Positions 1 through 64,000 of a stretch of 64,000 bases of DNA are shown here, piece by piece. Positions within the stretch are counted from its first letter, which is position 1. Every line of letters begins with the position of its first letter. Source of the stretch: Lepidodermella squamata (taxonomy: Eukaryota; Animalia; Gastrotricha). The notes beneath the pieces are model-generated. The model searched no databases. It worked only from the letters and a program-made list of their open reading frames with translations, and was not told the origin of the DNA. The stretch spans positions 186,001 through 250,000 of the forward strand of contig JBLDXI010000060.1 in NCBI GenBank assembly GCA_047495785.1. The letters run 5' to 3'. The translations under genes were made by a program, and so were the position numbers.

Positions 1-347
1 GATAAATTGACGAAATAATGCCCTAGTTTTTGCCGAATTTGACCTTAAGCCCGGCAAAATCGGACGAAAATGAAGTCGCTTATAGCGAGAAGCCGTTAAT
101 TTGACAACATGTTTTCAGCGATCCCAATTACTAGGAAAGTTCCTGTTTAACAGTATACACACTCAGATGCATAATTAATGATTAGGCGTAAGTACGGGTA
201 ATAGCTCAGCTGGATACACGATTTGCTGTCAATTATTTGCTCAGTCATTTTTTGCCCTTTTAGAAGAATTCGGCAGAAAATTTAAGGAAAGCTACTTTGC
301 AAGATTTTACCAATTAAACAGACTTTTTCTTGTTTTTTTTTATTACC

Positions 348-1573
348 ATGTTGCTGCGACTGGTGATAAGTCTATTACCGCTGGTAGCTGAAGGCTATTT
401 ACCACCTGAAGAAGCTTTGCGGATTGCTTTAATTGATAATTGCAGTATCAGAGCAGATGCGAGGCCTGTGTTGAACGCAGAAGATCCTGTGAGAGCTACG
501 TCAACACTGGATGCACTTTCCTTCCGCGGAATTAACGACCGCGATCAAACGTCAGTTCACAATTTTCGCCAACAAACTCGTTACCTATATCCAAATTGAT
601 TGATTCAGATTTACTGTTTTTGCGAGCTTGAACATGAACTGGAAGCATGTTTGCGTCGAATCGTTCAACTGGTCGAGCAAACCAGAGTTTGCTGGAATAT
701 CAAGACTCGATGAAAAAAGCGACAATGTGTGGTTGCCGCCTCTTCTCCTAATTAATGCAGCTGGCGATTTTGACATACCAAGATTCAGCCCCATGTCGAT
801 GTACTACCCAAGCGGAACGGTATCAAACATATTCACTGGATATTTCACCAGCTTTTGTGAAATTGAGTAAGGATTTGATTTACATAGATTTACGGGCTAA
901 TAATGAGTTGCACAGCTTTTACAAGTTCCCATTTGATACCCAAACTTGCGGATTCATAATCGAGCCGTACATTGAAACAACCCTTTTCGACGTGATCTTA
1001 GACCCAGATTCGACAAGCTTGATTCATCTTAATCCGCTGACATTCAATAGACAAAGCAATATGTGGCAATTCGTCATGGCTAGTGCCTCGAACAAAAGTG
1101 TGACCTACCCAGGCTACGACAACATTGCATGGTCACACCTTGCGTTTTCCTTCACCTTCAAACGCCGATACGAGTACTATGCAAGTTCGATTTTCCTACC
1201 ATCTTTTGCCCTGTTGCTTCTTCAAGCTCTCGCCGGCCTTCTACCACCTGCAGAACCGGAGAGGTCTTCGTTCAACATGACGGTCGTCCTGGCCTTCAGC
1301 GTTCTTCAGTCGATGGTTTACGACAAAATCCCTCAAACTTCTAACACTCCTTTGATAGTCTATTTCATCCTAACTCAACTCGGGACCAGTGTGATGTTCT
1401 GCTGCTATAGTCTAACCGCGTGTTTCTTGGCCCACATTTTATGTGGCAGGGAATGTTTTGTCTTCAGATACCACGTTAGCCTAGTAAGGTTGATTGACTT
1501 TATAACACATGCCTTTTTACTGTTTACGAATATTGCTATCAACATTACGTTAATGTGCCTCATGACCTCGTGA
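348..1573 (+). CDS. Cys-loop ligand-gated ion channel subunit (nAChR-like, non-alpha), 3 exons (~348-550, 609-866, 916-1573)
   Basis: Signal peptide MLLRLVISLLPLVAEG, RP motif, loop A VWLPPLLLIN. Splicing GA|gtaagg...cacag|C rebuilds the Cys-loop C-EIDFYKFPFDTQT-C. Four TM helices with PERSSFNMTVVLAFSV as M2, very short M3-M4 loop, no vicinal Cys in loop C. Confidence 0.88.
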
Positions 1574-1659
1574 AGCCGCAGCTGATAAGATAAGGATGAA
1601 AAATGTATCTCTATCCCATACAAAATGCAGTGGGGTTGAAGGTCGGAATAAAATTCAAA

Positions 1660-2066
1660 ATGCTTGTGAGCCCGGAAACTTCCCTGCTTGTCCTAGCCCT
1701 GGTTCAAACTTCATGTGAGTTGATCAAGAATTTTTTCTGGTTTCAGATGCTGAACTATTGATTTTTGAAGATGCTATTCAGTGCTGGGAAGGTATCGGAA
1801 ATTATACGACAGCTGACGATTGCGACTGGTGCGTGAAAGCAGTGCCGCATTACAGAGATGCTCATATTTGCAAGCAATGCGTGACTGAAGACGAAGTTCC
1901 GCCCTTCACTTTTGTAAACTGCGACGACGTTCTGTTTGAAGGCTACGTCGCCGAAGTTTGCTACTGCAACGACAAGGACTTTTGTAACTACGCTGGACAC
2001 TTGGAACATCCGCAATTTTTTGTTATTTTCTCATCATTATTTACGCTATTTTACAATAAAATTTGA
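1660..2066 (+). CDS. Ly6/uPAR three-finger (quiver-like) GPI-anchored protein
   Basis: Signal-peptide exon from ATG 1660 with gtgagt donor; exon 2 IQCWEG...CDWC...CKQC...C...VCYCNDKDFCN, then a hydrophobic GPI-type tail. Confidence 0.8.
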
Positions 2067-3355
2067 ATGAACCCGTCCTAAAAATAAGTAAGGACAACTA
2101 ATTTGGTACATGCAGTGTAAGGCAGTTTCGGTACGAGTGCGGATTCGCAATGTTATTCAGCATTGGATACTTGAGATGGAAAAATATCACGTTTCATAGA
2201 ATTAATTTAATTTTCTGTGATGTCTCAAGTTCAAGTTCGTGCTGATGCGGTCTTGCAGTTTTAAGTAATACTTCGACTCTATGCCGCGGTTAATTCAGCG
2301 TTTTTGTTATTCAGAGTGAGCTCAAATCGAATTACTAGTGTTAGTATTGCCATTATTACGGTCATGTGATTTTGTTATCGCCTTTAATCTAATAAGATTT
2401 ATTTCCTCCGCGCTTTATTTAGGTCATCGCCTTTCACTCTATGTATATGTGCGGCCGTATGTGTCGTGTATAGTACTCACGTCTCATCCGGAATATAGCA
2501 GATAAAAAAGAGCCTTAATCGTCGTGTAAATTTATGCCTCCCTTGAGGTTGGCCCGTAAAATTCACTATTTGCTTGTTGGATAAAGCTGTAATATTAAAT
2601 CACCAATATTTTGTCGTGCTCTAATAATTTCTTAGAAATGTGAGGATGATTATTTTTTTATCCATCATTTACTGCTTAATCGGCTTAACAAGTGAGTTTT
2701 TGAAAATTTAGATTTTTCAGCTGAACAATCTCAAACAAAATTCTCGTAGTGTTCTTCACGTTCCAAGTTAGGAAATAAGGTTTCTTTAGAACAAAGATTC
2801 GTTTCTTGTGCTTCCCGATTATTTGGATGGAAAGTTCGTTCATTAAATATAGCATCCGTAGTTTATTTTCGCTGATCATAGTACCCGAAGGAATGGCTCA
2901 CCTCATAGCATAAACTCAGCTTTCAGCGGAACTAATGAGCCTACTTAAATTGAGCTCCAGTCTCCAGTCTTTGAGAAAAATATATCGTTGAAAAGAGGTA
3001 GACTGGTTTTACTATAAATAGATTACTCTAGTTTTAGCCAAAGAAGAAATTTCCTTAATTTTTGTCAAACTGGCAATTGACTTAGATGTATTTTCCTGAT
3101 ATTAGCCCCGGTGACGGAAATTTCACCCAGAGTATGGCATTTTAATAGACCAATTACATACCAGGGTTAGCAAGGGTGTTGGGGTCAGTGTTTACAGTAT
3201 TTTCAGATCAGAAATCAAATTTTAATTAGTAGCCTAAGTTTTAAATTCCATAGAGCAGATGGTAAGTCCAGGAACCTGTAGGCTGTAGGACAACAAACAT
3301 GAGCCGAAAAATCAATAACTGTTTTCTACATTTAATGATTATTTTTTACTTGCAG

Positions 3356-3654
3356 CATCGCTTCAGTGTTACAAAGGCACGAACAATTTCCAGGCGTTAA
3401 CCGAGTGCGAAATGTGCGCGAGGTGGCAACCGGTCGAGAATGACACGGTCGTTAACAAGGACTGCATAAAAGACGCGGCTGCCAGCATCCGCGTCGGCTG
3501 TGCCCCGGTCGTGGTCGCCGGCATCCTTTCCGACGTCTGCTTCTGCGACGATCGCGATCTTTGCAATGCAGCGGAAAGGCCTGGTGCCTCGATACCTGTT
3601 AATGCAATTGTTGTCTTATCATCGTTGCTAGGATTGCCGTATTCACCTGTCTGA
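3356..3654 (+). CDS. Ly6/three-finger protein, main exon (5' end unresolved)
   Basis: ttgcag acceptor then SLQCYKG...CEMC...KDC...GC...VCFCDDRDLCN and a hydrophobic tail; same Cys spacing as the other Ly6 genes here. Confidence 0.75.
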
Positions 3655-3928
3655 TCAAATAAATGAACAATAGCACCAATATTTTGAATTGTTCAGGACT
3701 ATAGCGTCGAAAATCACTCTGGTTGTTTAGAGATGCTAGGGCGAACTATCTTTATTAGTGAAAAACTCGTGCAGTTGAATAATATTCATTCAAAAATACT
3801 CAATAGCATTTCCATATTATTTTCGGCAAAATTTGAAGCATTGGAAAGAACTGTGACCGCAAGCATTTAAGTCTTTTAGACATCTAATGTCTTCATGATA
3901 TTGAATCCTTGAAAAACCGATCTTTCCT

Positions 3929-4147
3929 TCATGGAGCAGGAGCAACCATAGCCAAAGCTTGCAGCCCTGCAAAAATTGAACCTGCCGTAACGCTCCCGAC
4001 ATAGGCCTGGGCTCCCGCAGCCAATGAACCGGCTACAGGTCCGAGAGCACTGAATCCGAGCCATCCTGCTACTACAGGGGCTCCAATAGGGCTCACGGAG
4101 ATGGCAGTTCCAATGCTGGTAACAACAAGCCACGAAACAAATCCCAT
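3929..4147 (-). CDS. IFI6/IFI27 (ISG12)-like small Gly/Ala-rich membrane protein
   Basis: 72 aa; LGFSALGPVAGSLAAGAQAYVGSVTAGSIFAGLQALAM matches the ISG12-type pattern GF..G..AGS.AA...G.V.AGS.FA.LQ. Confidence 0.75.
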   Translation of the reverse strand: MGFVSWLVVTSIGTAISVSPIGAPVVAGWLGFSALGPVAGSLAAGAQAYVGSVTAGSIFAGLQALAMVAPAP

Positions 4148-5520
4148 TTTATCAAAGAATAAAGTAGATGTTCTAGAAAAAAATCGAGAATTGAAGGGAA
4201 GATGAAGATTTTTAAGTTGGTATTCAGAAACAGAAAAGAGACCGTCCTCAAGAAAAGCGCAATCGAAAGAGCAGACTCGTTAAAACAAATCGTCATATAA
4301 AAGCAATGCACAACTTTGCTAGTCGGCGTGCACAAGGTTATTATCTAATCACAAGGTGCCAAAATCCCACTATGTTACAATTATGATTCATCTTTAATTT
4401 TGTAATTGCGATAATGTATTTTTAGCTGGAATGACACAGGCATAGACTGAAATCTTATCAGATTTATGAACGCAGTCGCCTTTCGTTCGCGCCAACTCTG
4501 TGACTCACATTGTGTGAAGATTCCGCAAGTCTTTTTGAAACCAGATGCCAAATTGCAGAGAGTTCAAAGCTAATCCAAGAACTTTGGCTATAACTGCAGG
4601 GTGCGATCATGGATCCAGGAACTGTTGAAGAAATGAAAAATGCAGTTCTCCATGTTCCTCAAAATTACTTGTAATTCCCGCTGAAAATGGTTCAAACTTT
4701 TCAAAATTGACTGAATAGCGGGATAGATTTCCGTTCAGATTTCCAATAAATTGCAGGGTGTTCGATTTAAGTTTGAAAATGAAGATACTACCTTTGACCT
4801 TTGATAATGAGTTGATAACACCTCTTGGAAGTTTGATTTCAAACATTTTCATTTTCTTCCATTTTTGTAAAATCCATGACCCAAGACTCAGGGTTAAACA
4901 ACGGTTTAGCGATAGCGAATCGGTAGAACATCGAGCAAATAGGCACTAGGCACTATTTACTTACCATGGAGAACGTTCTCTAAGGTACTTACAGATTTCA
5001 CACATTTTTTGGTTGTATGCGCGTCACTTTTCCGCTTAAAAATTCCATTACAAGAATTTAATATTTTATCAAGATACGGGATTACGCGCAAACCTATACC
5101 CTGCCGGAGCAGGGCTTTAAGACAACATTGCAACACATGGAATCAGATAGTAGCAGGGCTCTCTCTAAGTAACTCTTGGAAGCACAAGGAATTTTTGCCA
5201 AACGAAATACCCGCCAATGACCGCATTTCCATCCCATCAGCGTCTTGCCCCATCCCTGTCCACTAAGCTCTTCCTTATCGCCGCTACAAATTGCCGCAGC
5301 CACCCTAAAATAATCATTTATCACACCTTCCGTAGTCCACTGTTAAGGATTATCCTCTTACGGCATGTTTATTTTGAGGGGGCCGTCGTTTTTGCGGAAA
5401 TTGCCATCAGAAGTTAACAGCAGGCTGTAAAAAATTAGCATCGCGATAATTTCTGTTTGACGTAATACCCACAGAGCCATTTTTGTGCCGATAGCTAACA
5501 GGAGCGAATTATTGATAAGT

Positions 5521-7224
5521 ATGTCTGTGCCAAAAATTGTGGAAAAGGATGGCGAATTGACGACAGATCACTACAGAAAAAGGCACGCTGTTTCAGGTGA
5601 CAGGAGAGCAGATTCATACTCAGAAAAGTCGGATGTTGCTGATCAACCAGGGAAAAGAAAGCGACGGGGCGAACCTGAGGACCAGTCGCCAGCCTCCAAG
5701 AATTCCAAACTTGACGAGCCAGAGCTTTTCGTTCGAAGTAATCAAGCGAACAGAGAAGCCACTGCAAGTTCAAAGCAATCAAACATTGAAGCTGCGACTA
5801 GTCGCCAAGCAGACAGGAAGCCTTCTTCACAACCTGAAGACCAGGACTCCAAAGTGCTTTTCTTCGCAGAGCATCACTTGCAGGTCGACATTTTCGTTAC
5901 AGGCGAAGACGTCCGCGGCCGAATCAGCAACAAGAACGCAACCTACTCCGATGCTTTTCTCCAGCAGCTTCGAGATGATTTGAATGCAACGAAGTCTAAA
6001 TTGGACAAGTACTACATTGATGGTGAGCGAGAAAACCGGGCTAAATGGGCTTGGAATAAATTTCAAGGTATCTCCGATGTTTACCGCGATCTTCGATTTC
6101 GCATCCAGAAAGAATTCAACGGGCAAATTGTGACAAATGCTTGGATGAAGTACTTTGAAATCATCAGGCACTATGGGCTGATACCCTCTGATTGGCGGGT
6201 TTATGATGAAACCAGGCACAACCATCGTCATGAAGACCAGGACGATGATGGCAGGGTGTTTACAGCGTTCTTCAACGCAGAACTGCCTGGAGCAGCTGTT
6301 TGCGCTTTCAACCACTACATGAAGACGCGAGCTCGAAGACTTCCTTTCGAATGGTGGGCGTCCAGTTTAGCCCCGGATGTGGACGAGGCGAGTGAATCCC
6401 TCAATAACAACTGCCTTGGCGATCAATACGGGTTGTATGAACGCAACAAAGACCGCTGGCTTATGGAGATTGGAAATTCTCCAGCCGAGCGGAACAACGG
6501 CGATGCTACAGTCCTAAAGAACCTTCTGGATTTCGAGGCCAAAATCGGGCCACCATCTGCCGTTCGCGGGGTGGATTTCTACAGCCATGATGCCGGTATT
6601 GATGTAAGTGAGGGGCAAGAGGGCGAACTTGGCTTCAACCAGCAGGAGCTAGCAAACGCCAAGATTCATCTCGGCTGTGCTCTAGCTGGATTTCTGACGC
6701 TGAAAAAGGGCGGCACTTTCATCGCGAAACAGTACACCTTTTTCGAGACATTCACCTGGAATCTGATCTTGATCTACGCGTCCCTGTTTCGCGAGTTCAA
6801 AATCTGTAAACCGCTCACGTCCCGGCCGAGAAACAGTGAAATCTACCTCGTTGGTAAGGGATTCAAAGGCCTGCCAAATGAAGTTCGAGACGTTTTAACT
6901 GAACGGCTAGAAAACTTCACCACAGATCCATTTATTTCGGAGAAGGACGTCGAAGCCAATTTTTCGCAGCCGTTTGCCTGCATTCAGCGATTCGCAGATC
7001 GAGTTTTCCGAAAACAGCAAATTCGGTGTATCGAGTCAAACATCGCCCTATACGAGGCTAATCGCTGGGATTTGCGGGATTTGGAGCAAAAGGTCGGCGA
7101 GGTTAAGACGGAACGTGTCGATAAATGGATCAACGACTACGAAATCAAGCCTCTCGCTGATACGGAGAAAAACTGGATTCCAAGTCTACAGCAGGATAGA
7201 AAATTCGCCTACCGTAGAAAATAA
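5521..7224 (+). CDS. FtsJ/RrmJ-like RNA (cap) 2'-O-methyltransferase, asfarvirus pEP424R-like; copy A1, intact, CDS without introns
   Basis: Motifs NGQIVTNAWMK, AFFNAELPG, WWASSL, DQYGLY..N.DRWLM, NNGD, YSHDAGID, GGTFIAKQYT, KPLTSRPRNSEIYLVGK give a full K-D-K-E tetrad. Low-complexity N-terminus with GKRKRR. First ATG is at 5521. Confidence 0.88.
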   Translation: MSVPKIVEKDGELTTDHYRKRHAVSGDRRADSYSEKSDVADQPGKRKRRGEPEDQSPASKNSKLDEPELFVRSNQANREATASSKQSNIEAATSRQADRKPSSQPEDQDSKVLFFAEHHLQVDIFVTGEDVRGRISNKNATYSDAFLQQLRDDLNATKSKLDKYYIDGERENRAKWAWNKFQGISDVYRDLRFRIQKEFNGQIVTNAWMKYFEIIRHYGLIPSDWRVYDETRHNHRHEDQDDDGRVFTAFFNAELPGAAVCAFNHYMKTRARRLPFEWWASSLAPDVDEASESLNNNCLGDQYGLYERNKDRWLMEIGNSPAERNNGDATVLKNLLDFEAKIGPPSAVRGVDFYSHDAGIDVSEGQEGELGFNQQELANAKIHLGCALAGFLTLKKGGTFIAKQYTFFETFTWNLILIYASLFREFKICKPLTSRPRNSEIYLVGKGFKGLPNEVRDVLTERLENFTTDPFISEKDVEANFSQPFACIQRFADRVFRKQQIRCIESNIALYEANRWDLRDLEQKVGEVKTERVDKWINDYEIKPLADTEKNWIPSLQQDRKFAYRRK

Positions 7225-7292
7225 TCAATCGAAATAAAACCTGAGCATTAAATTACTGTTATTTGATTTAGACAATTTAATAAAGCTGAAAT

Positions 7293-8562
7293 ATGGATTT
7301 GGATATGGTTGATAATTTCGAGGAAGTCAAACTTCCTAAAATTGATGTTAGAGATATTGAGCGTTACTTGGACCTGGACACGGGTAGATACGACGAGCCT
7401 GGTTTGATGGATCTGAGAGGAGTTCTGATGCCACTTCGTGAAAGATGTTACGTCGATAACCGCGAATTCAGTCAAGAAACAGACCTGCTGCACGGCTTAA
7501 AGCCGCATATTGAGTCTCGATTCAATGGCCAAGCCGTAACAAATGGATGGTTGAAGTTCTACGAGGTCACAGGCCACTACAATCTGATTCAGCGTAGTCG
7601 GGAGGATCGCTTTATTGCTTTCCACAATGCAGCTTTGATAGGTTTTCAGTAAAATATACAGAACTCTGCACGGATTAAATGTTTCTTCTACAGGAGGTGC
7701 TTTAAGCGCTTATAACCATATGGTTAAAACTAAACCTCTGAAAGAGAGAGCAGGCTATGATTGGTATGCCTCCGACTTGATGGAGGAAACCAGACGCATG
7801 GACTGTTACAGGTTCTACCGCAGTAACGTCGGGAAATGGTTGTTTTCGAATCGAAACGACGGCGATTGTCGCAAGGTTTCCACTGTCCGAGATTTCGAAA
7901 GCCGAATCGGCCCTAAATCACAAGTAGGTGGTGTTGACCTGTGCTACCATGACTGCGCAACAAATGCCTCATCCGACCCTGAGTACGATCAGGAAAGAGT
8001 CGATGCGCAAGCTCATCTTGGATGTGCCCTGTCTGCGTTTCTAACTCTGAGAGATGGAGGGTCATTTGTAGCAGCCCAGTTCACCTACTTCCAAACGTTG
8101 ACTTGGAATTTGATCCTTATCTACGCAGCGCTTTTCGATGAATTTTACTTGTGCAAGCCAGTTGCGTCTCGCTCAAGGAATAGCGAGGTCTACTTTGTCG
8201 GAAAAGGTTACAAGAAAATGCCTAAATGGCTTGAAGACAAATTGATGTGCCGCTTGGAGAAGTTCACGTTAACGCCGATTCTAGCAAAACAGGTGTTGGA
8301 TGATAAAGGAGAAATCGGTCGCGCTATCAAGCTAATCGTCGAATTTTGCCACAAAATTTCCGGCCGACAAATGGTAGTTCTACGCCGCAATCGTGAGCTT
8401 TACGATACTAATTGCAGTGATCTTCGATCGCTGATGCGTGAGCCTGCGGAAACAAGCAAGAATCAGTGGTTAGCTAGCAACCTTGTTGCCCGTCTTGACG
8501 ATGCCAACTGGCTCCCGCCTGGTAAAATTCCCCAGCAGCGTGGTCGAAATTATCGATTTTAG
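7293..8562 (+). CDS. FtsJ-like methyltransferase paralog B1 (catalytic Lys lost), 2 exons 7293-7641 and 7694-8562
   Basis: A 52-bp GT-AG intron (7642-7693) joins ORFs 7293 and 7720 in frame (AALIG|GALSAYNHM). Motifs TNGWLK, YHDCAT, FVAAQFT (K to A), NSEVY. Confidence 0.85.
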
Positions 8563-8701
8563 ACCATGCCACACCATCTTCGCAATAAGACGCAATTTCG
8601 TGACGTCAACTAAATGATGTTATCCGATTTCGAATATAAACCGAGAATAGGCTTCTATTTCGTTCATCCCTGCTCTCTTTAAATATTTTTAGGTATCAAT
8701 T

Positions 8702-9994
8702 ATGGCTGACACCTTCAGGGAAGTGAGACTTCCGCCAATCGAACTTGAGGCTATCAGGCATTTTTTAGCTGCTGATGGCGAGCAGGATTACAATGAGCCT
8801 CAACTATTCGCCCTGCGGGCCCCGTTGATGCAAACGAGGAAGGATTTTTACATCGATAATTTCAGATTCAACGTAGTAATTGATCCCTTACATCAAGCTA
8901 GGCTCACCATCAAGCAGAATTATCGCGGTCAAAATGTGACAAATGGGTGGATGAAATTCTACGAAGTCGCGAGTCACTTCGATCTGGTGAACTGTGTTGG
9001 CAACAAGTTCCTTGCATTTCACAACGCAGCATTTCCAGGTTTGAAGTTTGAACATTGGAGCTAATTCTTGGATTTTTATCACAAAAATTGTGCACCAGGC
9101 GGAGCTTTGAGTGCTTACAACCATATGATTAAGACTGAGCCCGATCGCGAAAAGTATGAGTGGTTCGCGTCAGATATGTGGAGTCAAATCGTTGACCCTG
9201 ATGAAACAGAGCCAACAGATGAATACGGATTTTACAGAAAGAATAGAGATAAGTGGCTAATGTCAAGTTCGAACAGTGGCGACTGTAGGTTTGTCGAGAC
9301 AGTTCGCGGATTCCAAAAGGCTATTGGACCTAGGTCAGAGCATGGCGGTGTTGATTTTTGCTACCACGATGCCTCCACTAACGTTGCGGGGAATGAGGAT
9401 TATGACCACGAGACAGTAGACGCCCACGCCCATCTCGGATGCGCACTGGCTGCGTTTCTTACGCTTAAGGAGGGTGGCTCTTTCGCGGCTGCGCAGTTCA
9501 CGTGCTTCCAAACGATGACGTGGAACCTGATCCTCATTTACTCAGCCTTATTCGAAGAGTTTTATGTCTGCAAACCAGTTTCTTCTCGGTCGAAAAACAG
9601 CGAAGTTTATTTGGTTGGCAAAAAATTCAAGGGGCTTCCTCCATGGCTGGAGGACGTTTTGATGCAGCGTTTGATGCAGCCACTGAGCGACTTTTCGATG
9701 AAGCCCATATTGAAGAAAGATGTATTAGACGACAAAGATGGTTATATTGGAGAATCCATCGAGAAGATCATGGGTTTCTACTCAAACGTAGCTAAAACGC
9801 AGATTGAAGTTTTACACCGAAACCAAAAGCTTTACGAAAAGTATGAACAGGCAGGCTTAGATGCTTTGGGCCCGGATCTTCTAAATTCATTTGCAAATTT
9901 ATCGAATCAATGGATTCAGGAAAATAAGCCACGCGATTTGGCGTATTCCGATCGGCTACCTCACATCCCATTTCGCAAGCCACCAAACCACTAA
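8702..9994 (+). CDS. FtsJ-like methyltransferase paralog C1 (catalytic Lys lost), 2 exons 8702-9038 and 9099-9994
   Basis: 60-bp GT-AG intron 9039-9098 at the same codon and phase as in B; it contains an in-frame stop. Motifs TNGWMK, YHDAST, FAAAQFT, NSEVY. Confidence 0.85.
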
Positions 9995-10349
9995 TACCTA
10001 ATAATAATTAACGACAATTATTCGCTTTATTATTCCAAGCTAAAAAAGAAGTCGATTCGTTGAGGGAATTTATTTGTGAGTAATAACTCATCTACTTATT
10101 CATATTTCTCAATCAAACTTCTAATTCGTTTAAATCACAAAGTGATGCAAAACATGTTTATGATTGCACGTGGTGCCAAAATAAACTACGATCTTGACGC
10201 TGAGATTTAACTCACATGACTTATGCAGCCATATTATTGATAAAAGCGTTGAAACTGACATTTATTCGCTCGCAGATCCGGCGTTTTGCACCCCATATTT
10301 CGGCAGATGAATTCCGAGTAATATAACAAAGCATCATAATGACGCGTGA

Positions 10350-10685
10350 AGCCTAACCAGTACGCCTAATGTCTAGTCGAAGGAGACGTCGATTCAAAGA
10401 AATTGAACAGTAGCAATTACTTCGTAAAAAAAATGCTAAGTCTTGTAATGGCTGTAGCATAACCTCTATAGTGGTTAATAAGCAAATTTTCCAATCGTTC
10501 CTGGTCTGTATTTGCTTTCGTCAATGCATGAAGCAAGCTGAAACCTGTAATCAGCGACATGACAAGGCTGGGAACAGCCACCGCGATTTGCTGATTGATG
10601 GGATTGCCATCTAGCACTGCGAGTATGAAAACCGAAGCTAAGAGTACTGTGTACTGATGCATTATTGGCAAGTATGGGCAAGTAC
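10350..10685 (-). pseudogene. Truncated duplicate of the 3' end (TM6-TM7 and 3'UTR) of the class C GPCR at 25730-28196
   Basis: FILAVLDGNPINQQIAVAV..LLHALTKANTDQE matches the GPCR C-terminus; UTR string gtctagtcgaagg.gacgtcgattcaaagaaattgaacagta is shared with ~25627. Confidence 0.9.
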
Positions 10686-10900
10686 GCTGGTTTTACCGCT
10701 GGTTCAGCCAGACGGTAGTTGGTTTTTTATAGGTGGACCAGTATCCTCCTTGACGTGTATTATTTTTTTGTAAGGAGTACGCGAAGGACGCACAGACTCA
10801 TATCCTCCTTACAAAAAAATAATACACGTCAAGGAGGATACTGGTCCACCTATAAAAAACCAACTAACGTCTGGCTGAACCAGCGGTAAAACCAGCGTAC
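10682..10900. mobile_element. Hairpin MITE, 96-bp inverted arms with 27-nt spacer, possible TA target duplication (Tc1/mariner-type)
   Basis: 10682-10777 is the reverse complement of 10805-10900 with one mismatch; TA|cgctgg...ccagcg|TA. Confidence 0.8.
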
Positions 10901-11023
10901 GCGCAGCCTGAGGCACGCGTCCGGCTCCTTATGAGTTGATTAATCTTGATTAATCACCAAATCTGATTTAGCCACGATTTTCGATTTTCGCACCGTCGCA
11001 TCAGTGTTTTATGCTACTGCCGC

Positions 11024-11523
11024 AGAAAATAATTTTTACGTGAATCTCAAGTTTTGAGAAGCGAGTGCGCGCGCTCATAAACTGGCGCGCAAAATCTAAG
11101 GTGCGCGTAAAACTTTTTTAGTTTAATTTTTTCGCGCGAGAACCCCATATTCAATCGATAGAGAATTGTCTGAATTATTTTTTGGTATAAAAACCGCCGA
11201 GATATTCAAAAGTAACCCTTTAGCATCTTCGCGCGCGGTATTAAATATGTTAAAAATCAATGAAACTGATGCGCGTGAGCCAAGTTCTGATTTTTAACAA
11301 ATTTGTTACCGTGCGCGAAGATGCTAAAGGGTTACTTTTGAATATCTCGGCGGTTTTTATACCAAAAAATAATTCAGACAATTCTCTATCGATTGAATAT
11401 GGGGTTCTCGCGCGAAAAAATTAAACTAAAAAAGTTTTACGCGCACCTTAGATTTTGCGCGCCAGTTTATGAGCGCGCGCACTCGCTTCTCAAAACTTGA
11501 GATTCACGTAAAAATTATTTTCT
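11024..11523. repeat. 500-bp palindrome (foldback), ~217-bp near-perfect arms
   Basis: agaaaataatttttacgtg...cgcgcggta is mirrored by taccgtgcgcg...cacgtaaaaattattttct; related sub-repeats continue to ~11960. Confidence 0.9.
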
Positions 11524-12921
11524 TTAATTTTATCACGCTAGAAGCATATATCATTTAATAGAGAATTGCCTCCTCTTCATTTTGGTGTAAAAACCGCCAA
11601 AAAAATCAAAACTAGTCTTTTGACATTAGCGCGCGCGGCTCTGGATTTGATGAAAATTTCGACTTAGCGTTTTGCGCTAAGTCCACTTTTACCCTCCAAT
11701 TGCGCAACCGACGCGCGCGCGCCGGACGGAACTACGATGGGCCCGGAAGTGAGCATGCCGAATGAACGCGTAATGTCGCAACGAACGTTCGATTTGAACA
11801 AATTCAGCATTTCCGACATGAAACGTGTGACCTGCCACAAGCCGTAAGAGCTCATTTTGAGTTCGCACAAACCGTTATGCGTTATGCATTCGCATCATTT
11901 TTATCAAAAAATAAGCAAATAAGGCTAACACATTAGGTCGGCTAAGGTGCGCGTAAACCTTCTTCGCTGTAATGTTAACGTAATGTTTTCTGATAGTATC
12001 AGTGAATCCTTAAAGTTGTAAATAACTTGGTAAACACTTTTGGTCAACTCTTAACTCCATGATGCCGCCATGCTGGAGTGACCTAGGGGGGTGGGAGGGG
12101 GGGGGGGGGCTCTAGCTTCACGAAGTCAGCAGCATTCAGTTGCGTCATTCTAAGTTGCGTTTATTTTCCCCGTCAACTGTCAAAGGCCGAATGCCGACAG
12201 TGGTAATCTATGGTGTAAATACATAGCCAGTTATTGACACCTAGTGGGTGTACTAGTCACTTATTGACACCCACTTATTGGGGTGCAGATAGCCACTTCC
12301 TTCTTTTACTGTTGTATAATGTATAATCCACGACTCAAGACTTGGACTTAAAACACGCAATTGCGAATGTGAATCAGTCCAACATTAGACATAGGCTGTA
12401 TTTACAGACAGCCGCATTTTTTTGTTCGAATTGCGCGTCACTCTTCCGCTCTAAAATTCCATTACAAGAATTTAATATTTTATCAAGATACGGGATTACG
12501 CGCAAACCTATACCCTGCCGGAGCAGGGCTTTAAGACAACATTGCAACAAATGGAATCAGATAGTAGCTAGCCCATAGCTCTTGGAAGCCCATGGAAGTT
12601 TTGCCTTAAGGAATACCAACCAATGACCGCTTAAATAATTTCCTCTTTTTCATCCCGTCAGTGTCTTGCCCCATCCCTATCCACTAAGCTCTTCCATATC
12701 GCCGCGACAAACTGCCGAAACCACCGTGAAATAATAATTTATCACATCTTCCGTAGTCAGCTGTTAGGGATTTTCATCTTACGGCTATCGTTCTCCCGGA
12801 AATTGCCGTCAGAAGTTAACAGCAGGCTGTAAAAAATTAGCATCGCGATAATTTCTGTTTGACGTAATACCCACAGAGCCATGTTTTGCCGATAGCTAAC
12901 AGGAGCAAATTATTGATAAGT

Positions 12922-14547
12922 ATGTCTGCGCCACAAATTGTGGAGAAGGACGGCGAATTGACGACTGATCACTACAGAAAAAGGCACGCCGGTTATGAGG
13001 ACAGGAGCAGAGGAGAAAAGCCCGATGCTGTTGATCAACAAGGGAAAAGAAAGCGACGGGGCGAACCTGAGGACCAGTCGCCAGCCTCCAAGAATTCCAA
13101 ACTTGACGAGCCAGAGCTTTTCGTTCGAAGTAATCAAGCGAACAGAGAAGCCAATACTACAAGTACAAAGCAATCAAACATTGAAGCTGCGACTAGTCGT
13201 CAAGCAGACAGGAAGCCACCTTCACAACCTGAAGACCAGGACTCCAAAGTGCTTTTCTTCGCAGAGCATCATTTGCAAGTCGACATTCTTGTTAAAGGCG
13301 ATGACGTCCGCGGCCGAATCAGCAACGGCAATGCAATGTACTCCGATGCTTTCCTCGAACAGATTCGTGATGGTTTGAATGCAACGAAGTCTAAATTGGA
13401 CAAGTACTACATTGATGGCAAGCGAGACAGCCAAGCCAAATCGAGTTGGAACAAATTTCAAGGTATCTCCGATGTTTACCACGATCTTCGATTTCGCATC
13501 CAGAAAGAATTCAACGGGCAAATTGTGACAAATGCTTGGATGAAGTACTTTGAGATCATCAGGCACTATGGGCTGATACCCTCTGACTGGCGGGTTTATG
13601 ATGAAACCAGGCACAACCATCGTCATGAAGACCAGGACGACGAGGGCAGAGTGTTTACAGCATTCTTCAACGCAGAACTGCCTGGAGCAGCTGTTTGCGC
13701 GTTCAACCACTACATGAAGACGCGAGCTCGAAGACTTCCTTTCGAATGGTGGGCGTCCAGTTTAGCCCCGGATGTCGACGAGGCTAGTGAATCCCTCAAT
13801 AACAACTGCCTTGGCGATCAATAAGGGTTGTATGAACGCAACAAAGACCGCTGGCTTATGGAGATTGGAAATTCTCCAGCCGAGCGGAACAACGGCGATG
13901 CTACAGTCCTAAAGAACCTTCTGGATTTCGAGGCCAAAATCGGGCCACCATCTGCCGTTCGCGGGGTGGATTTCTACAGCCATGATGCCGGTATTGATGT
14001 AAGTGAGGGGCAAGAGGGCGAACTTGGCTTCAACCAGCAGGAGCTGGCAAACGCAAAGATTCATCTCGGCTGTGCTTTGGCTGGATTTCTGACGCTGAAA
14101 AAGGGCGGCACTTTCATCGCGAAACAGTACACCTTTTTCGAGACATTCACCTGGAATCTGATCTTGATCTACGCGTCCCTGTTTCGCGAAGGCCTGCTAA
14201 ATGAAGTTCGAGACGTTTTAACTGAACGGCTAGAAAACTTCACCACAGATCCATTTATTTCGGAGAAGGACGTCGAAGCCAATTTTTCGCAGCCGTTTGC
14301 CTGCATTCAGCGATTCGCAGATCGAGTTTTCCGAAAACAGCAAATTCGGTGTATCGAGTCAAACATCGCCCTATACGAGGCTAATCGCTGGGATTTGCGG
14401 GATTTGGAGCAAAAGGTCGGCGAGGTTAAGACGGAACGTGTCGATAAATGGATCAACGACTACGAAATCAAGCCTCTCGCTGATACGGAGAAAAACTGGA
14501 TTCCATTTCTACAGAAGGATAGACAATTCGCCTACCGCAGGAGATGA
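12922..14547 (+). pseudogene. Methyltransferase copy A2
   Basis: Near-identical to A1; TAC>TAA stop at 13822-13824 and a 72-bp in-frame deletion removing KPLTSRPRNSEIYLVGK, which includes the catalytic Glu. Confidence 0.9.
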
Positions 14548-15464
14548 TGAATTTAGAATAAAACTTAAGAGTTCAATTACGGTTTGTATTTGATTTAGAC
14601 AATTTAATAAAACTTGAAGATGGATATGGATATCATGGTTGACAGTTTCGAGGAAGTCAAACTTCCAAAAATTGAGCTTAGTGATGTTGAGCGCTATCTG
14701 GATTTTGAATCTGATAATTACACTGAGCCTCGTTTGATGGATCTGATGCCACACGTGAAGAGGATTCAATGAAGCAACCGACCTTTTGCATGATTTTAAG
14801 TCAGAGATAATGTCTCGCTTTAACGGCAAAGCTGTAACAAATGGCTGGCTGAAATTCTACGAGGTCACATATCACTACAACCTGATTCAGCGTAGTCGGG
14901 AGGATGGCTTCATTGCTTTCCACAATTCAGCTCTACCAGGTTAATATGTACGCAAATATCAGAGCTCCGGAAACCTTGAATATTTCTAACAGGTGGTGCT
15001 TTAAGCGCGTACAACCATATGATAAAAAGCCGCTGCATGAGCGGGCCGGGTATGATTGGTACGCCTGAGATACGCAATGGCAAACTAGCCATTTTGATCA
15101 TTCGGGTTTCTATCGTAATAACATCGGAAAATGGTGCTACCATGACTGCGCAACCAGTGCTAAATCCGACCCTGAGTACGACCAGGATAGAGTCGATGCG
15201 CAAGCTCATCTTGGTGCCTTGCTAACCCTACGAGATGGAGGGTCATTTATAGCAGCCCAGTTTACTTATTTCCAAACGTGTTAGTGGAACCAGTGAATCC
15301 ACAATTATCTGATTGGTCGGGTGGTTTCAAGTCTGTGATTGGTTGGTTCGAAGAGCACGTGACACGCATGGTTCGAGGGGTGGGTTTAATTTTTGTCTGC
15401 GATCATGAAATATGAAATGTAGCGGAATTTGCAAAAATTACTGTTTATGGCAAAATATCGAGCA

Positions 15465-15534
15465 AGGCTCAGGGGGATCGAACCTTCAATTTTCTGCTAC
15501 CTGGGCAGACACTCTATCACTAAGCTACTTTTCC
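15465..15534 (-). pseudogene. Degenerate tRNA-like gene (AGG at the anticodon position)
   Basis: A-box TAGCTTAGTGATAGAG, stem TCTGC-CCAGGTA-GCAGA, B-box GGTTCGATCC, downstream TTTT; acceptor stem poorly paired. Confidence 0.6.
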
Positions 15535-15605
15535 TGTGGCTTAGATGGCCATTCAGTCCCAAATTTAAGCTGCCGAAGCAAACAATTCGTGGGAAAAAAC
15601 TGTTT

Positions 15606-15678
15606 TGTAAGATACGGATGCCGATCCCGTTGCCTCTCGCATGTTAAGCGAGCGCTCTACCATTTGAGCTAATGCCCC
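15606..15678 (-). pseudogene. tRNA-Ala(AGC)-derived pseudogene with anticodon changed to AAC
   Basis: GGGGCATTAGCTCAAATGGTAGAGCGCTCGC-TTAACAT-GCGAGAGG is a eukaryotic tRNA-Ala body; T-loop and acceptor 3' strand are decayed; T6 run downstream. Confidence 0.75.
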
Positions 15679-15754
15679 ATGTATTTGAGTCAATATTTAT
15701 TACTAAAGGCATTCTCAACAATAAACGTAAAACTAGCAGTAAGTTTTTGAAAAG

Positions 15755-15846
15755 TTGGCGCCCTTCGGGAGACTCGAACCCCAGAAACTGTGATTAACTG
15801 CTCACGGGAGACCAGGGTTCGATTCCCTGTCAAGAGGTAGCTTTTT
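15755..15846. pseudogene. Two divergent tRNA 3' halves (one minus strand; one Asp-like, plus strand) with their 5' halves deleted
   Basis: Minus: CTGGGGTTCGAGTCTCCCGAAGGGCGCCA then TTTT. Plus: CACGGGAGACCAGGGTTCGATTCCCTGTCAAGAG then TTTTT. Confidence 0.6.
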
Positions 15847-15893
15847 CCTCGATTTTGAAGCTGAACTATGCGTGTTGGCCAAAAATGTCCAAC

Positions 15894-15966
15894 CGCCCGA
15901 TGTGGGGCTCGAACCCACGACCCTGGGATTAAGAGTCCCATGCTCTACCGACTGAGCTAACCGGGC
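15894..15966 (-). tRNA. tRNA-Lys(CTT), intact
   Basis: GCCCGGTTAGCTCAGTCGGTAGAGCATGGGACTCTTAATCCCAGGGTCGTGGGTTCGAGCCCCACATCGGGCG: 73-nt canonical cloverleaf with a T5 terminator at 15881-15885. Confidence 0.96.
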
Positions 15967-16735
15967 TGAGACCGATCTACATTTCATATTTCCTTACTGG
16001 TATTACTTCTGGATTAAAAGCAATCGCAGAAAAAATTAAGTGGTTCGTGTCGCGTGCTCTTTGAACCAACCAATCACAGACTTGAAACCACCCGACCAAT
16101 CAGATAATTGTAGAATCACTGGTTCCACTAAGGTTGACTTGGAATTTGATCCTTGTCTACGCAGCCTTTTTTGAAGAATTTCATCTTTGCGAACCAGTTG
16201 CGTCTCGCTCGAGAAATAGCGAAATAGCGAGAAAAAGCTACAAAAAAGCTCCGAAATGGCTCGTAGAAAAATTGATGAAGTGTTGAAAGGAATAAGGCGT
16301 TTTCGTTAACACCGATTCTAGCGAAAGAAGTTTTCGATGATAATGGCAAATTGGGTCAGGCTATCAAGACGATATCGTCGACTTTAGCCGCACAATTTCC
16401 GATCGACAGATGGATTTGTTGCGGCGTAATCGAGATCTTTACGAGGAAAATCTAGGCGATCTACGGTTGCGTATGCATGAGGCTGTCGAAGTTTGCAAAC
16501 GTCAATGGTTATTTAACAATCCCGTCTTCCGCCTTGGCGATGCCGATTGGCTGCCACCTGGTAAAAATCCACAACAGCGTGGTCGAAATTATCGATCCTA
16601 GACCTTGCTTAACCACCCCCGCAATTAGACACAATTTCTTGACGTCAGCAAAATGATTTCATTTGATTTCTAATACAACTCGAAAATAGGCATGTTTCTT
16701 TAATCCCTTCCTTGTAATCTATTTAGGTATCAATT

Positions 16736-17985
16736 ATGGCTGACACCTTCAGAGAAGTGAAACTTCCAGCAATCGATCTAGAGGCTATCAGGCATTTCTT
16801 TGCTCCAGAAAACGCGGAAGATTACATTGAGCCTCAATTATTCAACAAACGGGAACCTTTGATACAAGCCAGGAGGAGGTTTTACATCGATGATTTAGAA
16901 TTCAACAAATTAGTTGATCCTCTGGAAGTAGCTAAACGTACCATTAGAGCGGTACACAAAGGTCAAAGTGTGACAAATGGTTGGATGAAATTCTACGAAG
17001 TCGCGAGTCACTACGAACTGGTGAGCTGTGCAGGCAACAAGTTCGTTGCATTTCACAACGCAGCATTTCCAGGTAAGTTTCAAAGTTGGGCCTAACTCTT
17101 GGATTCTACAGTCGACAGTTCGCATCAGGTGGAGCTTTGAGTGCGTACAATCATATGACCAAGAAAAAGCCAGATCGCGAAAATTACCACTGGTTCGCGT
17201 CGGATTTGTGGAGTCAAATTGCTGAACCTGATAAAACAGAGCCGTATACGACAAATACGGATTCTACAAAGAGAATCAAAATAAGTGGCTGATGTCAAGT
17301 AAGAACAATGGAGACTGTAGGTTAGTCGAGACTGTTCGCGGTTTCCAACAAGCTATGGGACCTGATTCAAAGAATGGCGGAGTCGATTTTTGCTACCACG
17401 ATGCTGCTACTGACGTTGCCAGTGATGGGGATGACTATGACCACGAGACAGCAGACGCCCACGCCCATCTAGGATGCGCACTGGCTGCGTTTCTTACACT
17501 CTTTTGCGGCTGCGCAGTTCACATGCTTCCAAACTCTGACGTGGAACCTTATCCTGATTTACTCGGTTTTATTCGAAGAGTTTTACATTTGTAAACCAGT
17601 CTCCTCTCGGTCGAAGAATAGTGAAGTTTATTTGATTGGAAGAAAATTCAAGGGGCTTGAAGAGTGTCCATGGCTTGAGGTCGGTTTGATGCGGCGACTG
17701 GAGCGTTTTTCGATGAAGCCTATCTTATCGGAGGATGTTTTGAACGATCATGATGGTTTTATTGGAGAAGCCATCGAGAAGATCGTGAATTTCTACACAA
17801 TCGCAGCCGAAACACAGATTGAAGTTTTACAGCAAAACCAACAGCTTTACGAAAGGTATGCACTGGCAGGCATGGAAGCTTTGGGCCCGGGTCTTCGAAA
17901 TGCCCTTGCAGATATATCGAATCAATGGCTTCACAATAATCCTGTGCACAATTTGGCGTTTTCCGATCGTTTACCGCATACCTAA
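16736..17985 (+). pseudogene. Methyltransferase copy C2 (frameshifted)
   Basis: Homologous to C1 with intron 17073-17128; frame breaks near 17245 and 17500 (LKEGG deleted). Confidence 0.85.
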
Positions 17986-18232
17986 TTTCACAATCCATCG
18001 AACCACTGAGACACGTTAATTCATGACAAATTGGATAAAACTAGTCGCTTTTATTCCAATCTAAAAAAGTGAAATCAATTCGCTGAGTGAACCATCTCGC
18101 TAAGTGAGCCATCGCTAAGTGAAAAAGTATTAATCACACAGTGATGTAAAACATGTTATTGCTAGCAAATGACGCCAAAATAAACTACCATATTTTCACT
18201 GATCTTTGATTAAATGAATCACTAGCCACAGA

Positions 18233-18798
18233 CATGTGACGTAGATAGGACGCCGCACTAAGAGGTTTTCGGACACGAAAAACTGAAGTCAGACTAATAA
18301 GGGACAAAGTTCATCGTTTCAAATTTAATAGTGGCTTTTACACTGGCTTTTTTGACTCAGTTTAAAACAGGGTAATTAACGTCAACCGGTTTTCAACCGA
18401 TGGTGTGAACACCTAAAAAACCATATCATTATTTTCCACCCAAATAGTTCTATATCTGTGTTCTATATCTAGTTGCTATATCTGTGTAATTTCGAGCAGA
18501 TGCTGCCATTTCATCAGCTGAATTCATCTTTAAAGAGGCATCTCCTCTTTGTAGCGTCTCGGAAACCGCGCCAAATCACTACTTTTTGCGATCTTTGAAA
18601 CTTGAACTAATTAATTTTACATTTTTAAATTTAAATTAAATTAAATTAAATTTAAATTATTAATCAAATTCGAATTGAGCCCCGTCATATTATTTTTTTT
18701 AAGCTGCAAAATATTCTGAATATTAATGAGGAAAAAAGTGAACACGTCTTCTTGTCTGTCGGCGTGCTCTGAGTGCGGCGTCCTATCTACGTCACATG
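18233..18798. mobile_element. 566-bp MITE with 27-bp perfect TIR and 8-bp TSD (P-element-like; hAT not excluded)
   Basis: TIR catgtgacgtagataggacgccgcact; TSD gccacaga at 18225-18232 and 18799-18806. Confidence 0.9.
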
Positions 18799-18949
18799 GC
18801 CACAGAGAGCGAAGTACCGCTAGGGATGGTAGGGATCATACCTACCAGTTCCATCGATCCGCAAGGTGAACCCAGTCAAAGACCAAAGGGGGACCCTTGT
18901 GTCGATTTTTGTGATCCCTACCATAGTTCTGCTGTCCTACTTCGCTTAC

Positions 18950-19330
18950 TTCGAAAAAGGAATCGATTTGTTCCACATCTTGTCCACAGGCTTGGTGATG
19001 GGTTCCAACCTTGCTTTTCTTATGGTCATCAACGCGTGGGTGCAGATGCCGTGTCGTCATACCGACATAGCCAGCTTTGCACTGGCGAGATTTGTATTCG
19101 TACACCTCGCATTGAGTATTGATAAGTGGCAGCTAGGGTTCTTTCGCAACAAAACGTTCGATAATTTTCTTACTTTCAAAGATTGGCTGGATTTCGGAAT
19201 TGACTTTATTGCTTAGGTCGCGAAGTTTTCGCCTCACGGAATGTGATGACGCTTCGTCGATATAAGGAATAACTATCCTAATCGCTTGAGCTTTGCTATT
19301 TTCTGGTTCAATAGTTGTTGGCATTTGATA
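18950..19330 (-). mobile_element. Penelope-like retroelement fragment (post-RT linker and GIY-YIG endonuclease), decayed
   Basis: IVIPYI...(stop)...VYEYKSRQCKAGYVGMTTRHLHPRVDDH...HHQAC resembles the PLE GIY-YIG signature VY...C...YVG.T.R.L..R..EH. Confidence 0.8.
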
Positions 19331-19984
19331 TCGAGTTGAAAAAACGAAAAACCTTCCAGTATATTTCAAACATTTTTATAACATTTTTGATTGAAACCAT
19401 TTAGGACACATTTGAGCTCGGAAAAGTACCAAAAATCATGAGTATCTGTATTTGGTAATTTGAAAATTGAGAAGGGACTACAGTGAAAATCAAAAGTTAT
19501 GCACGGTCAGGATTTTGTTGAGTTAAAACTAAAAACATCTCGCACGCACCCGAACTATTTTTAGCTCCAAGCTTGGGTTAAAATCAGCTAAAAATAAAAA
19601 GTGTAACTCGGACAGACCAAGAAGTTTTAATAGTTGTAAAAATATGAATATTCATCAGGTACTAATTAATATTCCGAAGGCCTCAAAGTTGATAATTATG
19701 TCAGAAAAATTGCGAAAAAATTGTTTTTGATCTGTCGACACCTTATTCTAACTGCTCAAATATTGTTGCATTTTTTGGCACTTGATTGAGAATGTCCCAG
19801 TTCCATGACACCTCATGAATATATTCATATTCTTAAAAACTATAAAAAAACTATAAACGATAAACAGTCTTATTTCGCATGTGCGAAACATTTCAACTAG
19901 TGTCGCCTCAATTCCACCGTGCGGATCTTTTGATTGCCACTGTAGAGAATATGCATGAAAGTTTTCTTGAAAATGGCTCTCAGC

Positions 19985-20060
19985 ATATGACGGGGAACTT
20001 CCCCGTTGTCGTGGGGCGCGTTCCGTCCGTCCGTCCGTCCGTACGTACGTCAAGCTTGCG
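19985..20060. repeat. Short hairpin plus (GTCC)n microsatellite, resembling the end of a Helentron/DINE-like non-autonomous element
   Basis: gacggggaacttccccgttgtc stem-loop followed by ccgtccgtccgtccgtccgtacgtacgtc. Confidence 0.45.
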
Positions 20061-21694
20061 CAGTAATTCAGCACGTCGGTCGCGCACTCCTACGTATGAC
20101 GAAGGAGGATACGTAGCTGTCCTCTGTGTGCGCAGTAATTCCGCACGTTGTCCGCGCACTATGCAGTTCTCCTGAACACGAACCTCTAGCACGAGCCGCT
20201 TGTTCCACTTAACGTAACGTGCGGCCGGGCATGAGCAATACAACCTTGAGACTAATACGTATGAACTCAACACTCGCGCATTTTGCATGCGTTTTGTGCG
20301 GCGAACGCGCAGCGATTACACCGACGTGCGCTCGACTGACAGCGTGGTGCGCGCGCCCACGTGCTGACCCGCTCTCCACTGTTTTTCTACTGCAGTGGCG
20401 CCCGGGCGACACTTAGGTAATTTTTGGTCACTTGTACGCGGGTTAGCTTCGCGATGGTAAGTGATATTAGACAGCGGTAAAAAGCCTTTGAAAGCCCAAC
20501 TAACAATCTATGGGATAGCGTTGACACGGCATAGTGCCGTATTGCTGACTTACAGGGTAGTTCCGCGAAGAGAGGACCCAGTTATGGCAGGTGGCCGGTT
20601 TTATTACTCGGCTATTGGAGCTCGGCGGCGAAACCGAAAAATTATTCCTGATGAGTGGTTCGCCCAGTGCACTCGAGGCGGTCTACATCAACCACATGAA
20701 GACGTGCGTGAAATGCTAAAAGCAATTTGCCACCCGAACATCGCCCGATGCTACGCCGAAGAAGGTTTCGAAGCAGAGGATTTGGCTCCGTTGACGCCAA
20801 AATACCAACTTTTTTCCCTTTCAATTAGAAAAGACTCATCTAGAGTGTAATCCGACAGTCTAGTAAATGTTGATAATTTTGTTTCATATTAAACATCAAT
20901 CCTGCTCGTTTTGTTGCTGGAAGTTCCCCGTCACTGTCAAAGGCCGCCAGGCCGACAGTGTGTAATTTTACCATGCTGGGTTAAACCTCTCTCTTTTTCT
21001 GCTTACATTTTTTGCAGCCTGGAGCATACAGTGAAATTGGGCCGTAATCCAAGACTTAGATTACTTCCTGACTTCCTGAGACCAAGGCTCAAAAAAACGC
21101 CATTGTGATTTGCGATTGTAAATCGGTGTAATATCACAGGCCAATAGGCGCTCTGTACTTAAGACAGCCACGATTTTGTTGTTGAATTGCGCATCTCTCT
21201 TCCGATTTAAAATTCCACGAATTTAATATTTCATCGAGATGCGGGGTTGCGCGCTATACACCGTCGGAGTAGGGCTCTACGATGACATTGCAGCACACGG
21301 AATCAGATAGTAGCTAGGCCCTAACTCTTGGAAGCCCACGGAACTTTTCCCTGAAGATATACCAAACAATGACCATTTCTTCTTGATGGCAACATTTTTT
21401 TAATCCCGTCAGCGTCTTGCCCCATCTCTGTCCACTAAGCTCTTCCTTATCGCCGTTACTAATAGCCGTAGCCACCCTAAAATCATCGTTTATCACACCT
21501 TCCGTAGTCCACTATTAAGGATAATCCTCTTACGGCATGTTTATTTTGCGGGGGCCGTCCTTTCCGCGGAAATTGCAGTAAAAAGTTAACGGCAGGCTGT
21601 AAAATAATTAGCATCGTGATAACTTCAGCTAGACGTAATACCCACAGGGCTATTTTTTACCGATAGCTTGCACAAGCAAATTATAGATATATGT

Positions 21695-23400
21695 ATGTCT
21701 GCGGATGAAGTGCCAAAAATTGTTGAGAATGATGGCGAATTGACAACGGATCACTACAGAAAAAGTCAAGCTGGTTTAGAGGACAGGAGACCAGATTCGT
21801 ACGCAGAAAAGCCCGAAGCTGCTAATCAACAAGTGAAAAGAAAGCCATGGGGTGAAGCCGAGGATCAGTCTTCAGCCTCTAAGTATTCCAAGCTTGGCGA
21901 GGCCGAGTCTTTCGTTCAAAATGATCTTCGAGCGAACATAAGACGACAGTCAAATTCCAAAGAATCAAACCTTGAAGCTGCGACTAGCCGTCAAGCGGAC
22001 ATGAAGCGACCCGAATACCAGGACTCCAAAGTGCTTTTCTTCGCAGAGCATCACTTGCAGGTCGACATTTTCGTTACAGGCGATGACGTCCGCGGCCGGA
22101 TCAGCAAAAAAACGCAACGTACTCCGATGCTTCTCTGCAACAGCTTCGCGATGATTTGAATGCAACGAAGTCTAAATTGGACAAGTACTACATTGATGGT
22201 GAGCGAGACAACCGGGCTAAATGGGCTTGGAATAAATTTCAAGGTATCTCCGATGTTTACCACGATCTTCGATTTCGCATCCAGAAAGAATTCAACGGGC
22301 AAATTGTGACAAATGCTTGGATGAAGTACTTTGAAATCATCAGGCACTATGGGCTGATACCCTCTGACTGGCGGGTTTATGATGAAACCAGGCACAACCA
22401 TCGTCATGAAGACCAGGACGACGAGGGCAGAGTGTTTACAGCATTCTTCAACGCAGAACTGCCTGGAGCAGCTGTTTGCGCGTTCAACCACTACATGAAG
22501 ACGCGAGCTCGAAGACTTCCTTTCGAATGGTGGGCGTCCAGTTTAGCCCCGGATGTCGACGAGGCTAGTGAATCCCTCAATAACAACTGCCTTGGCGATC
22601 AATAAGGGTTGTATGAACGCAACAAAGACCGCTGGCTTATGGAGATTGGAAATTCTCCAGCCGAGCGGAACAACGGCGATGCTACAGTCCTAAAGAACCT
22701 TCTGGATTTCGAGGCCAAAATCGGGCCACCATCTGCCGTTCGCGGGGTGGATTTCTACAGCCATGATGCCGGTATTGATGTAAGTGAGGGGCAAGAGGGC
22801 GAACTTGGCTTCAACCAGCAGGAGCTGGCAAACGCAAAGATTCATCTCGGCTGTGCTTTGGCTGGATTTCTGACGCTGAAAAAGGGCGGCACTTTCATCG
22901 CGAAACAGTACACCTTTTTCGAGACATTCACCTGGAATCTGATCTTGATCTACGCGTCCCTGTTTCGCGAGTTCAAAATCTGTAAACCGCTCACGTCCCG
23001 GCCGAGAAACAGTGAAATTTATCTCGTTGGTAAGGGATTCAAAGGCCTGCCAAATGAAGTTCGAGACGTTTTAACTGAACGGCTGGAAAACTTCACCACA
23101 GATCCATTTATTTCGGAGAAGGACGTCGAAGCCAATTTTTCGTAGCCGTTCGCCTGCATCCAGCGATTCGCAGAGCGTGTGTTTCGGAAACAGCAAATTC
23201 GGTGTATCGAGTCGAACATCGCATTGTACGAAGCTAGTCGCTGGGATTTGCGGGATTTGGAGCAAAAGGTCGGCGAAGTTAAGACGGAACGTCTAGATAA
23301 ATGGATCAGCGACTACGAAATCAAGCCTCTGGCTGACACGGAGAAAACTGGATTCCATTTCTACAGAAGGATAGAAAATACGCCTACCGTGAAAAATGAT
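21695..23400 (+). pseudogene. Methyltransferase copy A3
   Basis: Frameshift in an A-run near 22110, the same TAA as A2 (22603-22605), an extra TAG at 23143-23145 and a further frameshift near the end. Confidence 0.9.
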
Positions 23401-23469
23401 AGGTCAGAATGAAACCAAAGAATTCAATTATACTGTTATTTGATTTAGGCAATTTAATAAAGCTAAAAT

Positions 23470-23996
23470 ATGGATTTGGATATGGTTGATGGAGGATGGT
23501 TTTATTGCTTTCCACAATTCAGCTTTGATAGGTTTTTCAGTAAATTATACAGAAATCTGAAGAGAATATCTGCACAGCGCTTTTCGACGAATTTTACCTT
23601 TGCAAGCCAGCTGCGTCTCACTCGAGGAATAGGTAGGTCTACTTCGTAGGAAAAGGTTACAGGAAAATCGATTGAAGAAAAATTGATGTGCCGCTTGGAG
23701 AAGTTCACGTTAACGCCGATTCTAGCAAAACAGGTTTTGGATCGATGATAAGGGGGAAATTGGTCAGGCTATCAATCTGATCGCCCAATTTTGCACAAGA
23801 TTTCCGGTCGACAAATGTTAGTTTACGACGTTATCAAGAGCTTTACGATGCTAATCGCAGCGATTTTTGATCGTTAGTACATGAGCCTGCGGAAACAGGC
23901 AAGACTCAGCTAGCAATCCTCTTAGCAGTCTTGACGATGCCGCTTGGCTGACGCCTGGTAAAACGCCCTAACAGCGTGGTCGAAACTATCGATTTG
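23470..23996 (+). pseudogene. Methyltransferase copy B3, heavily deleted relic
   Basis: Retains atggatttggatatggttgat, the intron donor region and the C-terminal cagcgtggtcgaaa; large internal deletions. Confidence 0.85.
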
Positions 23997-24102
23997 ACCA
24001 TCCTACCAATAAGATACGATTTCTTGATCTGAGCGAAACGAATTCATTTTATTTCACTTATAAACTATTCCTTTCTGTATCTCATTTTAGGTGGTATCAA
24101 TA

Positions 24103-25415
24103 ATGACAGATATTTTTAGGAAAGTGAAACTAACAAAAATCGATCTTGGGGCTTTAGAGAATGTTTTAGCTCAAGATAAATCGGAAGATTACGATGAGCC
24201 AAAACTATTGAAACTGAAGGAATCGTTGTTTCAAGCGATGAGGGATTGTTACATCAATGATCAAAAATTTACACAATCAACTGATCCCTTGTTTAAAGCT
24301 ATCCCGGAAATAGTGCATCAGTACAATGGTCAATGTGTAACGAATGGCTGGCTGAAATTCTACGAAGTCGCGAGTCACTTCAAACTGGTTAATTGCACAA
24401 GCGACAAGTTTATAGCATTTCACAACGCTGCTTTTCCAGGTTAGTTGGAACATGGGACCTGAATCTACGATTCTACTATGAAAATTTCTGATCAGGCGGG
24501 GCTTTGAGTGCGTACAATCACATGATTAAGACTAAGCCCGATCCTGACAAGTATGACTGGTTTGCGTCAGATTTATGGGAGAAAATCGTCGATCCTAGTA
24601 AATACGACAAAGATGAGCCGAAAGATGATTATGGATTCTACAGAGGCAATCAATCCAAGTGGCTGATGTCACGCAAGAACAGTGGAGACTGTACGTTAGT
24701 CGAGACTGTTCGCGGATTCAAAAAAGCTATTGGGCCTGGTTCAACGCATGGCGGTGTTGATTTTTGCTATCACGATGCCGCTACCTACGTTGGCAATGAC
24801 GAGGATCATGACCATGAAAAAGCAGAAGCGCATGCCCACCTAGGATGCGCACTGGCTGCGTTTCTTACGCTCAAGAAGGGTGGCTCTTTTGTGGCTGCGC
24901 AGTTCACATGCTTCCAAACACTGACGTGGAACCTGATTCTAATCTACTCTGCCTTATTCGAAGAGTTTTATCTCTGCAAGCCAGTATCTTCTCGTTCGAA
25001 AAACAGTGAGGTTTTTTTGATTGGAAAACATTTCAAGGGGCTTGAAGACTGTCAATGGCTTGAGAATGCTTTGATGGGGCGGCTGGAACAATTTTCTATG
25101 AAACCAATCTTATCGAAGAACGTTTTAGAGGATCAGGGTCGCTTTATCGAATCGATAAACCAGATCGTGGGTTTCTACACTGAAGCAGCCGAAAACCAGA
25201 TTGCAGTTTTACACCGAAACAAACAGCTTTACAATATTTTTGCACCGACACTCTGTGTGGGCGAGGAGCTTGAAAATGAACTGATTAATACAAGGAAACG
25301 CTGGTTTCAAAGCAATACGATAACCTATTTGGGAAAGCATGTTTGGTTGCCAAACAGCGATAAACGAAACCTCCAATCTAGTAAAAAGCCTGAATATTCA
25401 GGGAAAGTCTTATGA
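24103..25415 (+). CDS. FtsJ-like methyltransferase paralog C3, intact, 2 exons 24103-24439 and 24496-25415
   Basis: A 56-bp intron (24440-24495) joins the two ORFs in frame (AAFPG|GALSAYNHM); FVAAQFT (K to A). Confidence 0.85.
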
Positions 25416-25729
25416 AGCGATCAATATTCAAGCCAAGTCGATTTGTTAAGGATTTCTATTTGAAAAAAACCAAGCAAAAATAATCAACAACCTTGGGTTA
25501 ATGTGTTAGCGTGCCTGCTTGCCCTTTTGATCCTGAAATTGATTTCCAAAATAAAATAATGCAAATTACTTTTATTAAGCAACATAGCAAAGAAATAGCG
25601 TAGGAGCCTTAACCGGTACGTCTAGTGTCTAGTCGAAGGGGACGTCGATTCAAAGAAATTGAACAGTATTAATTATTTCAAAAATGTCGATAGTCTTGTA
25701 ATCAGTGTAGCATTACCACTCCTGCCTAA

Positions 25730-28196
25730 TTAATTAGCTGATGTCGCAGATGGTTCTTGGTCTGTATTTGCTTTTGTCAATGCGTGAAGCAAGATGAAAC
25801 CTGAAATCATCGACATAACAAGGCTGAGAACCGCCACTGCGATTTGCTGATTGATAGGATTTCCATCCAGCACGGCGAGTATAAAAATCGCAGCCAAGAG
25901 AACTGTTGCATTATTAGCAAGTACAAGAGAAAAATGCTGAAATCGTTTCGCGCTTTTGATTGTTCGTAGCTTGAATGCCGCTATGCTGCCAATGAGAAGG
26001 ACGAGAATAAGCCCGACCGCCAAAGCAATAATCCATCCTGTATGGTTCGAATCCGAGAGGCATCTTAGTTCGAAATATTGCTCCACTATATCAGTGCTTT
26101 CATCGTAAAAAGGCTCTGAAATCGAGATGTTGTCACATTTCCAGCCGCCTGATACAAGAAACCAGACAGTCAATATGTAGGTGAATGCCAGAAGACAAAT
26201 CACTGTCACCTTGGAGGCGGTTCTCGGAACCGTTTCGAATGAAATGACCTTAGTAGCCGCTTTCGTTCCTGGGGGATCTAGCATGTTGAGTTTCGTGCCG
26301 ACTATAGCCGTATTAGCACGAGTCTCCATTGTTGTCAGTGAAACATCAGAGGTTAAAGTTCCAGCTGATCGGTTCGGTTTCCCTTTCTTCCCCTTCATTG
26401 ATTGGTAGAAAGCTGAAAAGAGGCAAGTTGAAGGGACGCAGCATATTAAAGCAAGCCCGTAAACTAAGGTTACAGCCCTTGAAACTTCGATACCATAGAC
26501 GCTCGATTCATTGGTCTCACAAGTGAACAGTACCGCGGCTGCATTCAAAAGAAGGCAACCGAAAAAGCCGAGACACGCTAGTCCAGGCGTTCTAGGTTGA
26601 AATTTCGCTGCATTTCTCCTCATCGAAGCGTATGCCAATCCGACAAGCCAGCATACACCGGTTAAACCCGAGATGAATGTAACTGCGACGAAAGCTGAGA
26701 ATGGAACTTGAATCTCAGTTTTGACATACAAGCGTCGATCTCGGGGAGGCATGCCATCCGGACCGTTCCAGTTGACTAATCCGAGATTAACAACGCGATA
26801 ACTCTCATACGAATTAACAGGCGAGTTTTCCAAGAAAGTGAAGGCAAAAGCTCGACGTAAGCCAATTCCAGGCGTCCAATACATCAAAAAGTTACTGGAA
26901 CTGATCAAATCACCCTCCGAGTCGTATTTCATCCTGGCAGAATGCAGACCCTTGAAATCAACGGCGATCGCTTCTTTCAGCAACGCTTTGCTAACAACTT
27001 GTCGGTTCAATGCGAAATCACGTAGGGTTAGGTTATTTTCAGCTTTCAGCCGACGTTCGGCTCTATCCAGAATCAACGTTGCGTGAATTACGGCGTCGTG
27101 GCAAAGATATCGCCGCTCGTAATCAATCGCATTCGGCGTTCCATTTTTGAATTTCGCGAACATTACGTCGTATTCCGGCTGGTTGTAGCCGAACTCGCTC
27201 TTCTGAAGTGGCATGATATTGTCGTCAAAACCAACTGCGAATTCGAGTGATCGATTTAGTTGCTCCGTCAGAATGGATCGGCTGCAGTAGCTGGGGATAG
27301 AAGCATTCGGGTAGGTCAATGGGTTAGGCATTGCCGAGTCTGGAATTATGAAAGTGTACCTCGGACCTCTAATTCCAGCTCGGTAACACTCGCAGTACAA
27401 AGTGACCGTATCGGTGTGATTAGTGACGTAAGCAACTATGTAGCGAACATCGCTTTCTTTCAGCGATTGAGCTTTATCGGCGTTGAAACTTTCAATGGCA
27501 TCGAACCAAGTCACGTCCACGCCTTGATCGATAGCGATCTGTTGCAGATGCATGGCAGATACAATGTCTTTCACGTTTTGGGTGTAGGTGAACAGGGCGA
27601 ATCGGCGGGCGTTGAAAGTCTGTTTGATGAGTCTCACCATAGCGTAGTTCCTAGGCCGATTTGTTGGCATTGAGATGAACAAGTTGGTATAGATTTTTCG
27701 ATTATTCAGAGATGCTGAAACCAAAAAGATAATCCAAGAACCACGAGTGGCTATTTGTGAACTTACGAGACGTGCAAGCTGTGGCGATGTTGATGTAGTC
27801 CAGATGTTTAAGGAATCTACCGATTGCCTCACATCCGTTTGAAACCCACAAACCAATCGCAACAGGGGACTGGTATTTGTTTTGTTGTGCTAGGTCTGCA
27901 GCATTTACTTCCCAGAAATTTGTGAAATTCAAGAAAGATCGAACTGCATTCACAGCATTGACACGCTCATCTACCTCATCGATTTGAATGTTGTAGTCCG
28001 GTAAAACGTCTGTTCGAGAGTTCATTAGGGAGGCCGTGAATTGTGCACTCGCCCTGCAATCTTGGAGGATAAATGGCTCATTGCCTGTTATTCGAGTTGT
28101 GTGATGAAGCACAATGGTATATGGTTTCAGCCAGACTGGAGTTATCAGAAGCGACAAAATTCCGAGGAAAAACATTTTTCTCGAAAATGTGGACAT
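25730..28196 (-). CDS. Class C GPCR, GABA-B-receptor-like (Venus flytrap/ANF domain + 7TM), ~804 aa, 2 exons
   Basis: Signal peptide; R.DVLPDYNI; intron 27715-27766 gives ACTSPSLNNRKIY; seven hydrophobic segments with GABA-B-like P....GC and W.....G...AFKLR; no cysteine-rich domain. Confidence 0.85.
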
Positions 28197-29201
28197 AAAT
28201 TGTTTTCGAGCAATTGAACGGCGTTAGTTGCAGCACCTCGGGTATTGCGCCTACACGACAGACGCTAATTACGAAATTGATTATTTCTTTGGAATTAAAG
28301 ATGAAATTTGAAGCTTTTGTGAGTGTTCATAAAGTTAATGGCCTTAGACACACGAGCTAAGTTCGCAATGTCTCATTCGAGAAAATTCTTTCGTTCGACG
28401 CCTATGATGACGAATTTTAATAAGGAAGAGTGCAGGCCAGAGGCTAATTCAGCATGTTCTACAGCTGCCACTCCCTTCGAGTTCGATCATGGGAACTCTC
28501 TTGGGTAAAATGTCCATGCTTGGCATCAATTATCGTGTTTGTCACGTAGTTGAGTCTCTGCAGGTCAGTTTCTTAGCTCGAAAAGATCATAAATCCAGAG
28601 AGCAAAATACTAGCAGGGAACATTGCTATTTGCTACTAGTTCGCTGGTGGGAAAGAGATAACAGGAAATCGATCTTGTTAGTAGGATCTTGGATCCCCCA
28701 AGAATATTTACTCTTAATAAAATATCACGATTTTTCTCGCGGAATCCCGGCACAAAATTACCCTTCGATGAAGACATTTATGAATGAGCAAGTCATTTCC
28801 AGTAGATTTCCAAAGGCCTAATTCGCTCTCTGCTGAGCCACAGCTTGGTTCTGTCAGTTCAACTTTGCATCGAGAACAGCCGGCCCATGAGAATCGGAAT
28901 GATTGGTTACATTGGAACTTGGAACTAGAGATAATCAGAACGATACATTTATTTCCACTTGCGTTCGCTAAGTAATCATAACTAATCAAATTAACTAAAG
29001 AATTACATAACAAGGCGCAGCAAATTTCGAAGCAGGTAGGGTGGGATACTTGAATTTATTCTTATTTTTCCAAAACAATTTGCGAAGAATCCGCAAAAAC
29101 CGAACGCGACATGCAAGTGTGCTAGTAAATTTAAGACCAACAGTGGCAGGGTTGAGCCACGTGCTTATTGTAATTATAATATGTGACAGGGAGAATTTTC
29201 G

Positions 29202-31496
29202 TCAATCTTCAAGGTGCATAGCTCCAGCCCCCAACAATAGCTCGATGCATCTCTGCTTATCATCAGGCGCCACATCAGTCTTGCAGTTCGTTGCTGCGGA
29301 TAAAGCCGTCCATCCGTTTGACAGCATTCGGGCGTTCACGTTTATACCACGTGAGTTTAATAAGAAATCTAAAACATGGGAGTGACCGTTATACGCAGCG
29401 ATCATTAACGGCGTAACACCATCATTCCTCGCGGCATTCACATCGGCGTTGAAGTCTCCAGCGAGAATCTTCACGATTTCCAATTGACCATTCTGAGCTG
29501 CGAAGTGTAACGGTGTAGCACCATTATTCCTCGCTGCATTCACATCGGCGTTGAAGTCCCCAGCGAGAATCTTCACGATTTCCAATTGACCATTCTGAGC
29601 TGCGAAGTGTAACGGTGTAGCACCATTATTCCTCGCTGCATTCACATCGGCGTTGAAGTCTCCAGCGAGAAGCTTCACGATTTCCAATTCGCCACTCTGA
29701 GCAGCTATATACAACGGTGTGGCACCATCATGTTTTGCTGCATTCACATCGGCGTTGAAGTCTCCAGCGAGAAGCTTAACGATTTCGAAATGACCATTCT
29801 GAGCAGCGATCCACAGTGGCGTCGCCCCGTTATTCGCCACTGCATCGACATTCGCACTCAAATTTGTCGCAAGCACTTGCACGACTTTGATGTACCCATT
29901 TTTAGCAGCCAAGTAAACTGCAGTTCTGCCTTGGTCATCCACCAAGTCAACGTTGGCTCCATACTTTTCCACTAATGGTTTCATAAATTCATCCATTCCC
30001 TCTTGTGCTGCAATCATCAGTGGCGTGAAGCTGTCGTCGTTCCGACTGTTCACGTCCAAATTCAATCGCTTATCCTCCAGCAATTTCTCAATTTCGGGCA
30101 ACATTCTTCGTTGCCTCGAGTATTTAAATAGCAGCTGTCAGTGATAAAAGCAGTTAGAATTTTAGAATGTGTACCGCAACAAATCATCGACGTTAAAGCT
30201 CACCTTCAACGCCGCTTCAGAATCTATTACAGTGCTGCTATCGTTTGTTGGAGTGGATGTATTTCCTCTTTCAGCATGTTGGTTAGGCGTCAAAAAGGAG
30301 CTTGCTAGCAAGTCATTCATGGTAGCTCGTCTTGATTTATCTTTTCGTAGCATAGATAGCACGAAGTTACGGAACTCTTGAGAAAATCTGAGATGGTCGA
30401 ATTTCGGCTGGGCTGATTCCCTGAATACGGGAGAGACATATCAATTATTGATTATATTTCTTCGAATTCAATTATATTTCTTGCTCGGAGTGCAGCAGAC
30501 ATTGAGAAGCAGCGCAAAGTCTTGAAACTCACTGATTTATATCTCGAATCGTTTCGAACTGCGTAAGAATTATGATATGTTGAACGCCGAGAGCCATATT
30601 ACATATAATTATTACACACAGGTAGGCGAAAATGAGCCAATTCGAACAGCGTGACACCGAGAGACCACCAATCACTGGCTGGTGAATGCTGCTCATTGTG
30701 AAAAATCTCTGGCGCGGCGTAAATCGGCGTTCCGAGTCCTAAGGTTGTACTGTTGGACGTTCTGGAAACGAAAAGTTAAAGCGGTCATCGCTGGCGCATT
30801 GTGAGAAGTTTTACCCATCATAGATTTTTGCAAATCCGAAATCGCCCAACTTGACAGTTTTCCCATCGTCACATAGGAATATGTTTTTTGGCTTGATATC
30901 CCGATGGAGTGCCCTATTTTCGTGCAAGCAGTGTATGGCCGATACTAATTGTTGAGCCCAGTGCCGTAGTAATTGTTCTTCAACAGTACCGTTGTTTTGT
31001 TTGGTTCGTTTAATGTAGTCTTCCAAATCTCCGCCAGGACAAAACTCCATGACTAGGTAGTACATATGATCACCCAGGTGCCATGGTTTGTTCTTGCTCT
31101 GGTTTGTATCATCAATTTCGAACAACAGTTCTGGATTTAAAAGTATTTTTTTAAATAATGCTTCCAGTCTTCATCTGACCTTCAAACGCGCCATGAACAG
31201 CGACAATGTAAGGGTGATTAAGATTTTGCAGCTTGACATGCTGGATGGAATAATCAACAATTTCAATTAGAAAATTAATTTTATCATGCCAAATCGACCT
31301 CATTGCGGGCCAATTCGACTAATTTCCTAGCCATATCTTGTTCATAGCTCCGTCCAATCGTGCTGAGATTGACCACTTTCACAGCGTAGGGCGCAACATC
31401 ATTGTTGACATTGCAGTGCCAAACCGATCCAAAGGCGCCGCTACCTAATTTTTTTATTTTGTTGAACTCAGAGAATGATTGAAACCTCTGCAGCAT
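29202..31496 (-). CDS. Multi-exon Ser/Thr kinase (NEK-like) fused to C-terminal ankyrin repeats
   Basis: [15 protein letters not shown]|[43 protein letters not shown]. The splice AAG|gtgagc...gacag|CTG joins the kinase tail in frame to the ankyrin ORF. Confidence 0.85.
29410..29830. repeat. Near-identical 102-bp (34-aa) coding tandem repeats in the ankyrin array
   Basis: gcattcacatcggcgttgaagtc recurs every 102 bp, four times. Confidence 0.9.
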
Positions 31497-31743
31497 TTTA
31501 CCCGAGCAAAAAAATGAGAGCCTCAAAAAGCAGCAAACTTGCAAACTGCCATTGCGGACATATCTCAATTTTATGTTTTGTTATCTTATCGAGCACTCGG
31601 ATAATTTGCCGGCCTGGGTTTTGTGGGCAAACGTCCTACACAATTCAACATTCAACGCAACGAATAACTTTATTTGGCTCACATTTAGCCTGCGATCTGC
31701 GATTGAATATTAAATTTTCTGAGGTTTTTAACTGATAATTACC

Positions 31744-32547
31744 ATGGCAATTAGTATGGAGACGGCCGAACAATTCACAACGCTGATCCAGCTGCTCGGT
31801 GAGATTTCAGACGAGCAAATGGAGCTCGGACGCTCGGTATCGTTGATACAGAACGCTGTCCTGAAGGTAATCGCGTTAAAGCAGAACGAGGCAGACAAGG
31901 AAAGGGTTAATCATCTCATCGAAAAAATCACAAACGAGGACCTACTGGTCATCACGGGACTGCCGGAGGTAGACTGGCAGGAGGCAACCAGACAGCTGTT
32001 GCCGAAACACCTAACCGACTTGGAGAGTCCAAGAACGAAAAGCGGACGGAGCGGTCGTGGTGGAATTTATTGAAGATGCTGCCCGGTCAAAACAGCGAGT
32101 GCTGGCTGAGGCCAGAATGTGGCCACCACCGCTCAAGGCCTTCCACCCGCAAACGGGTCACATGCAAGAAGTGACGGAGATTCTAGCAAAGGAGAAGAAA
32201 GCATATGATGAGCAGGGTTTCAGGGGGCTCGAAATTCGTGGGGCAAGCCTGGTGCAAGAGCGGGCCTGCATCATGGAGTACTCCTCTCTGGCGAAAAGCA
32301 TTGTTCCGAAACACCAGCCGATGGAGGACTTCAAGCCATTCGAACCGTATCAACAGAACCCGAACTATCAACAGAGCCCAAGATATTACCAAAACTTCAA
32401 CAATCAAAGCACCAACTACCGCAATTTCAACAACAACGGCGGCAAAACAATCGCAACAATCGTAATTTCAACGACTTCAACAACTACGACAACAACGGCC
32501 ACAACTATGGCTACGGTGCTCAAGGTGGCAGGGCCAATGGCTGGTAG
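31744..32547 (+). pseudogene. LINE (CR1/L2-type) ORF1-like protein, frameshifted, with Asn-rich tail
   Basis: Coiled-coil N-terminus, LLVITGLPE (RRM beta1-like), VVEF, K..VL..A and C-terminal QG...IRG..L; two frame breaks; no RT downstream. Confidence 0.5.
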
Positions 32548-32900
32548 GCCGGGCTTCGCCCACCCCCATGTTCGAATCGATATGAAATATTGACGGACCT
32601 GAATGACAACGATGACTTTATGATTACTACTAGCTGTGATGAAAATTTTGAAGAGGACGAAGGCAACGCTAAGAAGGGCAAAAAATCACTAAAAACACGG
32701 CAAAAAAGTAAAAGTAAAACAACCCTTCCGAATTTCTTGTCATAGTTGAACTGTTCAACTATGAAAAGAAATTAAGCATCTTAATGAATCCCCTTTTATT
32801 ACATCTTTACAAAGGCTCGCTATCACTCGCGCTGACGTTAAGTTCGCATTTCTCTCCACGCATCATCTTCAGAGCCTTCAGAAGGGGGAAATCCCGCCGT

Positions 32901-33288
32901 TCAATGCTTGCGCTCATACGACAGCCATAAAGTCTGCGGATCAAAGGGATTGGTTTTACTGCACGAGGATGACAAAGCACATTGATTTGTCCTAATTTGG
33001 TAGGAGAAGCCATTGCACTTGGAGCGGGTCCATCGATCGCATAGCGCGGCACAATCCTCGACCGTGTTGATATTCATTTTGTCGCGCCAGCCATAAATCT
33101 TAACAATGGTGGCGTAATCAAAGCAATCGAACTTCAACGGGGTGAAATTCGGCAGACCTTGATGAAGGGGATAATATGAAAGAAAACAATTTTAATTATT
33201 ATCGTAGAACTGATGAAAGCTTATTACTTGCGGACGACGCAAGTCCAATAGCTGCAGCCACGAAGACGAGACCGATTTGCGTGTGCAT
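32901..33288 (-). CDS. Small secreted PAN/apple-domain protein, 2 exons
   Basis: Signal MHTQIGLVFVAAAIGLASSA, intron 33158-33227, TVEDCAALC...CNGFSY....QCALS. Confidence 0.75.
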
Positions 33289-34239
33289 GTCGACTTAAAA
33301 CAATGTTTAGTGAAGAAGAGAAAATTAACGAATGACAGAAAAACGGTAAATTCTCACTGGAAGCCGGCTACTGTTGAAATCAGTTGATTCGTTTCAGCTG
33401 CTCGTCTAGACTATAGACGTCACTGTCGTTAGCTTCGCGCTTCAAGGCTCCGACCAGGGTATTTTGAAGCAGCTGCTTTGGGTACCGACTCAGCCAGAGA
33501 AAATAAAGCTATCGAGAAGCGAAAACGCTTAACAACAGCAGAAGCAATGAAGATTCAGCAATATGGCATGGCCGATTTCGTAGTCAAGAGTCAAGAGCTA
33601 CAATGTACAACTGACAAACCAGCTCCCAGCAGTTCGACAAGAGCCGCTTGCTGGATTGTAAGATGATGCTCAACGCCATTGCGTAACTTACAAAACCAAA
33701 TGGATATCGGATTCCGGCTCAAATAGTATAGAATTTCGCCCGACGCTAGACATGAAATAATACTCGACCGCAGTCGTCGGGCGACAACGAATTTTAAAGT
33801 GCTTACAGGCAACCAGAGCATCCAATAAGATTCCTCAAATGTTCGACGCATGGCTTGCTCAGAAATGCTGGATTATTTGAGCCGAAATCTTAAATCCCGT
33901 TTCCAATGCGTACATCCGGCTCTTTGCTACAATTGAATAAAGAAGCCTTGATGGGAGACTGGAGACTTACCGTTGCTCCTAAGGTTGCTCCCCTTCCTCT
34001 GTTTTACTCAGGGAATGAATATTGTCGCCTTTTCAGAGAGCGAATATGACAGTAGGGCAGGTCTTGCAGCTTGTAGCGATAAAGAAAATCGTCACTGGGG
34101 TCTCTCCTTTGGTCTTTGCCTAAGGTGTAAACCAAGAGGAACCGAAGAACCAAAGAGAAGCTGGGTTTGAATTAGACTTTTTATTTTAAAGAAAATTGCA
34201 GAAACATTTGGCGTTCAATTCACTCAAACATTGGGATGC

Positions 34240-37200
34240 TAGATGATTGCGCGAACCGTGTAACGGTCACGCGGCGGCAGCCGCGGCTTAGGCCTTTGGC
34301 TCGCGCCTCCGGCCGCTCGCCGGCCTAAAGTGAGGAAAAATGCACCGCAACCTGCCACTTTTAGAGGGCGCCCCCCCTTCCGCTCATCGTAAAAATACGG
34401 GAAAAATACCGGCGGATAGCGCTTCTCAAATAACCCCGAACAAAGATTTTCTGGACAAATCCATCGAACGGCTGATTTTTAGCGATTTTTTATTCATATA
34501 TGCAAATGACATTTTATGAATATTCATGAGCCCTGACCTACTTCGGCTGGGTCACCGCCGCCGGCATACTCATGACCTAGGTCACAACTTTATTACGCGT
34601 GAGCGCAAAATTTTAATTTGAAATCAATTTGTTGACCCCTTTGGGGCCCCTCCCCGGGGGGAGGGGCACATCAAAAAATTCGTCTCAATGTTTTCTATCA
34701 AACAGTCCAAACCCGGTATTTATCGGATGTACGGTTGATTTTCTACGAATTCTTTAACGTGGAAATTTCACAAAATCAGACTCTCAAAAACCAGGTATAA
34801 ATTTTTCGACACGCGGGTAACACCCTTTCAGGTGCGGAATTTGTCGTGTTCAAAGTTGATTTTTAGCTACTCTGAAGGATGGCGGATTTTTTGGTGCTAA
34901 AGCCGCCGCGAGATTCCGCAATTTTCCTTTGACCGCAGCGTTTGGCGCGCGGTTGATTTTTAGTGAAATTGAAAATTTCAATTTTTCCGTCTTCCGTCAA
35001 ATTATTTGACACCTTACCCTGATAGTGCTCCTATGTGAATGCACGTAAAATGTAGCAAATTTTCCGCTGATTTTATAGAGACCAATCAGGTCATCATAGC
35101 CCTCATGGTTGTTGAAATATAAGAGGCGCGGCAAAACGCGTTTTTCAGCGTATTTTTATCGCGCTGGCGGCGCTCACACACTCACTCAGAGTCGATTTCT
35201 GTCAAATTTAAAACGCTTTTAACCGTTTTGTGCGCACATGACAATTACACTGTCCGATGTAGAATTTCAAGACGAATCGAACGAGCTTAAGCCCGTTCTC
35301 GTAGCCCTCATAGTTATTTAGGTGAAAGAGGCGCGGTCGATCCACCTCAAAATTTCGAAATTTTGATGTTTTTGTGAATTTTTTCACGACGATTTGGGAG
35401 ACTCTCGGCGTGATACAATAACCATTTCTAGTACAGAATTTGACGGGCTTTCGAACGGTAAAAACCGCATGTTAATAACTCGCACCGTCTTCAGCCAGTA
35501 AGCCGCGCGGTAAAATGTGCGATAAAAACACACTTGGTAAATTTTGAAATTTCGCTTCTACAATACCGGATCTCATATTTTGTTCTGTGCGCACATTAAA
35601 ATGATACAGGCCGACGTAGAATTTTCAGACGAATCGAACGAGCCTAAGCCCGTTGTCGTAGCCATCACCGTTTTTCAGTTATGAGAGCCGCGGTCGAATT
35701 CCAAAACGCGGTCACACATGCGCATTTTTCGATTCTAACTTGAAGTTTTAACCGCCTTCCGCTTTTTGTGTGCAAATTATTCCGCGTTTTGCATGTGCAG
35801 AAAATTGCCAGGAATCGAATGAGACTAAGCACGACTTGCTAGCCATCACGGATCAAGCGTTTTTGGGGGTGCAAAAAGTCGAAAAATATCGGGAAACATC
35901 CACCTTAAACCTTGAAATTTTCGAAATTTCGCACGTTTTGTAATTATTCTCGCGGCAATCTGGAAGCGTCCTCTGAAAATAAAACCACCGATCCTTGTGC
36001 AGAATTCCACGGGCTATCTAACGGTCGAAACCCCAAGTTTATAGCTCCCACCGTTTTTTGCGAATAATCCACGCGGTAAAAACTGAGATAAAAAACAAAC
36101 GAATAAATTTTTGAAATTTCGATTTGTTAATTCCGGATAATATCTAACTGCGACTGCAGTGAGAAATATTTATTTTAAGTAGGTAACTCGAGGCGCTCTA
36201 TTGAATGGCATTGGCCCTATTTTCCCAGGACGCGCCCATTTGGCGCCACACTTCTTGTCGATGTCAAATTTTATAAATCTTGTTGACCAAGTTTGCGCTC
36301 TCATTTCAGTTTTTAGTGGATTTGCGCTGATTTCATGATGATTTTAACGCTAAGAGCGGGGTCGGCCGGTCATTTTGAGACCAGACTCGTTTTGTTGTAG
36401 CTCTCGTACATTGGGCGTTATTCACCGTGCGGTAAAACCAGCTGCGCACTGCTCTTACTTTTTTCATTTTAACCGCAATTTTTAACCGCCTCCCGCTCTT
36501 TGAATGCAAAATATTACGCGTTCACTATGCTCAGAAATTTACGAGGAATCGAATGAGACTAAGCATGAGTTCCTAGCTATCACGGTTGCGGAGTTATTGC
36601 GGGTAATAAAGTTTAAAAAATGCAGGCATCATGAGTCAATCTTAAAACTTGAAAATTTCGAAATTTCGCAGTTTTTGTGATTTATCTTGCGGCAACCTGG
36701 AAGCGTCGTAGCATGATATAATAACGGTGTCTAGACCAGAACTTTACGGGCTTTCTAGCGGTGAAAACATTACGTTCGTAGCTCCTATCGTTTTTTGCGG
36801 TAAAACCTGAGATAAAAAACAAACTAAGGAATTCTTTTACTAAATTTAATTTTTCAATTCCGGAATTTTATACTGCGGTCCAGATTTTAAGTATACTGCG
36901 ACCAAAATTCAGTTGAAATTGGGTTTATCGTTCGCAAAAAAGTGTGTCTGTATAAAAATATTTAAAAATGGAAGAAATCAACGAACTGCTGCCAAATTTA
37001 TGTACCATTCTCATGAAATAAATTCACACAAAAAACGTGATTTTTTAGATTTTTTCAAATAATCATGAAAAAATGAGGCCGTAGTTGGGAAGCTGTCGAG
37101 CCTATCAAAATAAACAGAAAGTTTAGAATGATATGGTGAAATTGCTAGAAAAAATTGGCAAAAATTGGCAGAAAAAATTGAAATATACAACGTGTCCCAT

Positions 37201-40200
37201 AAGTAACGCAAGCAAAGAAAATGGGTGAGGTAAAATCTACCCTCACATACCCTCTAGGGTTAAATCTAGAAAAAATTGCTAGAAAGGCCGCAACTGACTG
37301 ATAATCAGTCGCCTTGAAATATAAAACGTCGCCCCGTTGTAATAAGAAAAACGCAAATGTGATGATGATGCCTATTAGCCGCATATCTATTCCTTTATTT
37401 GGTGTCAATATTTAATATGGAAGTGGCTATTTGCACCCTACTCGGGTACAACAAAGTTGCTATGTGTACCCAGCGGGTACAACTAACTTGCTATGTGCAC
37501 CCAGTTGAAGGTACAACAAAGTTGCTCCGTGTACCCGGTGGGTACAATCAAGTTGCTATGTGCACCCGCTATTAATATAGTATCATGTCTAATTCGTGCT
37601 GAGGAAAGTCATCATACTGTTGGTTTGAAGTTAATAGTGTACATAGTTGGGCATGGTAATGCTCAGAAAAATGTATTTGTCAGTTTTTGCGGAAGATGTT
37701 TTGTAAAAATTCGTTTCGCCGTTTTTGAGATACCACGAACCACGATACCACGAACAGTATCTGCAAACAACAGTTGCATGATCACTTATACCGTAAATAC
37801 AGAATTATAAGGCGCTGTATTCTTTCACCCCAGCACCCCTGTACTTCGCACCCTGGGTCAGACCATGCCCTGAAATACTTGGTAACTTGGTATTTACTGT
37901 CAATCTAAGAGTGATTTCGTCAAATTCGAAGGGAGTCGAGTTCGAAAAATCATTTGGAATCATCATCTCTGCGTTAGCCTTCCACCCTGTCCAAGCCTCA
38001 TTGCGTAGAAAAAACATATCCAGGGTCATCATGAAGAAAGATGATTTCGGTCAGGTTTTCAATAACGGAAACCAAGTACTAAGTGTTTCATGTTAACAAC
38101 CGGTGCACAAATCCAAAAGAGGCCGCTATCATAAGATATTTGATCCCTTGGTAACAGTGGTTGAACAAACCCAGAATAGTTCGAGGCTAGTTTCGGCTAT
38201 GCCACCGTGCTCTCGAACATCTTCCGATAGCGGCCTATTGGATTTGAGCTACAGTTGTTCGGAAATCGAAAAGCACTAACCAGTTGTTAGAGTTGTTTTT
38301 TCGATGCACTTCTCATTGGGCTTTGACATGGTTTGGCATATGCGGCGCTGCCAATAACTATTTCTAAAAATGCCTAATCCCTAATTACGATCGTTTCTGA
38401 TAATTTTGGATCGTTTTCGATATTTTTCAAACGATTTCTTGAGTGGGTACGCATAGCAACTTTAATGTACCCTCAAATGGGTGCACACAGCAACTTGGTT
38501 GCACCCGCTGGGTACACATAGAAACTTCATTGTACCCACCGGGTACACATAGCAACTTAGTTGTACCTTTTTTAGGGGGTGCACATAGCCTCGACCATTT
38601 AATATTACATCGGCTGAACCGGTATATGAACCAAAATACCTACCACCTGGGATATGATTACCGCGGACAATTGTTTGGGACAATTTGGCAATCTGAGCAG
38701 TAAAGCAATAGCCACTAATGAGACTAATCACGGTTGTGGAGATATTTCGGACACAAGAGTCCAAAAAATCAGGAAGAGTCCACCTTAAAACTTGGAAATT
38801 TCAAATTTTGCAAATTTCTTAATTATTATCGCGGCAATCTGGTAGCGTCCTTAGGAAATTAAAGCATTGTTCCTAGAGCAGAATTTCTAACAGTGACAGC
38901 CCCAGGTTCGTAGCTCCTACAGCGGTAAAAACTGAGATGAAAAACAAACCAAGTAATTTATGAATAATTTAATTTATCAATTTATCAATTTATTTAATTT
39001 ATCAATTCCGGATAATTTTATACTGCGACCACAATGACGTTTTTTCATTACGAATAGGCAACTCGACGCACCCCATAAAATGGCCAATGCCCCATTTTCA
39101 CAGGGCGCACTCATTTGACAGGGCAAACCCCTGTCGAGTCAAACGTTTTTAATCATGATGAATTTTCACCTGCAATTTGAGGAGAAATTATTATAATTTG
39201 AAGGAAATTGTTTGAAAGGTTCAACAATTATTTGTCCTAATTTACAATAATTTTCAAAAAAATTCGATTATTCAAATTAACCATCGAGTATATTTAGCAA
39301 TTTGGTATTTATTCATTTTTGGAATTTACCAATTGCGAATCGCCAGTATACGAAAATAATAGCACTCAATCACTCAAATAGCACAACTACGGGGCCGCTA
39401 CGGTAGCGCTACGGCGACTGCTATTTCAGCGCTACCACAGTGCTACGTAGCACTTTCGCGTGCTACGGCCAGCTCAAAATATTTTTTAAAACATGATAAC
39501 CGTAATAGGATTTTCACAAATTTTCGCATACTCCGTCCATAAGAGGTGGGCTACCTGAAAACAAGTCGGAAACTGAAAAACACAGCTAGGTTACAGCGCA
39601 AAATGTGGCACATTGCTACGTGATACGTGCATTCAAACATGAGCGCTATCAGGATGAGATATCGAAAAAATCGAAAAAGATGACGAATTTGAAAAAAATC
39701 GCAAATTTAATTATCTTAAAAATCATTCGCACGCCAAACGGTTCAGTCGAATAATTATTGCGAATCTCTCGGCACTTTTGGTACCAAACAATCGGCCTTC
39801 TTTACTTATTCTTTCCATCAAAGCTGCTGAATATCTCTTATTCACATTTCACACGAGAAAGGCGATAAATTAATAAACACCAACCATCACTAGCTAATTT
39901 GATGTTTGAAGGTGCTCTATCGATGACTAACAGAACTTGAGACGTCGAAAAACAGATAACTATAGAAAATTACCACTGACCGATCCAAAATAACCCACCA
40001 TGGCCCACCCTCTTGTGAGGAAGGCCAAAAGGTCCATCAAGGTCTAACTCATTCCGATAAGGTGCAGCATTTTTATCTCTTGTTTCCTCTCTCCCCATTC
40101 AGCCTATTTTTCCCTATTGTGAGGGTATGAAACACAAATTAATATTTTTGCGCCAGAAGATCTTAAAATTGCAATCTTCCCATTATTCGATGCAGAATTT

Positions 40201-40930
40201 TCAGCTCTTGTAATTAACTTGCTAGGGTAATTAACTTGCGTGCCGTCGTCGTTAACTGGGTCATGACCCAGAAGATGAGAAGTAACAAGACAGGGTTATA
40301 TTTTGAGACCCGGCTGGTCGTTGTAGCCGTGCTATTTCATGTGCCATTTATCGCGCGGTGAAACTTGGTATGGCCATGTTTTAGGTGTGCGGCATCCAAA
40401 TTGGAATTTTCGACCTGTATGCAATATTTTCGCGCAAAATTAATTGCATACCTCCACTGCAGAAAAATGCGATGTATCGCCCATGGCCATAGCTCTCATA
40501 GTTTATTGCCTGAAGGAGGTGCGGTTGATTTCGAGTTTACCGTGAATTGATTACCGCCTCCCGTATTATGAGCGCAAATTATTCTCCGCTCGCAATGTGC
40601 AGAAAATTACCAGGAATCGAATGAGTTTTTTCCCAGCGATTTTGCTGGCGCAATTAATATCGAGAAAAGTCTGCCTTAAAACTAAAAATTTCAACATTTC
40701 GCATTTTTCGTGATTTTTATAGTGGCAGTCTAGAAGCTTCCTGGTATCGTTTTCAGTGCAGAATTTCACCGGCTGGCTACGGGTGAAAATCGCGAGTTCG
40801 TAGCTCCTAACTTTTCTGCTAATATGCTACGCGATGAAAACTGAAATGAAAAACATATTTTTATTGAGGGTAATTAAGGTGCGCGCCGTCGCCGTTAACT
40901 GGGTCACGACCCAGAAGATGAGAACTAACG
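34240..40930. mobile_element. ~6.7-kb gene-free, internally repetitive non-autonomous element or complex (Helitron/Helentron-like?)
   Basis: GC-rich hairpins at 34255-34326. Alternating sub-repeats agaattt..gacgaatcgaacgagc.taagc (35261, 35618, 35800, 36533, 40601) and agaattt.acgggct.tc.aacggt.aaaac (35435, 36001, 36738, 38880, 40760). Confidence 0.6.
37407..38607. mobile_element. Nested foldback-type element whose TIRs are built of ~30-bp tandem repeats
   Basis: (gggtacaacaaagttgctatgtgtaccc)n at 37446-37567 is inverted at 38445-38590. The terminal motif ggaagtggctatttgcaccc also occurs inverted at 12281-12300. Confidence 0.75.
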
Positions 40931-41319
40931 CAATAATTTATAACCATATCGACATTGCAGACAGTCTCGCTCGGAAATTTATTCAGCCAGCTTGGGGTGG
41001 GGCGATAGAATGTTCCCCTTGAAGATGACCCACAAGGGGAACTGCAAGGGGTGGTTGACTTTCAACCCTCGTGGAACATTTCTATTAGGCCCAGCGCTAA
41101 GCTGCCAGATACTAAATAAATTCAAGCAAGATTTCCTTGCATCCGTTTTTCTGGATCAGAGAACGTGTTTCGTTACTGAATTTGATAAAAGAGCTGCTCA
41201 CGAACAAAAAACTTAGTTATGCTACGACGAGCAACAATTGACTTGCAAAACTAATCATTTGATAGCAACAAAAATAATCATTCAAGGGTTTGATAGAGAT
41301 ATCAAAGATATCAAACTTG

Positions 41320-43801
41320 CTAGCTTGCATTTGCTACCTGTATCGTCTCTTGGTTCATCTTCAGCATATAGAAAAGCCATATTGAAACTGAGATCGCTGA
41401 CATGAAAAGTGAGAGAACAGCCACAGCGATTTGTTGGCTGAGCGGGTTTTCGTTCAAAACAGCAAGAATGAATATCCCAGCCATCAAAACAGTCGTGTTG
41501 TTAACCACCAACAGCGATAAATGCTTGAAAGGCCGTGCGGCTTTGACCGTTCGCAGTTTGAACGCTGTGAAAATCCCAAGAACTGAAACGATAAGAAACC
41601 CAGCAATCAGCGCATAGATCCATCCGCTGTGATTCAACTCGGAAATGCACCTCAGCATGTAAAGCTCTTCCACCAAGTCGAGATCTTCGTTGTAAATCGG
41701 GTTGAATATTTTATCCTCGCGGCATTTTAAACCCCCGGCGATTAGGAACCACAGCGTTAGAATGTAGCCATTAGCGCACAAATAGGAAATGCAGAGCTTG
41801 AAAGCGGACTCAGAAACACCGGAGAATGTTACTGTAATTGCTTTTTCCTTCGGTGGTTCGATAAGGGGAGGGTTAGCAGGGAGATCATTCTGAACATCCT
41901 CAATCTTTGGAACTTTGGCGGAGTTCGACGCTTGAGAACTTCCGTTATCAACCGCCATCGTGCCTTTAGATCCTTGCGTTTTACTGGACGAGAGTCCTTT
42001 CTTTTTCTTGGAAATACGATAGAAGATCATGTAAAGAATCCAGGTTGGGGTTCCGCAGAGTAGGCTGGCTCCGCAAACTAAGCAGCTGATTCTCGCGATT
42101 TCAATCGCGAAAATATTTGAATTATCTGCATCGTATACGAAAAGAATCGAGCTAGCACTGAGAACTAAGCAACCTGATAACCCGAAACACGTCAGCATCG
42201 GCATTCGATCTTTCAACGCTGCTGAATTTCTCTTCGAAATAAGAATGCATATGCCGAAAAAGCAGGGTAGAGAAATGAGACATGCGATAGCGGTGATAGC
42301 AGTAAAAGCGGAAGTTGGACTTCGCAGCTTTGTTCGCAAGTATTGACGCCTATCTCGGGGTGGCAATCCATCGGGGCCGTTCCAGTTTACAAGGCCTAGG
42401 TTTTGAATCCGGTAGCTATCGTACGAGAGGATGGGTGCATTTTCAATGTGATTAAAGGCGTAAGCCCTTCGAAACCCTACACCAGGTGTCCAGTACACCA
42501 GAAAATTACTCGAGCTCATCAAGTCACCCTCCGAGTCGTACTTCATCCGAGCGGAGTGGAGACCTTTGTAACCCACTGTAATTGATTCTTTCAGTACAGC
42601 CTGGCCAACAGTATGACGATTCCAGGCGAAATCACGTAGAGTGAGGTTGCTCTCAGCTTTCAGCCTTTTCTCAGCCCTATCCAAAATCAAAGCAGCTTGC
42701 ACTACGACATCGTGGCAGAGATACCGCCGTTCGTAATCAATAGCATTTAGCGTACCATTCTTGAATTTGCCAAAGGCCACATCATATTCTGGCTGGTTAA
42801 GGCCGAGCTCGCCCTTTTGCTGGGGTACTAGATTATCGTCAAACCCGACCGAGAATTCCAGGGTTCGGCTAACCTGTTCGAAAAGAATTGATCGACTACA
42901 GTAGCTAGGGATCGACGAGTTGGCGTATGTCGACGGGTTCGGCATTGATGCCTCAGAAATTATGAAAGTGTAACGTGGGCCTCGAATCCCGGCTCGGTAG
43001 CACTCACAGTAAAGCGTGACCGTATCGATATTGTTCGTGATGTAAGCGACGATGTAGCGAACATCGTTGTCTTTCAGCAGCTGAGCCTTCTCTGCATTGA
43101 AGCTTTCAATGGCATCGAACCACGACACATCAATGCCCTGATCGATTGCTGTCTGGTGCAGATGCATAGCCGAAATCATGTCATTCGAATTTTGCGTGAA
43201 TGCGAACAGCGCAAAACGGCGGGCGTTGAATGTTTCCTTAATGAGTCGGACGATGCCGTAGTTTCTCGGGCGATTCGTTGCCATGGATAGGAACATATTC
43301 GAGTAAATTTTGCGGTCATTCAACACAGCTAGTGGAAAACGTAAATTTGATACTTACTTTTTAATGTAGCTGTGATAACTTACGAGAAGTGCAAGCTGTT
43401 GCTATATTGACGTAGTCCAAATGTTTGAGGAACTTTCCGATGGCTGCGCAACCGTTTGATACCCACAGCCCAACAGCAACAGGAGATTGATATTTCCCGA
43501 AATTGGCTGATGTTTCAGCGTTGCTCTCCCAGAAATCTGTAAAGTTCAAGAATGCTCGAACAGCGTTCAGTGCATTCAACCGCTCGTCAACTTCATCGAC
43601 CTGAATGTTGTAATCAGGCAGGATGTCTGATCGTTCGTTTATTAAAGATGCCGTGAACTGAGCACTGGCACGGCAATCTTGCAGGATGAAAGGTTCGCTG
43701 CCGGTTATACGCGAGGTGTGGTGAATAACAATCGAAAAAGGCTTGGCTGAAACTTCAAAGCTGAGAGCCAACAAAACGTAGATTTGACTGCTCAGCAGCA
43801 T
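41320..43801 (-). CDS. Class C GPCR, GABA-B-like, paralog of 25730-28196, 2 exons
   Basis: Same intron position (43329-43383); shared HHT.RITG.EPFILQDCRASAQFTASL and NAIDYERRYLCHD; 7TM region. Confidence 0.85.
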
Positions 43802-44686
43802 TTTCAGAGGTGCAAGTCCTGAATTTCGTTGAGAAAACAGCTATCTGATCCTTTCCTCCTCCTCTCCTAGAGCGATTTATTTCATCTAGTGAATAGATGT
43901 CGGGTCGACGTGTCTTAGTGCTGCGTGGCGAGTCCATTTCAGCTAATCAACGCGCCGACTTCAAGGACAAAAGGACCAAACACGATATAAACTAATCGAG
44001 AGCATCCCATATCAACAAACCAGGTGGACATAATTATTAAGATTGAGCAACTCTGCAAACATACTTGGAACATTATCGGCTAATTACTAATCTTAATCTC
44101 GGCAGATCGCATTTTGATCATGCGATGATTGATTTGAAACGATCATCCACGCCAGGAGGGTCTGTCATTAATTTTACAAAGGTTCCTATGTGACATCGAT
44201 GAAGTCTGATACTGAAACCAGACAACAAATTGCGTTATACTTCTCATTATTAGCGCAGTCAAACGAAATGAATTGATAAAACTTGAAAGGGGGCTTCCGT
44301 TAACACAAAAGACCACGTTCTTCACGAAAGATGTAAGCTTTATTTATCCTACTTTCTTCAGTAAAAGCATAAAAATCAAATGTGACAGCGCTCGGCTTGG
44401 ATAGTGCTGAGGTAATAGAACATTAACAGGTCAGAAGTCGGGTCAAATTCAGCTTGCTGATCTGTATATTTTCAACTCTCCAACCGTTTTATTCCTGATT
44501 TCGAGTTTTGAGGTTGCGTGAACAACATGATGGTCTCTCATCTTTGGCATGAGATAGATTACAGCTATGGATGATACCACAGCCATGAGTGAATCCTGGG
44601 TTAAGAGATAAGATAAGGCCTCGCAGCATTGGTTAATTCTTTTCAGCCAAGTATCAACACCAGATTAAAAGCTAATTACCACTCAA

Positions 44687-45093
44687 ATGGCCAGATCAAT
44701 TTTTCTATTACTCGTTTTGATCGTCGGCTTTGCAAATGCTGAAAGTAAGTATAGCGAGTCTAATTGAATTAGGTCTCCTGATTTCCTGTTAAACGTATAG
44801 AAAACTTGACATGCTGGCAGGGTACAATGGCCAACTTCACCCAGGTCTCCAGCTGCCAAATATGCGGAAAGGCATCGGCTGACTACAATGGAATTGAAGC
44901 TGTGGGCAAGCAGTGCGTTCGCAAGAACCTTCCGCCTGGAATGGAAATGGGATGTACGGACATCGATTGGGAGGGAATTCCATCTGTAGTGTGCTTCTGC
45001 GACGATCACGATCTCTGTAATGCAGCTTCGTTCAACATTTTGCAAGCTTTTTTACCGCTAACAATGTTTGCCTCTATATTTCTTGCTGTGTAA
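44687..45093 (+). CDS. Ly6/three-finger GPI-anchored protein, 2 exons
   Basis: Signal MARSIFLLLVLIVGFANA, intron 44745-44800, LTCWQG...VCFCDDHDLCN, hydrophobic tail. Confidence 0.85.
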
Positions 45094-45239
45094 GTATTTC
45101 TCGGAAATTATACTAGAAAAATGAGAATAACAGAGTTTTTCATCGAGTTGAAGTAAAGTATGAATTGGAACTGGAAAAATCGATATTATGATTATTTTAA
45201 TGCCTAAATACATGCATCATACAAGTACTTAGGTATTTG

Positions 45240-45643
45240 TCAATTCTTTCCGGATAAAATGTCCTTGGCCATCATTTGCGCCCAAATGTAGAAAGAAACG
45301 CTGTTGTCGCAAACTGCACGCGATCCGAGTTTTTCAATGCATCGCTGCATCCGGTGACGCTTCCTCTCGGCCTGCATTTGGTTGAGCAGCTCAGCCAGCC
45401 CTTCCATGTCATTCCGCTCCAGTAGTTCGTTCACGCGTTCATCTGTAATTAGAAACATGCAAATCAAGACAGAAGTGAGTTGAATGGCATACGTAAAACT
45501 CTGAGCTTTTCGTTACGATTCTCGTCAACGCCAAAATCCTCAGAAATCACGTACTCAGGCTCCATTGGATTAGCATGGCTGCTTATAGAGCAAAGCACAA
45601 GAATCAAGAGGCAGATAGATATCATAAAGAATATTCGCTGCAT
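45240..45643 (-). CDS. Putative neuropeptide/peptide-hormone precursor, 2 exons
   Basis: Signal peptide, acidic pro-region, RKR site, peptide with two Cys, terminal S-G-K amidation signal; 50-bp intron 45443-45492. Confidence 0.65.
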
Positions 45644-46368
45644 TTCGAGAATTGATGAACTGGGGCAACGATCATAGGTCAAAAAATTACATTCACTACA
45701 CTGATTATGTATTTAGCATGGGATTTTCGGTCTCTTGCGTAGGCAGTACCACTAGCATCATACCGGTGAGTAATATTAGTATCTTCAGGGACCGAATAGT
45801 GGTCTACTACAACTTGATGATTGGCCATCAGCATAATTAGCGGAGTAGATGGGCTCGGCCGCACGCATCATGAGCTGAAATCTCGTGTACGAAATATTGA
45901 TTTTTGGACGCACCTGTCCCTCACTTATTATTACAAAAATCACAGGGATTTACTGTTTTACAGCAGCTTCAGCTGTCCTAAAAAATATTAACCTTAAAGA
46001 CCGCTGAAATCAGCCATTAACATGTCGACGAAAATTAATTGGAAATTTCAAAAATTTACAAATGAAATAAGTAGTTTTAAATTTGAGTAGACCTAGGAAT
46101 TTTTTAAATAAAAATTCTACTAAGCGTACTAAGCGTTTATTGAGCAGCATGAAATAATTGAGTGATAATACGCCTAAATGAAAAAAATATTTTTCTTATT
46201 TGGTTCGCGCAGTGCATGGAATTTTACTACTCGTGCAACCAGATGACCAAAGTGTAAACACAATGACTTCAAAAATAATGCTCATGCATCCGGTCTTTTT
46301 ACGGCTAATGGTCAGTGCTGTCCAGAAGGCTAGCCGTCTATACTAATTTCACAGCACTAATTAGAAAT

Positions 46369-47484
46369 ATGAAAGCAATCGTTGTAATCTTCATGGCTTT
46401 GAACTTCTTCTGCAATAATCATGCCTTTCGGTTAAAGATCAAATTTTCTGTTGTTAACAGCAAATCAGCAAACTGGACCAACCATAAATTATGTTCAGAT
46501 CACGAAACAATCAAAAAAGACATGTTATTCACGCCAGCTCCGAGCGCGAAAGCACCTTGGGGTATGGAAGGCGTGATCATTCGACATTCACCGGACATCA
46601 CCAAGCGATTCAACGAGATTCTCCACTGGAACATCAACTGCCTGAGCCCTGCAGCTAATTTCGGGCAGCTGTTCGGACATTTTATCAAAGAAGGCTGCTG
46701 GGCTGTCTTTTATGGGCCTGTAGTTCGTGATGTAGTAATCGGCTCAAAACCGCTGGAGATCGAGTTGAAGTTTTCCTGCTCACTCGTTAAGGCTATCTCA
46801 ATTTTCCAATCGCACTACGTCAGCACGTGTTCGAACTCAACTTTCGGCCACATCTACGGCCATCCTATAGCTGATTTCAACACCTGGGATGATTTCGCGT
46901 CTGGCGGAGAGCATTCATCTGATTTCACAGTAGATACTATGGCTTACGACTGGGCGCAAACGGTGGTCATCGATCAGCATGGTGGCCTATCAGATACTTG
47001 CCGATCCTTACTTCGAATGCCGAATCAAACGGAGAAGAATACAAAGGGACATAATTACGGACAAATCCTGCGATATTTCAAGCTGAAAAGCAGAGGTTTC
47101 ACGGCTGCTGACTTAAGTGTCAAAAAAGTGATGATGGATAACATTCAAGATGTAGCTATGGATAACGCTGCGAGAAATGGACTTCTAAGTGACTACTGTT
47201 CTCTAGCGCTGGAAGGAACCTATGACAACTCGACAAAGGTGTGTTATTCCTCGCTGGACTGTTTCGCCCCGAATCCTGTTGACCAGGCGATGAAAAGTGA
47301 GCTGGGCGAAGTTTACTGGCTAAATGCTATGGAGCCACTGCTGAAGCGACACATGCCGTGTATCTACGCAGGTTTGGAGCGTAGTTCGGCCAAAATTGAG
47401 CTAACGTCGAACAGCGCGTCATTAAACTCTGCCTATGTTGCCAATCTTTTGGCTTTCCTTAACCTTCTGCTGAACTTGCTTTGA
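46369..47484 (+). CDS. Single-exon secreted/GPI-type protein with degenerate class II nucleotidyltransferase (CCA-enzyme/PAP-like) motifs
   Basis: Signal peptide; GCWAVFYGPVVRDVVIG..P.EIE, SSDFTVDTMAYD, VIDQHGGLSD, ILRYFK; hydrophobic C-terminus. Confidence 0.65.
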   Translation: MKAIVVIFMALNFFCNNHAFRLKIKFSVVNSKSANWTNHKLCSDHETIKKDMLFTPAPSAKAPWGMEGVIIRHSPDITKRFNEILHWNINCLSPAANFGQLFGHFIKEGCWAVFYGPVVRDVVIGSKPLEIELKFSCSLVKAISIFQSHYVSTCSNSTFGHIYGHPIADFNTWDDFASGGEHSSDFTVDTMAYDWAQTVVIDQHGGLSDTCRSLLRMPNQTEKNTKGHNYGQILRYFKLKSRGFTAADLSVKKVMMDNIQDVAMDNAARNGLLSDYCSLALEGTYDNSTKVCYSSLDCFAPNPVDQAMKSELGEVYWLNAMEPLLKRHMPCIYAGLERSSAKIELTSNSASLNSAYVANLLAFLNLLLNLL

Positions 47485-47661
47485 AACAAAGGGTTTAATT
47501 GGTTTATTTCTAGTCAATGCTGTGGAGCATGATTACAATAATGTAGTTGTAAGGTTGGGTAATAAACAAGGGAATCGATGTCTAAAGAGTCGCTTTACAT
47601 ATAGATAAATGCTTGCTAGTTGTGATGATGAATCCTAGTCATTCCCTCGAACCAGATGAGC

Positions 47662-48083
47662 TCAGTTGATGAAGATAGCTGCCATAGATAGGAGAAGAGC
47701 AGCGATTATGCAGTGCGAACCGCCAATTTTCACACCCGAGTTGCACAGCTCCTTGTTGCAAGAGCAAATTGAACCCTCGGCGCTTGAGATTGTCGCCGAT
47801 TGGCAGGTGTTCGGCGTCAAACTGTCAATGGGATCGCATGACTTCGTTATTGAAGTAACGCCGAGTGCTGAGCTCTTCGTTTTGCCGCAAGCTTTGCAGT
47901 CGCTGCTCGTCGACTGCGTGAAGCTTCCGCTTTCGCTCGACGCCGTGCCAATCCAGCATTTGATGCCAGCTGTTTGTTTTCAACTTTGGGTTATCTTTGT
48001 AATGACATTTTTATCGCAAAATTCTTACCAGCGCATGCAATAATCGCTGCGAGAGCGACAGCCTGGAAGATGAACCGAGCCAT
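47662..48083 (-). CDS. Ly6/three-finger GPI-anchored protein, 2 exons (absent from the ORF track)
   Basis: MARFIFQAVALAAIIACA|AGIKCWIG...CKAC...KSC...TC...ICSCNKELCN plus hydrophobic tail; intron 47970-48028. Confidence 0.85.
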
Positions 48084-48899
48084 GGCTTAGCGAAATAGAA
48101 ATGAAAAATGCAGGTCTGCTGGTCTAATGAGCTGCGAATGTGCTGGTTGAGCTAGAGGTGACTTTCGCCCACTCCTTAGATACGCAGCTGTCGAATCACT
48201 TATGACTTCATTTGAAAGCATGGATGCGTTAATTGCATTTCGATCCAGGGACCTGCCATGGCAACCTGCCATGGCTCCTCGAAATTACTCTCATGATTTG
48301 AGATTCTGGGAAAACATCTGACTACACGATTGCATGAATGACTCATTCATGCTTAAGTTTGGACTGGAACATGGATACAGCCAATAAGGAGTGATGAATT
48401 TCAGAAGTAAATCATCCAATTGCTCGGAAAAAATGGTTCTTCATACAGTAGTAAGCCATAACGTCTCAGTTTTCCAGTAATCTTTATTAAATTAAAGGTC
48501 TCCTAAGGCTGTTAGTCGCCGAAGATGGAAGTTCACTACCTTTCATTTTCTATATAAAATTCAGAAAATGCGTGGTACCTTACAGCGCGAGTCATGTGCA
48601 AATTTCGAAGGTTTATGCTTTCAAATGCTCGGGCTTCATTCAATATCGATTATTAGGTACCAGGTACCAGGTCCCATCCGATCAGCGGCGCTAAGATCTT
48701 GGTGATTTGAAAGTAGTACATCAGCATACCACTGCTATTTATATAAGCTTACGAATATCCCTCTATTTTAAAAGGTGTTGGTGTCAAGTTCTAGGATAAA
48801 TCGATCTTTGCATTGTTATTTATTGAGGCACGAATCAGCTAGAAAAATAATTAGCTTCAACCCGACTAAACAATATGCGGAATAAATGCATAATCACTG

Positions 48900-49877
48900 A
48901 ATTAAAAGTCTTGTTGATTTCCTATTGTCTCGCTTGTTGTAGACAAGGAAAACGCCTCCATAACCTCAGCCTCTAACAAGAACAGTCATAGTAAAAAACA
49001 ACCTGAAAAACAAAGGTTCATAATTGGCCGCGAGATATATACATTACGATTTTACATCATGAGAAGGATTGATCCACCATTTAGACCATCACCGCCGTTA
49101 CCGCCGCCACCGCCACCACCACCACCTGATTGCGGGCAGAATGCAGCTCCGGTCAGATGCATGAACTACCATCAATATTACAAAGAATCACAACTGAGCT
49201 CTCGAATTTCTGGCTTACGTATAAAAAATATCCATCCTCCTTCCTTGTGCCTTGATTGCCCTGGGACGTGAATTGTACTGATTCCTGATTAGGATCACAT
49301 TTCATGAAGGCCACTGTTCTCCTAGAATTTTCTTGAGCTTTAGCTGATCTTTGAAAACCTCCTTAGACTCACCTCATGTTAGCAGGATCGCTGTCTGGTT
49401 GAGTATCGAAAACCAATGCGATAGTTGGCGTTGGGTCGTCTGGGCCAGTTCTTATTTCAAACCTGGTGGTTGCCGGCTCGCCAAGGTTGTAATTGTTAGC
49501 ACTTGCATACTCACAAGCTGCAGCTTTCCCGTCACATGCGTTCAGCTCTGGTTTCCTTATAACTCCACAAAATGCTAAATAATATCCGTAAATTGGTCCA
49601 GTTGTGTGAAGGCTACAAAGAGAATATTTCTGAATGTTGGAACCTGTATCAGATGTTAAAATTAGGCTTACGGCTGCGTCGCAGTCTGGGTCACTAATTC
49701 AGTCAAATTGACGGTTCCGCTTCCATCAGCTAGGTCACAGATACAGGTACCTTGTTCATAGCTGGGTTTGCATGCGTTCGGGTCAGCCTCAATAAGGCTG
49801 AGCTGGAGGAGTAAGTAAAAAAGAGCTGGAAAAGCTGTCTTCGCTATGAAGCTTTTCCTTTTCGTCTCGATCGTCAT
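48900..49877 (-). CDS. Cation-dependent mannose-6-phosphate receptor/ATG27-like (MRH domain) multi-exon gene; last exon possibly disrupted
   Basis: Signal peptide, C.C.LADGSGTVNL, Y.YYLAFCG..C...AAC....YNLG, R..FMKCDP, FCP, Gly linker, GL.GGSILL at the TM start; I could not close the final exon in frame. Confidence 0.6.
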
Positions 49878-50924
49878 CTCAAGAAACAGGTTAGCGCTTT
49901 ATCATACAAACCCTAATGTCTCAGTTCTGAGCACCATAATATATCTTGGTTTTATCTCCTCGATTGCACATTTATCGAATTGCTGTCCGTTCTTAAGGCG
50001 TCAGATAAGAGACGTACTTAGTCACAAGAGGCTGAATGTAGGAAAGTTTAGAAATACGATATCCTCTTTTATTTTATTTAGAAAGCGTTATATCATTGTG
50101 ATAATGCTGCCATGATCCCTACTGCCATATAATTTCGCCCACGTATTTTGTGGACCACGAACAGCACACTTAGAGAGGATTCGGCATAAAAAACCGTGTT
50201 GTAATGAACATTGAATAGAGATGCGAGACATTTGGCAAATCGGAGAGGAATCAATGTAATCTATTATTAAAATTGCTATTACTGCTTCCAATTAGTCGTG
50301 ACACTTTCCGCACAACCTTAATTCTTATCAGGGGGAGTCGAAAGAGTACCGTGGGAACACGCTCCCTAGTACTAATTAGTATGCCCAGAAGATTGCGAAC
50401 AATCTCATTACCACACACATCGGAATATTTTTGAAAGAGAACTGGAATGAACCGCTTTTTTGTTCTTTTGGCTCTTCTAGCCTGTTGTGTTGCAGCAGCA
50501 GCTTCTTCGCAACACTGCTCCAAGGATGGCGAAAGCTGCATGTCAAACGAATGCTGCCCGGGCCTGTGAGGCTGAATATTTCGTAATCTACGAACATTTT
50601 TCAAATACAAGTTCACTATAGGACACCAATTGAATCAAGATACGGCGCTTACTGCACGTGCATGGCGCCGCCAACTGCCTATGCACCACCTTGTGCTGCG
50701 CTGGGCGATGATTGCCGTCACAATTTATGCTGTTCAGGCTTGTAAGTTACTAGAAATCAGAGATGTTCTCAATCTCAGTTGCTTACTTCTAAAAGGACGG
50801 CTCGTTGGACGTATAGCAACGAATGGAAGCGTTCTTATTGCAGATGCGGATAATCGGAAGATCGGTCGACTTCATTGGAGACAAAAAAGACGAAATATAC
50901 TTAGCAACCAAATACAAAAAGACG

Positions 50925-51055
50925 TGTGAAAATGCTGGGAAATGCTGGCTTCCCAACTAATTAAAAACATATAACTTCTGATTTCAATGTCGGTTGAGAT
51001 CATCAAGAGTTTTATCTTTTATCAGATTCACGAGCTTATAAAAACAACCCCAAAT
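50925..51055 (+). repeat. Dispersed repeat, second copy at ~57011-57140
   Basis: ctggcttcccaactaattaaaaacatataacttctgatttcaat...aaaaacaacccc is nearly identical at both sites. Confidence 0.85.
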
Positions 51056-51955
51056 TTTAGCCGTGATCGAAAGCTCCACGACCGCTAATAAAGGAAATAT
51101 CTCTGGAAAATACCTGGTAATAAAACGAAAGTTTAGCAGAACTTGGTATTTAGTTAAGCAGCCGTTATGTCAGCAAAAAGCTCTTAAGCAATTGACACTT
51201 CAGCAACGCCCACTTTAGCATTTGTACTATGTATTCACCAAACTACTCTTCAGAAAAAGGCTTATGAGCAATGAAATAATCGAGCAAGCGTCATTTCCCG
51301 ATTTCCCGAGTTTCAGTAACATTCTTTCTTTTTATCGTTGCTCTCGAAGGGCTATTTTCTCGGGGGAAACCGAAGTCTCAGTCATCAGTTCGATTCCTCG
51401 TTTTGGTATGACGCTGGAGACTAAAATACTTATCTAGTGAGAATATCTGTGGTAAGTACTTGAAATTGTAAATTTGGCAGCATTTACCTTGTGGCTTGAG
51501 GCATTTACCGTTCTGAGTTCTGAATTCATACTACAGGCAACTAGTACATTCATGTTTGTCATGTGCGGATATACAAAACCGCGCTTACTCCCACTTCGCA
51601 CACGTTGAATACACGGTGCGCGCGCGATTAGTTATAACGCAGCATTGACTCCATTTATAGCGTTTCTCATTTCCCGCAAATTATCATTAACTGTTGAAGC
51701 ACCGGGTAGATAGGGGTTTGACAGCCCTATAGATAGCGCTGACGATTAAGTCCATTTTGCTAACAAAATTCCAGAAATGTTATCGATGGCGCTAATCATT
51801 CGACGCGTTAGCCTTCGTATTTTTGACTGACTTCTTTGGTATTTATACTGTTTATTAAATAGTCATATTTTCAAGAATTCATAGCATGTATAGCATGTTC
51901 ACGTGATACGCGTCTCATATTTTAGAAATATATGTGATAGCGAGTTTAAACGGAA

Positions 51956-53877
51956 ATGCGCTGGTCAGCCATGGTAACATTAGCCCTTGTGGCAACATGT
52001 TGCCCCGGAAATGCAATCTTCGTCTCGCCAAGCCTGGCAAAAGCAAAGGCTGCTCAAATTGATGCCCTTCTAAGAGCTGTCCAAGAGGACGTTGTCACAG
52101 AAGTGGACCAAATTATCAAAGAACATTTTGACGGCATTGAGCTCCACAAGATTAGCAATGCCAATGGGTGGACTTTGCTTCACCAAGTCGCAGCTTCCGA
52201 CAGCTTACAAGTCTTAGAATACTTACTACCTGCTGAGAAAGCGCCTAAACAGGAAGAGAACCTGAGCGAAGAGACGCGAGCGCTGATTGAAGCTGTTGAC
52301 AAAAGCAACCGAACGGCCATTTTCTACGCATTTGCGGGAGTTCAAACACACCTTATCAAATATTTCGCGAACATTTCTCATATCGATGCGGACGGCATGC
52401 CTCTGAGCCATTTTCTTGTCAAACGCAACATTTACGGGGCTCTGTCGAACCTGTTAAAGAACACAGTCGGAGAAGATTATTTGCAGAATGAAGCCGGAGA
52501 AAGTCCACTGCATACGGCCGTGAAGCTTGGAAGACTTGAGATCGTGCGATCCATTCTCGCGAAAACGCCAGCTTGGCTGTCGAAAGTAGACAACTACGGA
52601 AGAACACCTATGCATACTTTGGGCCTGAACTGCGCCAACCTGGAAACTTTAGCAATGGCTCAGCTTCTGAGCGATCGCTTCCAGCAGTTTGAGAAAAGGC
52701 GAGATCTATTCGGCGAAACGCCATTGGAAACGGCAATCAAGCGGAATTGCTTGAGCTTGGTGAAATTCATGCTGGAGAAGAGCTCAGATAGCGTATGTAC
52801 TGCTTTGAACCCTCGCGATGGCTACTCGCCGCTGCACATTGCCAAGGTGCTTGCTCTCAGTGACATGTTCAATGTTATGGTCCATACTAACAAATGCGGG
52901 TTGGATCAGGTGGATGATTTGAAAAGAAAGGTCCGAGATGTCAGCGCGATAGATGAAGCCGCGATGCCGACACTTAGACAAGGTAAATTCGTTCCTATTT
53001 CTGATTACGTAATTTCGAAAAATTCCTCATTCGAGCCAAAAAATCGATATCGAAAAATATTGTTAATGTTATTCCTGATTTTAACGAAGTCAACTCGAAA
53101 ACATCATAAATTTACAATAATTATATTAGAACTGATCGAAATAAAGAATACTTACTTTTTATTTGGCTCTTTAGAATTGAACAAGCTACTTTCAGCTTAT
53201 ACTGCTGTTATAGGAGGTAAGATTATGCAGTAATCTATTCTATGAATATATCGCTGAGCTAAAATTTCTCACAGTCCTAGTGGAAGTTGCTGACAAGGGG
53301 TACCGTAAGCTTTCCTCATTACTCAACTAAACAGCAGTCACGAATATGCATGTTACCCGCCAGAACTGACCAAGCTCAAATCCGCCGTTGAAACGCTGAG
53401 ACGTAAGTTTCCGCACTTCTGTTCCATCTTTCTGAGTTACCAATCACTCGGTCGTTTTCTTTGCCAGCTGTATGCGATCAAGGATGCTTGAATGGAGGTT
53501 TCTGCTACGCTACAAATGCTTGCAAGTGTGCAAAAGGCTGGTTCGGATCCGACTGCAGTAAATTGGTAAGTTTCCGAACCGATCATCAAGGTGTTTCAAA
53601 CGGTTCGCAAACTAATTTGCGGGTACCAGTACCTATGGAAGGACATCCCTTTGCGCTGAGTGAACGAGCGGAGGACATCACTGGTATAGATTATATGTAC
53701 AAGACAGGTGACACCCTACACCCTTATCCAAGATCGCACCCTGGGCACAACGCAATGTTATTGAGTGACAGTGGCGAATGGAGGTGGGAGATAGGTGAGC
53801 TTCGGGTACGCCAGAACCCCGAGGCCATAATTGCCCATAAGTCTGACTACAGATCTGCTGCACAATCGCAGATCTAA
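51956..53877 (+). CDS. Signal peptide + ankyrin repeats + EGF-like domain protein (exons 51956-52982, 53275-53304, 53364-53402, 53468 onward; 3' end uncertain)
   Basis: MRWSAMVTLALVATCCPGNA; GWTLLH, GESPLH, GRTPMH, GETPLE and GYSPLH repeats; phase-1 GT-AG introns link in frame to VCDQGCLNGGFCYATNACKCAKGWFGSDC. Confidence 0.7.
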
Positions 53878-54425
53878 CTGGTACAAGAAATTACTACATA
53901 TAAGTATACATACTCGATGCTCGCAATCATAGCTATAATATGACCGAAAATAAGTGAAAAGTGGGGTTTGGCGTATTTTCTGTATTTTCCACCAAATCGC
54001 AAAACGTGTGTGGACTTGAAGAGGGACGATTCTTGGATTCCTAAATGTCTCTTCTCAGTTTTTCTTGAGGATTTTGAATATTAAAATTTCAGACCTCTTA
54101 GATGCTCTCTAACCAATAATTCTGCGAAAAAGCGAAAGCTAAAGCTTGCTACGCTCGCGGTGTTGCAATTCTCTGTTTACTAGCATTCCAGCCCCAAAAC
54201 TGGAGCGAATAGCGAACCGACAAAAAAGCATCACCGGGAAAAAGGCCAATATAAAAATGCGAGCGACGTATAGTCGCGAGCGACAAATTTGATTGGCATC
54301 CCCCTTCCGGCGAAAAGCCTACTTCCTTCACTGTTTTTATATTGCTTCATGAAATTTCATGTTTCGTGTACACATAGGTTCATGAAATTCAGCCAAGTCA
54401 AGAAATTCTTGAAAAGTACAAACAG

Positions 54426-56511
54426 TTGTCGACTGCGGTTGGCGAGACGCTGGACGCGGTGCGGGTGTGGCTGCTCGTGACGGACATCGATGTGGCCACT
54501 AACGGCAACTTCGACCCGAATTGGCGAGATCCTAATAAATACACGACATGTAATAAATGGAACAAAAACCTCACTCTGCTTCACCGTTTGCTGAACTGTG
54601 CTTCGCGGCAACCCGAGCAGCGGCTAGAAATCGCTCGCCTGTTCGTAGATCGTGGTGCAGATGTCAATGCAAAGGAGGATAATGATGGCAACACCGCGTT
54701 GATTTTGGCGGCCGGCAATGGGCACGTCGAAGCGGTGAGGCTGCTTCTGGATCGCAGCGCCGCCACCGAGGCTAAGACTAACAGTGGCGACACTGCGTTG
54801 GTTTGGGCGGCCTGGAATGGGCACCTCGACGTAGTGAGACTACTTCTGGATCGCAATGCAGCCATTGAGGCCAAGGATAATGATGGCGACACGGCGTTGA
54901 TTTTAGCGGCTAAGAATGGGCATGTTGGCGTTGCGAGACTGCTTCTAGATCGCGGATCGGCTATTGAAGCCAAGAATAATAATGGCGACACGGCGTTGAT
55001 TATGGCCGCCGTGTATGGGCGGGTTGAAGCTGTGCGGCTGCTCGTCGACCGAAAAGGCGCAATCGACGCCAAGAAAGACGGTGGCGAGACTGCATTTATG
55101 TTGGCGGCTTATAATGGGCAGGTCGAAGCAGCTAGACTGTTGCTAGATCGCGGAGCCGCCATCGAGGCTAAAGATAACAGTGGCTGGACGTCGTTGATGA
55201 GGGCGGCTTCCCAGTCGGAAATCAGTAGACCGAGAAATAGCGGAATGATCGAATTAGGATTTAATAAAGATCTATCAACTATGATCGTAGAAATTAGGTC
55301 ACAGCTAGACCGAGGCGACCATTCAAACAGCCCGAATCGTGTACATTGCGTCTATTCCCATAGATCGAGGCTCCTCGATCGCCGCTAGGTCAGATTTTGT
55401 TCAGCTTCAGACAATTCATTGGCAATAATCAGCACATTTAATTACTCAACGAAGGTTTAGCCACTTGGAGTAGGCCAGGGTCGTTTAAATAGGATCTAAC
55501 CAGATCGATCTAGCCAGGGTCGACCCACCAGCAGCGATGCTCTAATTTAACCACTGACTTGGCCACATTCTAGGTCATCAATTTCACACACATGGATCTA
55601 AGGCGATAGATCTACAGATGACCTACGTGGCAATATTCAGGTCATGAATTGTCTTGTTCGATTCAAAATTGGTTTGAGTCCAGCACGTGTCGTTATGACG
55701 CAGCACGCAGCATTGTTACAGCATCGGATTTCTGAACTACTTTGAGAATGAAATAAATCTCTCATTCCGCCATTCTTTAACCTAATTCGCACTTGCCATT
55801 TTCAGTCATAATTTTTGTTCAATTTTCTTGACTTTCTGTTGACTTGCTTTTTCTCTGCTATGCTAAGGCTATGCTGCTAAACTAATAGCGGTTAGGGTCT
55901 AGCCAGGATCTATTTTTTTACGACTGGGTTCTAATGGGCAGGTGGAAGCAGCGAGACTGCTTCTGGATCGCAACGCCTCTATCGAGGCCAAGACGAACAG
56001 TGGCTGGGCGGATGGCTGGACGGCGTTGATTTTGGCGGCCTGGAATGGGCACGCCGACGTTGTGGGGCTGCTCCTAGATCGCGGAGCCGTCATCGAGGCC
56101 AAGAGTAGCCGTGGCGAGACGGCGTTGATGTTGGCAGCAGGCAAAGGGCACGTCGAAGCTGTGCGTTTGCTTCTTGTCCGCGGAGCCGCCATCAATGACA
56201 AGGATAATGACGGCAATACGGCGGTGATGTTTGCAGCTGGAAATGGGCACTTCGAAGTAGCGAGACTGCTTCTGGATAACAAAGCCGCTATTGAAGCCAA
56301 GAATAACGATGGTGACACGGCGTTGATATTGGCCGCCTATTATCGGCACGTCGACGTGGTACGGCTGTTGTTGCACCGAGGTGCAAATATACAGGCGACA
56401 GATAAGCACGGAAAAGCAGCACTCGATTATGCTATTTGCCTTGGCAAAACTGACGTTGCCGACCTGCTGCAGCAGCGGGGAGCAACTCGCGCCAAGCCGT
56501 CTTGTGGCTAA
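54426..56511 (+). pseudogene. Ankyrin-repeat gene interrupted by a transposon insertion
   Basis: Tandem G.TALI.AA.NGH..VVRLLLDRGA repeats; removing 55210-55928 and one TT restores GCG GCT TCT AAT GGG (AASNG). Confidence 0.8.
55210..55928. mobile_element. 719-bp non-autonomous CMC/EnSpm-type element
   Basis: Termini cccagtcg...cgactggg with a 2-bp TT target duplication. Confidence 0.8.
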
Positions 56512-57587
56512 CGCGACATGAAACAATACAACATGTGCGCATGCCGTAGTGGAATATAACTCAACTACCTCAACTATTACCTCAACATATTAGCATTTTC
56601 ATCAGCATTGTCACTGCTATTTTACCTTCCTAAATCCAGTGATGCAAGAATATCATACTTAGATAATTTTAGTATCTGGCACCTTGGCGCTGGGCCCATG
56701 GTTCAAAGCCAACTAACCCTTGCAGTTCCTCTTGCGTAAAAGAATGTTGACGATGAAAAAAGCGAAATTGTTTACTTTATTCAGCTGAATGTAACCCGCA
56801 TGGTGCAATTTTGACCAAGTGAACTGCCTAACAAAAGGTTTTTATAACAGGAGTTTTCTTGTTTTCTCCCAATTGTTATAATGGCTTTTTCGGCTCCTTC
56901 AAACAGCAAAATTTCTTTCATTATAGGCCTGCAGTTATTGGGGCGCTTGACATGGGGCGCTTCTCACCAAATATATCGCAAGGTATATTGCAACCAACTA
57001 CAATAAAACCTGTGAAAAATGCTGGGGAATACTGGCTTCCCAACTAATTAAAAACATATAACTTCTGATTTCAATCTCGGTTGAGATCATCAAGAGTTTT
57101 ATCTTTTATCAGATTCACAAGCTTATAAAAACAACCCCAGCTTTGGGCCGTGCTCGGCGACTTCAAGATCGCTACTTAAGGAAAATCGACTAAGACCTTG
57201 AATAAAATTGTTATTAAGGAACGCCTTATCACGCCTTGTCAAGCGTGAGAACTACCTGAGAACCGTTATAGTTCATAAGAGGGACTGTTTCGTATTCGTT
57301 AGCTGACGGAATGCTCGATTTTGCTCTTTGGACGAGCTTAAACAAACGTCAAGCTTCAAAAAGCGCTTGAACTCTGTCTGCGAACAGTCAATCCCGTTCC
57401 TTTCTTACTAAAGCCAGTTGCCGGAAGCACTGTACACTCCAGAGTTCGGGAGGTCCTGGTAAGAAAACGTGTTGATTGCATGAGTTCAATTTAGCACGAT
57501 CCTGGATCATGCGCACATTTCCAACGTTAGCGTTTTAAAATAGTTAAGTTTTATTTGGTATACATAAATCTGCAATAGTGTATTTAT

Positions 57588-58244
57588 TTAGCTGGATTTA
57601 GTTTTAACATTAGTTGCGACTGCAACTATTATTGCTACTAAGCAGCAAATGCTGAATAACACCAAGCAGATCATGCATAGAACAAAGGCGTCCTTGTATG
57701 GCCCTTTCACCTTTCTGTCCAAAGCCCGCTGTTGCGGAGTCCAGAATATTTCAGGACCAGGCGGCGTGGTGTAGTTTTCATCCCCGACAGCATTTGGCCT
57801 ACTCCATGCGAATATTGCGGCAGGAATGGCGCAGCATATGAAGCCAGTGAACAGGCTGCAAATCGACCATCGTCTGACGCACGTCCTCAACTCAGCTATT
57901 GACCTCGTCATTGGTATTACGGTATGATTTTGCATGTATCTGCGGTTCATGACGATAATGCTGGAAGGAAAACGGGAATCCTATGAATTGAAACGTTTGT
58001 CTCGTTCTTACTTTTGAACCGGGGCCGTTCCCGGTCCGCCGTACGGGGGCTGCATGCCGTAAGTTGGGACTGCCACCGTGTAGATGCCTCCATTTGAAAT
58101 AGCGGCAGTGCCTAAGAAATTGTGTGGCTGCGTCCCATTTGGAATGGCAAGGCCAGCGGCGCTAAAATTTTGCGACCCGGTACTTTTAATGTTGGAAGTC
58201 TGTAAACCAGTGCCATCACTATAGGTTTGCGAATATACCTCCAT
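57588..58244 (-). CDS. CD225/dispanin (IFITM/PRRT)-like membrane protein, paralog 1
   Basis: Pro/Tyr/Gly-rich N-terminal exon, then WSICSLFTGFICCAIPAAIFAW and YKDAFVLCMICLVLF as two hydrophobic segments. Confidence 0.55.
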
Positions 58245-58539
58245 TTTGAATGCTGGAACCTCCTGAAAGAGAATAAAGCCATAAACAATGGAGCAAAACG
58301 TTCGCGTTGGCGTCAAGGTCTTAGTTTAATGTATTTGTGAATTATTTATTGAATGACGCTCGAACTTGCGTGGTCGACACTTTCTTTAACGAAAGAATAT
58401 CGATTATACATTTTTGTAGTTTGCCTAACCTGGAAACTGGAAAACGGTGCGAAGGCGGAATACCGAACTCTCACCATTAAAGACCTTGACAATTAATGTT
58501 GTTTTTATTTAGAGAACCATATTTGCAAACTCAACCCGC

Positions 58540-59411
58540 GCTCAGTGTATCATTACTACGAGCGGCATAATAAAATTCAGAACTGAACATGAGAAGCACA
58601 GTACATCCTTAGAATGCGATATATTTGTCATAAACTCTATCGCTGTCGAAGCGAGCGTTGTCCTGAGAAACTCCTGAAGAAAATCTTTTGAGATGTAAGG
58701 ATTCACCTGATGAACGGAAGAAAGTTACAGACAAAGGTTCAAATAGATTCGACAAAAGGTCACTCTTTATTAGTTGCTGTTTGCGGGTTCAGCAGGGCGA
58801 GAATGGGGCATCACACGGGCGTGGTAGTCGTTGTAGTCGTTGTCCCAAAAAATTCGGCAGAGCGAGAGATGGACACCCCGATCCCCACAGAGCTGAAACC
58901 TAGAATGAAGAATCCCAATATGCACGCCAAACTTAGGTAATATGCGGTTTTGTAGGGGCCCTTGATGGCGTTATCTCTCGCCATTTGTTCTGGACTCCAC
59001 ATGAACGGTGGTCCAGGCGGCGAGGCATAGTTTTCTGGCTCAACTGTACTTGGCGTTTTCCAAGCATAAACGATTGCAGGGATTGCGCAGCACCAGAGAC
59101 CAGTTAACAGTGAACAAATCGACCAGCCTCGTGCACATGATTTGAGCCGTTCAAGTGGCATAGCTGCCATGTAGAGGTCGTTGTTGTTGTGATTTAACCC
59201 ATAACCGGCATTAATGACGATCACACTGAAAAAATCTCACATAACACTTCGATGAAAATATAGTGATAAGACTCTACTTTTGTCCTTGTGGAGCGCCCAT
59301 TGCATTAATGTGGCTCCATGATGGCTGTAAAGCGGGTGGAGGGTAGCCTGTAGTGTAAATATTCTGATTTTGGAGGCCTTGCACTGAATAACCGCCATAT
59401 CCTTGATACAT
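58540..59411 (-). pseudogene. CD225/dispanin-like paralog 2, C-terminus frameshifted
   Basis: Relative to paralogs 3 and 4, PCDA is read as PV-stop at 58811; the last exon is degenerate. Confidence 0.6.
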
Positions 59412-60145
59412 ATTCGCGAAAGTATTGAAGTTTGCTCACAGCAATAAAAATCCGGCACGCTGGAAATCCTTCAACTCATTCAACGCTTGTTCTTGATTTT
59501 AAAAATACTCATGTGTCCTCATCACTTTGTTTATAGTTATATTTCGATTTATTATCTACTACGCCTGGTAACAAATGCTAAAATCAATTTTAGAAGCTTT
59601 TAACGGAGCCCGAAATTATGGATTTGCTCGAATTTCCTGTTTTTGATCGATTAATGGATGGCACCCTAATTAATGACGAGATCCAGGACGGCTTCGTCTA
59701 TTATCTTCTAAGACTCGGTAAATAAAAAAACTCTTACCTTGCACCGTATTGTTCATAAGTAACACCTTGTGCCTGTAATTACCGCCTAATTTCATGTATG
59801 CCTTATTTCCAGTGTCTTAAAACTCAATTTCATGTTTACGCTGAAAAGCTGAATGCTGCCAAATAAGAGCGCATTCATCATAAATCTTCATGAATGTTAT
59901 TTTCACCATGCCTCGGCCTTTATAAGACTATTGCGAAAACGCAGTAAATTATTATCCCCCGTCGTCAGTATGTCTTGTTAAGTGGAGCTCGCCGAATTAG
60001 GGGGAAAACTTTTTCATCCGACAAAATGACTTCTTTTATGCGTTATGCGACACATGTTTTATTTCATCCGAAATTCAAAAATGTAACTAAAATCATTCGA
60101 CATGAAAATATCTTATTTATTAATGAGAGCAACATGTATGCAAAT

Positions 60146-61054
60146 TCAACCCAGGGTCAGAGTATCGTTCCTCCGAGCAGCGTAATAAACTTCTGAATTG
60201 AACATAATGTTGTTCACATAAGAAGCACAGTACATCCTGAGAATGCGATATTTGTCAAAAACGCAGTTGCAGTAGAAGCGGGCGTTATCTGAGTATAGCT
60301 CGAGGAAGTCCTTTGAAACATAAGGATCAGCGTGATTTACCATAAACCAACTGATAAACGACAGAAAATTTAAATATTCAGTTAAATATTGACACGTGCA
60401 GAAGCTCACTCCTTATAGGCTGCTTTTGGCGGGTATGTCTTTTGCATGGCATCACACGGGCTTAAAGTCGTTGTAGTTCCTTCAGGCTCGGCAGGGTGAG
60501 AGAGGAACACCCCGAGTCCTGCGGAGGTGAAACCGAGCATGAAGAATCCCACTAAGCAGACCAAACTCAGGTAGTAAGCAGTTTTGTAGGGACTTTTGAT
60601 GGCGGCATCTCTCGCGATTTGTTCTGGGCTCCACATGAAAGGCGGTCCAGGCGGCGAGTCGTAGTTTTCTGGCTCAACTGCACTTGGCTTTCTCCAAGCG
60701 TAAACAATAGCAGGGATAGCACAACACCAGAGACCAGTTAACAATGAACAAATCGACCATCCTCGTGCGCATGCCCTTAGCCGTGAAAGTGGCGTAGCTG
60801 CTAGATGGAGGGCATTTCTTTGGTTATGTAGCTGATTGAACCCATAACCGCCATTGACGACGAACACACTGAATAGATTTCAAATTACACTGCAACAAAA
60901 ATTGGGTTATAACAATTTACTTTTGTGCTGGTGGAGCGCCTGTTGCATTTATGTGGCTCCATGAAGGCTGTAAAGCGGGAGCAGAGCGGCCTGGGCTGTA
61001 GATATTTTGATTTTGGAGGCCTGCCATTGGGTAACCGCTATATCCTTGATACAT
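60146..61054 (-). CDS. CD225/dispanin-like paralog 3 with Cys-containing C-terminal domain, 3 exons
   Basis: MYQGYSGYPMAG exon; WSICSLLTGLWCCAIPAIVYAW; last exon DNARFYCNC...MYCASYVNNIMFN. Confidence 0.6.
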
Positions 61055-63242
61055 CTTGGCGAAATTATAGAAGTTTGTTCTTGGCACGCTGGAAATCCTT
61101 CAACTCATTCAACGCTTGTTCTTGATTTTAAACATCCTCATGTGTCCTCATCACTTTGTTTATAGTTATATTTCGATTTATTATCTCCTACGCCTGGTAA
61201 CAAATGCTAAAATCAATTGAAAGTTAAGAGAAAAGCTTTCAACAGAGCCTGAAATTATAACTAGAATCTCTTGTTTTTGAAGTCGCATTACTGATGACGA
61301 TGACAGTTCCAGTCATGACGTGATCCAGGTGGGCTTCTATCATCTTCCGAAACTCGCACACAGTAGAGCTTGTTCAATTCAACGCTGCGGCCCCCACCAT
61401 AGCATCCTCGTTACCTTTGCTCAAAGTTGAAAAGGGGAAAAATTGAAAACCTTTCGGCGGTGCCCTAAATTTGCAAGAAAGCTTCAATGCTTTCCGTCCG
61501 TCTTGTTAAGCGTTAAGCAGACTATAATTTATAAGCCAACAAAGCTGGAATCCGGAACCCATGATAATTAAAATTGAGCGAGTATTTTCACGCTTTTATC
61601 GTGATTTTGAGAAAACTAAAAATAATTAAAACCATTTTTGTGGGGTTTTCTGCGACTCATTTACAACCTGATTAATTTTCTGTCCAAACGGATAGGATGC
61701 CTGACTTTTATTCGGTGCCTAGCCGAATTTAATGAAAAAATTATCGTGTAAATTCCGCGAAGCATTTATGTAGATTTGATGGACCAAATTTTCTTGCTTC
61801 TGATTAATTATTGATCGCTTGAAAATCGCCGATTCTCTTGGCTCATCAAAAAATCGATTTCAATCTTCGAATTATCGAAGGTAAATATACGCTCAAAAAC
61901 AACACCGAGGCCTAGTTTCCAGGTTAAATTTGTTTTAAATTTGTATTATTATGTCTTGTTCGCAATGCGATGGCAATGTCTTAAACTGAAAACCACGGGG
62001 AATTTTGCGAACAATATTTTTTCGAAATTAATCGTGCATTTTTTTAATTAATTTTTATAAAAACGTTTACCCGAAATACCTGTAACACTTTTTGAAATTA
62101 GTCACAAAATAATCAACATGTTTTTAAATTATTTCTAGTTCTCTCATAACAGCAATAAATAACGTTAAAAACGTTAAAAGCAAGCTAATCCTGTTGTTGA
62201 CGACATTCGAGTTAATTTTCATATCAAAAATAAATAAAAACAACGATCATTATGACCAGCCCGAGCGCCCAGAAGAATTGAATCGAATTGAAATTGAATT
62301 TGAGCTTTTTTGTGAAAAGCATAGCAGCTGGAACGTGTTTTCTGCTACTGAACCCCTATTTGAAAAATGTTGAACCAATTCCAAGTATGCCTCGCTTGGA
62401 AGAGCTTATCTTTCAATTTTACATTTCTCACACTAATTAGGTAAACACTGGCATTTTTTCCAAGTTCCAATCAATATCCGTTCCGTTTCTTAACCCGTTT
62501 AGACCGGCATCTAGGATTTTAACGCTACGGTCATAATCTTTTCAGGAATTAATGATGGTATCATAAATATGACAAAAAACTTTTGGGTGACCCCACCCCC
62601 AACCGTCTCCGAGTTACGCAATGTCCCATTTATGGGACGCTCGGTCATTCTTATAGGCAAATTTAGAAATAACCATATAAATCAGAATTTTGTCATACTA
62701 GTGACTCAGGGCGTCAATAAAAGAGTGAGGAATACGAGGGAAACTATCATCATCTCTATCATCATTTTGGGTGAATGAATAAGTCCAGAACGTCCTCAGT
62801 GGCCAAATACTGTCAAAAAGATGTCAAATTATGTCAAAAAATGCATTTTAATCGTTTTAAATTCAGGAAAACGCTTCATTTATAATGTATTTGCTGATAT
62901 AATCACCTTCGATTGTACCTAAGTGATCCTAATTCTGATTAAAATTCGTTTTCCCATTTTTTACTTTGAACAACGATAACGGTGAAACCATTTTATTTGA
63001 CAAATAATTCGTGCGCTGGTGTCTTGATTAAATCGATCCTTGCATTATTTATTGGCGCACGTTGCAGCTAAAAAACATTTTTTTGAATGGAATATTGATT
63101 GCATTTTGCTGCTAACCTATAAAAACTGCGGAGGCGGATTATCGAACTCTCACCATGGAAGATTTTTGATGAATGTATTTTTATTGTGAACAATTGGTCA
63201 GTGAGTTTTCAATTAAGAATACAACATACAACTTTGGCAAAC

Positions 63243-63960
63243 TCAACCCACATCCTGTGTGTCATTCCTAACAGCCCACTTATACACCGGAGTATTAAAC
63301 ATGATGTTGTTCACATAAGAAGCACAGTACATTTTTGGTGTGTGGTATTTGTTGTACAAGCAGTCGCAGTAGAAACGAGCATTGTCGGAGTAGAGCTCGA
63401 GAAAATCGTTTGAGATAAACGGATCAGCGTGATTTACCATAAACCAACTGTTAAGTGATAGAAAATTTACAATTGATAAATGATACCGAAACTTTAGCGA
63501 ACACTAACTCTTTATAGGCTGCTTTTGGTGGGTATGTCATTTTCAAAGCATCACACGGGCTTAAAGTAGTCGTAGTCGCTTCAGGACCGGCAGGGTGAGA
63601 GAAGATTAGCCCGATTCCGATAGAGCTGAAACCTAGCATGACGAATCCCAACGTGCACACCAAACTCAGGTAAAGAGCGATTTTGTAGGGACCCTTAATG
63701 GCGTTATCTCTGGCGATTTGTTCTGGGCTCCACATGAAAGGCGGTCCTGGTGGAGGGACGTAGTTTTCTGGTTCAACTGCAGTTGGCTTCTTCCAAGCAT
63801 AAACTATTGCTGGGATTGCGCAGCACCAGAGACTGGTGATCAATGAACAAATCGACCAACCTCGTGCGCATGATTTGAGCTGTGAAAGTGACGTAGCTGC
63901 TAGATTGAAGCCATTTCTTCGGGGATAATAGCCATAGCCACCATTAATGATGATCACGCT
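63243..63960 (-). CDS. CD225/dispanin-like paralog 4 (5' exon outside the window)
   Basis: Exons 2-3 are closely similar to paralog 3. Confidence 0.6.
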
Positions 63961-64000
63961 GAAACGGTATCACATATATTATAAGATCGCAAGGAAAATG

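What the first reader, a model, noticed from the sequence alone, without database searches (positions are those of the whole stretch)
4990..25450. Tandemly triplicated three-gene cassette of asfarvirus-like FtsJ RNA methyltransferases in an animal genome
Seen: nine paralogous loci arranged (A-B-C)x3, four intact, embedded among ordinary intron-containing animal genes. Recalled from memory and needing alignment: the motif string QIVTNAWxK / NxELPG / WxASSL / DxYGLY..N.D.WLM / NNGD / KP.SSR..NSE / KQQI follows African swine fever virus pEP424R more closely than animal CMTR1/CMTR2. Inference: a large-DNA-virus cap or RNA 2'-O-methyltransferase was captured, domesticated and amplified. I recognised no other viral genes nearby, so this looks like a retained gene family rather than a provirus remnant.
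Basis: partly seen in the sequence, partly recalled or inferred. Interest (0 to 1): 0.92.

Follow-up and report, generated by a model that had tools for sequence, protein, structure and literature searches.

The report
Animal keeps captured giant-virus cap methyltransferases
A small-intron invertebrate genome carries a thrice-repeated block of three genes most similar to the RNA-cap methyltransferase of asfarvirus-type giant viruses, likely taken up long ago, in which one gene keeps the full catalytic site and two lack a catalytic lysine yet stay intact, so a viral enzyme has likely become a host enzyme with likely non-catalytic partners.

Summary
Confirmed: nine FtsJ-type paralogues lie as (A-B-C)x3 at 5.5-25.4 kb; A1, B1, C1 and C3 are intact. 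A1 matches ASFV EP424R far better than human CMTR1 (E 2e-45 vs 9e-13). Its nearest relatives (50-55% identity) lie on giant-virus contigs, and no other gene of those contigs occurs in the window.

New points: (1) Only the A type keeps the K-D-K-E tetrad. B and C have Ala for the second Lys (254 of 256 covered homologues keep it), carry an intron, and C1/C3 are under purifying selection (dN/dS 0.37): likely pseudoenzymes. (2) A probable RNA run covers A1, B1 and C1 and splices the B1 intron. (3) Gene gaps of 68-139 nt, acceptor AGs before the ATGs and a non-genomic leader on a neighbouring gene suggest a trans-spliced operon. (4) Unnamed metagenome proteins are sisters to both A (96/98) and B/C (99/99, same Lys-to-Ala), so the system likely predates this species.

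Not shown: enzyme activity, substrate, A-B/C binding, host phylum, a tree with CMTR1/2. No report found in ten literature searches. New variant of a known kind; interest 0.76.

The parts
4985..5520 (+). Upstream region repeated before each A copy (77-83% identical to 12396-12921 and 21153-21694); likely promoter or outron, with a possible acceptor AG near 5474
   Evidence: low depth in run X1; function inferred
5521..7224 (+). A1: intact single-exon gene, 567 aa; K210-D357-K403-E440 tetrad and NAELPG motif; about 100 extra N-terminal residues with KRKRR at 45
7293..8562 (+). B1: intact, 405 aa, 52-nt intron 7642-7693; second catalytic Lys is Ala; NAALIG in place of NAELPG
   Evidence: intron skipped in a contig of run X1
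8702..9994 (+). C1: intact, 410 aa, 60-nt intron 9039-9098 at the same position as in B1; second catalytic Lys is Ala
   Evidence: splicing inferred from the frame, not seen as a joint
10350..10674 (-). Remnant of the 3' end of the class C GPCR gene that follows unit 3 (88% over 51 aa): the duplicated unit included host DNA
12922..14547 (+). A2 pseudogene: stop at 13822; 72-nt deletion at 14189 that removes the catalytic Glu segment
14620..16601 (+). B2 pseudogene, interrupted at 15281-16131 by an element with 86-bp terminal inverted repeats that holds a tRNA-Lys gene (15894-15966)
16736..18009 (+). C2 pseudogene: intron at the shared position, frameshifts near 17250 and 17498
21695..23399 (+). 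A3 pseudogene: two frameshifts, two stops, one of them shared with A2
   Evidence: both one-base gaps also appear in contigs of run X2
23470..23997 (+). B3 remnant with large deletions
24103..25415 (+). C3: intact, 418 aa, 56-nt intron 24440-24495; second catalytic Lys is Ala; 62% identical to C1
   Evidence: not covered by any laid reads
3929..4174 (-). Neighbouring small host gene (Pfam Ifi-6-16, E 2e-06, just under cut-off) whose contigs in two runs continue at an acceptor AG with a 22-23 nt sequence absent from the window: candidate spliced leader

Best explanation
The block is a host gene family likely derived from the mRNA cap 2'-O-methyltransferase of an asfuvirus-type giant virus, in which A is predicted to methylate cap-proximal ribose on host RNA and B and C likely act as non-catalytic RNA- or cap-binding partners. 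Shown: the nine loci, the catalytic residues of A1, their loss in B/C, the B1 intron and its splicing, host-like codon use, purifying selection on C, and the absence of neighbouring viral genes. Inferred steps: (1) capture from a virus in an ancestor, once or twice; (2) A gained a basic N-terminal extension, a possible nuclear signal; (3) the B/C ancestor lost the second Lys, gained an intron and duplicated; (4) A-B-C is transcribed as one unit and resolved by spliced-leader trans-splicing; (5) the unit, with the tail of a host GPCR gene, was tandemly triplicated and five copies decayed, while gene conversion homogenised the A cores. The likeliest substrate is the cap of the spliced-leader RNA or of mRNAs (cap1 or cap2), with SAM as donor; B/C would play in trans the part that the inactive second domain plays inside CMTR2. 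My odds: viral origin 0.9, A1 active on capped RNA 0.75, B/C catalytically impaired but functional 0.7, operon 0.6, B/C working with A 0.35.
For: Origin: EP424R E 2e-45 vs CMTR1 9e-13; model pLDDT 91, best fold EP424R TM 0.79 vs CMTR1 0.62-0.65; the best 120 of 187 hits are 336-496 aa, though proteins up to 993 aa were eligible, and the only two named to a virus are Pacmanvirus; Atlas top three clusters 75-94% viral; 6 of 6 related loci checked lie beside a herpes-type origin-binding helicase, 5 of 6 beside ribonucleotide reductase; trees place all four genes inside the Pacmanvirus-containing clade (100/98; 100/97). Host gene: B1 intron skipped in X1 but not in X2; GPCR tail duplicated with the unit; codon-use correlation with six host ORFs 0.34-0.54 vs -0.20 to 0.26 for ten viral homologues; 14 of 120 ORFs from 14 related loci hit the cassette, all of them the methyltransferase. 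Catalysis: EP424R tetrad K111-D228-K268-E305 and cap1 activity (PMC13059714, passages and section 8); A1 keeps all four. Pseudoenzymes: second Lys in 254 of 258 proteins held, 2 gaps, 2 Ala; C1-C3 dN/dS 0.37, core 0.22. Age: P0132/P0133 share the Ala and group with B/C (99/99; 97/97 without the motif columns), P0121 groups with A1 (96/98; 99/99). Operon: gaps of about 68-72 and 105-139 nt, AATAAA 9-10 nt after the A1 and A2 stops, AG 9-12 nt before each C start; candidate leader. Precedent for a needed inactive domain: hMTr2 (PMC3113572, passages).
Against: No activity or substrate was measured. Single EP424R tetrad mutants were reduced, and only the quadruple mutant was almost dead (PMC13059714, passages), so B/C may keep some activity. 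The Glu-to-Ala change in NAELPG is no mark of inactivity: 20 of 258 homologues lack that Glu and keep the Lys. A single origin of A and B/C is not shown: they never group, AU p 0.315 and 0.416 only fail to reject it, and shared rare residues are at chance level (5 vs median 5; 13% of control pairs reach the count). No CMTR1/CMTR2 row was in any tree and the root is my choice of outgroup. The leader was seen on one neighbouring gene only, not on A, B or C (table cut). X1 is only guessed to be RNA; X2 may be the assembly's own sample. C3 is intact although A3 and B3 are not, which fits obligate partnership poorly. The genomic setting of P0004/P0121 and P0132/P0133 is unknown; they could be viral.
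Confidence: 0.6

Rival explanations
1. Antiviral decoys: the captured genes serve defence. B and C would bind capped viral RNA or viral capping proteins without methylating them, or A would mark host RNA as self.
For: Copy gain and loss is rapid (5 of 9 broken). The window also holds an Ifi-6-16-like gene next to A1, a weak CD225/IFITM-like match in a tandem family at 58-64 kb (E 0.004) and several Ly6/Quiver genes; these families have antiviral members in vertebrates (recalled). Captured viral genes acting as restriction factors are known (recalled).
Against: C1-C3 dN/dS is below 1 in all three segments tested (0.22-0.55). The Pfam matches of the neighbours are under cut-off, and neighbourhood means little in an animal genome. 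No infection data.
Confidence: 0.17
2. B and C are still enzymes, with changed chemistry or target (a later cap position, or another RNA), so A, B and C build a multi-methylated cap in steps, as three enzymes do on the trypanosome leader.
For: B/C keep the first Lys, Asp and Glu, and the Asp that aligns with the SAM-adenine contact D201 of EP424R. Single EP424R mutants kept some activity. Virus-related enzymes for cap positions 2 and 3 exist in trypanosomes and a medusavirus (PMC13393146, first sixth of the text).
Against: The second Lys is one of two residues proposed to deprotonate the 2'-OH and is kept in 254 of 256 covered homologues; B/C also put Asp at a Ser kept in 249 of 250 covered homologues that contacts SAM in EP424R.
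Confidence: 0.15
3. A fast-evolving host CMTR2, inherited vertically and split or shortened, which only resembles the viral proteins.
For: EP424R was described as an outgroup of the hMTr2 clade (PMC3113572, passages). CMTR2 has one active and one inactive domain, as A and B/C have in two genes. The host's own CMTR1/2 could not be checked.
Against: A1 is 50-55% identical to proteins on virus-type contigs over more than 90% of its core. B/C also score best against those proteins and keep three of four catalytic residues. No recognisable CMTR2 came up among the best 120 hits or among the nine proteins of 560-1000 aa inspected from the 258 held.
Confidence: 0.04
4. A decaying endogenous virus fragment, a contaminant or an assembly artefact.
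For: Five of nine copies are broken; A2 and A3 are 100% identical over about 600 nt; contigs specific to unit 2 have about half the flank depth in X2 (weak).
Against: Spliced intron, host codon use, no other viral gene, purifying selection, C copies only 71-76% identical in DNA, and a diverged host GPCR tail inside the repeat.
Confidence: 0.04

Closest known systems
African swine fever virus pEP424R (cap1 2'-O-methyltransferase; PDB 9W7F, 9IQ4) and Pacmanvirus FtsJ-like methyltransferases
   Same: Single FtsJ-type domain with the same helical surround (TM 0.79, rmsd 2.6 A for the A1 model); K-D-K-E kept in A1; 47% and 44% identity to Pacmanvirus A23 and S19.
   Different: Lies in an animal genome with no other viral genes; A1 has a long basic N-terminal extension; B/C have an intron and lack the second Lys; nine tandem copies.
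Animal CMTR2 (hMTr2/FTSJD1)
   Same: Same wider family; a catalytic domain plus an essential inactive methyltransferase-like domain (PMC3113572, passages) resembles the A plus B/C pairing.
   Different: CMTR2 is one chain of about 770 aa; here active and inactive forms are separate genes of about 410-570 aa, all closer to viral proteins. Partnership is untested.
Animal CMTR1 (PDB 4N48)
   Same: Cap-specific 2'-O-methyltransferase fold (TM 0.62-0.65).
   Different: 17-19% identity; no G-patch or GTase-like domain found by Pfam in A1.
Trypanosome TbMTr2/TbMTr3
   Same: Virus-related cap methyltransferases used by a eukaryote on its spliced leader (PMC3113572, PMC13393146, passages).
   Different: Those are related to poxvirus VP39, not EP424R, and are in a protist; the substrate here is not known.
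Giant endogenous viral elements (e.g. Euglena gracilis, PMC12455990, search listing and start of abstract only)
   Same: Nucleocytoviricota DNA in a eukaryotic genome.
   Different: Those are large multi-gene inserts under erosion; here one gene type alone is kept, intronised, expressed and amplified.

Membership tests
FtsJ/RrmJ 2'-O-methyltransferases | Pfam FtsJ match above cut-off | tested here: met
   4 of 4 intact genes, 41.6-46.2 bits vs 24.1
FtsJ/RrmJ 2'-O-methyltransferases | K-D-K-E catalytic tetrad (A1) | tested here: met
   K210, D357, K403, E440
FtsJ/RrmJ 2'-O-methyltransferases | K-D-K-E catalytic tetrad (B1, C1, C3) | tested here: not met
   K-D-A-E in all three; the Ala is also readable in B2 and C2
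FtsJ/RrmJ 2'-O-methyltransferases | SAM-dependent ribose methylation in vitro | not testable with these tools
   needs recombinant protein
Asfuvirus EP424R-type cap methyltransferases | Best sequence and fold match is EP424R or Pacmanvirus type | tested here: met
Asfuvirus EP424R-type cap methyltransferases | Nests in a clade with Pacmanvirus, apart from other giant-virus homologues | tested here: met
   100/98, 100/97; ASFV itself and cellular CMTRs were not in the trees
Asfuvirus EP424R-type cap methyltransferases | Closest relatives lie in virus-type gene blocks | tested here: met
   origin-binding helicase in 6 of 6 loci, RNR small subunit in 5 of 6; that this block is typical of asfarviruses is recalled. 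Context of the sister rows P0121, P0132, P0133 unknown
CMTR1 | G-patch, GTase-like and WW domains, about 835 aa | tested here: not met
   FtsJ is the only Pfam family in A1
CMTR2 | Two methyltransferase-like domains in one chain of about 770 aa | tested here: not met
   one domain per gene; stops and poly(A)-like signals between genes
CMTR2 | Groups with animal CMTR2 in a tree | not tested
   no recognisable CMTR2 sequence was returned
Giant endogenous viral element | Several linked viral genes | tested here: not met
   of 120 ORFs from 14 related loci only the 14 methyltransferases and one weak kinase hit match the window
Spliced-leader operon | Same-strand genes about 100 nt apart with acceptor AG before each downstream start | tested here: met
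   gaps of about 68-72 and 105-139 nt; about 100 bp is the C. elegans figure (PMC7986045, passages)
Spliced-leader operon | Leader sequence on the 5' ends of the B and C mRNAs | tested here: inconclusive
   leader-like end seen only on a neighbouring gene; 151 loose ends were not shown

The most novel reading that the evidence does not exclude
An animal lineage with spliced-leader trans-splicing replaced or extended its cap-ribose methylation with an enzyme taken from an asfarvirus-like virus, and rebuilt the active-plus-inactive architecture of CMTR2 from it as an operon of one enzyme and two pseudoenzyme subunits that modify the leader cap; the system is shared by at least two deeply diverged species.
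Probability: 0.2. Interest if true: 0.92.

Novelty: new variant of a known kind. Interest (0 to 1): 0.76.

Why it matters
Functional capture of a Nucleocytoviricota gene by an animal is rarely documented, and this one touches core mRNA chemistry. Earlier phylogeny suggested that cap methyltransferases move between viruses and eukaryotes (PMC3113572); this would be a recent, dissectable case in an animal. It also records an asfarvirus-type infection in an invertebrate lineage. The Lys-to-Ala paralogues give a natural test of what an inactive cap-methyltransferase domain does, which is open for human CMTR2.

Tried and rejected
No whole genome is held, so CMTR1/2 and other copies could not be sought. 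A single-protein scan of viral contigs found nothing for A1 or P0004; this says nothing about their origin. A fold without alignment failed (pLDDT 33); the fold with alignment was used. Complex prediction of A1 with B1 (given as its two exon products) returned no answer (score 0.00); it is no evidence either way. The 'longer' search returned 6 viral-type fusions of 1264-1878 aa and no CMTR. Glu-to-Ala in NAELPG as a sign of inactivity: rejected. B/C as descendants of the viral clade with DNAAFPG: not supported, the two clades are apart. Shared rare residues as proof of one capture: at chance level. The first 81-row tree finished only in quick mode; I rely on the two 35-row careful trees, whose rows I picked by hand from those 81 and later hits. 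No run is on record as RNA; X4 gave no cover and X3 little. Reads were laid only on 3001-15400, so C2, A3, B3 and C3 are unchecked in place. The candidate leader was not found in the literature and the host phylum stays unidentified (one search gave only class C GPCR). Earlier scan findings: none. The A3 and B3 start coordinates used were off by one, so its 'first stop' line for A3 is not used. Supplements of papers were not read.
Full report
Observation. tblastn with A1 and self-blastn show nine same-strand paralogues in the order A1 B1 C1, A2 B2 C2, A3 B3 C3 between 5521 and 25415. A1 is one exon of 567 codons. B1, C1 and C3 are open once one GT-AG intron of 52, 60 or 56 nt is removed, at the same position in all three, inside the SAM-binding loop. 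A2, A3, B2, B3 and C2 carry stops, frameshifts or deletions. All four intact genes pass the Pfam FtsJ cut-off. The rest of the window is animal: a Cys-loop channel, Quiver/Ly6 genes, two class C GPCRs, a kinase, ankyrin and EGF proteins, with short introns seen directly in the sequence. The host phylum was not identified.

Origin. Against solved structures A1 scores E 2e-45 with ASFV EP424R and 9e-13 with human CMTR1. A model built from 98 sequences (pLDDT 91) matches EP424R at TM 0.79 and CMTR1 at 0.62-0.65. The homologue search found 187 proteins; the best 120 shown are 336-496 aa, although proteins up to 993 aa were eligible, reach 55% identity, and include Pacmanvirus A23 (47%) and S19 (44%). 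The top three Atlas clusters are 75-94% viral. Six related loci were annotated: all six carry a herpes-type origin-binding helicase nearby and five a ribonucleotide reductase small subunit; I recall this block as typical of asfarviruses. Two 35-row trees put A1, B1, C1 and C3 in the clade that holds Pacmanvirus (100/98; 100/97). Limits: the root is my outgroup of other giant-virus rows, and no ASFV, CMTR1 or CMTR2 row was available. Werner et al. place the ASFV protein as an outgroup to hMTr2 (PMC3113572, passages), so the wider family is shared with CMTR2, but the near kin are viral.

A host gene, not a provirus or contaminant. Of 120 ORFs from 14 related loci, only the 14 methyltransferases hit the cassette, plus one weak kinase match elsewhere. 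GC3 is 0.45-0.53 against 0.48-0.55 for six host ORFs, and codon use correlates with the host pool at 0.34-0.54 against -0.20 to 0.26 for ten viral homologues. A remnant of the 3' end of the GPCR that follows unit 3 also follows unit 1 (88% over 51 aa), so host DNA was duplicated with the unit. In run X1, guessed to be RNA, contigs cover A1, B1 and C1, drop to near zero between genes, and one skips exactly the 52-nt B1 intron, which a contig of run X2 retains. X2 shows both one-base gaps of A3, but may be the assembly's own sample. X1 also holds an A-type contig about 8% different from A2; of 24 listed differences 18 are at third positions, giving 17 synonymous and 6 replacement codons: a further allele or copy under purifying selection.

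One enzyme, two likely pseudoenzymes. EP424R makes cap1 and uses K111-D228-K268-E305 (PMC13059714, passages and section 8). A1 keeps all four as K210, D357, K403, E440. B1, C1 and C3 have Ala for the second Lys, Ala for the Glu of NAELPG and Asp for a Ser that contacts SAM in EP424R. Among 258 proteins held (some are near-duplicates), the second Lys is present in 254, gapped in 2 and Ala in 2; the Ser is present in 249, gapped in 8, Ala in 1; the Glu is replaced in 20 that keep the Lys, so that change alone means little. C1 and C3 differ at dS 0.72 with dN/dS 0.37, 0.22 in the core; B1 against C is saturated at synonymous sites with pN 0.32. So the B/C type is kept by selection without a full active site. 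Against full inactivity: single EP424R mutants were reduced, not dead.

A second holder. A profile search of 1.84 billion representatives found no close relative of B/C (best 233 bits). But the two Lys-to-Ala proteins, P0132 and P0133 (partial, unnamed, ENA contigs of 1425 and 775 bp), group with B/C at 99/99, and 97/97 with the motif columns dropped; P0121 (cluster of P0004, ENA contigs of 3-3.5 kb, with a basic N-terminal stretch) groups with A1 at 96/98 and 99/99. Both pairs are distant (about 44% and 52%). This suggests that another organism has both types, but their contigs could not be read and long branches are involved. Whether A and B/C come from one capture is open: a joint clade is not rejected (AU p 0.315, 0.416) and not recovered; all nine group members have Arg or Lys at one site where 10 other proteins do, but the overall count of shared rare residues is at chance level.

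Operon-like layout. A-to-B gaps are about 68-72 nt and B-to-C gaps about 105-139 nt in the three units. AATAAA follows the A1 and A2 stops by 9-10 nt. A conserved TATTTGATTTAG ends about 21 nt before each B start and a T-rich AG 9-12 nt before each C start. At 4174, contigs of two runs from two studies leave a neighbouring minus-strand gene at an acceptor AG and continue with TAGACACAAATCAAATTCGCAG (+ strand, as printed), which has no match in the 64 kb at three mismatches. I read this as a spliced leader; a distant 5' exon is the alternative. It was not seen on A, B or C.

History of the repeat. C copies are 71-76% identical in DNA over their blocks, so the triplication is old, yet A2 and A3 are 100% identical over three 200-nt bins, including a shared stop, with 82-88% in their 5' parts: recent gene conversion. 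B2 was later hit by an element with 86-bp inverted ends.

Mechanism. Most likely A methylates the 2'-OH of a cap-proximal nucleotide on host RNA, the leader or mRNA, with SAM; its extension with KRKRR could carry it to the nucleus. B and C likely bind RNA, cap or A without catalysis, like the inactive but essential second domain of hMTr2. Rivals are antiviral decoys (0.17), stepwise enzymes with altered chemistry (0.15), a divergent CMTR2 (0.04) and a relic or artefact (0.04).

Novelty. Ten literature searches found no report of an EP424R-type gene kept in an animal; the library lacks most subscription papers and I read no supplements. Virus-related cap enzymes in trypanosomes and giant-virus inserts in protists and fungi are known, so this is a new variant of a known kind. 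Interest 0.76.

Noticed in passing
window 4174, minus strand: A 22-23 nt leader-like sequence on contigs of runs X1 and X3, absent from the window and not found in three literature look-ups: possibly an undescribed spliced leader.
   Followed up: partly
window 15281-16131: Element with 86-bp terminal inverted repeats inserted in B2, holding a tRNA-Lys gene (15894-15966) and tRNA-like fragments.
   Followed up: partly
window 13836-14140 (run X1): An expressed-looking A-type contig about 8% diverged, mostly at synonymous sites: a further A copy or allele outside the window.
   Followed up: partly
window 11719-15310 (run X2): Contigs specific to unit 2 have depth 57-66 against roughly 100-130 in the flanks; unit 2 may be polymorphic, but contig depth is no copy number.
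   Followed up: no
window 58500-64000, minus strand: Three tandem paralogues (75-81% DNA identity) with a weak CD225/IFITM-like match (E 0.004).
   Followed up: partly
window 46369-47484: A 371-aa single-exon ORF with a signal-peptide-like start and no Pfam family at E 0.001 (a weak poly(A) polymerase head match, E 0.004, for the longer frame).
   Followed up: partly
window 25730-28223 and 41320-43840, minus strand: Two class C GPCR paralogues (58% identical) with very few introns.
   Followed up: partly
window 10682-10900 and 11024-11523: Two long near-perfect palindromes; the second is high-copy in run X2 (MITE-like).
   Followed up: no
proteins P0140, P0141, P0143, P0145; P0142: Giant-virus-type proteins in which this methyltransferase is fused with RNA polymerase subunit 2 domains, or with capping-enzyme domains.
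   Followed up: no
proteins P0189, P0206, P0207, P0208, P0222, P0223, P0254: A separate clade (100/99) of unnamed homologues with DNAAFPG-type loops that keep the catalytic Lys.
   Followed up: partly

What the first reader, a model, noticed from the sequence alone, without database searches (positions are those of the whole stretch)
7293..9994. One active enzyme travelling with two conserved pseudo-enzymes
Seen: A keeps K-D-K-E (AWMK, SHDAG, IAKQY, NSEI). B1, C1 and C3 all replace the second Lys (FVAAQFT/FAAAQFT) and the Glu of the SAM-binding loop (NAELPG to NAALIG/NAAFPG), yet remain full-length despite deep B-versus-C divergence. Established: that Lys is the catalytic base of RrmJ-fold 2'-O-methyltransferases. 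Inference: B and C are under selection for a non-catalytic role, such as cap/RNA binding, acting as regulatory subunits of A, or serving as decoys or sensors for viral RNA or viral MTase partners.
Basis: partly seen in the sequence, partly recalled or inferred. Interest (0 to 1): 0.85.

Follow-up and report, generated by a model that had tools for sequence, protein, structure and literature searches.

The report
Virus-derived cap methyltransferase with dead paralogs
A eukaryotic genome carries an intact RNA-cap methylating enzyme gene of giant-virus (African-swine-fever-virus-like) type, followed at 68 and 139 bases by two sister genes that have lost the catalytic lysine yet are still kept by natural selection, so they probably do a non-enzymatic job.

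Summary
A1 (5521-7224) keeps K-D-K-E. B1 (7293-8562), C1 (8702-9994) and C3 (24103-25415) are intact one-intron genes with Ala in place of the second Lys and of the loop Glu.

The family is the asfarvirus-type cap 2'-O-methyltransferase; the best solved relative is ASFV EP424R (E 7e-45). Of the 250 database relatives collected, only two fragments lack that Lys. The nearest relatives checked lie in giant-virus gene contexts, whereas this window is cellular, with 52-60 nt introns.

All eight B/C copies and remnants carry the Lys-to-Ala change, so it predates the triplication. Since then B/C evolved at omega about 0.23, and omega = 1 is rejected (2 delta lnL 188). They keep 41-45 of 58 family-conserved positions. 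The losses common to all three sit mostly at SAM-contact and catalytic-motif residues.

A second, unidentified intron-bearing eukaryote in ENA metagenomes has an A-type gene (52% identical to A1) and two paralogous fragments with the same AAQFTC signature.

Selection on catalytically dead paralogs is therefore well supported. Their role is inferred, most likely cap/RNA binding together with A.

Caveats: the loop Glu varies in active relatives, five of the nine copies are broken, and expression is untested.

The parts
5521..7224 (+). A1: intact single-exon gene, 567 aa. It has a low-complexity N-terminal extension of about 140 aa containing a basic KRKRR cluster, followed by an EP424R-type cap 2'-O-methyltransferase domain with K210, E254, D357, K403 and E440.
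7225..7292 (+). A1-B1 spacer of 68 nt. AATAAA lies about 10 nt after the A1 stop, and a T-rich tract ending in AG lies about 20 nt before the B1 ATG. The spacer is conserved in unit 2.
7293..7641 (+). B1 exon 1. It carries the first tetrad Lys (GWLKFYEV) and NAALIG; the Ala replacing the loop Glu is at 7632-7634.
7642..7693 (+). B1 intron, 52 nt, GT..AG, phase 1, inside the Gly codon of the P/I-G-G loop.
7694..8562 (+). B1 exon 2. It has CYHD (Asp kept), FVAAQFT (Ala codon 8074-8076 in place of the catalytic Lys) and NSEV (Glu kept).
8563..8701 (+). B1-C1 spacer of 139 nt. A pyrimidine-rich tract ending in TTTTAG lies 9 nt before the C1 ATG, and the same motif precedes C2 and C3.
8702..9038 (+). 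C1 exon 1 (GWMKFYEV, NAAFPG; Ala at 9029-9031).
9039..9098 (+). C1 intron, 60 nt, GT..AG, at the same position and phase as in B1.
9099..9994 (+). C1 exon 2 (CYHD, FAAAQFT with the Ala codon at 9491-9493, NSEV). Its best solved relative is EP424R, E 1e-21, with this Ala aligned to K268.
12922..14547 (+). A2: broken copy. It has an in-frame stop at 13825-13827 (aligned to A1 codon 303) and lacks 24 codons that include the catalytic Glu motif. A 300-nt stretch is 100% identical to A1.
14620..16595 (+). B2: eroded copy with stops, frameshifts, deletions and about 840 nt of foreign sequence (15291-16133) carrying tRNA-Lys. It still reads NSALPG and FIAAQFT.
16736..18006 (+). C2: eroded copy with frameshifts and stops. 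It still reads NAAFPG and FAAAQFT.
21710..23396 (+). A3: broken copy with two frameshifts, the same stop as A2 and one further stop. Its methyltransferase part is 97.6% identical to A1.
23476..23995 (+). B3: C-terminal fragment, heavily eroded.
24103..25415 (+). C3: intact, 418 aa. Exon 1 is 24103-24439, the 56-nt intron is 24440-24495 and exon 2 is 24496-25415. It has NAAFPG and FVAAQFT.

Best explanation
**Shown**
- A, B and C belong to the asfarvirus/EP424R family of mRNA cap-1 (ribose 2'-O) methyltransferases.
- A-type is fully canonical and carries an added N-terminal tail with a basic, NLS-like cluster.
- B and C carry Ala at the catalytic Lys (EP424R K268) and have remodelled the SAM/active pocket: E132 to A, S160 to D, plus changes in the YSHDAG and AKQY motifs.
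- They keep the fold-defining residues, the other three tetrad residues, and most of the residues that contact SAM in EP424R.
- They have been under purifying selection ever since (omega about 0.2-0.45).

**Inferred history**
- The family entered a eukaryotic lineage from a giant virus.
- B and C are host-side duplicates of the A-type gene.

**Inferred mechanism**
- B and C are non-catalytic proteins that bind capped RNA and probably also SAM or SAH.
- They are co-expressed with A from a very compact, operon-like cluster.
- They act with A as targeting or regulatory partners, like the dead-paralog ('prozyme') subunits of other methyltransferases. A performs the 2'-O-methylation.
For: **Family**
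- A1 matches EP424R at E 7e-45 and C1 at E 1e-21, with the B/C Ala aligned to K268.
- Pfam FtsJ is hit by A1, B1 and C1.

**Viral kinship**
- The best homologs are 53-56% identical.
- Three of the close homologs, including the top hit, sit in dense intron-less contigs with D5-type primase-helicase, ribonucleotide reductase and SET genes. Pacmanvirus proteins are among the hits.

**Host status of the locus**
- B and C have GT..AG introns and the neighbouring genes are cellular.

**Single origin of A, B and C**
- A tree that holds A1, P0002, B1, C1 and C3 together is as good as the free tree (lnL 1.13 higher, p-AU 0.52).

**Dead but constrained**
- All B/C copies, broken ones included, carry the Ala.
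- Omega is 0.23 for B1/C1/C3, with lnL -3744.6 against -3838.7 at omega = 1. For five pseudo-type sequences omega is 0.22.
- Pairwise C1-C3 omega is 0.38-0.45, bootstrap interval 0.28-0.52.
- B/C keep 41-45 of 58 positions that are at least 95% conserved in the family.
- K268A strongly lowers EP424R activity (PMC13059714).

**Deep retention**
- P0124 and P0125 (ENA) share K-to-A, Y-to-F, F-to-C and E-to-Q in the string GGSFVAAQFTCHQT.
- They group with B/C (91 SH-aLRT).
- They co-occur with an A-type gene in the same samples.
- They are paralogs of each other: dS is 0.2, while the A-type genes of the same two samples differ by dS of 0.01 or less.

**Link to A**
- The spacers are 68 and 139 nt, with a poly(A) signal and acceptor-like motifs.
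- In the second organism a methyltransferase-like gene lies head-to-head about 1.1 kb from the A-type gene.
Against: - EP424R is a monomer in solution and active on its own, so A need not have a partner.
- C3 stays intact although A3 and B3 next to it are dead, so tight cis-linkage to an A copy is not required.
- B and C lack A's N-terminal basic tail and might sit in another compartment.
- Omega near 0.4 between C copies is fairly high. Comparisons with the broken copies also give omega below 1, so part of the signal is historical.
- There is no expression, binding or interaction evidence.
- The adjacent gene fragment in the second organism cannot be typed as pseudo or active.
- The grouping of the pseudo-type sequences could be helped by long-branch attraction.
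- The organism is unidentified.
Confidence: 0.45

Rival explanations
1. B and C act independently of A as antiviral decoys or sensors. As dead copies of a viral cap enzyme they bind cap-0 viral transcripts, or components of the viral capping machinery, and block cap-1 formation or mark the RNA.
For: - The family is viral and the active relatives found in context are giant-virus genes.
- B/C evolve faster than A-type: omega is 0.23-0.45 against 0.15-0.17 for A-type in the second organism.
- Copy number turns over, with three units and five broken copies.
- B/C lack A's nuclear-type tail.
- C3 survives without a neighbouring A copy.
Against: - Positive selection could not be tested with so few sequences.
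- No virus of this host is known.
- The tight, conserved spacing to A suggests co-expression with A.
- No cap-binding data exist.
Confidence: 0.2
2. B and C are still enzymes. They would have a compensating basic residue, a different catalytic mechanism, or a new methyl acceptor.
For: - Three of the four tetrad residues and most SAM contacts are kept (N130, G135, G136, D201 and D228 equivalents).
- S160 to D introduces the acidic residue that binds the SAM ribose in many Rossmann methyltransferases, which is my own knowledge.
- The loop Glu is dispensable in active relatives.
Against: - The second Lys is invariant in every other database relative whose fragment covers that position.
- Its Ala mutant is strongly impaired in EP424R.
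- No new basic residue conserved across B1, C1 and C3 was seen at family-conserved positions.
- Several neighbouring pocket residues changed together.
Confidence: 0.12
3. B1, C1 and C3 are redundant duplicates on their way to decay, like B2, B3 and C2. The omega below 1 is a legacy of earlier constraint.
For: - Five of the nine copies are already broken.
- Comparisons with broken copies also give omega of 0.22-0.63.
- Expression is unknown.
Against: - There are three intact reading frames of 405-418 codons with conserved intron position and splice sites, at dS of 0.6 or more between copies.
- The Lys loss predates the triplication, and probably the split from a second eukaryote that also keeps at least two copies.
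- The losses common to all three copies sit mostly at SAM-contact and catalytic-motif positions rather than being scattered.
Confidence: 0.08

Closest known systems
African swine fever virus EP424R cap 2'-O-methyltransferase (PDB 9IQ4, 9W69, 9W7F; PMC13059714) and its relatives in Pacmanvirus and asfarvirus-like metagenomic genomes
   Same: - Same protein family and length class (about 400-430 aa). A1 matches at E 7e-45.
- A1 has every residue of the K111-D228-K268-E305 tetrad and the N-x-E-L-P-G loop.
   Different: - The genes here are in a cellular genome. B and C have spliceosomal introns and A has an extra N-terminal tail.
- B and C have Ala at K268 and E132 and Asp at S160. No viral member examined has that.
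Vaccinia VP39 (own knowledge; also cited in PMC13059714)
   Same: It is a cap 2'-O-methyltransferase that also has a non-catalytic job, as the poly(A) polymerase processivity subunit. This shows that the fold can serve as an RNA-binding accessory factor.
   Different: In VP39 one protein does both jobs. It has only remote sequence similarity to EP424R. No poly(A) polymerase partner was identified in this window: ORF 46315-47484 has only a sub-threshold hit to the PolyA_pol head domain.
Dead-paralog partners of methyltransferases: METTL14 with METTL3, Trm6 with Trm61, Dnmt3L with Dnmt3a, and the trypanosome PRMT1 prozyme (own knowledge; the prozyme concept also appears in PMC6221367)
   Same: A duplicate that lost catalytic residues is retained under selection alongside an active paralog.
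   Different: Those partners are shown to form complexes, whereas here interaction is untested. The parent enzyme is a monomer that works alone. The origin is viral, and there are two distinct dead paralogs (B and C).
Human CMTR1 and CMTR2 (PDB 4N48; own knowledge for the inactive second methyltransferase-like domain of CMTR2)
   Same: RrmJ-fold cap methyltransferases. CMTR1 is the next-best solved relative (E 1.6e-12). CMTR2 combines an active and a degenerate methyltransferase-like module.
   Different: It is a different subfamily. In CMTR2 the dead module is fused in one chain, whereas here the dead modules are separate genes.
Endogenous giant-virus elements and co-opted viral genes in eukaryotes (for example PMC10640383, PMC12455990, PMC7017919, listed)
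   Same: A gene whose relatives are in Nucleocytoviricota resides in a cellular genome.
   Different: There is no block of viral hallmark genes in this window. Only this one family is present, it is amplified, and it carries introns and signs of selection rather than erosion alone.

Membership tests
RrmJ/FtsJ-fold methyltransferases (Pfam PF01728) | Significant match to the family profile above the curated cut-off | tested here: met
   A1 scores 42.1 bits, B1 exon 2 scores 44.3 and C1 exon 2 scores 46.2, against a cut-off of 24.1.
EP424R-type (asfarvirus-like) cap 2'-O-methyltransferases | Full-length sequence homology to EP424R and its giant-virus relatives | tested here: met
   A1 matches at E 7e-45 and C1 exon 2 at E 1e-21 against PDB 9IQ4. 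There are 191 homologs at E of 1e-5 or better; the best, at 56% identity, is one of three checked that lie in giant-virus gene contexts.
EP424R-type (asfarvirus-like) cap 2'-O-methyltransferases | Catalytic K-D-K-E tetrad | tested here: not met
   This is met by A1 (K210, D357, K403, E440). It is not met by B1, C1 and C3, which have K-D-A-E. B and C are therefore homologs but not functional members.
EP424R-type (asfarvirus-like) cap 2'-O-methyltransferases | SAM-contact residues of the crystal structure (N130, E132, L133, G135, G136, S160, L161, D201, V202, D228) | tested here: inconclusive
   - A1 keeps N130, E132, L133, G135, S160, L161, D201 and D228; it has Ala at G136 and V202.
- B and C keep N130, G135, G136, D201 and D228.
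- B and C changed E132 to A, S160 to D and V202 to C.
- Whether B and C still bind SAM cannot be decided from sequence.
EP424R-type (asfarvirus-like) cap 2'-O-methyltransferases | Cap-0 to cap-1 methyl transfer activity | not testable with these tools
   This needs an enzyme assay.
Pseudoenzyme ('prozyme'-like) partner of an active paralog | Loss of a residue essential for catalysis | tested here: met
   Lys to Ala in all eight B/C copies and remnants. K268A impairs EP424R.
Pseudoenzyme ('prozyme'-like) partner of an active paralog | Purifying selection after the loss | tested here: met
   Omega is 0.22-0.23, with omega = 1 rejected at 2 delta lnL of 188 and 160. Pairwise omega is 0.36-0.49.
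Pseudoenzyme ('prozyme'-like) partner of an active paralog | Co-occurrence with the active paralog across lineages | tested here: met
   This holds in the window and in a second eukaryote in the ENA samples ERZ27332993 and ERZ27333047. That is only two lineages.
Pseudoenzyme ('prozyme'-like) partner of an active paralog | Physical complex with, and effect on, the active paralog | not testable with these tools
   No multimer prediction is on offer. The spliced B and C proteins have no reference, so they could not be handed to the structure tool.
Giant endogenous viral element | Cluster of several viral hallmark genes in the host region | tested here: not met
   The other ORFs in the window are class C GPCR-like, Cys-loop-like, ankyrin, EGF and CD225-like. 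Only the larger ORFs were scanned.

The most novel reading that the evidence does not exclude
A eukaryote captured a giant-virus cap-1 methyltransferase and turned it into a three-gene, operon-like module. Two catalytically dead copies would serve as virus-derived immune proteins that bind under-methylated (cap-0) viral mRNA, or the viral capping enzyme itself. This would be a self/non-self cap surveillance system built from the virus's own enzyme.
Probability: 0.15. Interest if true: 0.85.

Novelty: new variant of a known kind. Interest (0 to 1): 0.62.

Why it matters
Catalytically dead paralogs that partner active methyltransferases are known for m6A, m1A, DNA and arginine methylation. I know of none for mRNA cap 2'-O-methylation encoded as separate genes, and the literature searches here found none.

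In this case the whole module appears to derive from an asfarvirus-like giant virus and to have been kept in at least two eukaryotic lineages. If B and C modulate or redirect A, that would be a new way of regulating cap-1 formation. If they act as decoys, it would be a new kind of virus-derived defence.

Either way the system is directly testable with three small proteins that have a solved homolog.

Tried and rejected
**Identifying the organism (all failed)**
- An exact look-up of A1 found nothing on record.
- A homolog search with the 710-aa GPCR-like ORF gave no hit at 1e-10.
- Rfam found only tRNAs.
- A paper search for the ENA and BioSample accessions found nothing.
- The window does not look human: it has 52-60 nt introns, and neither A1 nor the GPCR-like ORF, the two window proteins looked for in the protein collection, is on record there. 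Nothing was withheld on that ground.

**Looking for more pseudo-type genes**
- The word-based search with C1 found only about 40%-identical active types plus the two ENA fragments.
- A profile search of 1.84 billion representatives gave a best score of 233 bits, which is the viral type.
- A scan of JGI metagenome contigs with the patterns F[VA]AAQFT[CY] and QT[LM][TS]WNLI found nothing.
- The IMG/VR scan gave two loci, both of the active AKQYT type.

**Other dead ends**
- ORF 46315-47484 has a weak PolyA_pol hit but no solved relative, so the idea of a VP39-like link to a poly(A) polymerase was dropped.
- Isoelectric points of A, B and C were uninformative.
- Using the broken copies as neutral controls for dN/dS did not work. 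They also give omega below 1, probably because decay is recent and the alignments come from protein-guided segments.

**Not run**
- Structure prediction of B and C, because the spliced proteins have no reference and long sequences may not be typed in.

**Handling of broken copies**
- They were only compared.
Full report
**1. What is in the sequence**

Positions 5.5-25.4 kb hold three tandem units of three related genes (tblastn of the unit-1 proteins against the window; repeat families; unit-against-unit blastn).

Unit 1 is complete.
- A1 runs from 5521 to 7224. It is a single exon of 567 aa from the first ATG.
- B1 is 7293-7641 plus 7694-8562, 405 aa.
- C1 is 8702-9038 plus 9099-9994, 410 aa.

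B1 and C1 each have one short GT..AG intron (52 and 60 nt). The intron sits in the same place and phase, inside the Gly codon that follows the P/I-G of the SAM loop. C3 (24103-24439 plus 24496-25415, 418 aa) has the same structure with a 56-nt intron. A1 has no intron there.

The other copies are broken.
- A2 has an in-frame stop at 13825-13827 and lacks 24 codons that include the catalytic Glu motif.
- A3 has the same stop, a second stop and two frameshifts.
- B2 is interrupted by about 840 nt carrying a tRNA-Lys gene and has stops and deletions.
- C2 has frameshifts and stops.
- B3 is a fragment.

The rest of the window looks cellular.
- Two class-C-GPCR-like ORFs that are 59% identical to each other.
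- A Cys-loop-receptor-like ORF.
- Ankyrin and EGF ORFs.

I do not take it for human.

**2.

A1 has AWMK, NAELPG, SHDAG, IAKQY and NSEI. B1 has NAALIG and FVAAQFT. C1 has NAAFPG and FAAAQFT. C3 has NAAFPG and FVAAQFT. All three keep the first Lys, the Asp and the Glu of the tetrad.

In an alignment with the 120 best database homologs, the tetrad and the loop Glu are invariant except in B and C. Of the 250 database relatives aligned to a family profile, the second Lys is missing only in two ENA fragments.

There is one correction. The loop Glu is A, S, D, C or G in 20 more distant relatives that have an intact tetrad. On its own that change says little.

**3. What family this is**

The best solved relative of A1 is the African swine fever virus protein EP424R (PDB 9IQ4, 9W69, 9W7F; E 7e-45). 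Human CMTR1 is far behind at 1.6e-12. C1 exon 2 gives the same ranking, with its Ala aligned to EP424R K268.

EP424R was recently shown to be the viral cap-1 2'-O-methyltransferase (PMC13059714).
- Its tetrad is K111-D228-K268-E305.
- Each single Ala mutant is strongly impaired.
- SAM contacts include N130, L133, G135, G136, F137, S160, L161, D201, V202 and D228, and E132 contacts sinefungin.
- The protein is a monomer in solution.

Mapped onto that structure by alignment, B and C keep N130, G135, G136, D201 and D228. They have changed E132 to A, S160 to D, V202 to C and K268 to A.

Of 58 columns that are at least 95% conserved in the 120 homologs, A1 keeps all 58. B1 keeps 41, and C1 and C3 keep 45 each. 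Most of the changes shared by B1, C1 and C3 fall at residues that contact SAM in EP424R or inside the conserved motifs around the catalytic residues (the NAELPG loop, ASSL, YSHDAG, AKQY). This pattern of an intact fold with a remodelled pocket is what one expects of a pseudoenzyme.

**4. Origin**

The closest homologs of A1 are only 53-56% identical. The three I looked up (P0001, P0003, P0039) lie in dense, intron-less contigs. These carry a D5-type primase-helicase, ribonucleotide reductase subunits, and SET or kinase genes in conserved order. Those are giant-virus contexts. Pacmanvirus proteins are among the named hits.

A1 has one close sister, P0002 (52% identity, 99 SH-aLRT). It comes from a 3-kb ENA metagenome contig on which it is the only called gene.

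B and C form a long-branched clade (stem 2.1 substitutions per site). The tree that holds A1, P0002, B1, C1 and C3 together is as good as the free tree (lnL 1.13 higher, p-AU 0.52).

The simplest history is one capture of a viral gene, then duplication in the host lineage, with fast change on the branch where the Lys was lost. The root is not inferred. The direction of transfer, virus to host, is my inference from the distribution of the family.

**5. Selection**

All B and C copies, including the eroded B2 and C2, have the Ala at the Lys position and at the loop position. The losses therefore predate the triplication of the unit.

- Between the C copies dS is 0.6-0.7 and between B1 and B2 it is about 0.9-1.0.
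- Pairwise C1-C3 gives dN 0.27, dS 0.63-0.71 and omega 0.38-0.45, with a bootstrap interval of 0.28-0.52.
- B against C is saturated at synonymous sites, with dN 0.40.
- A codon model (GY+F3X4) on B1, C1 and C3 (389 codons) gives omega 0.23, with lnL -3744.6 against -3838.7 when omega is fixed at 1.
- With the two ENA fragments added (190 codons), omega is 0.22, with lnL -2649.7 against -2729.5.

A caveat applies. Comparisons with the broken copies also give omega of 0.22-0.63. The decay of those copies is therefore recent, or the protein-guided alignments bias the estimate. Omega below 1 does not prove that each intact copy is constrained today.

The A copies are much more alike (dS 0.09-0.17) and share a 300-nt stretch of 100% identity. 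That points to gene conversion among A copies.

**6. A second lineage**

P0124 (contig L005, ENA ERZ27332993) and P0125 (L006, ERZ27333047) are C-terminal halves of the same family. They read GGSFVAAQFTCHQT, which shares four derived states with B and C: K to A, Y to F, F to C and E to Q. They group with B and C at 91 SH-aLRT, although long branches are in play.

L005 has a 53-nt GT..AG intron at a different position, so this organism is also a eukaryote with very short introns. The same two samples hold the A-type gene (P0002 on L004, P0251 on L008).

The two A-type genes are 99.6% identical (dS 0.01 or less), while P0124 and P0125 are 86% identical (dS 0.2, omega 0.36-0.49). The latter are therefore paralogs within one species. 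That species thus also has one A-type gene and at least two pseudo-type genes.

A-type omega between L004 or L008 and L007 is 0.15-0.17.

On L007 a further methyltransferase-like gene starts about 1.1 kb upstream of the A-type gene on the other strand and runs off the contig. Only its first 105 residues are seen, so it cannot be typed.

No pseudo-type gene was found in JGI metagenome contigs, in IMG/VR, or among 1.84 billion representative proteins.

**7. How it most likely works**

*Shown.* A is a canonical member of a family whose solved member makes cap-1. B and C are homologs that lack the catalytic Lys and are under purifying selection.

*Inferred.* B and C do not methylate. They keep the RNA groove and probably a SAM or SAH site. 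They work with A.

The link to A rests on three observations.
- The very short spacers (68 and 139 nt). AATAAA lies just after the A stop, and conserved pyrimidine-rich tracts ending in AG lie just before the B and C start codons. This layout recalls trans-spliced operons.
- Co-retention of A-type and pseudo-type genes in two lineages.
- Known precedents of dead-paralog partners.

Against this:
- EP424R works as a monomer.
- C3 survives beside dead A3 and B3.
- Only A has the N-terminal tail with a KRKRR cluster.

The main rival is an A-independent role as a decoy or sensor for viral capped RNA. That fits the viral ancestry, the faster evolution and the copy-number turnover. Residual or altered catalysis and slow decay are less likely.

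**8. Novelty**

Dead methyltransferase paralogs are a known kind. What appears to be new is a set of separate dead paralogs of a cap 2'-O-methyltransferase, in a module of giant-virus ancestry kept in cellular genomes. Two literature searches found nothing comparable. I rate it a new variant of a known kind.

**9. Limits**

- The organism is unknown.
- There are no expression data.
- The spliced B and C proteins could not be folded, because they have no reference.
- The second lineage is known only from short contigs.

Noticed in passing
window 15291-16133 (tRNA-Lys CTT at 15894-15966 minus strand; weak tRNA-like match at 15606-15678 minus strand): About 840 nt with no match to B1 interrupts the B2 remnant. 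It carries one good tRNA-Lys gene and a second, degenerate tRNA-like sequence. This may be a tRNA gene pair or a tRNA-derived mobile element.
   Followed up: partly
window 6866-7165 and 14189-14488; A regions of all three units: - The 3' ends of A1 and A2 share 300 nt at 100% identity.
- A copies differ by dS 0.09-0.17, while B and C copies of the same units differ by dS 0.6-1.0.
- A2 and A3 share the same premature stop.
- Together this suggests ongoing gene conversion among A copies, including between the intact and the broken ones.
   Followed up: partly
window 7225-7292, 8563-8701, 14548-14619, 16650-16735, 24040-24102: The spacers are operon-like. AATAAA lies about 10 nt after the A stop. 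Conserved T-rich tracts ending in AG (TGATTTAG before B; TTTTAG or TATTTAG before C) lie 9-21 nt upstream of the start codons. This could reflect trans-splicing of a polycistronic transcript.
   Followed up: partly
window 25730-27862 (minus), 41320-43326 (minus), 10417-10671 (minus): Two single-exon class-C-GPCR-like ORFs are 59% identical to each other. They have no database relative at E 1e-10. An 84-aa ORF after C1 matches the last transmembrane region of the first one over 51 aa at 88% identity, so the duplicated unit took a piece of the neighbouring receptor gene with it.
   Followed up: partly
window 29383-29892 and 54585-56508: Ankyrin-repeat ORFs are built from 102-nt and 99-nt tandem units at 60-92% identity.
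   Followed up: no
window 58771-59437, 60140-61080, 63237-63803 (minus-strand ORFs): There are three tandem copies of a small gene family at 68-83% nucleotide identity. One ORF has a weak CD225/IFITM-like hit (E 0.004, below the cut-off).
   Followed up: no
L001 and L003 (both from NCBI assembly GCA_013565735.1) and L002 (Logan SRR23814900): Three different contigs share the gene order primase-helicase, two unknown genes, FtsJ-like methyltransferase, and in two of them ribonucleotide reductase. One very fragmented assembly therefore holds at least two distinct asfarvirus-like genomes.
   Followed up: no
L007 1-315 (minus strand): In the second eukaryote a methyltransferase-like gene lies head-to-head with the A-type gene and is cut by the contig end. 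Its N-terminus has a B/C-like layout and the string NSWLKFYEI. Its catalytic Lys region is not on the contig.
   Followed up: partly
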